Part shown: positions 1 through 64,000 of the stretch, piece by piece
Position numbering within the stretch: the first letter of the stretch is position 1
How the letters are laid out: every line of letters begins with the position of its first letter
DNA from: Eledone cirrhosa
Lineage: Eukaryota
Assembly (NCBI GenBank): GCA_964016885.1
Contig: OZ024745.1
Location: forward strand, 90,458,001-90,522,000
DNA: 64,000 nucleotides
Direction of reading: 5' to 3'
The notes under the pieces: model-generated
What the model was told of the DNA's origin: nothing
What the model saw: the letters and a program-made list of their open reading frames with translations, nothing else
Databases searched by the model: none
Made by a program: the position numbers and the translations under genes

Positions 1-484
1 TACATCCACATACTTCAACAATCATCAACATCATTAGCATCAACACATATCATGCCTCGCTCACAGATCGACTATTATACCCCCCCCCCCACCCCAGTCT
101 GCCTTACCCTGTAACACACCGTAACTTCTGATCATGTAATCATCTTGTCGAACATATCACCCCAGTACCACCACCACCACCACCATAACCACAACACACA
201 TCGCCATACGTCCATAAACTCTTCTCCCCCGCGTTCCCTATGTCACCTTTTAACCGGTAACCCATCGCACCATTCGATCCTGTATATAATTTTGTCGCTC
301 ACAACTCCACCACCACCACCACAAGACACAACTCCATACTTCATCAACACCACCAACACATACCTCCACTCCCCAACCAACGCAAGTGTGTGTGTCTGTG
401 TGTAAGTATTTTTTACATATACGGGCGTATAAATATGCGTGCGTGTACGCATATTTATATGTATATATATATGTGTATGTGCAC

Positions 485-515
<31 letters not shown>

Positions 516-624
516 TAGGTATTGAAATTTCCGTTGAAAACAGAAAACGTCATAGAAGTGAAGAGTGCTCTATGTAAGTACCAGAGCAAAATTTAATGTA
601 TAAAAATCAATACAATATAATTAC

Positions 625-692
625 CTCATTACCAGAGGTTTCCCGAATGAGGCGAATACGAAAGAAACGTCTTCATTCGTTCGTCAGACGAG
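625..692 (-). ncRNA. Minimal type I hammerhead ribozyme motif (Penelope pLTR-type)
   Basis: Minus strand reads ctcgt-CTGACGA-a-cgaatga...tcattcg-g-GAAAC-ctctg-GTA-atgag. Stem I ctcgt/atgag, stem II cgaatga/tcattcg, intact core. Confidence 0.75.
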
Positions 693-804
693 CAACCAAT
701 CACATTCTTTCTGGCTTGACCACAGCCACATAGCGATTCTTAGCCATTTTTGAATCTATTTTTGGCGGGATCGGATTGAAAAACTAGATGTCTGATTTTG
801 AGTT

Positions 805-883
805 TGTCTCCTGATGAATCCTAACTCAGGACATTCCTATTATTTGGATGTCTAAAAATAAGGAAGAAACCATGGTAGAGATA
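805..883 (+). ncRNA. Minimal type I hammerhead ribozyme motif
   Basis: tgtctc-CTGATGA-a-tcct..ggacattc/ggatgtct..agga-a-GAAAC-catg-GTA-gagata. Stem III is the palindrome ACCATGGT, typical of PLE hammerheads. Confidence 0.75.
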
Positions 884-1159
884 TAATTACGGTATGTGCG
901 CATTTCTTCTAAGTTTAATTTTACACCTAATTGTGTATGGTTGATAGTATATTTAGTCAGTTTCTACATGCTGTCGAAATGTTGGATAAATACTCGATTG
1001 AGGCCGCCGCGAAGAGGCTACGTTCGGTTATTTGTCGGAGATTTCTCCATAAGAGCATTTATTCTTATAGCTTGTTCTAATTGATTATTTATATGGTTAA
1101 TTATGCTAATTAGAAGAAGAAATAGTATATATTTTATCTGATGATTCTAAAGACATGAT

Positions 1160-1287
1160 TTATGATATATATATATGTGTATGTATGTGTATGTATGTGT
1201 GTGTGTATGTGTATGTCTACATATATGTATATAGGTGAATCTGAGTGTATGTGTACGTGAGCTCGTATATGTGCATGTATGTGTATA

Positions 1288-1324
<37 letters not shown>

Positions 1325-1690
1325 ATATGTGTGTGTATATATATGTGTGAGTATACGTGTGTGTGAGTGTGTATGTGTATATTTCGTATACGTGCGTGTG
1401 CGTGCATGTGCCCATATCCACATGTGTGTATGAGTATATGTATGTGTATGTATATATGTATAACACCTTCCCTCCATCTTTGTCCATCGCCACCCCCACC
1501 GATACTCCCCCACTCTCCATATTTGTGTCCGCATGCGCGCATGCACATACATGTGTGTACATATACATATGGCTGTGTATGAGCGTGTGACGATATGTGA
1601 GGGCAAGGGTGTGCGTAAGTGTTTTGTGTTGTGTGTGTTTATACAACAATATATGTGCACATATATACATGTGTGTGTGTATACGGATAT
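1160..1690. repeat. Compound (TG)n/(TA)n/(TATG)n microsatellite
   Basis: Seen directly; source of the spurious Y/I/H/T/C/V ORFs. Confidence 0.9.
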
Positions 1691-2268
1691 ACAACGTATT
1701 TTTCAGACGAAGAGCGTCTAGCTATGTATCTATGTAAGGACCTGACGCCACCAATACATCCACCACACCACCACAAACGCCACTACCATAAACAACAACA
1801 CCACTACCACACACCCCCACACACGCCAACCCGTCTACTGACAATTCAGTAACCTCATACAACAGCCCATCCCACTAAGCGACCATAACCACCATCATAT
1901 CATCATATCCACCCCCACATACTCTACACGCCAAAGCCAACCCACCACTACCACACCACAGCCCATCTCATCCACCGATCGTCACCAACATCTCACCATC
2001 ACATCCACCCCCATATACACTACAGGCCAGTACATCGCCTTGATCTTTCCAACCAATCAAAACAACTCATTTTGTCAAACTCTTGAAACTCTGTCTTTAC
2101 CACATAACATGTATTTCATTTTCTTATAGCATTTTAAGAGAGTCCGTCGAGCTGCCGATTATTGAGTCGGGTAGGATCGATATAGATCGAACCTTGAGCT
2201 GATCAGTGGCGAAACGCGCGTCACCTATCAATAAATGCAATGAAGGAATAATCAATTGTCCTTGTTAT

Positions 2269-3165
<897 letters not shown>

Positions 3166-3180
3166 ATATATATATATATA

Positions 3181-3296
3181 TTCATTAGTTAAGCAAAACA
3201 AGACCACAAATTTCACAAGGAAGACATTATTAAAAGATTGTCAACATAGTTTTAGTTTAATGTAAGGAATGTAGAGAATAATAATAATAATAATAA
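3181..3296 (-). mobile_element. Distal 3' end of the Penelope-like element at 33366-35410, separated from it by the 30-kb nest
   Basis: Reverse complement of 36000-36085, where the same sequence is contiguous through a short (ATT)n with the pLTR hammerhead tail seen at 33411-33437. Confidence 0.75.
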
Positions 3297-3336
3297 TTGT
3301 TTCTACTTTAGGCACAAGGCCAGCAATTACCCAGTG

Positions 3337-3340
<4 letters not shown>
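3294..3340 (-). mobile_element. 3' fragment of tRNA-derived SINE with (ATT)n tail
   Basis: ttgtttctactttaggcacaaggccagcaattacccagtgcatt matches the SINE copies at 46588, 54807 and 48358 (reverse). Confidence 0.75.
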
Positions 3341-3396
<56 letters not shown>

Positions 3397-3397
<1 letters not shown>

Positions 3398-4023
3398 GGA
3401 GACTGTGGCTCACATTGTGTCCGAGTGTAAACACCTAGCCCAGACCCACTATAAGGGCTGGAGACACGATGTGATGGGCAGGGTGATCCACTGGCACCTG
3501 TGCAAAGTAAACAATTTACCACATTCTGAGAAATGGTATGAGCATAGGCCAGAGGCAGTGATGGAGAACAATCAGGTGAAGGTGCTGTGGGATTTTAGGA
3601 TACAGACGGACAAAAAAACTGGAACACAATAGACCTGACCTGGTGGTTGTGGACAAAGAAAAAAGATCGTGTCTTATTGTGGATGTGGCCTGCCCGTTCG
3701 ACACGAGAGTGCAAGAGAAGGAGAGGGAGAAAATTAACCGATACCAGGACCTAAAGTGGGAGGTGAAAAGGATTTGGAACTGCCATGAAGTCAAAGTGAT
3801 CCCGATTGTCATAGGCGCACTGGGGACTATCTCCAAAAGTTTCCAGGGATGGTTAAAGAAAATCGGCCCCTTCACGCTTTTTGGAACGCTTCAAAAGGCA
3901 TGCTTGCTTGGAACAGCAAGAACCCTCCGATACGTCCTGAATATCTGAGGCTGCAGGTAGTGGCTTGATATTCAATCCAACGGACTTTCCAGTTAACCAA
4001 CATCAATGACTGAGATTCAAGGA
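3397..4023 (+). mobile_element. R4/Dong-type RLE non-LTR retrotransposon, family A, copy A1 (severely 5'-truncated, frameshifted)
   Basis: ETVAHIVSEC, RHD, RPDLVVVD, KINRYQDL. 3' UTR near-identical to other A copies; flanked by (TAA)n. Confidence 0.9.
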
Positions 4024-4055
4024 ATAACAACAATAATAATAATAATAATAATAAA

Positions 4056-7000
4056 AGCAAAAAACGAGAAAAACAAACAGAGAAAAACAAAAACAAAAAA
4101 CGTAAAGAAAATAAGAATGAAGAGAGAAGCAGGCGGACGGACAGAGAAGAGGGGGGAAAAACTAAAACTAAAAAAAACAAAACTAAGTCAGACATTCGAA
4201 CACTACATTACAATGAAACATATGCTTATTCATTTTGGGGGCCCTTTCTGCCTGTGTGTTTGTTTGTTTATGTGTGTTCGTATACAGCGTGGTGATAATG
4301 CCACACAAGGGCCAAGTGGAACGGCGAATTCACAGATGGCTATGTAACCATACATTCGCCAATCCTCGATAAGAGTGTTTAAATATCGAACATAAACAGT
4401 TCGAATAACGGTGAAATGGAGACTAGAACGTCATGTGATAGACTCTCACCCAACAGGTGCCCACTGGCTCAGCAGCAGGAACCTGACTGTCAACCAAATA
4501 CTGCTGATGTTGGAGGAAGAAGAAGAAGGAAAGGGGCCAGAACCAACTGGACTAAAGAATTGAATAGAACTGTTATGCAATGTTACCTGAAAAGTAACCC
4601 CAAGGAGAAAGGCTACAGGAGACGGATGCATAACATCTGGAACGAGATTGGTCTATTTAAATTAGATGAACAAAAATTGGCCGGGCAGGCTCGGGTAATA
4701 AGAACTAATGGGTGGATAAGCGAGCTGGAACTGGAGGAACTGAGCAGAGAGAATGGCTTGGAGATGGCGGGTGTAGTATGCCAGACAAGCGAGCCAGTGG
4801 GAAATGAAGGTGAAGAGGTCCTGAGAACGGAGGAACCACCCGAAGCAGACAATGATCTGAATACTGAGATAAATAATACCTGGAACAGAGATACGGCCAC
4901 TGAGGAGATGAATGCTGACGGGCTAGGACAAGATTCGGTTTACATCCTAAATTTAGTGGTAGATGAATTGAACAATGATAGTGGGAGACCTATGAACCTA
5001 AGATTTGTAGACAGGAAAAAGTTAAAAGAAACAACAGCTAAGGTAAACAAAGTCATCCCATACCTTGAGGCGAGGAGCCTTCACCAGTGCAACAATATTC
5101 TCAAAGCAACAGCAAATACGGTGAGGAAACTACTTGGTATAAAAGCGATAGGAATCAACAGACAAGAAAGAGCAGAGCCGTGGTGGAAGAAACGACTGAG
5201 TGGGCAAATCGGGGAAATGAGAAATGACATAGGAAAGCTTGAGTCACTACTGAATGGGACACTAAAAAACATAGGCACTAAAAATAGACTGGAAATAAAG
5301 TACAAAACTAGGAGGAAAAAGCTAAATATTATCATAGAGGAACTGAAGCAACGCATTGTAGCAAAGAGTGCAAAAATCAGGCGATACGAGAACAGAGTCA
5401 GTCAGTATAAACAGAACCGCATGTTCGACAACAACCAGAAGATGCTGTTTGGACAGCTTGAGGGGAAAGAAAGAGGCAACGACTTGATCCCTGGGGCGGA
5501 GCAAACTAAAACATTCTGGAGAGGAATATGGGAGCAGGATGTTAGACATAATGTCCAGGCAGGGTGGATTGAGACAGTACAGAGGGAGATCGGTGAGCAG
5601 GCACACCAACAAACTGATTTGAGTATCACAGTTGAAACTCTTAAGGGGCAGGCCAAAAAACTAACCAACTGGAAATCACCAGGCCCAGATGGTGTGCAGG
5701 GGTATTGGATTAAAAATTTAACATCCCTCCACCCGAAGCTGACGGCCATGTTCAATGACTGCTTGGTGTCGGGTGAGGTGCCAGAGTGGTTGACAAAAGG
5801 TACCACAGTTCTGATAATGAAAGACCGAATCAAGGGTAATGATGTTACCAACTATAGACCTATCACATGTCTGTCCGTAATGTGGAAACTGTTGACGAGC
5901 ATTGTGTCTGAGGAAATCTACCATCACCTCCACACAAACAACTTGTTACCGGACGAACAGAAAGGATGCCGAAAGAAGTCACGTGGTACAAAGGACCAGT
6001 TACTTATTGATAAGATGGTGATGGGGAATTGCAGGAGGAGACACACTGATCTTGCCATGGGATGGATAGACTACAGAAAGGCATTTGACATGGTGCCTCA
6101 TTCTTGGATCACCAAAAGCCTGGAGATCTTCAGGGTGGCAGATAACATCAGACAGTTGCTGGGCAGGAGTATGGGGTCCTGGGAGACAGAGTTGACATCA
6201 ACTGGAGTATCCTTGGGAAGCGTGAGGATCAAGAGAGGTATCTTCCAGGGAGATAGCCTGTCCCCTCTGTTGTTTGTCCTTGCCCTGATGCCCTTGACCA
6301 TTATGCTGCGAAAAGTGAGAGCAGGATACAAGTTGGGAAAGGGAGAGCTTACCATCAATCACCTCCTCTTCATGGACGATCTTAAGCTCTTCGGGAAAAG
6401 TGAGAAGGAGTTGGATGTGCTTGTTGACACGGTCCGTATTTTCAGCAGTGATATATTTATGCAGTTTGGTATTAGTAAATGTGGAGTGATTGTGATGAAG
6501 AGGGGTAGGTTGAGCAGAAGTAGCGGGATCCAGATACCAACAGGTGAGATGATAAAGGAAATTGACTCTGAGGAAGGATACAAATATTTGGGCGTTCTGG
6601 AGGCTGATGGCATAAAGAACAAAAAAATGAAGGAATTGTTAAGAACTGAATACATTCCGAGAGTAAGGAGCGTATTGAAGTCACATCTGAACAGCAGAAA
6701 TGCCATAAGCGCAGTAAATTCCCGAGCTGTGTCTATTATTAGGTACAGTGCGGGAATTCTGAGATGGAATGTTGCTGAACAAAAAGAAATGGATAGGAAG
6801 ACTAGGAAGCTATTGACTATCTACAACATGTTCCACAAGAGGAGTGATGTCGATAGACTCTACCTAAGGAGATCTGAGGGTGGAAGAGGTCTTATCAGCA
6901 TAGAGGACTGTGTTCAGATGGAGAAAAACAACCTATACAAATACGTGACCTATAGTAAGGAGCCAATGCTCAGAACTGTACTGACGGAGGGGACAGTAGG

Positions 7001-7883
7001 CCAGGGGATGTCCAAGGTGGAAATAACATCAAGGAGGAAGAGCAGCCTTAAGGGAAAACCCCTTCATAGTACCTTCTTTGAGAAAACTGAATTTAGAGAT
7101 CCACAGACATGGAACTGGTTGAGAAGAGGAGACCTCAAAAAGGCTACAGAAGGAATGCTAATGGCTGCGCAGGAGCAGGCCCTCAAAACGAAGTGGTTGA
7201 AGCACCATATTTACAAGGAGGAGGCTAGCCCACTGTGCAGGATCTGTGGAGAGAGAGAGGAGACTGTGGCTCACATTGTGTCCGAGTGTAAACACCTAGC
7301 CTAGACCCACTATAAGGGCTGGAGACACGATGTGATGGGCAGGGTGATCCACTGGCACCTGTGCAAAGTAAACAATTTACCACACTCTGAGAAATGGTAT
7401 GAGCATAGGCCAGAGGCGGTGATGGAGAACAATCAGGTGAAGGTGCTGTGGGATTTTAGGATACAGACGGACAAAAAACTGGAACACAATAGACCTGACC
7501 TGGTGGTTGTGGACAAAGAAAAAAGATCGTGTCTGATTGTGGATGTGGCTTACCCTTTCGACACGAGACTGCAAGAGAAGGAGAGGGAGAAAATTAACCG
7601 ATACCAGGACCTAAAGTTGGAGGTGAAAAGGATTTGGAACTGCCATGAAGTCAAAGTGATCCCGATTGTCATAGGCGCACTGGGGACTATCTCCAAAAGT
7701 TTCCAGGGATGGTTAAAGAAAATCGGCCCCGTCACGCTTTTTGGAACGCTTCAAAAGGCATGCTTGCTTGGAACAGCAAGAACCCTCCGATACGTCCTGA
7801 ATATCTGAGGCTGCAGGTAGTGGCTTGATATTCATTCCAACGGACTTTCCAGTTGACCAACATCAATGACTGAGATTCAAGGA
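4056..7883 (+). mobile_element. Family A copy A2 (truncated within the 5' UTR, one nonsense codon)
   Basis: Near-identical to A6; (TAA)n on both sides. Confidence 0.92.
4416..7808 (+). pseudogene. RT-RLE polyprotein interrupted by TAG at 7302-7304 (CAG in other copies)
   Basis: ORFs 4416-7304 and 7332-7808 are in the same frame. RT motifs YRPITCL, WIDYRKAFD, QGDSLSPLLF, FMDD; CCHC; PD-D endonuclease. Confidence 0.9.
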
Positions 7884-7894
7884 ATAACAATAAC

Positions 7895-9650
<1,756 letters not shown>

Positions 9651-12600
9651 GGGAAGACGACGCACATGGTGGATAGAAGGACGTGAAATCGTTCCCGTAA
9701 GTTTTGATTTTTAACATATTTAAATCAATTGTGAAATAACAATTCTTAGTACAAATGATACATAAAGCATCCGACTTCAGTCTCAGAAAAATTCGGATCC
9801 ATAATATATTGTTATATCGCTCAAATATTCAATTTTGTATTATACATTTTATATTCAAAAAAGAAAATGTTTATAAATGGAAGAAAACTCCCTCTGTCTA
9901 CACTATATAGAACAGCCAAATAACAGCAATTTCACCAACACCAGAAACTAGATACACCACCTACCCCATCACCCCTCTGTGTACACTAAATACAACAGCC
10001 AGATAACGGCAATTTCACCACCACCACCACCACCAATCTCAGCATAATAATAATAATTACTATTATTATTGTCTCAAGTTTTAACAAAATGTTTAATTCC
10101 AATATTAAGGAAAATATGTCAACACATATACACGACTAACCCCATAGATTCACCGATCAAACAGAAATACAGTCTATTCAACAAAACTCAGTAACGACAA
10201 CGCCATCACTACAGTCACCGCCGCCGCCACCCATCCATCATTACTACCACTATCCCATCACCGCCGCCACCACTCCTTCATTGCTACCACTGCTATCCCC
10301 CCATTACCTTCTGTTAACTTACGAAATGGGGAAGTGGCGGTATCACTAGACAATATTAATAAACAAGATTAATATTTAATTTTGGATCAGGAATGTTATA
10401 GTCGAAAAGGAGGAAAATGGCAAAATGACTAAGTAACTAAAGATAATTTCACCACCAACACCACCACCACTACCACGATGAAAACTCTGGTCAAGTCGAC
10501 TCAACCGCTATTTCTACTCCAACTTCAACACCACCACTACAGTACTACGATTACATCACCACCACCACTGCCTCATTATCGCTACCGCCGCTATTCTCTC
10601 CCACTACCTCCTGCTAGTTGCTGCTAGCACAGCACCGCCACCACCACCACCACTGCCTCATTATCACTACCGCCGCTATTCTCTCCCGCTACCCCTGCTA
10701 CATCGTAGTGTCCCCACTAAAAGAGGAAGGCATCAAAATATATCAATAGACTGAATTAGAAATGACCCGGTCAAAATCAGGAAACCAAAAATCAAAATCA
10801 AAGCAGCACAGCAACAACGAAAAACGTAAAGAAAAGAAAAATGAAGAGAAAAACAAACAGATGGACAGAGAAGGGAAGGGGAAAAACTAAGTCAGACATT
10901 CAAACATTACATTACAATGAGACTTATGCTTATTCATTTTTTTTTGGGGGGGGGGGGCTGTTTGTTTGTTTGTTTATTTATGTTCGTCTACAGCGTTATA
11001 ATGCCACACAAAAAATCACTGGGAGTGACGAAATCACCGGTGGTTATGTAACCATACATTCGCCAATCCTCGATAAGAGTGTTTAAATGTCAAACCTAAA
11101 CAGTTCGAATAACGGTGAAATGGAGACTAGAATGTCATGTGATGACTCTCACCCAACAGGTGCTCCCTGGCTCAGCAGCAGGGACCTGGCTGTCAACCAA
11201 ATACTGCTGGTGTCGGAGGAAGAAGAAGAAGGAAAGGGACCAGAACCAACTGGACGAAAGAATTGAATAGAACTGTTATGCAATGTTACCTGAAGAGTAA
11301 CCCCAAGGAGAAAGGCTATAGGAAACGGATGCATAACATCTGGAACGAGATTGGTCTATTTAAATTAGATGAACAAAAATTGGCCGGGCAGGCTCGGGTA
11401 ATAAGAACTAATGGGTGGATAAGCGAGCTGGAACTGGAGGAACTGAGCAGAGAGATTAGCTTGGAAATGGAGAGTAGAGTATGCCAGGCAAACGAGTCAG
11501 TGGGAAATGAAGGTGAAGAGGTCGAGAGAACGGAGGAACCACCCGAAGCAGACAATGATCTGAATGCTGACATAAATAATACCTGGAACAGAGATACGGC
11601 CACTGGGGAGATGAATGCTGACGGGCTAGGACAAGATTTGGTTGATATCCTAAACTTAGTGGTAGATGAATTGAACAATGATAGTGGGAGACCTATGAAT
11701 CTAAGATTTGTAGACAGGAAAAAGTTAAAAGAAACAACAGCTAAGGTAAACAAAGTCATCCCATACCTTGAGGCGAGGAGCCTTCACCAGTGCAACAATA
11801 TCCTCAAAGCAACAGCAAATACGGTGAGGAAAATACTTGGTATAAAAGCGAGAGGAAACAACAGACAAGAAAGACCAGAGCCTTGGTGGAAGAAACGACT
11901 GAGTGGTCAAACCAGGGAAATGAGAAATGACATTGGAAAGCTTGAGTCCCTACTGAATGGGACACTAAAAAACATAGACACTAAAAAACATAGACACTGG
12001 AAATAAAGTACAAAACTAGGAGGAAAAGGCTAAATATTATCATAGGGGAACTGAAGCAACGCATTGTAGCAAAGAGTGCAAAAATTAGGCGATACGAGAG
12101 CAGAGTCAGTCAGTATCGACAGAACCGCATGTTCGACAACAACCAGAAGATGCTGTTTGCACAGCTTGAAGGGAAAAAAGAGGCAACGACTTGATCCCTG
12201 ATGCGGAACAAACTAAAACATTCTGGAGAGGAATATGGGAGCAGGATGTTAAACATAATGACCAGGCAGTGTGGATTGAGACAGTACAGAAAGAGATTAG
12301 TGAACATGCACACCAACAAACTGATTTGAGTATCACAGTTGAAACTCTTATGGGGCAGGCCAAAAAACTAACCAACTGGAAATCACCAAGCCCAGATGGT
12401 GTGCAGGGGTATTGGATTAAAAATATAACATCCCTCCACCCGAAACTGACAACCATGTTCAATGACTGCTTGATGTCAGGTGAGGTACCAGAGTGGTTAA
12501 CAAAAGGTACCACAGTTCTGATAATGAAAGACCGAATCAAGGGTAATGATGTTACCAACTATAGACCTATCACATGTCTGTCCGTAATGTGGAAACTGTT

Positions 12601-14543
12601 GACAAGCATTATGTCTGAGGAAATCTACCATCACCTCCACACAAACAACTTGTTACCGGACGAACAGAAAGGATGCCGAAAGAAGTCACGTGGTACAAAG
12701 GACCAGTTACTTATTAATAAGATGGTAATGAGGAATTGCAAGAGGAGACACACTGGTCTTGCCATGGGATGGATAGACTACAAAAAGGCATTTGACATGG
12801 TGCCTCATTCTTGGATCACCAAAAGCCTGGAGATCTTCAGGGTGGCAGATAACATCAGACAGTTGTTGGGCAAAAGTATGAAGTGCGGGGAAACAGAGTT
12901 AACATCAACTGGAGAATCCTTGGGAAGCGTGAAGATCAAGAGAGGTATCTTCCAGGGAGATAGTCTGTCCCCTCTGTTGTTTGTCCTTGCCCTGATGCCC
13001 CTGACCAGTGTACTGCGAAAAGTGAGAGCAGGATACAGGTTGGGAAAGGGAGGGCTTACCATCAATCACCTCCTTTTCATGGACGATCTTAAGCTCTTCG
13101 GGAAGAGTGAGGAGTTGGATGTGCTGTTGACACTGTCCGTATTTTCAGCAATGATATATGTATGCAATTTGGTATTAGTAAGTGTGGAGTCATTATGATG
13201 AAGAGGGGTAAGTTGAGCAGAAGTAACGGAATCCAGGTACCAACAGGTGAGATGATAAAGGAAATTGACTCTGAAGAAGGATACAAGTATTTGGGTTTTC
13301 TGGAGGCTGATGATATCAAGAACAAAGAATTGAAGGAATTGATAAGAACTGAATACATTCGGAGAGTAAGGAGCGTATTAAAGTCACATCTGAACAGTAG
13401 GGATGCCATAAGTGCAGTAAATTCCCGAGCTGTGTCTTCCTGAGATGGAATGTTGCTGAACAAAAAGAAATGGATAGGAAGACTAGGAAGCTATTGACTA
13501 TCTACGACATGTTCCACAAGAGGAGTGATGTCGATAGACTCTACTTAAGGAGATCTGAAGGTGGAAGGGGTCTTATCAGCATAGAGGACTGTGTTCAGAT
13601 GGAGAAAAACAACCTACACAAATACGTGACTGAGAGTAAGGAGCCAATGCTCAGAACTGTACTGAAGGAGGGGACAATAGACCAGGGGATGTCCAAGGAG
13701 AAAGAGCAGCCTTCAGGAAAAATCCCTTCATAGTACCTTCTTTGAGAAAACTGAATTTAGAGATCCACAGACATGGAACTGGTTGAAAAGAGGACACCTT
13801 AAAAAGGCTACAGAAGGAATGTTAATGGCTGCGCAGGAGAAGGCCCTCAAAACGAAGTGGTTGAAACACCATATTTACAAGGAGGAGGCTAGCCCACTGT
13901 GCAGGATCTGTGGAGAGAGGAGACTGTGGCTCACATTGTATCCGAGTGTAAACATCTAGCCCAGACTCACTATAAGGGCTGGAGACATGATGTGATGGGC
14001 AGGGTGATCCACTGGCACCTATGCAAGGTAAACAATTTACCACATTCTGAGAAGTGGTATGAGCATAAGCAAGAGTCGGTGATAGAAAACGATCAGGTGA
14101 AGGTGCTGTGCGGTTTTAGGATACAGACGGACAAGAAACTGGAACACAATAGACCTGACCTGGTGGTTGTGGACAAAGAAAAAAGATCGTGCCTGATTGT
14201 GGATGTTGCTTGCCCATTCGACACGAGAGTGCAAGAGAAGGAGAGGGAGAAAATTAACCGATACCAGGACTTAGAGTGGGAGGTAAAAACGATTTGGAAC
14301 TTCCAAGAAGTCAAAGTGATCCCGATTGTCATAGGCGCACTAGGGACTATCTCAAAAGGTTTCCAGGGATGGTTAAAGAAAATTGGGCTCTTCACGCTTT
14401 TTGGAACGCTTCAAAAGGCATGCTTGCTGGGAACAGCAAGAACCCTCCGATACGTCCTGAATATCTGAGGCTGCAGGTAGTGGCTTGATATTCATTTCAA
14501 CAAACTTTCCAGTTAACTAACACCAATGACTGAGACTCAAAGA
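9651..14543 (+). mobile_element. Family A copy A4 (full-length, older, multiple frameshifts and deletions)
   Basis: Same 5' start gggaag as A6. ORF broken into 11263-12006, 12191-13198, 13162-13443, 13470-13733 and 13899-14468. Confidence 0.9.
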
Positions 14544-14545
14544 AA

Positions 14546-14622
<77 letters not shown>

Positions 14623-14631
14623 TAATGATAA

Positions 14632-16094
14632 TTGTTGACACTGTCCGTATTTTCAGCAGTGATATATGTATGCAGTTTGGTATTGGTAAATGTGGAATCA
14701 TTGTGATGAAGAGGGGTAGGTTGAGCAGAAGTAACGGGATCCAGATACCAACAGGTGAGATGATAAAGGAAATTGACTCTGAGGAAGGATACAAGTATTT
14801 GGGCGTTCTGGAGGCTGATGGCATAAAGAACAAAAAAATGAAGGAATTGTTAAGAACTGAATACATTCGGAGAGTAAGGAGCGTATTGAAGTCACATCTG
14901 AACAGCAGAAATGCCATAAGCGCAGTAAATTCCCGAGCTGTGTCTATTATTAGGTACAGTGCGGGAATTCTGAGATGGAATGTTGCTGAACAAAAAGAAA
15001 TGGATAGGAAGACTAGGAAGCTATTGACTATCTACAACATGTTCCACAAGAGGAGTGATGTCGATAGACTCTACCTAAGGAGATCTGAGGGTGGAAGAGG
15101 TCTTATCAGCATAGAGGACTGTGTTCAGATGGAGAAAAACAACCTATACAAATACGTGACCTATAGTAAGGAGCCAATGCTCAGAACTGTACTGAAGGAG
15201 GGGACAGTAGGCCAGGGGATGTCCAAGGAGGAAATAACATCAAGGAGGAAGAGCAGCCTTAAGGGAAAATCCCCACATAGTACCTTCTTTGAGAAAACTG
15301 AATTTAGAGATCCACAGACATGGAACTGGTTGAGAAGAGGAGACCTCAAAAAGGCTACAGAAGGAATGCTAATGGCTGCGCAGGAGCAGGCCCTCAAAAC
15401 GAAGTGGTTGAAGCACCATATCTACAAGGAGGAGGCTAGCCCACTGTGCAGGATCTGTGGAGAGAGAGAGGAGACTGTGGCTCACATTGTGTCCGAGTGT
15501 AAACACCTAGCCCAGACCCACTATAAGGGCTGGAGACACGATGTGATGGGCAGGGTGATCCACTGGCACCTGTGCAAAGTAAACAATCTACCACATTCTG
15601 AGAAATGGTATGAGCATAGGCCAGAGGCGGTGATGGAGAACAGTCAGGTGAAGGTGCTGTGGGATTTTAGGATACAGACGGACAAAAAACTGGAACACAA
15701 TAGACCTGACCTGGTGGTTGTGGACAAAGAAAAAAGATCGTGCCTGATTGTGGATGTGGCCTGCCCGTTCGACACGAGAGTGCAAGAGAAGGAGAGGGAG
15801 AAAATTAACCGATACCAGGACCTAAAGTGGGAGGTGAAAAGGATTTGGAACTGCCATGAAGTCAAAGTGATCCCGATTGTCATAGGCGCACTGGGGACTA
15901 TCTCCAAAGGTTTCCAGGGATGGTTAAAGAAAATCGGCCCCTTCACGCTTTTTGGAACGCTTCAAAAGGCATGCTTGCTTGGAACAGCAAGAACCCTCCG
16001 ATACGTCCTGAATATCTGAGGCTGCAGGTAGTGGCTTGATATTCAATCCAACGGACTTTCCAGTTAACCAACATCAATGACTGAGATTCAAGGA
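14632..16094 (+). mobile_element. Family A copy A5 (5'-truncated)
   Basis: Starts VDTVRIFSSD and is open to the stop at 16019; (TAA)n flanks. Confidence 0.92.
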
Positions 16095-19016
16095 ATAACA
16101 ATAACAATAATAATAATAATACACAAGACTAACATAATTCTCAAAAACATTATCATCACAAACAAACTAAGCATTACTGACTTAAATCATCTCTATTATG
16201 CATCGGCTAAAGTCACCACTCACTTATGTGGAGTGAAGATGAAAAAACAAAGGAATTCCCACAAGAAATCTACTTGGCAAGATAACATCAATCGCCAAAT
16301 AAACCTTCTCCGATCTGACATAGAAATTTTAACAAACTATAAAGTAGGTGAACATGTTAAACAAACTAAACTTAGAAAATTGAAAAAAAAGTACAGTATA
16401 AGATCAACATGTGACATAGACATGCTGATAGAAACAATCAAGCAAAAAGTGTCGGCCAAAGCTGCTCGTATAAGGCGCTTTGAAAAACGATCTAGATTCT
16501 ATAAGGACAATAATATGTTCAAAAACAACCAAAGAAACTTCTACAGAAAAATTGGTAAGTCAACAATAACTGCTAAATCAATACCACCCAAGGAGGAAGT
16601 GCAAGAATTCTGGGAAAAGATCTGGGCCGAAGAAAAAGTTCATAACATACATGCCCCATGGATAGACAGACAAATGAAAGAAACAGCTCACCTTGAAGAA
16701 CAAACATGGGAAAATATAACAGTTGAACAGCTGCGCTTGGCTCTAAGAAAAACCAGCAAATGGAAATCCCCAGGAAAAGACAAAATACAAAACTTTTGGA
16801 TAAATGCCTTCACAGAGTCTCATGAGCTGTTAGCCCAACTTTACAATGAAATAATTAAGGAGCCAGAAAAGATACCATCATGGCTAGTTAACGGCATTAC
16901 ATTCCTGCTACCGAAGAATGATGAGACAAACAATCCCCAAAATTACAGACCGATAACCTGCTTGACCACAATGTATAAAATTTTAACATCAGTCCTAACT
17001 GAATACACATATGTCCACCTGATAACAAATGACCTATTTCCCATTGAGCAGAAAGGGTGTAAACGAGGCTCATATGGCTGTAAGGATCAGCTTCTGGTTA
17101 ACAAAATGATACTGGAAGATTGTCATAATAGACACAAAAATCTATCGATTGCTTGGATAGATTATAAAAAAGCATTTGATAGTTTGCCACACAGTTGGAT
17201 TGAAAAATGTTTAGAGATTTTCAAAATATCCCCCGTTATCAGGAGGTTTTTGTCATTCAGTATGAGGGCATGGAGAACGACACTCCTTTTGAATAGTGAA
17301 ACAAAATCACTGGAAGCTGGAGAAGTTAACATTAATTGTGGAATTTTTCAGGGTGACTCTTTATCACCGCTTTTATTCTGCATCGCACTTATACCATTAA
17401 GTAAAATGCTCAATGAAACAAAACATGGATATAGAGTCTATGACAAAACCATTAATCACCTGTTCTACATGGATGACCTGAAACTTTTTGCAAAAAATGA
17501 TGAACAATTGCAAGGGCTATTATCCACTGTGAAGCAGTTCAGTGATGACATTAAAATGGAGTTTGGACTGGATAAATGCGCCAAAGCAACGTTCACCAGA
17601 GGAAAGCTGCTGAAGAGTTCAGACATTAATCTTGATCGGGGGAACGTGATAAGAGAGCTTGATCAAGAACAAACTTACAAATATCTAGGTGTTTGTGAAG
17701 GAGACGGAATCAAGCACTCGACAATGAGGGAAAGGATAAGGAAGGAATGTTACCGCAGAGTCAGAGCAATCTTAAGAACGGAATTGAATGCAAGGAATAG
17801 GATCGATGCCATAAACACGCTTGCCATACCAGTAGTAACCTACAGTTACAATGTCATCAACTGGTCAAGCACAGAGATCCGTAGGCTCGATACAAAAATC
17901 CGAAAATTCTTAACCATGCACAGAATGCATCACCCTAAGGCAGACATAGATAGAATATATCTCCCTAGGAAAGAAGGAGGACGTGGGTTAATCCAGTTAG
18001 ACATTGCGTTGAAAACTGCAACAATTGGATTATCCACATATCTAAGGGAATCACATGATTGGATGATCAAACTCGTTTTGAAACACGAAAGCACCAAAAG
18101 ATCATATTCCATTACAAAAGATGCACAAAGATACAGTAATGGACTACAAATTTCAGAAGTCCCATTTACTGCTGAAATGGAAAACACAGAAAAAGCAAAG
18201 CAGGTAAAAGTAACTGCAAAGAAAGAACTGCTACAGAAACTGGCTAAGAAATGGCAAGAAAAGCCTCTGTATGGAAAATACCCAGAGCGAGCTAACAATC
18301 CTGATGTTGACAAAACTTTAACCCATCAGTGGTTGGCATCCTCTGGACTGAAATCGGAGACTGAAGGACTGATTATATCCGCACAAGATCAGTGTCTGCC
18401 AACAAAAAATTACCAAGCCAACATAATAAAAAATGGGTGCAGCCCATTATGCCGTGTATGCAAAAAACAACCAGAGACCATTGACCATATAATTTCAATG
18501 TGCAGTCCTATAGCTCCAACCGAATACCTAAACAGGCATGACAGAGCTGCACAATACATACATTGGATAATGTGCAAGCATTTTGACCTGCCCCATCAAA
18601 AGAATTGGTGGGAGCATCAACCACCTCCCATACTTGAAAAAGATCACATCTCAATCTTGTGGAACTTTAGCATCCAAACAGACCGAAAAATAGATGCAAA
18701 TAGACCTGATATAATATTGAAGGACTTTCAAAGGAGGGTATGCCTGCTAATTGATATGTCTGTTCCAATAGACAAGAATGTATCTATAAAAACATTTGAA
18801 AAATTGAGCAAGTATAAGGACCTGGAGATAGAAATTGGAAAAATGTGGAAATTGAGAACTAAAACAATACCAGTGGCTGTAGGCGCTCTGGGAATGATAC
18901 CTAAGGGGTCTAACGACTACTTATCGCAAATCCCAGGAAACCCGCGTATAGGAGAAATACAAAAGATAGTACTAATGGGAACTGCCCATATACTAAGGAA
19001 GATCCTGTCAATATAA
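16077..19016 (+). CDS. Chimeric ORF: family-A 3' UTR ATG + poly-Ile spacer + family-B complete RT and RLE domains (979 aa)
   Basis: Uninterrupted in the ORF track; all RT motifs, CCHC and PD-D present. Confidence 0.6.
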   Translation: MTEIQGITITIIIIIHKTNIILKNIIITNKLSITDLNHLYYASAKVTTHLCGVKMKKQRNSHKKSTWQDNINRQINLLRSDIEILTNYKVGEHVKQTKLRKLKKKYSIRSTCDIDMLIETIKQKVSAKAARIRRFEKRSRFYKDNNMFKNNQRNFYRKIGKSTITAKSIPPKEEVQEFWEKIWAEEKVHNIHAPWIDRQMKETAHLEEQTWENITVEQLRLALRKTSKWKSPGKDKIQNFWINAFTESHELLAQLYNEIIKEPEKIPSWLVNGITFLLPKNDETNNPQNYRPITCLTTMYKILTSVLTEYTYVHLITNDLFPIEQKGCKRGSYGCKDQLLVNKMILEDCHNRHKNLSIAWIDYKKAFDSLPHSWIEKCLEIFKISPVIRRFLSFSMRAWRTTLLLNSETKSLEAGEVNINCGIFQGDSLSPLLFCIALIPLSKMLNETKHGYRVYDKTINHLFYMDDLKLFAKNDEQLQGLLSTVKQFSDDIKMEFGLDKCAKATFTRGKLLKSSDINLDRGNVIRELDQEQTYKYLGVCEGDGIKHSTMRERIRKECYRRVRAILRTELNARNRIDAINTLAIPVVTYSYNVINWSSTEIRRLDTKIRKFLTMHRMHHPKADIDRIYLPRKEGGRGLIQLDIALKTATIGLSTYLRESHDWMIKLVLKHESTKRSYSITKDAQRYSNGLQISEVPFTAEMENTEKAKQVKVTAKKELLQKLAKKWQEKPLYGKYPERANNPDVDKTLTHQWLASSGLKSETEGLIISAQDQCLPTKNYQANIIKNGCSPLCRVCKKQPETIDHIISMCSPIAPTEYLNRHDRAAQYIHWIMCKHFDLPHQKNWWEHQPPPILEKDHISILWNFSIQTDRKIDANRPDIILKDFQRRVCLLIDMSVPIDKNVSIKTFEKLSKYKDLEIEIGKMWKLRTKTIPVAVGALGMIPKGSNDYLSQIPGNPRIGEIQKIVLMGTAHILRKILSI

Positions 19017-19156
19017 GTACATCACAAGTCTAAACACTAAGGATGCATGTGTGAATATGTGTGTTCTTTCTTGAACATGGCGGACCTTGTTGTCTCTTGA
19101 GGTCACTGGTTGTGACTTGGTGATAACTCGTATAAACATAAAGCAAGATAAATGCA
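16121..19156 (+). mobile_element. R4/Dong-type RLE retrotransposon, family B, copy B1 (5'-truncated, remaining ORF open)
   Basis: Distinct protein (HLFYMDD, CRVCKKQPETIDHIISMC, RHD, NRPDII) with its own 3' UTR and a (TAA)n tail. Confidence 0.9.
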
Positions 19157-19182
19157 AATAATAATAATAATAATAATAATAA

Positions 19183-22100
19183 GGGAAGAAGACGCACGAG
19201 GTGACGGAGGTCATGAAATCGCTCCCGTAAGTTTTGAATTTTTAACATATTTAAACCATTTGTGAAATAACAACTCTTAGTACAAATGCTACGTAAAGCA
19301 CCCGGCTTGAGCCCCAAAAAAATTCGGACCCAAAATATATTGTTATAAGGCTCAAATATTCAAATATTCAACTTTGTATTGTACACTGTATATCCAAAAA
19401 ATAAAATGGCTATAAATGGAAGAAGAACCCCTCCCCTCCTCTCCTCTGGCTACACTATATAGGACAGCTAAACTCACCAACACCAGAAACTAGATACACC
19501 ACCCACCCCATCATCTGTGTACACTAAACACAACAGCCAGATAACGACACATTTTCACCTTCACCGCCACCGCTCACTACGGCCATCATTGCCACCACTA
19601 TCCCATCACCGGCGCCGCCACCCCTTGACTCCGCTACAGCACCATCACTACAGTAATACGGTCACATCAACGCCACCGCTGCCTCGGTATCGACATCACC
19701 ACCACCACTGTCTCAGTATCGCTGGCGCCGCCAGTCTCCCACTTCCCTGCTGGCTGCTACTTCCACATTATAGAATTCCTACTACTAACAAAGAGGAAGG
19801 CATCAAAATATATAGATAGACCCAAAAGAAAAAAGAAAAAACAAACAACAAAACCAAAGCAGCACAGCAACAACAGCAAAAAACGAGAAAAACAAACAGA
19901 GAAAAACAAAAACAAAAAAAAGAAACCCCAAAAACGTAAAGAAAATAAGAATGAAGAGAGAAGCAGGCGGACGGACAGAGAAGAGGGGGGAAAAAGTAAA
20001 ACTTAAAAAACTAAAACTAAGTCAGACATTCGAACACTACATTACAATGAAACATATGCTTATTCATTTTGGGGGCCCTTTCTGCCTGTGTGTTTGTTTG
20101 TTTATGTGTGTTCGTATACAGCGTGGTGATAATGCCACACAAGGGCCAAGTGGGATGGCGGATCCACAGATGGCTATGTAAACATACATTCGCCAATCCT
20201 CGATAAGAGTGTTTAAATATCGAACATAAACAGTTCGAATAACGGTGAAATGAAGACTAGAACGTCATGTGACAGACTCTCACCCAACAGGTGCCCCCTG
20301 GCTCAGCAGCAGGAACCTGACTGTCAACCAAATACTGCTGATGTTGGAGGAAGGAGAAGAAGGAAAGGGGCCAGAACCAACTGGACGAAAGAATTGAATA
20401 GAACTGTTATGCAATGCTACCTGAAAAGTAACCCCAAGGAGAGGGGCTACAGGAGACGGATGCATAACATCTGGAACGAGATTGGTTTATTTAAATTAGA
20501 TGAACAAAAATTGGCCGGGCAGGCTCGGGTAATAAGAACTAATGGGTGGATAAGCGAGCTGGAACTGGAGGAACTGAGCAGAGAGAATGGCTTGGAGATG
20601 GCGGGTGTAGTATGCCAGACAAGCGAGCCGGTGGGAAATGATGGTGAGGAGGTCCTGAGAACGGAGGAACCACCCGAAGCAGACAATGATCTGAGTACTG
20701 AGATAAATAATACCTGGAACAGAGATGCGGCCACTGAGGAGATGAATGCTGACGGGCTAGGACAAGATTCGGTTGACATCCTAAATTTAGTGGTAGATGA
20801 ATTGAACAATGAAAGTGGGAGACCTATGAACCTAAGATTTGTAGACAGGAAAAAGTTAAAAGAAACAACAGCTAAGGTAAACAAAGTCATCCCATACCTT
20901 GAGGCGAGGAGCCTTCACCAGTGCAACAATATCCTCAGAGCAACAGCAAATACGGTGAGGAAACTACTTGGTATAAAAGCGAGAGGAAACAACAGACAAG
21001 AAAGAGCAGAGCCGTGGTGGAAGAAGCGACTGAGTGGGCAAATCGGGGAAATGAGAAATGACATAGGAAAGCTTGAGTCACTACTGAATGGGACACTAAA
21101 AAACATAGGCACTAAAAATAGACTGGAAATAAAATACAAAACTAGGAGTAAAAAGCTAAATATTATCATAGAGGAATTGAAGCAACGCATTGTAGCAAAG
21201 AGTGCAAAAATCAGGCGATACGAGAACAGAGTCAGTCAGTATAAACAGAACCGCATGTTCGACAACAACCAGAAGATGCTGTTTGGACAGCTTGAGGGCA
21301 AAGAAAGAGGCAACGACTTGATCCCTGGGGCGGAGCAAACTAAAACATTCTGGAGAGGAATATGGGAGCAGGATGTTAGACACAATGCCCAGGCAGGGTG
21401 GATTGAGACAGTACAGAGGGAGATCGGTGAGCAGGCACAGCAACAGACTGATTTGAGTATCACAGTTGAAACTCTTAAGGGGCAAGCCAAAAAACTAACC
21501 AACTGGAAATCACCAGGCCCAGATGGTGTGCAGGGGTATTGGATTAAACATCTAACATCCCTCCACCCGAAGCTGACGGCCATGTTCAATGACTGCTTGG
21601 TGTCGGGTGAGGTGCCAGAGTGGTTGACAAAAGGTACCATAGTTCTGATAATGAAAGACCGAATCAAGGGTAATGATGCTACCAACTATAGACCTATCAC
21701 ATGTCTGCCCGTAATGTGGAAACTGTTGACGAGCATTGTGTCTGAGGAAATCTACCATCACCTCCACACAAACAACTTGTTACCGGACGAACAGAAAGGA
21801 TGCCGAAAGAAGTCATGTGGTACAAAGGACCAGTTGCTTATTGATAAGATGGTAATGGGGAATTGCAGGAGGAGACACACTGATCTTGCCATGGGATGGA
21901 TAGACTACAGAAAGGCATTTGACATGGTGCCTCATTCCTGGATCACCAAAAGCCTGGAGATCTTCAGGGTGGCAGATAACATCAGACAGTTGCTAGGCAG
22001 GAGTATGGGGTCCTGGGAGACAGAGTTGACATCAACTGGAGTATCCTTGGGAAGCGTGAAGATCAAGAGAGGTATCTTCCAGGGAGATAGCCTGTCCCCT

Positions 22101-23717
22101 CTGTTGTTTGTCCTTGCCCTGATGCCCTTGACCATTATGCTGCGAAAAGTGAGAGCAGGATACAAGTTGGGAAGGGGAGAGCTTACCATCAATCACCTCC
22201 TCTTCATGGACGATCTTAAGCTCTTCGGGAAAAGTGAGAAGGAGTTGGATGTGCTTGTTGACACTGTCCGTATTTTCAGCAGTGATATATGTATGCAGTT
22301 TGGTATTGGTAAATGTGGAGTCATTGTGATGAAGAGGGGTAGGTTGAGCAGAAGTAACGGGATCCAGATACCAACAGGTGAGATGATAAAGGAAATTGAC
22401 TCTGAGGAAGGATACAAGTATTTGGGCGTTCTGGAGGCTGATGGCATAAAGAACAAAAAAATGAAGGAATTGTTAAGAACTGAATACATTCGGAGAGTAA
22501 GGAGCGTATTGAAGTCACATCTGAACAGCAGAAATGCCATAAGCGCAGTAAATTCCCGAGCTGTGTCTATTATTAGGTACAGTGCGGGAATTCTGAGATG
22601 GAATGTTGCTGAACAGAAAGAAATGGATAGGAAGACTAGGAAGCTATTGACTATCTACAACATGTTCCACAAGAGGAGTGATGTCGATAGACTCTACCTA
22701 AGGAGATCTGAGGGTGGAAGAGGTCTTATCAGCATAGAGGACTGTGTTCGGATGGAGAAAAACAACCTATACAAATACGTGACCTATAGTAAGGAGCCAA
22801 TGCTCAGAACTGTACTGAAGGAGGGGACAGTAGGCCAGGGGATGTCCAGGGAAGAAATAACATCAAGGAGGAAGAGCAGCCTTAAGGGAAAACCCCTTCA
22901 TAGTACCTTCTTTGAGAAAACTGAATTTAGAGATCCACAGACATGGAACTGGTTGAGAAGAGGAGACCTCAAAAAGGCTACAGAAGGAATGCTAATGGCT
23001 GCGCAGGAGCAGGCCCTCAAAACGAAGTGGTTGAAGCACCATATCTACAAGGACGAGGCTAGCCCACTGTGCAGGATCTGTGGAGAGAGAGAGGAGACTG
23101 TGGCTCACATTGTGTCCGAGTGTAAACACCTAGCCCAGACCCACTATAAGGGCTGGAGACACGATGTGATGGGCAGGGTGATCCACTGGCACCTGTGCAA
23201 AGTAAACAATCTACCACATTCTGAGAAATGGTATGAGCATAGGCCAGAGGCGGTGATGGAGAACAATCAGGTGAAGGTGCTGTGGGATTTTAGGATACAG
23301 ACGGACAAAAAACTGGAACACAATAGACCTGACCTGGTGGTTGTGGACAAAGAAAAAAGATCGTGCCTGATTGTGGATGTGGCCTGCCCGTTCGACACGA
23401 GAGTGCAAGAGAAGGAGAGGGAGAAAATTAACCGATACCAGGACCTAAAGTGGGAGGTGAAAAGGATTTGGAACTGCCATGAAGTCAAAGTGATCCCGAT
23501 TGTCATAGGCGCACTGGGGACTATCTCCAAAAGTTTCCAGGGATGGTTAAAGAAAATCGGCCCCTTCACGCTTTTTGGAACGCTTCAAAAGGCATGCTTG
23601 CTTGGAACAGCAAGAACCCTCCGATACGTCCTGAATATCTGAGGCTGCAGGTAGTGGCTTGATATTCAATCCAACGGACTTTCCAATTAACCAACATCAA
23701 TGACTGAGATTCAGGGA
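19183..23717 (+). mobile_element. Family A copy A6, full-length intact element (~4.5 kb, ~1.07-kb 5' UTR)
   Basis: 5' end shared with A4; single uninterrupted ORF; (TAA)n at both ends. Confidence 0.95.
20250..23642 (+). CDS. Single-ORF polyprotein: N-terminal R4-type (Myb-like) region, reverse transcriptase, CCHC knuckle, restriction-like endonuclease (1130 aa)
   Basis: RTNWTKELNRTVMQCY; KSPGPDG; YRPITCL; QKGC; IDYRKAFD; GIFQGDSLSPLLF; HLLFMDD; CRICGEREETVAHIVSEC; RHD; RPDL..VDVACP; KINRY. Confidence 0.95.
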   Translation: MKTRTSCDRLSPNRCPLAQQQEPDCQPNTADVGGRRRRKGARTNWTKELNRTVMQCYLKSNPKERGYRRRMHNIWNEIGLFKLDEQKLAGQARVIRTNGWISELELEELSRENGLEMAGVVCQTSEPVGNDGEEVLRTEEPPEADNDLSTEINNTWNRDAATEEMNADGLGQDSVDILNLVVDELNNESGRPMNLRFVDRKKLKETTAKVNKVIPYLEARSLHQCNNILRATANTVRKLLGIKARGNNRQERAEPWWKKRLSGQIGEMRNDIGKLESLLNGTLKNIGTKNRLEIKYKTRSKKLNIIIEELKQRIVAKSAKIRRYENRVSQYKQNRMFDNNQKMLFGQLEGKERGNDLIPGAEQTKTFWRGIWEQDVRHNAQAGWIETVQREIGEQAQQQTDLSITVETLKGQAKKLTNWKSPGPDGVQGYWIKHLTSLHPKLTAMFNDCLVSGEVPEWLTKGTIVLIMKDRIKGNDATNYRPITCLPVMWKLLTSIVSEEIYHHLHTNNLLPDEQKGCRKKSCGTKDQLLIDKMVMGNCRRRHTDLAMGWIDYRKAFDMVPHSWITKSLEIFRVADNIRQLLGRSMGSWETELTSTGVSLGSVKIKRGIFQGDSLSPLLFVLALMPLTIMLRKVRAGYKLGRGELTINHLLFMDDLKLFGKSEKELDVLVDTVRIFSSDICMQFGIGKCGVIVMKRGRLSRSNGIQIPTGEMIKEIDSEEGYKYLGVLEADGIKNKKMKELLRTEYIRRVRSVLKSHLNSRNAISAVNSRAVSIIRYSAGILRWNVAEQKEMDRKTRKLLTIYNMFHKRSDVDRLYLRRSEGGRGLISIEDCVRMEKNNLYKYVTYSKEPMLRTVLKEGTVGQGMSREEITSRRKSSLKGKPLHSTFFEKTEFRDPQTWNWLRRGDLKKATEGMLMAAQEQALKTKWLKHHIYKDEASPLCRICGEREETVAHIVSECKHLAQTHYKGWRHDVMGRVIHWHLCKVNNLPHSEKWYEHRPEAVMENNQVKVLWDFRIQTDKKLEHNRPDLVVVDKEKRSCLIVDVACPFDTRVQEKEREKINRYQDLKWEVKRIWNCHEVKVIPIVIGALGTISKSFQGWLKKIGPFTLFGTLQKACLLGTARTLRYVLNI

Positions 23718-23755
23718 ATAACAACAATAATAATAATAATAATAATAATAATAAT

Positions 23756-26700
23756 CACTTCGGAGCTGGAGACCTCCCATAACCGGAATACTCCTACTGT
23801 TGGCCCTCCATGCTCACCACCAAGAAATCCAAAGAAAAAGAGAGAAAAATGGTAAAGGGAAGATAATAAAGAAGTCCTTGAGGCTTTCTACACTGCCATG
23901 TACTACCCATCAAATACATCGAATACAGAACAGACATATATCAACTGGAAAAAGAAACATCCCGAAAACAGAGGCTATATTGACAGTAACAAACTAGCCA
24001 ATATACGAAGAAATATTGTAAGAAAAAAGTTACTAACTGATATGGAAATTGATCAGATCAAGCTATTAGCACAAAGTCAGCGAAGGGAAAATGAAACATG
24101 TGTCAGTGAAAACGAGGTAAACTGTAACACTTCGAACCCCAGGGTTGGGGCGGAATCACTGGCAACAGAACAAATTAAAGAAAGGATCGAAAAAGTGGAG
24201 GGAGTTCATGCTCAGGATGAAACTCCAAATGAAAATAATGAGATCGTAAATGATAAAGAAATGAATGAGAATTAACTTGCCAACTTGAAGGATGAAATTA
24301 TGATCGAATGGATGAAAATGAAAGAATCTGACATGGGGCAACGAGACACCCTCCCTAAGATCCAGAACTTCAAACAGAACCAAAAGATAATACACAAGAC
24401 TAACATAATTCTCAAAAACATTATCATCACAAACAAACTAAACATTACTGATTTAAATCATCTCTATTATGCATCGGCTAAAGTCACCACTCACTTATGT
24501 GGAGTGAAGATGAAAAAACAAAGGAATTCCCACAAGAAATCTACTTGGCAAGAGAACATCAATCGCCAAATAAACCTTCTCCGATCTGACATAGAAATTT
24601 TAACAAACTATAAAGTAGGTGAACATGTTAAACAAACTAAACTTAGAAAATTGAAAAAAAAGTACAGTATAAAATCAACATGTGACATAGACATGCTGAT
24701 AGAAATAATTAAGCAAAAAGTGTCGGCCAAAGCTGCTCGTATAAGGCGCTTTGAAAAACGATCTAGATTCTATAAGGACAATAATATGTTCAAAAACAAC
24801 CAAAGAAACTTCTACAGAAAAATTGGTAAGTCAACAATAACTGCTAAATCAATACCACCCAAGGAGGAAGTGCAAGAATTCTGGGAAAAGATCTGGGCCG
24901 AAGAAAAAGTTCATAACATACATGCCCCATGGATAGACAGACAAATGAAAGATACAGCTCACCTTGAGGAACAAATATGGGAAAATATAACAGTTGAACA
25001 GTTGCGCTTGGCTCTAAGAAAAACCAGCAAATGGAAATCTCCAGGAAAAGACAAAAATACAAAACTTTTGGATAAATGCCTTCACAGAGTCTCATGAGCT
25101 GTTAGCCCAACTTTACAATGAAATAGTTACGGAGCCAGAAAAGATACCATCATGGCTAGTTAACGGCATTACATTCCTGCTTCCGAAGAATGATGAGACA
25201 AACAATCCCAAAAATTACAGACCGATAACTTGCTTGACCACAATGTATAAAATTTTAACATCAGTCCTAACTGAATACACATATGACCACCTGATAACAA
25301 ATGACCTATTTCCCATTGAGCAGAAAGGGTGTAAACGAGGCTCATATGGCTGTAAGGATCAGCTTCTGGTTAACAAAATGATACTGGAAGATTGTCATAA
25401 TAGACACAAAAATCTATCGATTGCTTGGATAGATTATAAAAAAGCATTCGATAGTTTGCCACACAGTTGGATTGAAAAATGTTTAGAGATTTTCAAAATA
25501 TCCCCCGTTGTCAGGAGGTTTTTGTCATTCACAATGAAGACATGGAAAACGACACTCCTTTTGAATAGTGAAACAAAATCACTGGAAGCTGGAGAAGTTA
25601 ATATTAATTGTGGAATTTTTCAGGGTGACTCTTTATCACCGCTTTTATTCTGCATCGCACTTATACCATTAAGTAAAATGCTCAATGAAACAAAACATGG
25701 ATATAAAGTCTATGACAAAACCATTAATCACCTGTTCTACATGGATGACCTGAAACTATTTGCAAAAAATGATGAACAATTGCAAGGGCTATTATCCACT
25801 GTGGAGCAGTTCAGTGATGACATTAAAATGGAGTTTGGACTAGATAAATGCGCCAAAGCAACGTTCACCAGAGGAAAGCTGCTGAAGAGTTCAGACATTA
25901 ATCTTGATCGGGGGAACGTGATAAGAGAACTTGATCAAGAAAAAACTTACAAATATCTAGGTGTTTGTGAAGGAGACGGAATCAAGCACTCGACAATGAG
26001 GGAAAGGATAAGGAAGGAATGTTACCGCAGAGTCAGAGCAATCTTAAGAACGGAATTGAATGCAAGGAATAGGATCGATGCCATAAACACGCTTGCCATA
26101 CCAGTAGTAACCTACAGTTACAATGCCATCAACTGGTCAAGCACAGAGATCCGTAGGCTCGATACAAAAATTCGAAAATTCTTAACCATGCGCAGAATGC
26201 ATCACCCTAAGGCAGATATAGATAGAATATATCTCCCTAGGAAAGAAGGAGGACGTGGGTTAATCCAGTTAGACATTGCGTTGAAAACTGCAACAATTGG
26301 ATTATCTACATATCTAAGGGAATCACATGATTGGATGATCAAACTCGTTTTGAAACACGAAAGCATCAAAAGATCATATTCCATTACAAAAGATGCACAA
26401 AGATACAGTAATGGACTACAAATTTCAGAAGTCCCATTTACTGCTGAAATGGAAAACACAGAAAAAGCAAAGCAGGTAAAAGTAACTGCAAAGAAAGAAC
26501 TGCTACAGAAACTGGCTAAGAAATGGCAAGAAAAGCCTCTGTATGGAAAATACCCAGAGCGAGCTAACAATCCTGATGTTGACAAAACTTTAACCCATCA
26601 GTGGTTGGCATCCTCTGGACTGAAATCGGAGACTGAAGGACTGATTATATCAGCACAAGATCAGTGTCTGCCAACAAAAAATTACCAAGCCAACATAATA

Positions 26701-27430
26701 AAAAATGGATGCAGCCCATTATGCCGTGTATGCAAAAAACAACCAGAGACCATTGACCATATAATTTCAATGTGCAGTCCTATAGCTCCAACCGAATACC
26801 TAAACAGGCATGACAGAGCTGCACAATACATACATTGGATAATGTGCAAGCATTTTGACCTGCCCCATCAAAAGAATTGGTGGGAGCATCAACCACTCCC
26901 ATACTTGAAAAAGATCACATCTCAATCTTGTGGAGCTTTAGCATCCAAACAGACCGAAAAATAGATGCAAATAGACCTGATATAATATTGAAGGACTTTA
27001 AAAAGAGGGTATGCCTGCTAATTGATGTGTCTGTTCCAATAGACCAGAATGTATCTATAAAAACATTTGAAAAATTGAGCAAGTATAAGGACCTGGAGAT
27101 AGAAATTGGAAAAATGTGGAAATTGAGAACTAAAACAATACCAGTGGTTGTAGGCGCTCTGGGAATGATACCTAAGGGGTCTAATGATTACTTATCGCAG
27201 ATCCCAGGAAACCCGCGTATAGGAGAAATACAAAAGATAGTACTAATGGGAACTGCCCATAGACTAAGGAAGATACTGTCAATATAAGTACATCACAAGT
27301 CTAAACACTAAAGATGCATGTGTGAGTATGTATGTTCTTCCTTGAACATGGCGGACCTTGTTGTCTCTTGAGGTCACTGGTTGTGACTTGGTGATAACTC
27401 GAATGAACATAAAGCAAGATAAATGCAACT

Positions 27431-27432
<2 letters not shown>
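23756..27432 (+). mobile_element. Family B copy B2 (longer 5' end, nonsense codons and frameshifts)
   Basis: Very similar to B1 over the shared length. Extra N-terminus KKREKW*REDNKEVLEAFYTAMYY; ORF fragments span 23898-27287. Confidence 0.9.
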
Positions 27433-27491
<59 letters not shown>

Positions 27492-27772
27492 TTTCTTTAT
27501 TGGCCACAAGGGCTGACATCAAGAAAAACATCACAGACTGAACAGGACGGTACGATGTGGGTTTTGTACGTGTAAATATTTTTATTATTTATATAAGAAA
27601 AGAAAAAAGACATAAAACATATATATATATAAACAATAAAATGAAAATTGAAACAATGAAAAATTCCCCAATAGGGGGAAACCTCCGAGGGTTACTCGTG
27701 GCGAAAACCACACAAAAGACCACGGCCACCCTGACTACCAGGGCAAGCGCCCTCTCTCAATTTTTCCATCTC

Positions 27773-30700
27773 TCAAACTACAGACGTATATTCAGAGTTC
27801 ACTCGGACCATTCTCGCTACATTCAGCCACCTTTCAACAAACTTGCTAGAAAGCAGCACTTGCCTCTCCACCCTGATTTTCCTCTTCAAGTGACACTTGA
27901 AAAAGTTAATCAGGGATTCGCCGAAGAGGAAAGTGTTTGTCTTTAATCCTTTTAACCTTGTCCACCACACAATCTCTTTCGCCATGGCCACCAGGCAGAT
28001 GAAAACCGCCTGCCCTTCCTCCTCAAAGGAAGACGGCGAGACCATCTGCACAATGGACTCAGTCGACAACCGGATCAGTCCCACACGTGACAGCAACTGT
28101 TCGACATAGCTCCACAAGTCAGCAATGCTCGGGCACTGAACGAGTGCGTGCACAACGGTTTCGTCGCTATGCGCGCATCTCGGACAGGCTCGGCTGACGG
28201 CACTTCCGTGCCTGTAGAGTTTATCTCGAACCGGCAGCGCTCCCCGGTAGCACTGCCAGGCCAGGGATTTTTGGAAGTTATCCATAGGCCCCGGGCTGAA
28301 AGTTCTCCGGAAGAGAGCAAGCAGCTGATCTTCTTCGACGCCCAGGATCTCTCCGAGAACGTCGTCGCTCTTCCCCTCCACTAGTCCTCTATAGAACGCC
28401 GAGGTGGATGTTCCACCGATACTGGTGCCCAACTGGGAGAGGGCAGTGAGCGCCTGGAGACATTCCAGTTTCCAAGCGCTATCCCTCGGTCTTTTTCTGA
28501 CCCAGGACTGCAGCTCCGTCAAGGAGACGAGCTGTGGGAAAATGTACCTGGCGAACGGCGACCACATCCGTTCACCATCAAGGAAGCACCAGAGATGTCG
28601 CAGCCTCAGCGCATGTTTGTGCATCATCAGCCACGGCATGCCCAGTCCTCCACGCAACAGCAGATGGATCGTCTGACCATGGGAGCGCGTCCTTTCCACA
28701 AAAAGCGGAAGAGGAGGCGCTCCATTTTGGTGAGAGTTGAGCTGGAGCAAGGGACGATGGTGAGGCGGTAGCAGATGACGGATGCGATGTACGCATTCGC
28801 CACTTCCGCCTGGCCTTTCAGGGACAGCTTCCTCTCAGCCCATTTCTGGGTGAGGGAGGCCACCCTCCTCGTCACCTCGTTCCAGTTTTTCTCCATCTGG
28901 AGGTCCGGTCCGAACCAGACCCCGAGCAATTTAACCGGTCCGCCCGTCCAACGCCCCACGACGCTGTCGGACGGCATGGACTTGTCTCTCCAGGTGCCTA
29001 GCTGCAAGCCCACCGACTTTTCCTGGTTTATCTTTGCTCCTGTCACCGTTTCGTATTCCTTGAGAGCGGTGCCGAGCATCTGGACGTGTCTGGTGCTCGA
29101 CACCACCACGGTGACGTCGTCAGCGTAAGCCGACTCGGATTTCCCGCATCCTAGTTCGCGTGGGACGCCACTCATCGCCTCCAGTTTGTGCAGTAACGGC
29201 TCGAGAGCCAATACGTACAAGAGGGACGAGAGGGGACAACCCTGGCGGACTGAGCGCATGATGCTGAACGGCTGCGACAGGTGACCGTTCACCCTCACAA
29301 CTGAGCAGATGTCGCTGTACATTGCTTCGATCCAACGCCTGAAAACGGGTCCGAAACCGGCTGCCTCGAGGACCGCCGCCAGGTACCGATGGTCGACCCT
29401 ATCGAATGCTTTGGATTGATCCAAGTTGATCAGGGCCCCACCCTTTCCAGGTTCCTTAACCACCCTCTCTATGATGTATCGCATGAGGTGGAGGTTGTCG
29501 TGTATGGATCTGTCCGGGATGGCGCATGTCTGCGCCTTTCCCACCAGACCCTTGACGACAAGCGCCAACCTCGTTGCTAACACCTTGGCCAAAATCTTGA
29601 AATGCGTTTAGCAGGGTTATGGGCCTGAAATTATCAATAACATCCCCCTTGTTCGGGTCTTTTCTCAGCAGCGCCACTGCTCCCCGGCTCACAAAACTGG
29701 GAATGCTCCCGTTCTGCTCCCAGTTGCAGTAGACGTCTGCCAAGAGGTCAACGAACAAGTCTGGCATAAATGCATAAAGCTCGTAGGGCAGACCATCTAA
29801 ACCTGGCGATTTACCTCTTGTGCAGTTAGCCATCGCTTCCCCTATTTCACCGGCTGTTGTTGGCTTTTCGCAAAACTGTGCTGCGGTCGTCGAGAGCCGA
29901 GGTAGTCCGTCGAGGTATGCACTGAAGTCCATGTCCCGATCCGGGTCGCCGCAGCTCCCGAACAGTTCAGCAAAGTGCTGCTGAAAAACTTCACACATCC
30001 GCTCGGGTTCGAGCATCACGCACCCATTTTGGTCAGACAAAGACCGAATTGTGGCTTTATTGCCACATCGCGCCTCTGCCACCCGGGCCCATTGGACGGC
30101 TTTTGTCCCCTCGTGTTTCAGAACACGCGCTCTAGCTCTGACAACGCAGCCTTCGTGTTTTGCGTTGAAGAATTGGTCGAGTGCCAATCTCGCCGCAAGC
30201 ACGTCGGTTGCGATGCCTGTCCTAAACGCCTCTTCTAGCTTTCTGACTAGCTCTCCCTCTACTCTATTTTCCTCTATCACTACTCCTTTGCTAAACCTAA
30301 TCGACTCTACTTTAATTGCCCTTTTCAGGGCGAACGACCACCTGTTGTTGACGACCGCTCCCGTCAACGCCCGCTTAACTAATACTCTAATCCGGTCTCT
30401 GTAGGCCTTGCGCGCCGGGAAAGACGCGTTCAGCTTCCAGTAACCAGGCCCTTGTCTATGATGTCTGTCTATGTCGATCTCACAGATCACAAATTTGTGG
30501 TCTGTGTAGTCGACTATTTTAAATTGTGGACAACTTATACTAGCCTTATCTAGTTCCCTGCAGAATACCCTATCTAGAAACGATCTGGATGACCCGATAC
30601 GGTTTGTCCATGTCTACATTGGCACATTCGGGTGATTCAGTCGATACCTGTCAGACAGTTCAAAACGTCTGAGCAGGTTGGTGAGGCTCTTGCACCCTCC

Positions 30701-31177
30701 TCCCCTATCCACTAGCCCCACACGATCCCAGCGTGCATCCAAGATACCGTTCCAGTCGCCCACTAACACTAAAGAGCGGGACGTTCCAAGAAAGGTCTCT
30801 AGACGTCTGAAGAAATCTGGCCGTCCTGCCCCTGTTGGGGCGTAGACGGCTACTAGCCTGAAAGCATTGCCTTCACTGCCGGTCACGTCCAGCACCACCG
30901 ACTTACCTTCTGGGTCCAGGAAGATAGCCCGTATCGCGAGATCCAAGCCTCTCCGAAAAAGGACGGCAACCCCTCCCCCCGATCCTGAACGGCTGGGAGA
31001 TGCGTATACATCGTAGCCGCCGAAGATCGGTATGAAGGATCGTGCCTCGGAGATTCTGGTTTCACTGATGGCCACCACATCTATGTTTAGTGACCTGAGG
31101 TCATTGAGCAGGTGACCCTGCTTCCAAGATGACCCCAGGCCACGTGCATTTATACTGCCTATTCTGAGTACAGCCAT
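27773..31177 (-). pseudogene. ORF2: AP-endonuclease + reverse transcriptase + C-terminal Cys motif (frameshifted)
   Basis: SINARGL, ISETR, VYAP, GDWN; GKSPGLDGLP, FRPITLLN, DQSKAFDRVDH, VRQGCPLS, AYADD; CPRC..ETVVHALVQC. Confidence 0.88.
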
Positions 31178-31209
31178 GTTGGATGAGAAACGGGGCAAAT
31201 GACAAAGGG

Positions 31210-33060
31210 TCACTTACCTTGTTCGTGTGGTGAAGGGACAGTAGAACCGTCCCTTTCGCTGGTCATGGGTGTTTCCAAGAGGATATCAGTGTATATCCTC
31301 TTGGTAACCGTCCCTCTAAAGTCTCCAACTGCATTGGGGAATTTTTGTTTTAAAGGTTTGTACTGTTCTAATGAGATGTCGATGATGCTTATGTTTGTCG
31401 GGAGAGTTCTTGGTGTTGGTGGGGTGTAGTAATTTTTTTCCGTGATGTCTGTGTGTTGCTTTATATATTTTATGAGTTCTTTTTTTGCTATGTTTATGGC
31501 TGTGTACTTTTTTTTTGGGGGGGGGTGATTTTGTTGCCGTTTTCTTCTTGTTGCTGTTTGGTGTGTGTGTCTTGTTCTGTTTGCGTTGTTGGTGTTTGTG
31601 GTGGTGTTGCTGTAAGTTTCCTTGCTGCCTTTACCCCTCTTTGTATGCCTTCGCTTTTGGAGGGTGAATCTAAGGTTTTTTTTGTTTTTTGTTTTTTGTG
31701 GCAGACTGTTTGCCACGTCACTCCCGCCTCAAACTCCATGTCGGATTCTGTGACGTCTGTGAGGGGTATGTGCTCCACGGCTGTTGGTGGTGGTAGTGGA
31801 GCCCTCTTCGGCAATGTTGTTGCTGGTGTAGCTATTTCAAATGTAGCTATTGGTGTTGCCGCTACTGATGATGCTGCTTTAGTTATCCGTGGCCTTGGTA
31901 CGGGTGCTACGGACGTTGCCCTCCTACTCACCGTGGAAGGGGCTTCTTCGTTTGTTGCCTGTCCTGCTCTTGGTAGCAGCGGACCAGGTATTGGAAGGAG
32001 AGGGGCCCTCTTCGGTGTCTTCTACGGCAAAAGGCCCTGAGGTGACCTTTCGACCCACAGAGATAACATTTTGGCCGTCTTCCTTCTACACTTATAGGGA
32101 GTTGGAGTCCTTCCTCAAAGTCTATGATATCGGGGATAGCCTCGATACATTCCTGGTCAGTTTGTATAAGCATTTGCATGCCTATACCTGACCAGTTCTC
32201 TCTCCCTATTTTTTCTACTTGCAGCATGGTCGCCCTGTTCTCAATTCCAGCAAGGACAGACGCGGCCAGCCAAGGTATGGGCACGTTGGGTGGTACCTGG
32301 GTCACTTTGACCCTCACAATTTTCTGCCCGCAGTAGGAGGGCACCAAGACTAACTCTTCACTCTTTAGGGTTTCCAAAGAGTGAGACTTTGCCTGCTGGG
32401 GGGTGGCGAAAAGTACGTCTACTGTGGCGTACTTTCTGCCTCGGGTGATGTGGGTTTTGCGTGCCCAGACGCACCCCAAGGCCTTTTGGATTTGAGCCTC
32501 CGTGGCTCTCTCCACTCGATGTGAGATTTTGCTTACGGTGCGGTAAATCACCGTTCGTAGCTGCTGGTCCTTGAAAAAATCGGGTGGAGGTTTCAGGGAA
32601 ACTCTATTTGCGCTTCTTGTCACCATGGCCCTTGCGACTGCCATCTCCTCCTCTGTGACTAACACTGTCTCGATATTTCGGGCGACACCTGCAAAAGAAG
32701 TGGTCCCTTTTTCAGCAGCAGCTCTATTGCTGCCGCTACTGGTCTTACTGGTGGTGCTGAGGTCGCTATTACAGGTATCAGTGTCATTGTTATTGTTTTC
32801 GCTGGTACAGTTGTTGGTGTTGTTTCGTTGATATTGTTGCTGCTGTTACTGTTATTGTGGCTGTTGTTATTATTGTTGTTTTTGTTGATACTGTTCCTAC
32901 TATTATTGTTGTTGTGGCTGTTGTTATTGTCATTGTTATTGTCGTTCTCGACTTTACCGCTGTTATTTTTGGTGTTGTTGTTGGTGATGTTGTTGGTGTT
33001 ATTGTTGGTGTTATTTGTTAATTTTAAATCTGTAACAATCTTTTTTTTCCTTTGTAATAT
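31210..33060 (-). pseudogene. ORF1 gag-like nucleic-acid-binding protein with zinc knuckle (frameshifted, start approximate)
   Basis: CYLCGSKGHLRAFC knuckle in ORF 31928-32665, flanked by low-complexity T/N/P/Q stretches; lies upstream of ORF2. Confidence 0.7.
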
Positions 33061-33365
33061 TTTCGTTTATATTTACCTCCGCTGGAACGCTGTCTTGTTG
33101 ACATACTGATAAAGTCTCCCTCTCTATGTGTTGTCTGACAGCGCTCTCTCTCTATTTTGTGTTATCCATGTTGAAATTTTTCAAAAAATATTTTTACACA
33201 AATACGAATACGACACCCCGTAAAGGGGTGCCGTATTATTTACTAGTGAACCCCTGTATTAGGTGGGTCACTTCTTCTAAACTTTTATCAAATTTAAAAC
33301 TTGAATAAAAGGTTTAGAACGGTTGAAAAAGACTGGAGGCGATAAGAAGCGTGGCTTCACCAACC

Positions 33366-33411
<46 letters not shown>

Positions 33412-35410
33412 TCCGTTTACAATTGTTTCGCTACTCCACATTATGTTTCTGGATCAAATGATTATAGATCATTATTGATCTGGTTCAGTTGAAGATAATT
33501 AACTTAGGTAAAATTATAGCAGCTCATCGGAACTTCAAAAGGAATATAAATTAAAATTAAGAAAGAATAAGAGAGTATTGAAGTTTGCTTGAAGCATTGT
33601 GGAATAATAAGATATATTTTCTTTAGGTCGTTTTGGAAGCCTCAACAATGCAGATGGGTAATTCTCCGGGTAACATGATCCGGTGGTGAAGAGAGAGATG
33701 TAAGTGAATGTAGAATGAGATGTATGGTGTGTAGAAGAACGTAGGAAAGAGCGTAAAAAATAAAAATAATAACACAAGATAGAGGTACCTTGGGAGAGAT
33801 TTAGTTGTCCCTATATTTCGGATTCACATCCATCAACTGGGGGGTTATCCGGGAGAGGGGTTACCTGTCGGATAGGAGCGATACGTGTCCTCCGCTGTTC
33901 GTTATTTTGAATATCTGAGGTATTCATCAGAGCGCGCGCGCGCGTGAAATGGGGTCGGTCAAGCAGAGGTCGGCGGCCGAAATAGTTATTTTAATTGTGG
34001 GAGTGGGGTGGCGTTAGCTGTCAATCCATTGTATTATCTGCCCGTGTTGGTTTCTGTATTAGCAGTGTTGAATATTGTATTCGTGTGGTGGTGGTAGTAT
34101 TCCCTGCCTGATTGGTGAATGCTACTGTGTGTGTGCGCGCGTGTTGTTGTCACGCTTGTGTGCGTGTGTTGTTGCTTCGTTTGTCTGTATTAGCAGTGTA
34201 GTATATTCGTATGGTGGAATGCTACTGTGTGCGTGTGCGTGTGTTGTTGCCTCGTTTGTTTAAACCAACCACCTCATTTCGCTTCTCTCGGATTTGTTAT
34301 TTATTTGTGGCCCTAGGCGTTTGATCCAAAGTGCTTCCTTTATTCGTAATGTGCCGACGTTTCGTTCCGTCGCTAGCTCTGTAACAATGGGCCTTACGTC
34401 TTTTTTTCCGCATTTGGTTATGTGTTTCCGGAAAGACGAGGTCCTAGTGTTGATGTGCTCCTTGATCCGGATTTGTAGCGGCCGGATTGTGCTACCTATA
34501 TAGTATTGGTTGCATTTGTTACATTCTACCTTATACTCGACGTATGTGCGTAGGCAACAGTTCGTATGGCGCATCGGGCAGTTTCTGAGGGAGCACGCGT
34601 CAGTCGATTTCCCGGGTTTCCTGGAGAGGCATCTTCGCAGAGAGGGGCCTGAGTGGGCCAGATGGATGTCGAGGCCCTCCCTCCGTTTAGCCCTGCGGAT
34701 AGCGTTGGTGGTATTCGCGCCCAGGTGTGGTATTTTAAGGAAGCACTTGCCTTGGGTGTTTCTCTGCTTCTTGCGTCTGGTGTCTCTAATTCTGTTTGTG
34801 AGTTAGGCAGGGTACCCATTCGTCTCCAGCACTTTGAGGAATCGCTTGGAATGGGTGACACCACTCGCGGGATCGCTGCATCTGTTTTTAATTCGCGTGA
34901 TCTCGTTCGTGATGTACTCTCTTTTAGCACTGTTAGGGAGGGTGGACTTGTAGTGGACGAACAGGTCCCTGCATGCTGCCTTGCGGTAGAAGTTGGTGTG
35001 GATCCCTCCCTGTTCCGTGATGTTGATTCGGAAGTCGAGGAGGGCAAGTGACCCGTCGTCGCTGGGGTGTTCAACACTGAAATCAATGTTCTCGTCCGTG
35101 TTGTTGAACGACTCATAGATTTTGTTCGCCATCTCTTGGGAAGATGTGAGGATGAGGATATCGTCCACGTACCTTGAGAAAAAGGCGACGGCGTTGGGTG
35201 ACAGGTGTTGAGTGCCTTGTGCTCGAGGCTGTCCATGTATGAGATCGCTAACACACCCGACAGGCTTGAGCCCATGGGCAGTCTCGAGGTTCACTGGTAT
35301 GTTTGGTCGAGAAATCCTAAGTATGTATTGTCAACGACGATGGATAGGAGTTGGTGGATGTCAGTGGTAGTGAGCCCGAAGCAGTATAGGTCGGTAGATT
35401 GGCCGCGTTA
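33366..35410 (-). mobile_element. Penelope-like element (RT + C-terminal GIY-YIG), 5'-truncated, frameshifted
   Basis: PMGSSLSGVLA, FSRYVDDILI, LALLDFRI, YRKA; YKVECNKCNQYYIGSTIRPLQIRIKEH. Stop at 34260; 3' UTR carries a hammerhead. Confidence 0.88.
33415..33533 (-). ncRNA. Hammerhead ribozyme motif in PLE pLTR (variant core CCGATGA, long stem II)
   Basis: gtt-CCGATGA-gctgct...agtagc-GAAAC-aatt-GTA-aac; palindromic stem III ACAATTGT. Confidence 0.6.
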
Positions 35411-35938
35411 AAGAAAGAATGTTACATGAATGTAATGTTCCATATATTGGTATTTCACTATGGTGTCCTGGGTATATCTATTGACTGCCATAGTCGAGCA
35501 ATATTCTTCTGTCGAGGCTGCATTGTGTGAGATCTGCCTATGGGTAACAAGATGGCAGCCAATGGACATATTTACCTTACTAATTAGAGGGTGTTTTCAG
35601 GAGAAGTAATCCTCGAGAAATTAGAAATTGTGGGTAGTTTATAGTTAAGAAGTGCTAATTTTTTAATTGAGAGACAATGTAATTGAGAGACAATGTAAGG
35701 GAGGTAACTTATAATTATCTAAGTTAGCTATAACTATTTAACTTATTAGCTATAAGTAAAAATGGGACTAGATGACTATGTTGGGTCAAATATTCTGTTG
35801 GCGAAGGAATTAGCCCTTCGATGTTGACAGCTAATGGTTACCTCCGTTCTATCATTAATCGGTAGAGGTCGTGATAGAGTTATGTAATATGCTTCAGTAA
35901 GACAGAGGTCACAAGAGTTTCTTCGTCCATTGAACGGT

Positions 35939-36085
35939 TGGAGTAGCGAAACAATTGTAAATGGACATTATTAATATTATTATTTTTATTATTATTATTC
36001 TCTACATTCCTTACATTAAACTAAAACTATGTTGACAATCTTTTAATAATGTCTTCCTTGAGAAATTTGCTTAACTAATTAATAT
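35939..36085 (+). repeat. Inverted copy of the PLE terminal repeat containing the uninterrupted (ATT)n empty site
   Basis: Equals the reverse complement of [3181-3277] + (TAA)n + [33411-33438], apart from a short deletion and a few substitutions. Confidence 0.8.
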
Positions 36086-36253
36086 TTCTAGCTCTGTGCA
36101 CCTAACCTCTGCATGAACCCAGCCATCTAGCCGCCTTCCACTGCATATTGCACATTAAGCACATGTCTTTACGCTTCGGCCTCTAACTAATTCACCAATC
36201 TCTCTTCTCCTCTCCTATCTCCATCTCCCTCTTTAAGATTGGTTACGCTTGAA

Positions 36254-36305
<52 letters not shown>

Positions 36306-36319
36306 TTGGCAGACCAAAC

Positions 36320-36782
36320 ACATACTGAATTCATCCGCCAAAACTAAGGGTTGCCCCCCTTGTTGAGCCCCACGTGGGCTTTGATAACGGTCAGTCTTTC
36401 GCTTGGCACTTGAACTAAAAGTCTCTTGAGAAAGTGACTTCCTTGTTCAATCATCTTACCAAAAGCTTAACATTATTTGTCTAAGCGGACAGTACTTGAT
36501 TTAGGAGTTGCAGAAACCCAAATGCTGGATATTTTACCAACCTTCCAGGGGTCCGGGTATAATTTTTCAATCATATTTTATTTGTTTGACCCTAATTACT
36601 TGGTCGTTTCTATGGCTGTGCAGATAATGGTTTAACCATCGTCTCAGTGTGTTTGGCCTTTTAACTTATGTTGTAGCTCTAGTTCATTAGCTTCTATGGA
36701 GCGCTTGCCACACATCTCGGAAGTTGTTTTTCGCTAATTTCCAATAGCCAAAATACGATTCTCGCTAATTTATATTTGTATA
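36320..36782 (-). repeat. Inverted copy of the unclassified repeat at 2392-2850
   Basis: catactgaattcatccgcc...gattctcgctaatttatatttg is the reverse complement of 2392-2850, with scattered substitutions. Confidence 0.75.
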
Positions 36783-36820
36783 CAGTTGAAAATTGCAAAC
36801 TTGTCTGTCACCACACAATA

Positions 36821-36859
36821 TGAACCTGAAGATTGCGAAAGCATGAAAGTACTTGTTCA
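36821..36859 (+). ncRNA. Very compact (39-nt) hammerhead ribozyme motif
   Basis: tgaac-CTGAAGA-t-tgc-gaaa-gca-t-GAAA-gtac-TT-gttca; palindromic AAGTACTT stem III. Confidence 0.7.
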
Positions 36860-37017
36860 ATTAATACTTAACATTTAATATTCTACCATACTATTTCATT
36901 CTAATACCATTATAAATTTTAAAGGATTGTAAATAAAACGAGTAAATCAGACAAAGTTGGAATTCCTTTTATTAATATAATCTTCTATACACAATCATAC
37001 ACACCCGTGTATATTTA

Positions 37018-37074
<57 letters not shown>

Positions 37075-37075
<1 letters not shown>

Positions 37076-37400
37076 AATAAATACAAATAAATAATCGAGA
37101 ATCGAAATCTCAGCTCACGAAATCACGAAACACAATCTTCGAAATGTGTGGCAGAGGGCTCAATAGTTTGGGTAAACCAGAGCTATAACTATCGTTAAAA
37201 TACCAACACATAGAGACAATGCTTAAAATCATTCGCACAGCCGAAAAACCGACCAGGAAAATTCGGTCAAACAAATAATAAATTAATAAATTAATAAATT
37301 AAATGAATGTAAAATCTTACCCGGACCCGCTAGAAAGATGTTAAAATCTAGCTTTATGGGTTTCTACAGTTCCATAATCAATTACCGTCGACCCACATAA
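37075..37400 (+). repeat. Diverged third copy of the unclassified repeat
   Basis: cgagaatcg...cgaaatgtgtggcag..ctcaat..aaccagagcta..gagacaatg..cgcacagcc..ggtcaaacaaataa is colinear with 2400-2700. Confidence 0.6.
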
Positions 37401-37521
37401 AAATTATATCTGATATCTCGTAAATATATATATATAAGTATATATAAGACAATTGGAAAAACAAGACCGACAGGCCCATCTCCGACAGGCCCATCTCCGC
37501 ATTCAACCTCTCTCTCTATAT

Positions 37522-37618
37522 ATATAGAAATGGCTTCTACAGGACTAGAACTGTTTCATTCGAAGGAAATTATCATTCGAACGAAACAGTTCTAGTCCTG
37601 TAGAAGCCATTTCTATAT
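37522..37618. repeat. Perfect 36-bp inverted repeat (fold-back)
   Basis: atatagaaatggcttctacaggactagaactgtttc ... gaaacagttctagtcctgtagaagccatttctatat. Confidence 0.9.
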
Positions 37619-37690
37619 CAAATATTTATACTCTGCTATCTATTGAGTACCTTACTTACTGTGGTTACCCCCGATTGAACCACCCGGGAT

Positions 37691-37764
<74 letters not shown>

Positions 37765-38349
37765 CGAAACATTTACATTATTAAGTAGCTATCATATTGT
37801 TTACATTATATTTGTACTTATTTTACTGTGTCATATTGTTTGTTTGGAAAGAAAATTAACATGGTCAAATCAGTAACATCATTTCCCAATTAAACCAGAC
37901 TGTTCATATAACAGTGATACACGACATTGTATAAGAAGTCTTGATAACAGATCCCAAAATTAATAAACTAATAAGACTCACGCTCTTTCATCAGATAACG
38001 AAACTATCGTCAGCAGTATTTATAACACATCATCATTCGTACATTGAAAGAAATGGCTGCCAACGTGTTTATATTCTGATGTCACATTTTATCATTAATC
38101 TGTCAGATTAATGATAAAATAAGAATTTCAAGGTATGTACAGGATTCCCAAGTGTGATCGGCGATATTCTGGTGACATCACTTACTTTCTCGTAGCTTCT
38201 TGTTGTTGATGTTATTGTTGCTTAATTATTGGTAATAATGATGGTGGTGGTGGTGGTTGTGGTGGGGGGGGGGGGGGTGAGGATAGTGGGAGCAGTATCC
38301 GGTGATGGGATAGTTGTGGTGTTTTGTTTTGACTTTGTTACCATACTTC

Positions 38350-38655
38350 TGTTGTATATGTATGTATATGTGTATGTGTGTGTATGTATGTGTCTGTATG
38401 TATGTGTATGTGTGTGTGTGTGTATGTATGTGTATGTATATGTGTATGTATGTGTCTGTATGTATGTGTCTGTATGTATGTGTATGTATGTGTGCATATG
38501 TATGTGTATGTATGTGTATGTATGTGTGTGTCGGTATGGGTGTGTCGGTTTGGGTGTGTCTGTATGTGTGTGTCTGTATGTGTGTGCATGTAAGTATGTG
38601 TATGTATGTGTATGTGGATGTCAGTGTGTGTGTGTGTGTATGTGTGTGTATGTTG
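38350..38655. repeat. (TG)n/(TATG)n microsatellite
   Basis: Seen directly. Confidence 0.9.
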
Positions 38656-38769
38656 AGTGAGAGACAGGGGGAGAAAGAGAGAGTATATGTTGGAATTGAA
38701 GCTATTACATCGCAAGAGGGCCATTTTAGCCATGAAAAGGGCATACAGCATGGAGTGAAAATGTTCCAT

Positions 38770-40161
38770 GTGCTGAAAAGTACTTAGCTTAAAGGGTAGA
38801 GCTGTTACCATTACAGGGGAGGTAGAACCGCTGCAATAAGTGTGTGAATCTGAGAGGGGAATATGTTGAATAACATCATAATTAACTGACACTCCTATAT
38901 TTCATTTTAACTGATCCTCCTGTGTTTTCTTTTAACTGATCCTCCTATATTTTCTTTTAACTGATCCTCCTATATTTTCTTTTAACTGATCCTCCTATAT
39001 TCTTTTTTAACCGATCCTCCAATATTTTCTTTTAACTGATCCTCCTATATTTTCTTTTAACTGATCCTCCTATATTTTCTTTTAACTGATCCTCCTATAT
39101 TTTCTTTTAACTGATCCTCCAATATTTTCTTTTAACTGATCCTCCTATATTTTCTTTTAACTGATCCTCCTATATTTTCTTTTAACTGATCCTCCTATAT
39201 TTTCTTTTAACTGATCCTCCTATATTTTCTTTTCACTGTCCTCCTATATTTTCTTTTAACTGATCCTCCTATATTCTTTTTTAACTGATCCTCCAATATT
39301 TTCTTTTAACTGATCCTCCTATATTTTCTTTTAACTGATCCTCCTATATTCTTTTTTAACTGATCCTCCAATATTTTCTTTTAACTGATCCTCCTATATT
39401 TTCTTTTAACTGATCCTCCTATATTTTCTTTTAACTGATCCTCCTATATTTTCTTTTAACTGATCCTCCAATATTTTCTTTTAACTGATCCTCCTATATT
39501 TTCTTTTCACTGTCCTCCTATATTTTCTTTTAACTGATCCTCCTATATTCTTTTTTAACTGATCCTCCAATATTTTCTTTTAACTGATCCTCCTATATTT
39601 TCTTTTAACTGATCCTCCTATATTCTTTTTTAACTGATCCTCCAATATTTTCTTTTAACTGATCCTCCTATATTTTCTTTTAACTGATCCTCCTATATTT
39701 TCTTTTAACTGATCCTCCTATATTTTCTTTTAACTGATCCTCCAATATTTTCTTTTAACTGATCCTCCTATATTTTCTTTTCACTGTCCTCCTATATTTT
39801 CTTTTAACTGATCCTCCTATATTCTTTTTTAACTGATCCTCCAATATTTTCTTTTAACTGATCCTCCTATATTTTCTTTTAACTGATCCTCCTATATTCT
39901 TTTTTAACTGATCCTCCAATATTTTCTTTTAACTGATCCTCCTATATTTTCTTTTAACTGATCCTCCTATATTTTCTTTTAACTGATCCTCCTATATTTT
40001 CTTTTAACTGATCCTCCTATATTCTTTTTTAACTGATCCTCCAATATTTTCTTTTAACTGATCCTCCTATATTTTCTTTTAACTGATCCTCCTATATTTT
40101 CTTTTAACTGATCCTACTGTATTTTCTTTTACCCAAAGCCAGGAACCTTTCAACACCCTTG
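38770..40161 (-). mobile_element. Tc1/mariner-type non-autonomous element (MITE) with internal minisatellite, copy 1 (left end approximate)
   Basis: Reverse-complement homologue of 48927-50242; TIR end ...gccaggaacctttcaacacccttg followed by TA. Confidence 0.75.
38884..40130. repeat. 25-bp minisatellite (AACTGATCCTCCTATATTTTCTTTT), ~50 units, with a 274-bp higher-order repeat
   Basis: Period 25. The variant unit CACTGTCC recurs at 39234, 39508 and 39782. Confidence 0.95.
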
Positions 40162-41614
40162 TACCTCTACGAACTGGTCACTAACAAAATTCCACTGTAA
40201 CTGTTTGAAACTTAGTTACTGGCATGCTTGCTAAATTTATGGATAGTGTAAGAAACTCTCAGGAGAGCTGGACAGCAGGTCTTCAGCGAAAAAACCCCAA
40301 CTTCTCAAGCGAGTTTTTCGGCCCTAACCTTCTAACTGGATATATATGTCTATAGAATAGTTATCATTTGACTTATTAACATTAGTAATTATCTCAAGGT
40401 TCCATTCTTCTGTTGTTGTTTAGCCTCAGGAAGATCTCATCGAACTAACCCATAATTAAACGCAGTTTACCGAGGACTACATTATTCAAGGTGTCCTTCC
40501 TTTTCTAAACTAGTTGGGTGTCATTTAATAGGGATGCAATGCTATTTCTAGAAGATCTAGCTACTCCGAAAAAAAGAATCCCTTGTAGGTACACATAGTA
40601 GTGTGTTTGTTATATAGGTGAATAAGTCTGTTTTCTCTATTTCATCAATACTCAATTTTGCAAATGTATCCAAAGTCGATTTTTAAAATAAAATTTGTTT
40701 CCTCACTAATTGCAAAATAGAAAGTGTTAATGTATTTCTATTTATTTTCTTTGTTTAGTTTTTTTTTTTTTTGTATTTTTTTTTTTTTAGTAAATATTTT
40801 ATGTTCAATTCTTCTCTACACAGATATTTCTATGATTGTGTCTGCAAGAGACAATACTATCAATTCTATTATTTACTGCTGACACACTTAAAATATAAAA
40901 CCCAGCATCGCACTTTCTGTAAATGAGAAATTGAAAGGAAATTCAAAACTAAAAAAAAAAATAAAGTTATTACAGAAACTACAAAAAATATATAAAAATA
41001 TATATAATAAAACACACAAAAAAAAACTGTCTTTAGAAATTGACATAAGAGATTTAAAATAAACGAAAATAAATTTCAAGAAAATCTTTTAAACAAGTAA
41101 TAAAATAATATGAATATTATTATTATAAATAAAACAATTCGCTGAAAATAGTTGTTATCAAACGAAGGATATTTTTTCTCAAAAATTAGTAACAAATGAG
41201 GAAAGAAAAAGAAAAATACATAAATATAACGAAAAACAATAAAATAAATACTGTGTCTAATTTTTACGGGTTTTTTTAATGATAGTTTATTTTTGTCTTT
41301 TATTTATCTTTTTTTATTAATTTTTTTTTTTTTTTTTTTGTCAAGTAAGTCGAGAGTATAGAGAATTAAGCACTAAGTTGACTGAATTTCTATATTCAGT
41401 AGTCAAACAAGAGATAGCGTGATTTGAAATAACAATCAAAAAACAATAATTGAATTTAAATCAACAAATTGCTAACAAATGAAGTGGTGACAGAAATACG
41501 ACGGAGTTTTGAAAGGCAATGATATTTCAAAAACTACATCCAGTTTTTTCTGGGTTTTTGGGGGGTTTTTTCGAAATGATATAGACATTTAAATCGACAT
41601 TAAAACCAAAGGCA

Positions 41615-41865
41615 CACATATACATACGTACACACGTACATACATACTACATACATACATACATACATACATACATACATACATACATACATACATACAT
41701 ACATACATACATACATACATACTTAATACATACATACATACATACATACATACATACATGCATACATACATACATACATACATACATACATACATACATA
41801 CATACATACATACATACATACATACATACATACATACATACATGCTTAATACATACATATATACA
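41615..41865. repeat. (TACA)n microsatellite, target of family C
   Basis: Seen directly. Confidence 0.95.
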
Positions 41866-44507
41866 TGCTTAATAAAAGATTCAGACGAAACCAAACATCA
41901 GTCTATAGAGATATGAAGGGCAAAATAATAAGTGTCACTGAGGCCCCATCCCAGAAAGACATAGATTCCTTTTGGAGAAAAATATGGGGTGAAAAGAAGA
42001 ATTTCAACCAAGATGCAGTGTGGCTAAGAGAAATCCAAAAGAACTATTGCTCCTACACTACAACAAAAACATACGAAATAAGTGAGGGTACCCTTGAGAC
42101 TGTGATAGGAAAACTCCAAGATAAGAAAACACCAGGAAGAGACATGATTGTCGGCTACTGGTACAAAAAACTAATATTCAATCGGAGGTATCTTACTGAC
42201 CTCTACCAACAAGTTCTTAAGGGAGATACACTTATACCAGAATGGTTGACATTAGCACAAACGTTACTGGTCCCCAAGAACAAAGACACCCGCTTGGCAA
42301 AGAGCTACCGACCCATTGCATGCCAGAACCTGATGTATAAGATGTATACAGCCTGCCTCAACCTATTCCGCCAAGATCACTGTGAAGGTGGTAACATCAT
42401 CACAGATGAACAAGCAACTGGAAAGAAAAGGGTTTGGGGATGTGCTGAACAACTCCTAATCAACAGGGCTGCGATGTCGGGGGTGCGACAACTTAGGAGG
42501 AATATGACTACAGTCTGGCTGGACTACAAGAAAGCTTTCGATTCTGTTCCCCACTCTTGGATGATAGAGGCCCTCCAACTTGCTAAAGTCCCAGACATTA
42601 TTGTCAGAGCCACAGAGAGGCTGTCTTCTTCTTGGGCTACTATACTAAGGTTAAAGACAGAGTGGGAGGACTCTATTTTCACTGATAAAATAAAATATTG
42701 CAGGGGTATGTTTCAGGGGGACAGTCTCTCTGTGATATTGTTCATCTTGTCATTAAACCCCTTGTCCTTTCTGCTCAAGAAATGTGAGGGATACATCATT
42801 GGCTCACAGGGGGACAGAGATACGAACCTAACACATAACTTCTTTGTGGACGATCTGAAACTCTATGCCAAGAACATGGATGGGATGAACAAAAATCTTG
42901 ACCTGGTTACAACGTTCTCAAAGGATATAGGAATGGAGTTTGGCCAAGATAAATGCTCATACATGACTGTAAAGCGGGGAAAAACAACGACCCAATCTAG
43001 CAACATTGTCATCAATGGTCTAACTGTTTCACCGATATCTGGTGAGGACTGCTACAGATACCTGGGGATAGATGACAACATATCCTATAATGGTATCTGT
43101 AATAAAGAACGCGTAACCAGGGAATACTACACCCGATTAAGAAAGATCTGGTCATCGGAACTCTCTGCGCAAAACAAAACAGTGGCTCACAGTGTGTTTG
43201 CTGTGCCTGTCCTAACACCAACGTTTGGAATACTCAATTGGACGATGGACGAAGTCCGAGCGGTTGATGTTGGAACTCGAGGGGTGCTGAACAACACCGT
43301 AGGCTTCCACGTCAACAGTGACATAGACCGCCTTTACTTGAAACGTAAGCAGGGAGGCAGAGGCCTAACATCAGTCTAGACAACATTTGAATGTCGCATC
43401 ATATCTCTCCGACAACATCTACGAACTTCGAAGCGTAGGAGCCTGCTTCTCGAGCAAGTCTATCTGCATGAAACAGATAAGATCGTGAGAGTTGGGAAGG
43501 AACTCCTTGAGAGATATTCCCTGTGTGATAATCAAAAACTCACACTCAGGGATGTCGCTCAGCAGTATCGCAGTGAATCCATGGATGAAAAACTGCATGC
43601 CTATCAGCAAAAGATCATGCATGGATATGTTGCCAGGAAGCTTCAGAGTGAGAGTAATATAGATAAGGAAAGTAGTCTATCTTGGACCAACAACCGCTAT
43701 ATTGGCTCCCACTTTGAAGGATACGCTTTTGCAATCCAAGAACAGGAGATTAGCACGAAATACCTGATTCACAAAAGAGATAGGGATGCAGGCAAAACAC
43801 CTAGATGTGATAACAAGTGCAGACTCTGCAGCTGCAGACTCATCAGCAGACTCAAGTGCAGACTCATCAGCAGCTGCCCAGGGATGTCATCGCGGTACTA
43901 TCTGCCTGTGAGGCATGATGTGGTGGCCGAAACACTGTACAATGCAGTTCGTGAAAAGGATAGCCCCGATGGTAAACACATTAAAAGCTACAACAGTGTG
44001 GAAGACATCCATGTACATAATATGGGGGAGTACTGGTGGAATGTTCCAGTAAAAACCCCAATAGAATGCAGGCATAACAGACCAGATATTATGATATGGG
44101 ACAGGGAGAAGAAAACATGCACAGTAGTGGAAATTAGCTGCCCAGCAGATGCCAATATAATATCAAAGATTAGTGAAAAGGAGAATATTTATGCAGAACT
44201 GATGACAAATCTGCAGATACTCCACCCTGATTACACCTTCAGATTTATGCCTGTGATTATTGGGGCACTGGGGTATGTTAGTAACTGCCTCAATACAAAT
44301 CTTGAGAAGCTAGGCTTCACAGGAACAGAAAGAACACAACTAGTTAGGAAATTACAAGTACAATCCATTAATGGAACAGTAAAAATATGCATACATACAT
44401 ATCTACCTAGTTGATGTGTAAATTCCAATGAGAGAGTCTTGTGTCTATGTTAGAAACCGACTCTCTCTCTATTGGTAAAACTTTGTGAAATTATAAAACC
44501 AGAAGAA
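41866..44507 (+). mobile_element. R4/Dong-type RLE retrotransposon, family C, copy C1 (5'-truncated, nonsense at 43377, internal rearrangements)
   Basis: YRPIAC, WLDYKKAFDSVPH, GMFQGDSLS, FFVDDLKL, CRLC, RHD, NRPDIMIWD..VEISCP. Bounded by (TACA)n. Confidence 0.88.
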
Positions 44508-44699
44508 CATACATACACAAACACGCATATACTACTTAGCTGGTACTTATATTATCGATCATAAAAAGATGAAATGGTAAAGTAGATGCAACACAACCTA
44601 ATTTGAAAAACGATGAAACGACAAAAATTTAGATTTTAGTTGTTTCACTTTCCTGATTGTGTGAGAGAGAGAGAGAGAGAGAGGGGGGAGACAAGGCTA

Positions 44700-44880
44700 C
44701 TACGTTGAACTACAAGTACAGTCCATCTATGGGCTTCGAAACAGTTTCTGTCTACACAATTCACGCACAAGGCATTGGTTAACACTAGGCCAGGCTAAAC
44801 GACACTTACCAAAGATATCACACAGTAAAATCGAAACCGGGATCTGACGGTTGCTAAAGACATTTTTTAACCAGACGCGC
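44700..44880 (-). mobile_element. Degenerate tRNA/CORE-type SINE fragment
   Basis: acacttaccaaagatatcacacagtaaaatcgaaaccggga resembles a reversed B-box plus CORE-like segment. Confidence 0.4.
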
Positions 44881-45084
44881 GTGCGCGCGCGACGAGCTTC
44901 TGCGTAGTTTCTGTCTACCAATTTTCACCAACAGACCTTCATCAATGCAATAGGACTAAACCCAAAACCACTTGGTTTCAAAGCCTACAGTCATATATAC
45001 GATTAGACATACACACAAACATACATGCATATATATATATATATACAATATAATAAATGGAAACTATATTTATAAAACCATATT

Positions 45085-45150
45085 TATTTTATTATATATA
45101 TTTCAAGGGCAACCAAGGCAAATTATGGTGCGCTTTCATCAGATAAAATA
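45085..45150 (-). ncRNA. Hammerhead ribozyme motif (left arm of palindrome)
   Basis: Mirror of 45285-45350; TCATCAG at 45136-45142. Confidence 0.7.
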
Positions 45151-45284
45151 CAGATTGGTTTTATAAATAAATATTGACATACCCGGAAAAATGACAACCT
45201 TAACGGTTGGAGCGTCATGAAGCTCCAACCGTTAAGGTTGTCATTTTTCCGGGTATGTCAATATTTATTTATAAAACAAATCTG

Positions 45285-45350
45285 TATTTTATCTGATGAA
45301 AGCGCACCATAATTTGCCTTGGTTGCCCTTGAAATATATATAATAAAATA
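45285..45350 (+). ncRNA. Hammerhead ribozyme motif (right arm of palindrome)
   Basis: tattttat-CTGATGA-aag.gca.cca...tgg.tgc.ctt-GAAA-tatata-TA-ataaaata; 8-bp stem I and palindromic stem III. Confidence 0.72.
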
Positions 45351-45478
45351 AATATGGTTTTATAAATATAGTTTCCATTTATTATATTGTGTATTTACTC
45401 CACTAACTTGTTGAGTGCTTTATATCAGTTATAAAAATGTTTAAGCTTTTTGAATTCCAACAAATTAAATATAACCTC

Positions 45479-45523
<45 letters not shown>

Positions 45524-46585
45524 TTATTTATTTACATAAATATACATATACTCATAACTATATATATAGGTTTATTTATATATATATATAGAGAGAGAGA
45601 TATGTGCGTGTGTAAAGATATATATATATATATGTGTGTGTACATGTACAAGTTTGCGTTTACTGTGTGTTTGGGTGCGTATAAGTGTATAATTAAACTG
45701 GGAGATTCCAGATACAGTAGAAGTTAATCGCATTGTGTACTGTATTCAATATAACAAACAAAAGACGTTTGTCCCCTTTGTTATAATGTGAATTATAAAC
45801 GCTCATAATGACGGCCTGATAGCATTACTGAAAAATTGCAAAGCATGATGTGTTATGCATCGGCAAGACTAAAAGCCTTTTAAGAAACTATAAAACCTTT
45901 AAGTCAAAGGAGCCGATGACGAACTGAAATCAGCCAATAATTTGCAACAACTTGTATTAATAAGAAAGAAAACGTTGCTATGCAGTTAGCTTTCTGATAG
46001 CGTTCTTTGTAATCTGACAATCTATACTTTATGAACAAAGAACTTATAAATCCTATTGTGTGTGCCACGGATGAAATCCTGTGAAGATATGCATATAGTC
46101 AATTGAGTTACACACAAACACACACACACACGATTGGGGGTGTATTCATAATATATGTTAAAACATGTCATATTTCTAATAAAACGAGCATACCTGCAAT
46201 AATTCTACTCCCACAATGGACGACACACTGGTTTTACACATTAACAGTTCTGATATCAATCAGCTCACTGTTAAGCTGACTGTTGCTTTCCTACAGCTGC
46301 TGCACACTATATTACTTACCACAGTTACAATAACTATTTAAAAGTATTCTCAGTGAAATATTTTAATACATGATTATTTATTTCCTGAAATCACAGCTGC
46401 AAGTCTAATATTATTAAAGAAACTTATTTATAAGAAGGTCACAGAGTTAATATTGGCGTTGATTGATGCTATAAGTATATACCGTATTTCCCGGCATCGA
46501 AGATGTTCCTTTTTTTCCTTAAATAAGCCTCTAAAATCTACCATGAGTCCTGGGGGTCGAAGGTTGTTCATTATTCTCTTTCAAA

Positions 46586-46705
46586 TAATTGTTTCTACTT
46601 TTGGCACAAGGCCAGCAATTACCCAGTGCATTAGTGGTACTTTATTTTATCGACTCCGTAAGGATGAAAGGTAAAGTTAACCTCGGCGGGATTTGAACTC
46701 AGAAT
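46586..46705 (-). mobile_element. tRNA-derived SINE, partial
   Basis: Reverse-complement match to 48358-48562; B-box-like gagttcaaatccc on the minus strand. Confidence 0.75.
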
Positions 46706-47247
46706 GGCAAATGAATCAATTGTCTTTCAGTAAATATACATTTGTTATATTCCTTTTGTTTAACAATTGAGCAGATGTTATGTGTCGAAGGTACTAGTAA
46801 ATTGATGAAAGAAACACCATCATGAATTTGTAAAACTAAAGAAAGAAAAAAGTATTAGTCTCTTGACGACTATCACGGTTTTAAGACAGTTTTGGTTAAT
46901 TAAACTTCAAAAGGAAAAATCAAAGGAAACAGCAATAGTTGAAGTCTGGAATATAGATAAATCATCCTTAAATCCTGTCATCAGAAATGAACCCCCAATC
47001 GAAATCAAACAAAGTTCTACAGAAGAATGAAGAGGAAGAGTAGTTAAAGGTAGTCACAGAAGCTCCTTTTCGAGAAGAAAACCATTAGTGAAGGAAAATT
47101 TAACGGAGCCATAGTGTAATTTAACAAAATCAAAACTCTTTGTATCACACTTAAAACATAAAATATCGATGGTGATACATATTCTAGAATATGAGATTGA
47201 ATAATTAGGGATAAGAAAGTACCAGGAAGTGGTTTGATTGTTGACTA

Positions 47248-47625
47248 CTCTCGGGTCCCAAATAATAGTTGAAATAAGCGGGGGCGGGGTGGGGTGGAAA
47301 TCGGTGATCTTTCTAGATTGATTTTTTTTAAACCGTTGATTTTTTTAAAAACCAGAATTAGACGTTTAGTTTAGATATTGAGACTCGAACCCATCCTATT
47401 TATTTTATAACATATGGGCTTTCTAGTAATGTACTTTTTTGTCATGTATGTTTTTTAATCTACAAAGAAAATTAATTGTCGCAGGAATGCTACCACTTAA
47501 AATAAAATTTCACCGAAGATAGATTAGCAAAATTTAATAATCGGAGGAGGGTGGAATAAGGGCTGGTGGGAAATGGAGAAAAATTTGAAAAATGAATAAT
47601 GGGGGTATTATTCCAGACCCAAGAG
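47248..47625. mobile_element. MITE with ~20-bp imperfect TIRs and TA target duplication (Tc1/mariner/pogo-like)
   Basis: TA-ctctcgggtcccaaataata ... tattattccagacccaagag-TA; internal G-rich subterminal repeats. Confidence 0.65.
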
Positions 47626-48357
47626 TACTTGCGCAGTAAACGCACTTTCTAACATCATATCAGTCACGATAATATCCCTCTAACATTTACATCACTCTAT
47701 ATATATTATTGTATTTTCGCAGTGAAGGCTTTATCTCACATAATTATTTCACATAATATTGAATCTATGAGATTTTGATATTATTTATTTTGAGAACAAT
47801 ACTTTAACATCAGTATGAGGGGGCCGGTTATGGCCAGTTTGGAGAGAAAGAGGTGAGAGAATTCTGGCCAGATATGGTCGGTTTAAATGCTAAAGAGATA
47901 TACAAAGTTGATTGCCATTCATGGAAACAAATTTAATAACTGATTTTAAAGCCAATCTCCTGCCGAAAACTACTGACTGGTTGTATGTTAGTTTATAATG
48001 TATAAACTGTATACTGCTTGTATTAACATATTTTGGGGGCTCAGTTGTGAGACCGACAATATCGTTCAGATGATCAAGCAGCTGAAGAGAAAAAATCTGA
48101 GAATCTATTGAGATATTTGATGTTAAACCATCGTCTGGTTTAACATCACAATCTTGTCCTTGGACTTTTAGCGGAGTTCACTTTACTACAAGCATTTGGG
48201 CTATGTCTTTGCTGAAGAGAGCCAAGGCCATTGGCTTTTTTTCTGACTAAGTGATAAAAGAACACAACTCGCAACATGTGGATGTAAATATTAAAACATT
48301 TCATTTCTAAAGATGAGCTTAATATTTCAAAAGGTTTATTATCATAACCTCCAATAA

Positions 48358-48562
48358 GGTGATGGTTGGCAGAGTGTCGGACACCGTGCTTTGCAGCATA
48401 GAGTTATTGCTCTCATGTTCTCAGTTAAAATCCCGCCCGGGTTAGCTTTGCCTTTCATCCGTATGGAGTTGATAAAATAAAGCACCAGTAATGCACTGGG
48501 GTCGATTTAATCGACTTTCCCCCCCAAAAAAAATTGTTGGCCTTGTGCCTATAGTAGAAATC
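48358..48562 (+). mobile_element. tRNA-derived SINE, full-length with 20-bp target-site duplication
   Basis: tggcagagtg A-box-like and gttaaaatccc B-box-like motifs; flanking attatc(a/g)taacctccaataa at 48338-48357 and 48563-48582. Confidence 0.8.
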
Positions 48563-48926
48563 ATTATCGTAACCTCCAATAAATGTGTCACCAGTACTGG
48601 TATCAGTATTTTGTTTGCCTGGCAGAGGAGGTAGAGCTTCTTATTCTTCTTCCACTTATTTCTGTGGGGGTCGAGGGGGAAGAGTCCTCAGACTCTCCTG
48701 GAGCAGGTAGAGCGACAGAGCAAATACTTTGTAAATGTTGGTTTGAGTTCAAATCATGCCACGAAGGGGGGGGGGGGTCGAGATGATTAAATGCCAATTA
48801 AGTACTGATGTCAATGGAATCAATTCTACTTTGACCCCCCCCCCCCCACACACACACAAACACACACACATGCGTGGTATTTTACCTAAAGTAAAACTCA
48901 ATATTGGTATGTGTTTTGGGAAACTA

Positions 48927-50242
48927 CGAGGGGTGCTCAAAGGTTCCTGGCTTTGGGTAAAAGAAAATACAGGAGGATCGGTTAAAAGAAAATACAGGAG
49001 GATCGGTTAAAAGAAAATACAGGAGGATCGGTTAAAAGAAAATACAGGAGGGTCGGTTAAAAGAAAATACAGGAGGATCGGTTAAAAGAAAATACAGGAG
49101 GGTCGGTTAAAAGAAAATACAGGAGGGTCGGTTAAAAGAAAATACAGGAGGATCGGTTAAAAGAAAATACAGGAGGATCGGTTAAAAGAAAATACAGGAG
49201 GGTCGGTTAAAAGAAAATACAGGAGGGTCGGTTAAAAGAAAATACAGGAGGGTCGGTTAAAAGAAAATACAGGAGGATCGGTTAAAAGAAAATACAGGAG
49301 GATCGGTTAAAAGAAAATACAGGAGGGTCGGTTAAAAGAAAATACAGGAGGATCGGTTAAAAGAAAATACAGGAGGGTCGGTTAAAAGAAAATACAGGAG
49401 GATCTGTTAAAAGAAAATACAGGAGGATCGGTTAAAAGAAAATACAGGAGGGTCGGTTAAAAGAAAATACAGGAGGGTCGGTTAAAAGAAAATACAGGAG
49501 GGTCGGTTAAAAGAAAATACAGGAGGATCGGTTAAAAGAAAATACAGGAGGATCGGTTAAAAGAAAATACAGGAGGGTCGGTTAAAAGAAAATACAGGAG
49601 GGTCGGTTAAAAGAAAATACAGGAGGATCGGTTAAAAGAAAATACAGGAGGGTCGGTTAAAAGAAAATACAGGAGGATCGGTTAAAAGAAAATACAGGAG
49701 GATCGGTTAAAAGAAAATACAGGAGGGTCGGTTAAAAGAAAATACAGGAGGGTCGGTTAAAAGAAAATACAGGAGGGTCGGTTAAAAGAAAATACAGGAG
49801 GGTCGGTTAAAAGAAAATACAGGAGGGTCGGTTAAAAGAAAATACAGGAGGATCGGTTAAAAGAAAATACAGGAGGGTCGGTTAAAAGAAAATACAGGAG
49901 GGTCGGTTAAAAGAAAATACAGGAGGATCGGTTAAAAGAAAATACAGGAGGGTCGGTTAAAAGAAAATACAGGAGGATCTGTTAAAAGAAAATACAGGAG
50001 GATCTGTTAAAAGAAAATACAGGAGGATCTGTTAAAAGAAAATACAGGAGGATCTGTTAAAAGAAAATACAGGAGGGTTGGTTAAAAGAAAATACAGGAG
50101 GATCAGTTAATTATGATTTTATTCAACATATTCTCCTCTCAAATTCACACACTTATTGCAGCGATCCTACCTCCCATGTAAAGGTAACAGCTCTACCCCT
50201 TCACGATAGCCTTTAAGCCAGGAACTTTTCAATACTTCCACG
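48927..50242 (+). mobile_element. Tc1/mariner-type MITE with internal minisatellite, copy 2
   Basis: TA-cgaggggtgctcaaaggttcctggctt ... aagccaggaacttttcaatacttccacg-TA (imperfect TIRs, TA duplication). Confidence 0.8.
48959..50110. repeat. 25-bp minisatellite (AAAAGAAAATACAGGAGGRTCGGTT), ~46 units
   Basis: Period 25; two main variants GGATCGG/GGGTCGG, with GGATCTG near the end. Confidence 0.95.
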
Positions 50243-50509
50243 TAGATGAGATGCAAGACACCGATACAAAAACAGAGAAATTACTGAATACTAGAAACTC
50301 CCACATAATAGTAATATTGACCGTCTTTACATAACTCAAAGATTGTATTGTTTTACGAGTTTCAGTCATTGACCATCTGGAAGTACCTCCTTAGTTGAAC
50401 ATATCGAACATATCGAACATATCGACAGCAATACTTATTTCAAGGTATCTCACTTTTGTTTTCCTGTCATTACAAGACTTCAATAAATCCACTAATTTCA
50501 CAAATGTAC

Positions 50510-50562
50510 ATATCCGTACACACACTCACACACAACTACATACATACAAACACATATACATG

Positions 50563-50637
<75 letters not shown>

Positions 50638-50865
50638 ATGCATATATACACATACATATACATACATTTACATATACATATATACATATATATGTATATA
50701 TATATGTAAATGCATGCATTTGTATATGCATGTATATATGTATGTGTATATGTATATATATATATATGTATATATGTATGTATATTTATATATATATACG
50801 CACACACACACATATGTATACCCACATACACACTTATATATAGACACACACATACATGTATATAT

Positions 50866-50913
<48 letters not shown>

Positions 50914-51005
50914 GTACATACATACATATATATATATATACATACATGCATATACATACACATACATATAAACATACACATACATATTTACTTATATATA
51001 TATAT
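50510..51005. repeat. Compound (TG)n/(TA)n/(CA)n microsatellite
   Basis: Seen directly. Confidence 0.9.
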
Positions 51006-53414
51006 CGCTTCCACCTCTTTCACTCCCTCACGTCCCTGCACTGTAGTCACCATACCCCAGGAATTACCACTCTCCGAAGCTGAGCGCTCCCTCCTCGCCC
51101 GTGGTTTGCGTTTTATACCAACCACATCTACCTGCGACGAGTTCTGCACACACGCCGAGACTGAAGGGTTCTTCCGTCGATTAAAGCTGAAAGCTTGTTT
51201 TCACGACACGCCATCATCAACACAGTCGGATGACTTCACTCGTCTTAGTCGCCGGCAATCACATTGGACGCCGAGCTCTGGCCAGTTCAGCACCCTCGAC
51301 TCCTTTGTTGATACTTGCCGGCTTACTGTGAATCAGTTCCGTTTCCACCAGCATTCTCGTTGCTCTAACATCACGCGAACTGAGTTCTCCGCTCTTCGCA
51401 ACCTTCGGCGTCGCGATGACATTGTCATCAAACCCGCTGACAAAGGTGGCGCTGCGGTGGTTTGGAGCGCTGACCTCTATAGGGCTGAGGCTCTCCGCCA
51501 GCTTCACAATACCCTTTTTTTACCTCCCTTTATCCTCCAACCCCACTCCTGGCTACCAACAACTCATGTCCTCCACCATCCACGAGCTCATCTCCTCCTC
51601 TCCCCTACCCCCCACAACCACCAACCTTATTGTACGCACCCCTTGCACACCCACCATCTAATTCCTCCCCAAAATACACAAACAAAATAATCCTGGCCGT
51701 CTTATCGTTTCTGTGCGCAACTGTCTCGCCGAGATAATTTCTGAATATTTAGACACTATCCTCGCCCCGCTGGTCGGCAATCTCCCCTCCCACATCCACG
51801 ATACAAATCATGCCCTCAGACTTTTCAACTCTTTCTCCTTCCCTCCTGGTCTCTCCCGCCTTCTCTTTACCCTGGACATCACCTCTCTCTATACCGTCAT
51901 CCCTTATGATGACGGCCTCCGCGCTCTCCAGCATTTTTTTTATTTACGCCCTACCCCTTACCCCAGCACTACCACTCTTCTCCGTCTGGCTGAGCTTGTT
52001 CTCACCCATAATGGGTTTTCTTTTTAGAGGGAATTTTACCAGCAGGTCTCTGGGGTAGCGATGGGAACCAGAATGGGTCCAAACTATGCCAACTTGTTTG
52101 TTGGCTACGTCGAAGCCCAGATCTTCTCCTAGTACGCTGGACCAACTCCTGAGCTATACGGTCGTTATATCGACGACTGTATGGGCGCCACCTCTCTATC
52201 ATGAGAACAGCTCGACTGTTTTCTTTCTTTCGTCCAATCTTTTCATCCTGCTCTCAATTTCACCGCCTCCGTCTCCGATTCTTCTGTCGCTTTTCTAGAT
52301 ATCTCTCTATCTATTAATCACTATCACCACACCCTCTCTACTTCCATCTACATTAAACCAACAGACTCCCAATCTTATCTCGACTTCACCTCCTCCCATC
52401 CAACCCACACCAAACACTCCATACCCTATTCCCAATTCCTCCGTCTTCGTCGACTCTGTAGCCAGGACAACGATTTCGAAACCCATTCCCTTCTCATGGC
52501 TTCCTGCTTCATCCAGCGTGGATATCCTCCCACCTTGATCCAAGCTACTCTCATTCGCGCCCGTGAAACAGACTGCACCACAGCCCTCTCACCTCACCCC
52601 CACCCTCCCAACATCCGTGTTCCTTTCCCTCTCACCTACCACCCCATCACCCTAACTCTCCGGCGACAAATCCTCCGAAATCCTCCGTTCCTTCTGTATC
52701 CTCTCTTCTGACCCCGTCACTTCTCGCTTTTTCCAAACCCACCCATTACTGCTTTTAAGCGCGCCCGAAACCTCCGCAACCTCCTGGTTCGCAGTTCTTT
52801 TTCGTCCTCTCCCACGACTCCACCCGGCTCTCATCCTTGTTCCCGCTGCAACACTTGTCCCTTTATTTCCACCCTCACCACTCTTACAGGCCCAAATGGG
52901 TCTTTCTGTATCCGCCATTCCTTCACCTGCACAAGCACCCACGTTGTCTATGCCCTCCGGTGTTCCCTTTGCGGGTCTTTATATATCGAACAAACGGGAC
53001 GCCGCAAGGCGAACATTTGAGGGACATACGACTCGGTTTGGATACTCTTGTCGCCCGTCATTTCTGTTCTCCTGGTCATTCTTCTCTACATGTTTCAGTC
53101 CAGGGTGTCCTTTTACATCATGGATCATAGGCCTCGCGTACCAGGACTGAACAAAGTCTGATTCACCGTCTTGGGTCCTATTCTCCTCTTGGACTCAACT
53201 CACCTCCCCAATTTCTCTAATACTCCGTCCATTATCACACCCCTAGAGTCCTATCGCTTTCTCTTGATCATTAGCAGCTTCTCTTACTACTAATACATGC
53301 CGACACACACCCTTATATTAACATACTTTTGCTCATAGCTTCGTACTTACATGCACACACACTCTTTTACTCACATATACACACACATTTCTTCTTAGCT
53401 TCATACGGACCTAT

Positions 53415-53476
<62 letters not shown>

Positions 53477-53775
53477 TTACGCACGTGCTCAAGTATAGCT
53501 CTTTTTACAAGACGGTTCTTTTTTCCATTTCAAGTAGGCGTCTGCCATCATCCACTTTTCTAAAAATACAAATCATACACAAAACGCCAGCACCAACAGT
53601 TTTGCAAGGGATGTCATCCCGCCCGTCCCTTCAATCTATTTTATTTCTCATTCTTTCTTCTGATGAGAGACTAACGTCCGAAACGTTAAGACCCTCTTCC
53701 TGCTATACCAAGCGTTAATCTAATATATACCTTCCATATATGTACCGATTGTGTTGTTATTTCTGTTTACCTTTT
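51006..53775 (+). mobile_element. Penelope-like element (RT + C-terminal GIY-YIG), 5'-truncated, decayed, inserted in (TA)n
   Basis: LLARGLRFIP, IVIKPADKGGA, LPKIHK..PGR.IVS, LDITSLYTVIP, GVAMGTRMGP.YANLF, RYIDD, FLDI, VVYALRC..C..LYI.QTGR. Stop at 53218-53220; 3' hammerhead. Confidence 0.88.
53656..53691 (+). ncRNA. Minimal hammerhead ribozyme in PLE 3' terminal repeat
   Basis: tctt-CTGATGA-ga-gac-taac-gtc-c-GAAA-cg-TT-aaga; palindromic AACGTT. Confidence 0.8.
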
Positions 53776-53840
<65 letters not shown>

Positions 53841-54169
53841 TATATGTAAATATGTATGTGTATGTTTATATGTATGTATATATATATATATATATATATA
53901 TTAGTGAAAGAGAAGGGAGAAAGACGATATACATAAAAAGGGAAAATATATTCAATAAAGTGTATATGTATGCAATAACTTCCCAAATGATTATAGATGT
54001 AGTGATAAGCCTGCCTTTTACAGAGCTGTTCTAAGTTTATTGCGTGTATTGTTAAAGGAAATCAATAAATCTATCAGATATGTACTAAACACCTTTGAGA
54101 ATGGCATGTGTCACCTTCTGACTCTTTCTCCTACATATTTCCTCATTAATATGCATGTGTATGTATGAA

Positions 54170-54635
54170 GGCGAAGGGCTTAGTGGTTAGAGCATTAATT
54201 AGGCTTGCAATTGAGAGGTTGCGAGTTCGATTCTCCGGCCGACTATATTTCACGTTGCTCCAGTTTACTCAGCTGTAGAAATGAATTGCGACGTCACTGG
54301 TGCCAAGTTGTATTGGCCTTTGTCTTTCCCTTGTACAACATCTTTTATAGTATATATGAAGTATATATAGTGTATATATAGTATATATACGGTTTATATA
54401 TAGTGTATAGTGTCTATATAATTTATATATGGTGTATACATGAGTTGCGACATAACTGGTGCCAAGCTGTGTCGGCCTTTCTCTTTCCCTTGGAAAACAT
54501 CGGTAGCGTGGAGAGGCGAGGCTGGTATGTATGGGCGACTACTGGTCTTCCACAAACAACCTTGCTCGGACTTGAGTCTCGGAGGGAAACTTTCTAGGTG
54601 CAAAACTATGGTCATTAGTGACAGAGGGGGGCCTT
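54170..54635 (+). mobile_element. tRNA-derived SINE (second family) interrupted by a TA-rich insert with a ~60-bp internal duplication
   Basis: A box tagtggttagagc and B box gagttcgattc; ttgcgac..actggtgccaag..ggcctt..tttcccttg..aacatc occurs twice (54283-54342, 54441-54501). Confidence 0.7.
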
Positions 54636-54806
54636 TAAATGCATGTACGTGTGGCGGTGGGGAGGCTATGTGAACATGTGTATGTGTGTGTGCGCGTGTG
54701 TGTATGTGTTTTATTTTTTCATCTCTCTTTGTATGTGTGTATAATTTGTGGTTAGTGTGTGCATTATATCTTCAGCAACGATTTTATATCCTGTTCCGCT
54801 TCAACA

Positions 54807-54980
54807 TAATTGTTTCTACTTTTGGCACAAGGCCAGCAATTATTCCAGTGTATTACTGGTACTTTATTTTATGTCGATAAAATAAAGTACCAGTAATACA
54901 CTGGGCAAAGTTAACCTCGGCGGGATTTGAACTCAGACCATAAAGGGCCGTAACTCTTTGCTGCAAAGCATGGTGTCCGC
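54807..54980 (-). mobile_element. tRNA-derived SINE with internal fold-back
   Basis: Matches 46586-46705 except that the middle is replaced by a 28-bp inverted copy. Confidence 0.75.
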
Positions 54981-55479
54981 TTCAACGTAATGGCAAGTGA
55001 CTACATCATATGGGGCGGCGTTGATAACAAAAAAGTCCTTGATAGTTACACATCACATACACTGACATTCACATACACATACGCACACATATATTTATCC
55101 ACCTTTACATAAAGACACACACACACACACAGGCAGAGCCACATACTCTAACATAAACAGTAACACACAGTAATAGGTAAAAAGATATGTGGATATATAG
55201 CAGGGGTAACTAAATAGGTGAATGCCTTCCGTTTTAAGCTCACAAAGTGTATATTTTAAATCTAAAATGACCCTCGTTCACACATTATTATGTGAGGAGT
55301 AATTGCAGTGAAAGACAGTTATTTTTATGTTCAACGTTCAAACATTGTTATACACACAATACATTCTATTGAAATAAGATGTCCTGAGGTTATAAAGAAT
55401 GGAGAGAAACGCTAAGGATTTATAGCAGAATTTAAATTTAAAAAGTAAACAGTTTCGACATTGTGTGTGTATAATGTAT

Positions 55480-55485
55480 GCATGC

Positions 55486-55522
<37 letters not shown>

Positions 55523-55561
55523 ATATGTGCATGCATACATATACACACAAAATGTCGAAAA

Positions 55562-55623
<62 letters not shown>

Positions 55624-55665
55624 TTATACACACACATATATATATATATATACACATATATATAC

Positions 55666-55728
<63 letters not shown>

Positions 55729-55729
55729 C

Positions 55730-55797
<68 letters not shown>

Positions 55798-55910
55798 GTA
55801 TGTATATATATAAATATATATATATATATGCATGTATATGCATGTATATGAATTCATAACATACATATAATCATACATACATATTCACACACACATAAAC
55901 ATACACACAT
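55480..55910. repeat. (TA)n-rich microsatellite
   Basis: Seen directly. Confidence 0.95.
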
Positions 55911-56188
55911 ACATTCATAATACTTAATGCCATAACAGTCTTGTTTTAAAACTAGATTTTACTACAGAATATATTGATTTTACCTGACAATGTATATATA
56001 TAGATGAGTATAAATACTCCATCACTAACTACGATTTGTCCCTGGACAAAAACGCATAGGTAATTGACTAATTAAACAAGCTGGTAAGAATGCACATATA
56101 AGCAAATCGGTTGAATATTTGGGATACACACACACACACACGCATACACACACACATACATACATACATACATACATACATACATACA

Positions 56189-56220
<32 letters not shown>

Positions 56221-56221
<1 letters not shown>

Positions 56222-56671
56222 GGCGGCTGCCAACTCGTTTTCGAGTACGGCCACTACTTTATATCCATGTAGGAGAACCCCTACCGAAGCGCTGAACAAG
56301 TGTGACTTTTTAGTCCAGCCAGCGACTTGAAAACTCTGGTACAAACACTACACTTGTGACAATTATTGACACATAGTGCTGGGCCCATGGTACCATGTGA
56401 TGACAAGTGCAGAGGGATCTCCAGATACAAAGCAATGCCTGTGCCGTGAAGCTTTTATAGTGAGCAAAGGCACTGCGCAAAGCCACTCCCACTCTCTTAA
56501 TCAAGATGATATTTACCGAAAAGAAGAACAAGTCAACATCATTGGATACCATCAGGGTTGCAGGTGTTATATCAGAGTTTTCCTTCTCCTAGAATTCTGC
56601 CTTGACAAAGACTAAGGGGTCATCTCTCCCGGTGATTTTGGATGGCCATTGACTTAAGAGCTCCTTTGCCC

Positions 56672-56673
<2 letters not shown>
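56221..56673 (-). mobile_element. Non-autonomous RTE-like element D, copy D1 (5'-truncated), (TGTA)n tail
   Basis: Near-identical to 60361-60815; terminal hairpin next to the repeat. Confidence 0.7.
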
Positions 56674-56702
<29 letters not shown>

Positions 56703-56762
56703 CATACATACATACATACATACATACATACATACATACGTACATACATACATACATACATA

Positions 56763-58234
56763 CTCTGCGCAAAACAAAACAGTGGCTCACGATGTGTTTG
56801 CTGTCCCTGTCCTAACACCAACGTTTGGAATACTCAATTGGACGATAGACGAAATCCGAGCAGTTGATGTTGGAACTCGAAAAATACTGAACAACACCGG
56901 AAACTTCCACATCAACAGTGACATAGACTGCCTTTACTTGAAACGTAAGCAGGGAGGCAGAGGCCTAACATCAGTCCAGACAACATTTGAATGTCGCATC
57001 ATATCTCTCCGACAACATCTACGAACCTCGAAGCGTAGGAGCCCGTTTCTCGAGCAAGTCTATCTGCATGAAACAGATAAGATCAAGAGAGTTGGGAAGG
57101 AACTCCTTGAGAGATATTCCCTGTGTGATAATCAAAAGCTCACACCCAGGGATGTCGCTCAGCAGTATGGCAGTGAATCCATGGATGAAAAACTGCATGC
57201 CTATCAGCAAAAAGTCATGCATGGATATGTTGCCAGGAAGCTCCTGAGTGTGAGTAATATAGATAAGGAAAGTAGTCTATCTTGGACCAACAACCGCTAT
57301 ATTGGCTCCCACTTTGAAGGATACGCTTTTGCAATCCAAGAACAGGAGATTAGCACGAAATACCTGATTCACAAAAGAGATAGGGATGCAGGCAAAACAC
57401 CTAGATGTGATAACAAGTGCAGACTCTGCAGAACTAACATCGAGGATATCACCCATGTCATCAGCAGCTGCCCAGGGATGTCATCGCGGTACTATCTGCC
57501 TGTGAGGCATGATCTGGTGGCCAAAACACTGTACAATGCAGTTCGTGAAAAGGATAGCCCCGATGGTAAACACATTAAAAGCTACAACAGTGTGGAAGAC
57601 ATCCATGTACATAATATGGGGGAGTACTGGTGGAATGTTCCAGTAAAAACCCCAATAGAATGCAGGCATAACAGACCAGATATTATGATATGGGACAGGG
57701 AGAAGAAAACATGCACAGTAGTGGAAATTAGCTGCCCAGCAGATGCCAATATAATATCAAAGATTAGTGAAAAGGAGAATATTTATGCAGAACTGATGAG
57801 AAATCTGCAGATACTCCACCCTGATTACACCTTCAGATTTATGCCTGTGATTGTTGGGGCACTGGGATATGTTAGTAACTGCCTCAATACAAATCTTGAG
57901 AAGCTAGGCTTCACAGGAACAGAAAGAACACAACTAGTTAGGAAATTACAAGTACAATCCATTAATGGAACAGTAAAAATGTGTAAAACATACAAAAAAT
58001 TTTGCATCTAATAACTGCATATATACATGTACAGATACAAAGCATATACACATGCACACATACAACTCAAAACATCCACATCCACACATACAATAACATC
58101 ATATCTACACATGCATGCATACATATCTACCTAGTTGATGTGTAAATTCCAATGAGAGAGTCTTCTGTCTATGTTAGAAAACCGACTCTCTCTCTCTATT
58201 GGTAAAACTTTGTGAAATTATAAAACCAGAAGAA
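56763..58234 (+). mobile_element. Family C copy C2 (5'-truncated; open ORF 56782-58011 with CCHC and RLE)
   Basis: CRLCRTNIEDITHVISSC, RHD, RPD; complete 3' UTR; (TACA)n flanks. Confidence 0.9.
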
Positions 58235-58318
58235 CATACATACATACATACATACATACATACATACATACATACATACATACATACATACATACATACA
58301 TACATACATACATACATA

Positions 58319-58665
58319 ATGCCTCAGTACAAATTTTGAAAAGCTGGGCTTCACAGAAACAGAAAGAACACGACTAGTTAGGAAATTACAAGGACAGTCT
58401 ATTAATGGAACAGTAAAATCTAATAACTGCATATACACATGTACAGATACAAAGCATATACACATGCACACATATAACTCAAAACATACACATCCACACA
58501 TGCAATAACATCCATATCTACACATGCATGCTTGCAGTCATGCAGACATGCAGATATATCTACCTAGTTGATGTTGTGTAAATTCCAATGAGAGCGTCTT
58601 GTGTCTATGTTAGAAACCGACTCTCTCTCAATTGGAAACAATTTGTAAAATTATAAAATCAGAAG
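58319..58665 (+). mobile_element. Family C copy C3 (short 3' fragment)
   Basis: Matches the last codons and 3' UTR of C2; (TACA)n flanks. Confidence 0.85.
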
Positions 58666-58752
58666 TACATACATACATACATACATACATACATACATAC
58701 ATACATACATACATACATACATACATACATACATACATACATACATACATAC

Positions 58753-60342
58753 TGTTTCACCGAAATCTGATGAAGACTGCTACAAATACCTGGAGATAGA
58801 TGAGAACATATCCTATAATCGCATCTGTAATAAAGAACGCGTAACCAGGGAATTCTACACCCGATTAAGAAAGATCTGGTCATCGGAACTCTTTGCGCAA
58901 AACAAAACAGTGGCTCACAATGTGTTTGCTGTCCCTGTCCTAACACCAACGTTTGGAATACTCAATTGGACGATAGGCGAAATCCGAGCAGTTGATGTTG
59001 GAACTCGGAAAATACTGAACCACACCGGAAACTTCCACATCAACAGTGACATAGACCGCCTTTACTTGAAACGTAAGCAGGGAGGCAGAGGCCTAACATC
59101 AGTCCAGACAACATTTGAATGTCGCATCATATCTCTCCGACAACATCTACGAACCTCGAAACGTAGGAGCCCACTTCTCGAGCAAGTCTATCTGCATGAA
59201 ACAGATAAGATCATGAGAGTTGGGAAGGAACTCCTTGAGAGATATTCCCTGTGTGATAATCAAAAACTCACACCCAGTGATGTCGCTCAGCAGTATGGCA
59301 GTGAATCCATGGATGAAAAACTGCATGCCTATCAGCAAAAAGTCATGCATGGATATGTTGCCAGGATACTCCAAAGTGAGAGTAATATAGATAAGGAAAG
59401 TAGTCTATCTTGGACCAACAACCGCTATATTGGCTCCCACTTTGAAGGATACGCTTTTGCAATCCAGGAACAGGAGATTAGCACGAAATACCTGATTCAT
59501 AAAAGCGATAGGGATGCAGGCAAAACACCTAGATGTGATAACAAGTGCAGACTCTGCAGAACTAACATCGAGGATATCTCCTATGTCATAAGCAGCTGTC
59601 TAAAGATGTCATCGCGGTACTATCTACCTATGAGGCATGATGTAGTGGCCAAAAACTGTACAATGCAGTTCGTAAAAAATATAGCCCCGATAATAAACAC
59701 ATTAAAAGCTACAACAATGTGGAAGACATCCATGTACATAATATGAAAGAGTACTGGTGGAATGTTCCAGTAAAAGCCCAATAAAATGCAGGCATAACAG
59801 ACCAGATATTATGATATGGGACAGGGAGAAGAAAACATGCACAGTAGTGGAAATTAGCTGCCCAGCAGATGCCAATATAATATCAAAGATTAGTGAAAAG
59901 GAGAATATTTATGCAGAACTGATGAGAAATCTGCAGAACCTGTGATTATTGGGGCACTGGGATATGTTAGTAACTGCTGCAATAAAATTCTTGAGAAGCT
60001 AGGCTTCACAGGAACAGAAAGAACACAACTAGTTAAGAAATTACAAGTACAATCCATTAATGGAACAGTAAAAATATGTAAAACATTCCAAAAATTGTGC
60101 ATCTAATAACTGCATATACACATGTACAGATACAAAGCATATACACATGCACACATCCAACTCAAAACATACACATCCACACATACAATAACATCCATAT
60201 CTACACATGCATGCATGCAGACATACATACATATCTACCTAGTTGATGTGTAAATTCCAATGAGAGAGTCTTGTGTCTATGTTAGAAAACCGACTCTCTC
60301 TCTCTATTGGTAAAACTTTGTGAAATTATAAAACCAGAAGAA
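58753..60342 (+). mobile_element. Family C copy C4 (5'-truncated, frameshifted)
   Basis: ORFs 58910-59746 and 59757-59945; same 3' end; (TACA)n flanks. Confidence 0.9.
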
Positions 60343-60360
60343 CATACATACATACATACA

Positions 60361-60957
60361 TGGTGGCTGCCAACTCGTTTTCGAGTACGGCCACTACTTT
60401 ATATCCATGTAGGAGAACCCCTACCGATGCGCTGAACGAGTGTGACTTTTTAGTCCAGCCAGCGACTTGAAAACTCTGGTACAAACACTACACTTGTGAC
60501 AATTACTGACACATAGTGCTGGGCCCATGGTACCATGTGACGACAAGTGCAGAGAGATCTCCAGATATAAAGCAATGCCTGTGCCGTGAAGCTTTTATAG
60601 TGAGCAAAGGCACTGCACAAAGCCAGTCCCACTCTCTTAACCAAGATGATATTTACCAAAAAGAAGAACAAGTCAACATCATTGGATACCATCAGGGTTG
60701 CAGGTGTTATATCAGAGTTTTCCTTCTCCTAGAATTCTGCCTTGACAAAGGCTAAGGGGTCATCTCTCCCGGTGATTTTGGATGGCCATTGACTCTTAAG
60801 AGCTCCTTTGCCCTTTGACAGGTTTTGTTTTTAGTCCTGCAGGATGTCCAAAGTCACCCTCCTCACCAAGAAACCTTGGTGGGGTTGCCAGTTTAGTCGC
60901 CAACGACCCGACCATGGGACAGGTTGTACTGGGATACATGTTACCAGTAGCACCAAT
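60361..60957 (-). mobile_element. Non-autonomous RTE-like element D, copy D2 (longest, ~600 bp)
   Basis: Minus strand carries CTAGGAGAAGGAAAACTCTGA (RTE 5'-UTR-like motif), a C2H2-like remnant [16 protein letters not shown], a 3' hairpin and a (TGTA)n tail. No RT. Confidence 0.65.
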
Positions 60958-61405
60958 ACATATATATATATACATATATATATACATATATATATATGTA
61001 CATACATATACATGTACATACATACATATACACATATACATACATATATATATATATATAAATACATACATATATATATATAAATACATATATATATATA
61101 TACATACATACATATACATACATATATACATACATATACATACACACATACATATATACATACATACACACACATATATACATACATACATACACATACA
61201 TATATACACATACATATATATACATACATACATACACATACATATATATACATACATACATACACATACATATATATACATACATACATACACATACATA
61301 TATACACATACTTACATATATATACATACATACACATACATATATATATATACATATATATATATATACATACATACATATATACACATACATATATATA
61401 TATAC

Positions 61406-61440
<35 letters not shown>

Positions 61441-61577
61441 CATACATACATATATATATACATACATACATATATATATACATATATATATATATACATA
61501 CATACATATATATATACATACATACATATATATATACATACATATACATATACATACATACACATATATATATATAC

Positions 61578-61608
<31 letters not shown>

Positions 61609-61693
61609 CATACATACATATACATATATACATATATATATATACACATACATACATATATATATATACATATATATATATATACATACATAC

Positions 61694-61750
<57 letters not shown>

Positions 61751-61826
61751 CATATATATATATACATATATATATATACATACATATATATATATACATA
61801 TATATATATACATACATATATATATA

Positions 61827-61858
<32 letters not shown>

Positions 61859-61894
61859 CATATACACACATACATATATATATATATATACACA

Positions 61895-61934
<40 letters not shown>

Positions 61935-62019
61935 CATATACATATATATACATACATATACATATATATATATACATACATACATATATATATATACATA
62001 TATATATATACATACATAC

Positions 62020-62052
<33 letters not shown>

Positions 62053-62057
62053 CATAC

Positions 62058-62088
<31 letters not shown>

Positions 62089-62093
62089 CATAC

Positions 62094-62126
<33 letters not shown>

Positions 62127-62292
62127 CATACATACATATATATATACATATATACATATATATATACATATATACATACATATATATATATACATATATA
62201 CACATACACATATATATACATATATATATATATATATACATACATACATACATATATATATATATATACATACATACATATATATATATACA
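60958..62292. repeat. 1.3-kb compound (TA)n/(TACA)n microsatellite
   Basis: Seen directly. Confidence 0.95.
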
Positions 62293-62750
62293 TGGTGGCT
62301 GCCAACTCGTTTTCGAGTACGGCCACTACTTTACATCCATGTAGGATAACCCCTACCGAAGCGCTGAACGAGTGTGACTTTTTAGTCCAGCCAGCGACTT
62401 GAAACCTCTGGTACAAACACTACACCTGTGACAATTATTGACACATAGTGCTAGGCCCATGGTAGGACAATTATTGACACATAGTGCTGGGCCCATGTGA
62501 GGACAAGTGCAGAGAGATCTCCAGATATAAAGCAATGCCTGTGCCGTGAAGCTTTTATAGTGAGCAAAGGCACTGCACAAAGCCACTCCCACTCTCTTAA
62601 CCAAGATGCTATTTACCAAAAAGAAGAACAAGTCAACATCATTGGATACCATCAGGGTTGCAGGTGTTATATCAGAGTTTTCCTTCTCCTAGAATTCTGC
62701 CTTGACTAAGGCTAAAGGGGTCATCTCTCCCGGTGATTTTGGATGGCCAT
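62293..62750 (-). mobile_element. Element D copy D3 (5'-truncated, small internal duplication)
   Basis: gacaattattgacacatagtgct.ggcccatg is duplicated at 62430-62497. Confidence 0.7.
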
Positions 62751-62940
62751 ATACATACATACATATATACACACACATACATACACATACATATATATAT
62801 ATATACACATACATACATACATACATATATATATATATATACATACATACATACATATATACATATATATACATACACACATATATATATATATACATAC
62901 ATATATATATATATACATACATATATATATATATACATAC

Positions 62941-62993
<53 letters not shown>

Positions 62994-62998
62994 CATAC

Positions 62999-63065
<67 letters not shown>

Positions 63066-63102
63066 CACATACATATATATATACATACATACATATATAT
63101 AC

Positions 63103-63153
<51 letters not shown>

Positions 63154-63156
63154 CAC

Positions 63157-63237
<81 letters not shown>

Positions 63238-63470
63238 CACATATATATATACATATATATATATATATACATACATATATATACATATATACATATACAT
63301 ATATATATATACATATATATATATACATATATATATATACATATATATATATATACATATATATATATACATATATATATATACATATATATATATACAT
63401 ATATATATATACATATATATATATACATACATACATACATACATACATACATACATACATACATACATAC
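62751..63470. repeat. Compound (TA)n/(TACA)n microsatellite
   Basis: Seen directly. Confidence 0.95.
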
Positions 63471-64000
63471 TGTTTCACCGAAATCTGATGAGGACTGCTA
63501 CAAATACCTGGAGATAGATGAGAACATATCCTATAATGGCATCTGTAATAAAGAACGCGTAACCAGGGAATTCTACACCCGATTAAGAAAGATCTGGTCA
63601 TCGGAACTCTCTGCGCAAAACAAAACAGTGGCTCACAGTGTGTTTGCTGTGCCTATCCTAACACCAACGTTTGGAATACTCAATTGGACGACAGACGAAC
63701 TCCGAGCAGTTGATGTTGGAACTCCAAAAATACTGAACAACACCGGAAACTTCCACATCAACAGTGACATAGACCGCCTTTACTTGAAACGTAAGCAGGG
63801 AGGCAGTGGCCTAACATCAGTCCAGACAACATTTGAATGTCGCATCATATCTCTCCGACAACATCTACGAACCTCGAAGCGTAGGAGCCCGTTTCTCGAG
63901 CAAGTCTATCTGCATGAAACAGATAAGATCATGAGAGTTGGGAAGGAACTCCTCGCGAGATATTCGCTATGTGATAATCAAAAACTCACACCCAGGGAAA
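63471..64000 (+). mobile_element. Family C copy C5 (5'-truncated, runs off the window)
   Basis: Same start and sequence as C4. Confidence 0.88.

Follow-up and report, generated by a model that had tools for sequence, protein, structure and literature searches.

Results

The window, by which we mean the whole stretch of 64,000 nucleotides that was analysed, carries a Penelope-like element (PLE) of a family that we call family A. This host element spans 3182 to 36256 between two (TA)n tracts, and one of its terminal repeats (pLTRs) is split by 30,068 bp of other retroelements (3298-33365), bounded by (AAT)7 and (AAT)15 (Table 1). The second pLTR retains the unsplit arrangement: the reverse complement of 35939-36085 agrees with the left flank of the insert (3181-3277) in 82/84 aligned bases, apart from 13 bp that are deleted in the 35939 copy, and with the right flank (33411-33438) in 27/28, a 33-bp interrupted tract lying between the two matched halves. 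A masked self-BLAST of the window recovered these halves at E values of 7e-28 and 4.5e-5, and the repeat common to both copies extends to 36256. In each copy the (ATT)n tract begins 7 nt past the GUA triplet of a hammerhead-like motif (GTA at 35957-35959 on the plus strand; 33420-33418 on the minus strand in the split copy).

Table 1. Positions in the window of the host PLE insertion and of the elements inside it
Feature	Position	Strand	Basis
(TA)n, left half of host PLE target	3164-3181	.	TRF; family copies end in (TA)n
Family A pLTR beyond (ATT)n, to the family's short end	3182-3276	-	95-99% to L002-L030
(ATT)7, distal half of split pLTR tract	3277-3297	-	
3' fragment (43 bp) of abundant tRNA-type SINE	3298-3340	-	
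Five Dong-like RLE LINEs, subfamily A	3395-16093	+	RVT_1; 89-99% mutual identity
Dong-like LINE, subfamily B	16121-19156	+	
Dong-like LINE, subfamily A, open 1141-codon frame	19181-23716	+	
Dong-like LINE, subfamily B	23756-27432	+	
L1-group Tx1-like LINE, 5.9 kb	27490-33365	-	Pfam, translations
(ATT)15, proximal half of split pLTR tract	33366-33410	-	
Type I minimal-hammerhead-like motif (putative)	33411-33533	-	motif counts (155 copies) and folds
PLE family B, 5'-truncated, RT motif YVDD and GIY-YIG with CCHH	33569-35408	-	
Family A: last 53 codons of endonuclease domain and region 3' of ORF	35409-35941	-	alignment to L289
Inverted 5'-truncated second pLTR: hammerhead 3' half, empty tract 35967-35999, long end 36256	35939-36256	+	
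(TA)24, right half of host PLE target	36257-36304	.	TRF

An earlier note on this DNA had stated that the reverse complement of 35939-36085 equals the two flanks with about 33 bp of degenerate TAA between them: both flanks do match, with the 13-bp indel unmentioned and the wording thus slightly overstated. Its placement of the tract inside a PLE pLTR, just past the hammerhead motif, agrees with the conserved continuation found in other copies, and its account of one pLTR as split by a retroelement nest holds. The ends of the PLE, described there as a pLTR pair, are indeed terminal repeats, but they form an inverted rather than a direct pair, and the inversion junction at 35939-35941 leaves the 35939 copy with just the 3' half of the hammerhead-like motif. 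The loose end at 35941 is also present in contigs of a public sample.

The nest consists of ten segments separated by (AAT)n tracts: one SINE fragment, eight Dong-like LINEs and one L1/Tx1-like LINE. The five leading subfamily A copies (3395-4022, 4053-7882, 7949-9538, 9650-14545 and 14618-16093) each end in an (AAT)n tail. For the Dong-like LINEs the top PDB match was to R2 proteins (E 2e-29), and their translations contain a CCHC motif and an RLE-type C-terminus; the designation rests on the RLE-type single ORF and the (TAA)n target rather than on RT trees, (TAA)n targets and TAA tails being given for Dong in the accessible text of PMC3812793. The Tx1-like LINE exhibits an ORF1 with a CCHC knuckle, an APE endonuclease, RT, zf-RVT and an (ATT)n tail, with human L1 ORF2p as top PDB match (E 8e-26), and is so named for its ORF1, its ORF2 with APE, RT and zinc finger, its L1-group RT and its target, again rather than from trees. 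The SINE and the Tx1-like LINE have similar 3' ends, lie on the same strand and both carry ATT tails, which suggests a partnership in which the Tx1-like element may mobilise the SINE.

Between the split pLTR and the remnant of the family A ORF, the RT and GIY-YIG frames at 34263-35330 belong to a second PLE, family B, inserted into the host. Approximately 10 bp are duplicated at the family B/family A junctions, and other family A copies join 33568 straight to 35409, with the same joints occurring in the public contigs (family-level joints, from three runs of one sample). Nineteen other copies of the family B segment have their own RT upstream and mostly a (TA)n end downstream. The GIY-YIG frame 34263-34802 was also considered as the host's own and was rejected, since these 19 copies are without family A at either end. 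Family B shows CCHH and a cysteine-rich linker before GIY-YIG, normally ends in (TA)n and has, around 33800-33850, a degenerate motif resembling a hammerhead; it appears Neptune-like by the motifs given in the accessible part of PMC8557442.

Further repeats were observed around the host insertion. A third repeat family (2391-3163, 36318-36782 and 37132-37389) has a 164-bp direct terminal repeat (2392-2555, 3001-3163) and an inverted copy, 86% alike, just to the right of the host PLE; it is possibly another PLE with pLTRs. A 25-bp minisatellite forms inverted arrays of 50 and 46 copies (38882-40131 and 48958-50110) with a common 91-bp flank (38791-38881, 50111-50201), an arrangement similar to the two arms of a foldback element spanning approximately 11 kb. 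Another RT-encoding family is present as tandem fragments between (TACA)n tracts (41850-44414, 56222-64000) and constitutes a second nest in the window, on a different microsatellite.

The complete hammerhead-like motif is found in the split copy, where the 5' core CCGAUGA (33530-33524) is followed by a 7-bp stem II around an 80-nt insert and then by GAAAC-AAUU-GUA, cleavage being predicted between 33418 and 33417. Among 155 distinct full family A copies, GAAAC-AATT-GTA (the 3' core with its palindromic loop) is present in 138, the stem I GTT/AAC pairing in 137 and the core CCGATGA in 132, the canonical CUGANGA occurring in 7/155; in the two other common variants stem II is mispaired. The constrained fold reaches -13.6 kcal/mol compared with -22.4 for the free fold, which places the active fold approximately 9 kcal/mol above the minimum, and Rfam gave no hammerhead match in the window or in 33411-33900. 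The shape of the motif fits minimal PLE hammerheads, and it is treated here as a putative ribozyme.

In order to follow family A through its own genome (3.0 Gb), 35880-36160 was used as query and returned 2,915 candidates, whilst the 27-mer directly before the tract was matched exactly at 1,758 positions, compared with zero for the same 27-mer reversed as a control. Lists anchored before and after the tract have 42 of 85 sites in common on the same stretch of one chromosome (C1; hand count), an overlap that points to a minimum of about 3,500 sites. The tract is a fixed feature of the family, with a median length of 30 bp in 100 consecutive copies. Copy L289 is full-length, with a direct pLTR-ORF-pLTR arrangement; each of its repeats contains the tract, and its start codon lies approximately 360 nt past the cleavage site (313 + 48). 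Inverted pLTR partners were found in copies L288, L294, L295 and L296. Family A has a short and a long end, 132 (as in L288) and 313 nt past the cleavage site, i.e. a tail of about 180 nt, and (TA)n adjoins the insertion ends of the window copy and of most others.

The host ORF comprises 725-727 codons in L289 and L291, of which the last 53 are retained in the window (35941-35783, minus strand). It contains the RT motifs FDIDS and YRDD and a VY..SYIG domain; Pfam returned a weak GIY-YIG match (E 0.0036, below cut-off) and no RVT_1 match. RWK is found in the N-terminal frame of L289 and DKT in L291 and L294; the ORF also contains CNCRYPNAC as linker (CxCX5C; the L291 linker is without two residues), CDLC (CxxC) and CQH (CxH), and CCHH was absent when the host ORF was read by eye. 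The protein has 113 homologues, and among the 55 long ones RWK is present in 42, DKT in 45, CxCX5C in 42, CxxC in 48 and CxH in 53. With RT followed by GIY-YIG in a single ORF, pLTRs, a hammerhead motif and a tail, family A has the sequence hallmarks of a Penelope-like element, and its motifs, rather than an RT tree, would place it in the Hydra clade, whose diagnostic motifs it carries.

The occupancy of the tract was determined by fetching and classifying 100 consecutive family A sites, all occupancy samples being drawn from a single chromosome (its first 163 Mb). Of these tracts, 66 were empty, 27 held a SINE (CI 19-37%), 1 a Dong-like and 0 a Tx1-like element, and 6 were set aside; on inspection the latter comprised 2 diverged empties, 1 local inversion, 1 other short repeat, 1 SINE behind another repeat and 1 site without continuation within 1.5 kb. 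A further 58 sites, anchored on the other side of the tract (62 minus 4 already counted), gave 38 empty tracts, 8 SINE and 3 Dong cases (two events), the remaining 9 being truncated or other. The earlier note would have been contradicted by copies that do not continue past the tract: 66/100 run uninterrupted into the downstream motif. Its suggestion that the family scatters landing pads for Dong and Tx1 elements holds weakly for Dong and Tx1 (1/100 and 0/100 in this sample), and as the main occupants these two give way to the SINE, an element that the note did not name. Outside the window we counted at least three Dong events (L081, and L309 and L350 among the 58 further sites); one Tx1-like 5' end was seen in the tract of L023, a site from a similarity-ranked set. 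The window is not unique, since a second Dong nest occupies the same tract on C1, another chromosome, with three copies over about 10 kb, after which the pLTR resumes.

Individual sites showed additional features. In this second Dong nest (L081, 7927-8132), a stretch of roughly 80 bp from the hammerhead side of the pLTR is repeated twice at a Dong 5' junction, reflecting either a long target duplication or a template jump. L309 (G000:C1:53852200-53853900) holds a 329-bp Dong 3' fragment between inverted downstream pLTR halves, without the hammerhead, and the tract of L095 (G000:C1:109761163+) is occupied by yet another repeat, approximately 340 bp long and ending in (CAT)n.

In order to judge whether the SINE is enriched in the tract, ATT runs were scored in 60 arbitrary 10-kb windows (600 kb), to which a second version of the control added the flanks of PLE loci. 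In the arbitrary windows the SINE adjoined 28/819 runs of two units, 9/50 of three, 2/50 of four to five and 1/10 of six or more; with the flanks added, 10/127 runs of at least four units and 5/26 of six or more (CI 7-39%) were SINE-adjacent. The SINE occupies the pLTR tract (27/100) well more often than runs of at least four units in arbitrary windows (3/60; Fisher p 3.4e-4), whilst the interval for the tract overlaps those of the length-matched class (1/10; 5/26), and the control takes run length on the 3' side only, therefore shifting occupied long tracts into shorter classes and lowering the control value. Two of the ten long ATT tracts in arbitrary windows were themselves this pLTR. Enrichment of the SINE over length-matched tracts is not established. 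About half of 26 SINE junctions have one 3' nick position in common (by eye), one ATT unit inside the tract and three such units ahead of the AAT interruption; this recurrence suggests a preferred nick, and together with 27/100 versus 3/60 it makes some real preference of the SINE possible.

Viewed from the side of the invaders, this pLTR accounts for a small share of insertions. Dong subfamily A has 4,067 exact 3' ends in the genome, and among the first 30, 1 adjoins this pLTR and 19 adjoin another retroelement end (by eye: 9 Tx1-like, 8 Dong-like and 2 SINE). For the Tx1-like family, 1,385 exact 3' ends were counted with a pattern that required ATT after them, and 0/30 adjoin the pLTR. For these Dong and Tx1 counts only the immediate 3' neighbour was scored, therefore nests founded in this pLTR are undercounted. 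Of the 65,958 (ATT)5 ends at which the next base is C, G or T, family A supplies at least 1,962 (3.0%), so that use by Dong (1/30) is approximately proportional to the supply of tracts. The exact 3' 33-mer of the SINE occurs 79,822 times, with 0/30 ends adjoining the pLTR; its presence in 14/100 pLTR sites extrapolates to about 250-500 copies in the genome, i.e. 0.3-0.6% of the SINE. The usual target of the SINE is a short ATTAT(T), with target duplication.

Discussion

We consider it about 75% probable that the family A tract is an ordinary target that is used passively, with the nest growing on the tails of the newcomers. This reading starts from what is observed: the anatomy of the locus, the constant presence of the tract in the family, the occupancy counts and the ten (AAT)n-separated segments. 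A PLE with Hydra-clade motifs lies there with (TA)n on either side and its terminal repeats inverted to one another; in both repeats the (ATT)n tract that belongs to the family, of about 30 bp, follows the predicted cleavage site at 7 nt. Retroelements that target ATT/TAA would enter one such tract simply because its sequence matches their target, and the tail of each newcomer would offer a fresh target, upon which the nest could grow to 30 kb. Insertion was likely target-primed by the endonuclease of each element, the event order is likely as given, and use of the tract was likely passive, i.e. not selected. The landing-pad role of the tract for Dong and Tx1 is real but small, and likely passive.

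A stronger reading would make the pLTR tract a preferred hotspot and founder of nests, where context or transcription draws SINE, Dong and Tx1 elements beyond what tract length explains and the PLE turns (TA)n sites into nest seeds. The excess of SINEs over runs of at least four units, the recurrent nick position, the Dong events at L081, L309 and L350 and the Tx1-like 5' end at L023 all point this way, against which stand the length-matched control (5/26) and the low shares of Dong, Tx1-like and SINE ends at the pLTR. The accessible text of PMC4494074 calls a family target-specific when 20% or more of its flanks are the carrier, and all three shares lie far under this value; we thus regard a hotspot as unlikely. 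The same doubt applies to a wider cascade, in which a (TA)n-targeting Hydra PLE scatters thousands of (ATT)n tracts that act as a true hotspot for the Tx1-driven SINE (more than a quarter occupied, recurring nick) and give rise to a disproportionate share of Dong/Tx1 nests, whilst the carrier is crippled or re-wired by insertions into the 5' leader of the PLE, 7 nt beyond the putative ribozyme site: this is conceivable, although we do not expect it to hold.

Another reading is that occupied pLTRs are not independent insertions, a SINE- or Dong-bearing pLTR having been copied by PLE retrotransposition or duplication, and the 3' junction common to about half of the SINE cases would fit such copying. 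However, the 5' junctions, truncation points and SINE subtypes vary among occupied pLTRs, and sister pLTRs are often occupied singly: L289 carries a SINE in its 5' pLTR only, and L082, L086, L088 and L092 combine one occupied with one empty sister. The SINE insertions therefore appear independent, and copying is largely refuted and very improbable as an explanation. We give even less credence to the (ATT)n being a genomic microsatellite that was hit by the PLE, or to the likeness of the flanks being an assembly artefact. In the accessible parts of the sources, PLEs often target microsatellites (PMC8557442) and a poseidon PLE nicks 5'-ATT-3' in vitro (PMC11167929), but most copies continue with one and the same sequence beyond the tract, which refutes the microsatellite origin, and the real ends of the family are in (TA)n; as for an artefact, substitutions and the 13-bp indel separate the two window copies, and the nested copies, at 89-99% identity, are not exact duplicates.

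That elements target other elements is already known, as the accessible text of PMC4494074 sets out, and no new mechanism is shown here. The literature covered, which excludes Repbase, supplements and most subscription papers, holds no report of a microsatellite or (ATT)n inside a PLE pLTR serving as a target, nor do the accessible parts of 10.64898/2026.07.22.740005, PMC4758252 and PMC4640811. The locus offers a worked example of one mobile element handing targets to others, with the empty site kept 2.6 kb away. Thousands of family A copies of the same sequence make insertion rates countable, and the family may offer a natural yardstick for the way in which ATT-targeting SINEs and LINEs choose their targets. 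With it, a high-copy Hydra-type PLE with an unusual hammerhead-like motif is added to a genome that, by the names of homologues, looks like that of a cephalopod.

Comparison with known systems

For Hydra-clade PLEs, the accessible text of PMC8557442 gives RWK, DKT (not DKG), CxCX5C, the lack of CCHH, and CxxC and CxH around the catalytic E and N. Family A agrees with these PLEs in all of these features and in its C-terminal GIY-YIG, its (TA)n targets, a hammerhead-like motif within the pLTR, an inverted partner with 5' truncation and an optional tail at one end. It differs in the length of the tail, about 180 nt between short and long ends compared with 30-40 nt, and in the 80-nt stem II insert, the CCGAUGA core in 132/155 copies and the (ATT)n inside the pLTR. 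According to the part of PMC11167929 available, a PLE reverse-transcribes from sites downstream of its hammerhead, with cleavage not needed; such a start would explain both the presence of the tract in every copy and the short and long ends. With the minimal metazoan PLE hammerheads described in the accessible text of PMC4209133, the family A motif has in common type I topology, a short stem I, a 7-bp stem II and helix III as a palindromic loop, and it departs from them in its long stem II insert and a U4-to-C change.

The window copies resemble the Dong elements of PMC3812793, as far as its accessible text describes them, in their single ORF with RT and C-terminal CCHC and restriction-like endonuclease, in sense-strand (TAA)n at either end and in tandem nests; the difference is that the first target was here brought by another retroelement. 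A parallel to the system as a whole lies in the accessible part of PMC4494074, where Tx1 is inserted in Tx1D, and SINEU and Tx1-Mar in Mariner-N4_AMi: as with family A, a mobile element provides a site that is entered repeatedly by Tx1-type LINEs and their SINEs. In those systems, however, 13-90% of the SINE copies flank the carrier, compared with less than 1% for family A, whose target, unlike that of these carriers, is a generic simple repeat.

What the first reader, a model, noticed from the sequence alone, without database searches (positions are those of the whole stretch)
41615..64000. Dong-like family C appears specific for a tetranucleotide (TACA)n repeat
All five copies begin within (TACA)n on the same strand, and the four whose 3' ends are in the window end ...cagaag(aa)/catacata. 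None is in TAA, and A/B never occur in TACA. I know R4-clade targets as rDNA (R4) and TAA (Dong); I am not aware of a described TACA-specific member. Three related RLE families partitioning two microsatellite types in one genome would be a natural system for studying endonuclease retargeting.
Basis: partly seen in the sequence, partly recalled or inferred. Interest (0 to 1): 0.75.

Follow-up and report, generated by a model that had tools for sequence, protein, structure and literature searches.

The report
Retrotransposon family targeting TACA microsatellites
A family of jumping genes resembling the silkworm element Dong lies, always in the same orientation, inside (TACA)n simple repeats throughout this genome, while its cousins here lie only in (TAA)n; this likely reflects a switched insertion target and gives a natural case for studying how such elements choose their sites.

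Summary
The window has five family C copies (C1-C5), all on the + strand and each preceded by (TACA)n. The four 3' ends in view read ...CAGAAG(AA) followed by CATACATA.

Genome-wide counts:
- C 3' ends followed by (TACA)n: 29 of 30.
- Visible 5'-truncated C junctions preceded by (TACA)n: 16 of 20.
- Full-length C 5' ends preceded by (TACA)n: 30 of 30.
- C copies flanked by (TAA)n: 0 of 30.
- Families A and B: (TAA)n in 59 of 60, (TACA)n in 0 of 60.

So (TACA)n is a target, not merely a tail.

C is about 4.1 kb with one ORF. It encodes an N-terminal three-helix Myb/SANT-like domain (predicted), a reverse transcriptase, a CCHC motif and a PD-(D/E)-K restriction-like endonuclease.

New here:
- A second (TACA)n family, E, is 46% identical to C in protein.
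- A roughly 608-bp non-coding element, D, occupies the same arrays on the opposite strand.
- C's closest metagenomic relatives are flanked by (TACT)n.
- In a tree, a 100/100 branch separates this tetranucleotide group from the (TAA)n-flanked group.

Limits: no named R4/Dong reference could be placed in the tree. Repbase and Dfam could not be searched. Waldo, an unrelated APE-type clade, already targets (ACAY)n.

Verdict: a new target variant of a known kind.

The parts
41620..41866 (+). (TACA)n array, 5' flank of copy C1
   Evidence: TRF period 4, 62.5 copies; sequence read
41862..44507 (+). Family C copy C1. It is 5'-truncated and runs from RT to CCHC/RLE. It carries a stop at 43377-43379, a tandem duplication in the CCHC region (43816-43870) and a 116-nt 3' deletion relative to C2. 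It ends ...CCAGAAGAA and is followed by only about 12 nt of CATACATACACA.
   Evidence: Translation; Pfam RVT_1 E 1.9e-23; BLAST against C2
56124..56218 (+). (TACA)n array
56222..56673 (-). Element D, copy 1. D is non-coding and about 608 bp when full length. Its sense strand is the minus strand. The constant 3' end abuts the array at 56218-56222 and the copy is 5'-truncated at 56673.
   Evidence: BLAST of D against 313 kb of held sequence: 44 hits with a constant left end and variable right end
56673..56763 (+). (TACA)n array, 5' flank of C2
56764..58235 (+). Family C copy C2. It is 5'-truncated with an open frame through the CCHC and PD..E..K motifs and ends ...CCAGAAGAA.
   Evidence: alignment A5
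58234..58318 (+). (ACAT)n array between C2 and C3
58319..58665 (+). Family C copy C3, a short and more diverged 3' fragment that ends ...TCAGAAG
58666..58752 (+). (TACA)n array, 5' flank of C4
58753..60341 (+). Family C copy C4, 5'-truncated at the same point as C5, with frameshifts
60342..60361 (+). (ACAT)5, shared 3' flank of C4 and of D copy 2
60362..60955 (-). Element D, copy 2 (nearly full length)
60956..62290 (+). Degenerate (ATAC/ATAT)n array
62294..62750 (-). Element D, copy 3
62749..63469 (+). Degenerate (ATAT/ATAC)n array ending in a pure (TACA)n run, 5' flank of C5
63471..64000 (+). Family C copy C5, 5'-truncated, running off the window

Best explanation
Family C is a roughly 4.1-kb single-ORF non-LTR retrotransposon (reverse transcriptase followed by CCHC and restriction-like endonuclease motifs) whose copies lie in one orientation inside (TACA)n microsatellites across the genome; it likely gets there by sequence-specific nicking of the TGTA strand followed by target-primed reverse transcription.

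Shown:
- The anatomy of the element.
- (TACA)n on both sides of truncated and full-length copies.
- A fixed strand and a fixed 3' register.
- Complete separation from the (TAA)n-specific families A and B in the same genome.
- A second (TACA)n family, E.
- A well-supported tetranucleotide clade that also holds (TACT)n-flanked relatives from metagenomic contigs.

Inferred:
- The protein likely reads the repeat through its N-terminal three-helix Myb/SANT-like domain together with the CCHC/RLE module.
- It would nick the bottom strand at one phase of the repeat, next to the G that pairs with the C of the first CATA.
- Reverse transcription would be primed on the RNA 3' end ...CAGAAGAA. That RNA may carry read-through CAUA units able to pair with the primer.
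- The top strand would then be cut, and the 5' end joined with a few extra bases or after premature termination, giving the many 5'-truncated copies.

Because each insertion splits an array into two arrays that are still targets, arrays fill up head to tail. The stretch at 56.1-64.0 kb of the window shows this.
For: Window: 5 of 5 copies are preceded by (TACA)n on the + strand.

Own genome, 30 loci per query:
- C 3' ends followed by at least 8 nt of (TACA)n within 40 nt: 29 of 30. Followed by (TAA)n: 0 of 30. Opposite-strand TGTA: 1 of 30. Control windows 900 nt further on: 2 of 30.
- The 3' register ...CAGA(A/G)G + AACATAC appears in 25 of 28 copies.
- 5' junctions: 16 of 20 visible have (TACA)n, at truncation points spread over positions 2623-3985 of 4086. 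Ten more copies ran off the locus edge.
- Full-length 5' ends: 30 of 30. These come from 40 scored copies that are 99-100% identical in the 5' UTR.
- A: 29 of 30 (TAA)n, 0 of 30 (TACA)n. B: 30 of 30 (TAA)n, 0 of 30 (TACA)n.
- E: 28 of 30 3' ends and 20 of 27 visible 5' junctions in (TACA)n.

Unselected arrays: 18 (TACA)>=10 arrays were taken from the first 6.7 Mb of one contig. Fifteen have C, E or D beside them. In all 15, C and E sense is on the TACA strand and D sense is on the TGTA strand.

Anatomy:
- Full-length ends were defined in L062 and L064.
- Pfam RVT_1.
- Invariant C..C..H..C and N-x-P-D ... (D/E) ... K columns across both lineages, intact in window copy C2.
- The N-terminal domain aligns across both lineages with W12, G34, R38, W43, L58 and Q61 invariant.
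- Its model has three helices, pLDDT 77.8.
- The best structural matches are Myb/SANT-type DNA-binding domains: GT-1, ISWI SANT, ARR1, Zeste, TRF, DMAP1 and c-Myb, at Z 4.6-5.7.

Tree: {C, E, L065, L066, L067, L068} is split from 16 other rows by a 100/100 branch. Those 16 include A, B and the (AAT)n-flanked contigs.
Against: - Four of 20 truncated 5' junctions (L003, L004, L006, L023) and 1 of 30 3' flanks (L004) lack a clear (TACA)n. These look like later rearrangements or insertions but were not resolved.
- No empty allele was seen, so insertion into a pre-existing array is inferred from flanks alone.
- Fifteen of 18 arrays carry one of these elements. Many arrays may therefore have been seeded or extended by the elements' own tails, in which case 'target' and 'tail' feed each other.
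- Nicking, priming and the role of the N-terminal domain are untested.
- The structural matches are weak (Z below 6; Foldseek found nothing at E <= 0.001).
- No named R4/Dong reference was in the tree.
- C copies in the window are 92.7-96.2% alike and broken. Activity of C today is not shown.
Confidence: 0.88

Rival explanations
1. (ACAT)n is only a 3' tail that the element carries or makes, as some LINEs end in short tandem repeats. Insertion sites are otherwise arbitrary, and the 5' (TACA)n in the window is just the tail of the copy upstream.
For: Every copy has (ACAT)n at its 3' end, and some flanks are only 2-3 units long, as for C1, L004 and L013. In the window the copies sit head to tail. 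Two of 30 full-length 5' flanks show another C 3' end within 60 nt.
Against: Sixteen of 20 truncated and 30 of 30 full-length 5' junctions lie in (TACA)n. In most of these no other C copy lies upstream in the 1.5-kb flank, for example L010, L019, L025 and L026. No target-site duplications of unique sequence were seen.
Confidence: 0.03
2. The association is passive. Copies and arrays were co-amplified by segmental or tandem duplication, or elements survive preferentially in repeat-rich, low-recombination DNA, without any sequence-specific insertion.
For: C4 and C5 share one truncation point and may be a duplication. Waldo-A/B of Drosophila are reported near CA repeats, probably through passive accumulation (PMC3812793, passage read).
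Against: The junctions lie on many chromosomes with 20 different truncation points. Strand polarity relative to the repeat is kept in 29 of 30 copies and in 15 of 15 arrays. The 3' register is fixed. Families A and B in the same genome never share these arrays.
Confidence: 0.04
3. The target reading is right, but C is not a member of the R4/Dong clade. It belongs to another RLE clade, HERO or NeSL-related such as Togen, some of whose families also target microsatellites.
For: No named reference was in the tree. HERO families with microsatellite targets and (TG)n-specific Togen exist (PMC4640811, passages read). C is only 30-31% identical to A and B.
Against: C aligns with the (TAA)n-specific A and B end to end over 874-964 residues, including the N-terminal domain and the CCHC/RLE region. 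PDB R2 proteins match only in the RT. C has no N-terminal zinc fingers and has the N-terminal Myb/SANT-like domain reported for R4/Dong (PMC7998251, passages read). Octopus repeat annotations list abundant Dong-R4 LINEs (PMC13282606, PMC8967140, passages read).
Confidence: 0.12
4. The family and its (ACAT)n target are already recorded in Repbase or Dfam, or in a paper outside the searchable library, so nothing here is new.
For: Cephalopod 'Dong-R4' consensus libraries exist. Repbase Reports often record target repeats in a line of text that is not indexed in the library searched here.
Against: Seven full-text searches found no RLE or R4/Dong family with an ACAT/TACA target. A 2013 review and a 2021 paper give only rDNA and (TAA)n for R4/Dong.
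Confidence: 0.3

Closest known systems
Dong (Bombyx mori and relatives in insects, molluscs, cnidarians; R4 clade, RLE-type)
   Same: [quoted passage not shown] Both insert in one orientation into a microsatellite, are often 5'-truncated, and pile up head to tail. Families A and B of this window behave exactly like Dong with (TAA)n.
   Different: The target is the tetranucleotide (TACA)n rather than (TAA)n. C is only 30-31% identical to the (TAA)n families here and lies across a 100/100 branch from them. The tetranucleotide lineage has its own conserved basic stretch (RRNRDY) ahead of the N-terminal domain.
Waldo (WaldoAg1/2, WaldoFs1; R1 clade, APE-type)
   Same: Waldo targets (ACAY)n, which includes (ACAT)n = (TACA)n (PMC3812793, passage read).
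   Different: Waldo belongs to an unrelated clade with an N-terminal APE endonuclease. C has a C-terminal RLE, and Pfam finds no APE domain in it. The similarity in target is convergent.
R4 (Ascaris and other nematodes; R4 clade)
   Same: Same protein architecture, including the N-terminal Myb-like domain according to PMC7998251.
   Different: R4 inserts into 28S rDNA, not into a microsatellite.
Togen (fish, NeSL-related) and microsatellite-specific HERO families
   Same: These are RLE-type LINEs with microsatellite targets, (TG)n for Togen (PMC4640811, passages read).
   Different: They belong to different clades and target different repeats. Their relationship to C was not tested here.
R2 (28S rDNA; solved structures 8gh6, 9dou, 9nl3)
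   Same: R2 is the mechanistic model for RLE elements: N-terminal DNA-binding domains, RT, CCHC and RLE, with bottom-strand nicking followed by target-primed reverse transcription.
   Different: Sequence similarity to C is confined to the RT (E 1e-23 to 1e-12). R2 has N-terminal zinc fingers and targets rDNA.

Membership tests
R4/Dong clade of RLE non-LTR retrotransposons | Single ORF with a reverse transcriptase domain | tested here: met
   Pfam RVT_1 at E 1.9e-23 (C1) and 8.7e-24 (P0001). The frame is open for 1066 aa in L063. In the full-length copy L064 the ORF begins at 3150 and is interrupted by a stop after 4439, so its open part is 430 aa.
R4/Dong clade of RLE non-LTR retrotransposons | CCHC motif and PD-(D/E)-K restriction-like endonuclease C-terminal to the RT | tested here: met
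   Alignment A5 of 10 sequences from both lineages has invariant C45, C48, H57, C62, N129, D132, P151, D153, K159, K163 and Y167, with an acidic residue (E in C, D in the others) in the strand between. The motif names are recalled knowledge. No Pfam model matched this region.
R4/Dong clade of RLE non-LTR retrotransposons | No N-terminal zinc fingers; diverged N-terminal Myb/SANT-like domain (PMC7998251) | tested here: inconclusive
   The N-terminal domain is alignable between C, the (TACT)n relatives and the (TAA)n elements. The AF2 model has three helices at pLDDT 77.8. VIA-align top rows are mostly Myb/SANT domains, including DMAP1, but at Z only 4.6-5.7. Foldseek, Pfam and a PDB profile search were silent.
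R4/Dong clade of RLE non-LTR retrotransposons | RT phylogeny groups it with the named references R4, Dong and Rex6 | not testable with these tools
   No named reference sequence could be obtained. Homology searches returned unnamed proteins. As a proxy, C is sister to a clade of (AAT)n-flanked elements.
Dong (in the narrow sense) | Insertion into (TAA)n | tested here: not met
   0 of 30 C copies and 0 of 30 E copies are flanked by (TAA)n. 29 of 30 C copies and 28 of 30 E copies are flanked by (TACA)n.
Waldo / R1 clade | N-terminal apurinic/apyrimidinic-type endonuclease; two ORFs | tested here: not met
   Pfam finds only RVT_1 in the N-terminal 430 aa and in the 1066-aa ORF. The endonuclease motifs are C-terminal.

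The most novel reading that the evidence does not exclude
An undescribed sublineage of Dong-like RLE retrotransposons has moved from trinucleotide to tetranucleotide microsatellites. Within it, close relatives differ in target by a single base of the repeat unit: (TACA)n for C and E in this genome, (TACT)n for the nearest metagenomic relatives, which are about 49% identical to C in protein. In this genome the (TACA)n arrays form a shared niche. Two autonomous families occupy one strand, and a very abundant 608-bp non-autonomous element of unknown partner occupies the other. That would give matched natural pairs for mapping which residues of the N-terminal Myb-like domain and the RLE set target choice.
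Probability: 0.5. Interest if true: 0.7.

Novelty: new variant of a known kind. Interest (0 to 1): 0.6.

Why it matters
How RLE-type LINEs choose their sites is a live question, because R2 relatives are being developed as site-specific gene-insertion tools.

This genome holds four related, abundant families. Two read (TAA)n and two read (TACA)n, with no cross-occupancy in 120 sampled copies. The nearest outside relatives read (TACT)n.

That amounts to a natural series of retargeted enzymes with simple, synthesisable DNA targets. Sequence comparison and domain swaps between them could locate the specificity determinants.

It also shows that a large share of one microsatellite class in a 3-Gb genome is bound up with retroelements: 15 of 18 sampled (TACA)n arrays carry one. 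This bears on how such arrays arise and on how they should be annotated.

Tried and rejected
- Ribozyme or other known RNA at the 5' end or in the 3' UTR of C: Rfam at E <= 1 gave only sub-threshold microsatellite-like miRNA hits.
- 3' UTR folds of C, D and E: modest z-scores of -1.9 to -2.5; not pursued.
- DNA search of the own genome with element D returned nothing. The tool skips very common words, so this is not evidence of rarity.
- Autonomous partner of D: a motif scan of about 600 kb of held own-genome loci found only spurious frames through microsatellites.
- Pfam on the N-terminal regions of 7 elements at E <= 10: nothing meaningful.
- PDB profile search with the N-terminal alignment: nothing below E 0.38.
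- Foldseek against PDB: no match at E <= 0.001.
- Named Dong/R4 references: searches with C and with A returned unnamed proteins. The only organism names were Argonauta hians and Euphydryas editha.
- Sequencing runs: no RNA holder listed.
- Contigs of four runs laid on a full-length 5' junction: the tool skipped the repeat part (1462-1501), so nothing was learned about flanks in other organisms. Contigs from runs under three other organism labels do cover the 5' UTR at 90% identity or more (797, 13 and 1 contigs). The second read-laying run was not used.
- Monophyly of the two (TACA)n families: the free tree interleaves TACA and TACT, but a tree holding C and E together is not rejected (p-AU 0.074). 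The number of TACA/TACT switches is therefore open at one or two.
- Earlier findings of this scan: three look-ups returned nothing.
- Paper PMC3124438 (passages read) only lists microsatellite counts and is irrelevant.

Full report
WHAT IS IN THE WINDOW

The window is G000:C5:90458001-90522000 of a 3.0-Gb eukaryotic assembly. The only named close homologue comes from the cephalopod Argonauta hians.

Exact TACATACATACA occurs 154 times, always on the + strand and only from 41648 onward. Shuffles give a mean of 0.02. Tandem Repeats Finder puts pure arrays at 41620-41866, 56124-56218, 56673-56763, 58234-58318, 58666-58752 and 60342-60361. Degenerate ATAC/ATAT arrays lie at 60956-62290 and 62749-63469.

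Reading the sequence and BLAST give five family C copies on the + strand:
- C1, about 41862-44507
- C2, 56764-58235
- C3, 58319-58665
- C4, 58753-60341
- C5, 63471 to the window end

Each is directly preceded by (TACA)n. The four visible 3' ends read ...AAA(C/T)CAGAAG(AA) followed by CATACATA.

C1 carries an in-frame stop at 43377-43379, a short tandem duplication inside its CCHC region and a 116-nt 3' deletion relative to C2. C4 and C5 share a truncation point and are 96.2% identical. That is no closer than other pairs (92.7-96.2%), so they may or may not be one event.

TARGET OR TAIL?

I sampled the host genome with the last 106 nt of C. This gave 272 first-look candidates, 40 scored and 30 loci with 1.5-kb flanks.

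- 3' flank: within 40 nt downstream of the 3' end, 29 of 30 copies have at least 8 nt of (TACA)n. None has (TAA)n and 1 has the opposite-strand repeat. Control windows 900 nt further on score 2 of 30.
- Register: 25 of 28 copies read ...CAGA(A/G)G + AACATAC.
- Truncated 5' junctions: 20 of the 30 copies end within the locus, at 20 different truncation points between positions 2623 and 3985 of a 4086-nt reference. Sixteen of these 20 have (TACA)n within 40 nt upstream. The other ten ran off the locus edge.
- The four exceptions are L003, L004, L006 and L023. They sit next to an inverted copy, another repeat or an inserted sequence, and were not resolved further.

Long copies gave the full-length element. 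In L064 and L062 it starts with ...CAGTCAACGCGATCAG directly after (TACA)n. An ATG lies about 205 nt further in, and the whole element is about 4.1 kb.

A search with the first 140 nt of the 5' UTR gave 1423 first-look candidates. The 40 scored were 99-100% identical. All 30 fetched loci have (TACA)n immediately upstream, with a few variable bases at the joint.

(TACA)n is a target.

PARTITION WITH FAMILIES A AND B

In the window, every A or B 3' end abuts (AAT)n, and the next copy starts right after it. Genome-wide, with 30 loci each:

| Family | 3' flank (TAA)n | 3' flank (TACA)n |
|---|---|---|
| A | 29 of 30 | 0 of 30 |
| B | 30 of 30 | 0 of 30 |
| C | 0 of 30 | 29 of 30 |
| E | 0 of 30 | 28 of 30 |

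A and B copies are 94-100% identical to the query, with most B copies at 99%. They look young.

(a) A second (TACA)n family, E. It lies just downstream of C in L064/L145 and is 46% identical to C over 717 aa. It ends ...TTAAGAGAGA plus a variable GA-rich stretch, then ACATACAT. In a sample of 30 copies, 28 of 30 3' flanks and 20 of 27 visible 5' junctions are (TACA)n.

(b) Element D. It appears in the window at 56222-56673, 60362-60955 and 62294-62750.
- It has a constant end abutting (ACAT)n on the + strand and a variable other end.
- It is therefore a 5'-truncating retroelement whose sense strand is the minus strand.
- It is about 608 bp when full length, has no ORF, and is flanked by the repeat on both sides.
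- It is so common that the genome DNA search skipped its words.
- No autonomous partner was found.

(c) Occupancy of unselected arrays. The exact (TACA)10 pattern has 160,082 + 161,661 overlapping matches in the genome. I took 18 arrays from the first 6.7 Mb of one contig. Fifteen have C, E or D within 1.5-2 kb: C beside 6, E beside at least 4, D beside at least 11. In all 15, C and E sense is on the TACA strand and D sense is on the TGTA strand. The (TACA)n arrays of this genome are thus a shared, strand-polarised niche.

RELATIVES ELSEWHERE

The best database proteins are only about 51% identical to C.

A scan of public metagenome contigs confirmed 285 relatives and kept 80. All 80 were screened for an ORF of at least 550 aa, and 18 passed. 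Their flanks:
- The three nearest to C that show a repeat are flanked by (TACT)n on the element's sense strand: L066 on both sides, L065 at the 5' side, L068 at the 3' side.
- Ten of the 18 have (AAT)n downstream: L069, L071, L074, L076-L080, L083 and L103. So do L073 and L081, which were inspected only.
- L072 has (CT)n and L089 has (AT)n.
- L067, L084 and L087 show none.

A careful maximum-likelihood tree used 22 rows and 933 columns.
- A 100/100 branch splits {C, E, L065, L066, L067, L068} from the other 16 rows, which include A and B.
- One change separates tri- from tetranucleotide targets.
- Within the tetranucleotide clade, C is sister to L066 (98/98) and E lies outside C + L065 + L066 (100/97).
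- A tree with C and E held together is not rejected (p-AU 0.074), so the number of TACA/TACT switches is one or two.
- The tree is unrooted and holds no named reference.

PROTEIN ANATOMY AND LIKELY MECHANISM

Pfam finds only RVT_1.

The C-terminal 240 residues align across both lineages. Invariant columns are C, C, H, C (a CCHC knuckle), R-H, W, N-x-P-D, an acidic residue in the next strand, P-x-D, and K ... E-K ... Y. I read this, from recalled knowledge of R2-type elements, as a PD-(D/E)-K restriction-like endonuclease. It is intact in window copy C2.

The N-terminal 80 residues form a domain that aligns between C, the (TACT)n relatives and the (TAA)n elements. W12, G34, R38, W43, L58 and Q61 are invariant. 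In the C lineage it follows a conserved basic RRNRDY stretch.

AlphaFold2 gives three helices at pLDDT 77.8. Foldseek finds nothing significant. The VIA-align list is headed by Myb/SANT-type DNA-binding domains: GT-1, ISWI SANT, ARR1, Zeste, TRF, Cdc5, DMAP1 and c-Myb. Their Z scores are only 4.6-5.7, which the tool warns can reflect a common helical arrangement. This agrees with, but does not independently prove, the published assignment of a diverged Myb/SANT-like domain to R4/Dong elements (PMC7998251, passages read).

From these parts, and by analogy with R2, I infer the following sequence of events. The protein binds the repeat and nicks the TGTA strand at one register. It primes on the RNA 3' end ...CAGAAGAA, cuts the top strand and joins the 5' end. 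None of these steps was tested.

COMPARISON WITH WHAT IS KNOWN

A 2013 review lists the microsatellite-targeting LINEs as Waldo (ACAY), Mino (AC), Kibi (TC), Koshi (TTC) and Dong (TAA) (PMC3812793, passages read). An ACAT-type target is therefore known, but in the APE-type R1 clade. C has no APE domain and has a C-terminal RLE.

For RLE elements the papers I could read give the following:
- rDNA and (TAA)n for R4/Dong (PMC7998251)
- (TG)n for Togen and unspecified microsatellites for some HERO families (PMC4640811, passages read)

Two cephalopod repeat papers report abundant and recently active 'Dong-R4' LINEs. The passages found for the words Dong-R4 and microsatellite say nothing about their insertion sites (PMC13282606, PMC8967140).

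Seven full-text searches found no RLE or R4/Dong family with a TACA/ACAT target. Repbase, Repbase Reports and Dfam are not searchable here, and paper supplements were not read. An existing database entry cannot be excluded; I put it at about 0.3.

VERDICT

C is a new target variant of the Dong-type, RLE-encoding, microsatellite-specific retrotransposons. It belongs to a tetranucleotide-targeting lineage that also holds E and the (TACT)n-flanked relatives.

Still open:
- Formal clade membership against named references.
- Prior description in repeat databases.
- Current activity of C.
- The biochemical basis of target choice.
- The partner of element D.

Noticed in passing
L064:7075 to L145:488 (G000:C13 about 30548575-30551888): Family E is a second (TACA)n-specific family of the same lineage, 46% identical to C in protein. 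It has a variable GA-rich 3' tail before the repeat. 28 of 30 3' flanks and 20 of 27 visible 5' junctions lie in (TACA)n.
   Followed up: yes
window 56222-56673, 60362-60955, 62294-62750 (minus strand): Element D is about 608 bp, non-coding, 5'-truncating and very abundant. It is flanked on both sides by the same microsatellite but always in the orientation opposite to C and E. A 3' stem-loop lies just before the tail. A variant with a related 3' end also occurs. Its autonomous partner is unknown.
   Followed up: partly
L065, L066, L068 (public metagenome contigs): The nearest relatives of C (37-46% tblastn identity) are flanked by (TACT)n on the sense strand. This unit differs from TACA by one base. 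L066 is a complete 4.7-kb element with the repeat on both sides.
   Followed up: partly
L072, L089, L092 (public metagenome contigs): Relatives in the (TAA)n-side clade are followed by other repeats: (CT)n, (AT)n and (AAC)n/(AGC)n. This hints at still more target switches. Each is a single contig and was not checked further.
   Followed up: no
window 3340-27489; loci L176-L235: Families A and B, the (TAA)n-specific ones, are 94-100% identical to the window copies over their last 127-128 nt. Most B copies are at 99%, so both look recently active. The 5' UTR of C is likewise 99-100% identical in the 40 scored copies.
   Followed up: partly
window 38882-40131 and 48958-50110: Two roughly 1.2-kb arrays of a 25-bp satellite lie in inverted orientation to each other on either side of the C1 region.
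   Followed up: no
window about 45060-45375: A near-perfect inverted repeat of about 300 bp (foldback- or MITE-like) is visible in the sequence read.
   Followed up: no
window 27773-30613 (minus strand): A G+C-rich stretch (0.57) holds frameshifted ORFs with RVT_1 (E 1.3e-25) and zf-RVT (E 8e-9). It is another, unrelated-looking retroelement between the A/B cluster and the rest of the window.
   Followed up: partly
L150: One E copy has (AAT)n and a family B 3' end at its 5' side and (ACAT)n at its 3' side. This may be a junction between the two niches or a rearrangement.
   Followed up: no
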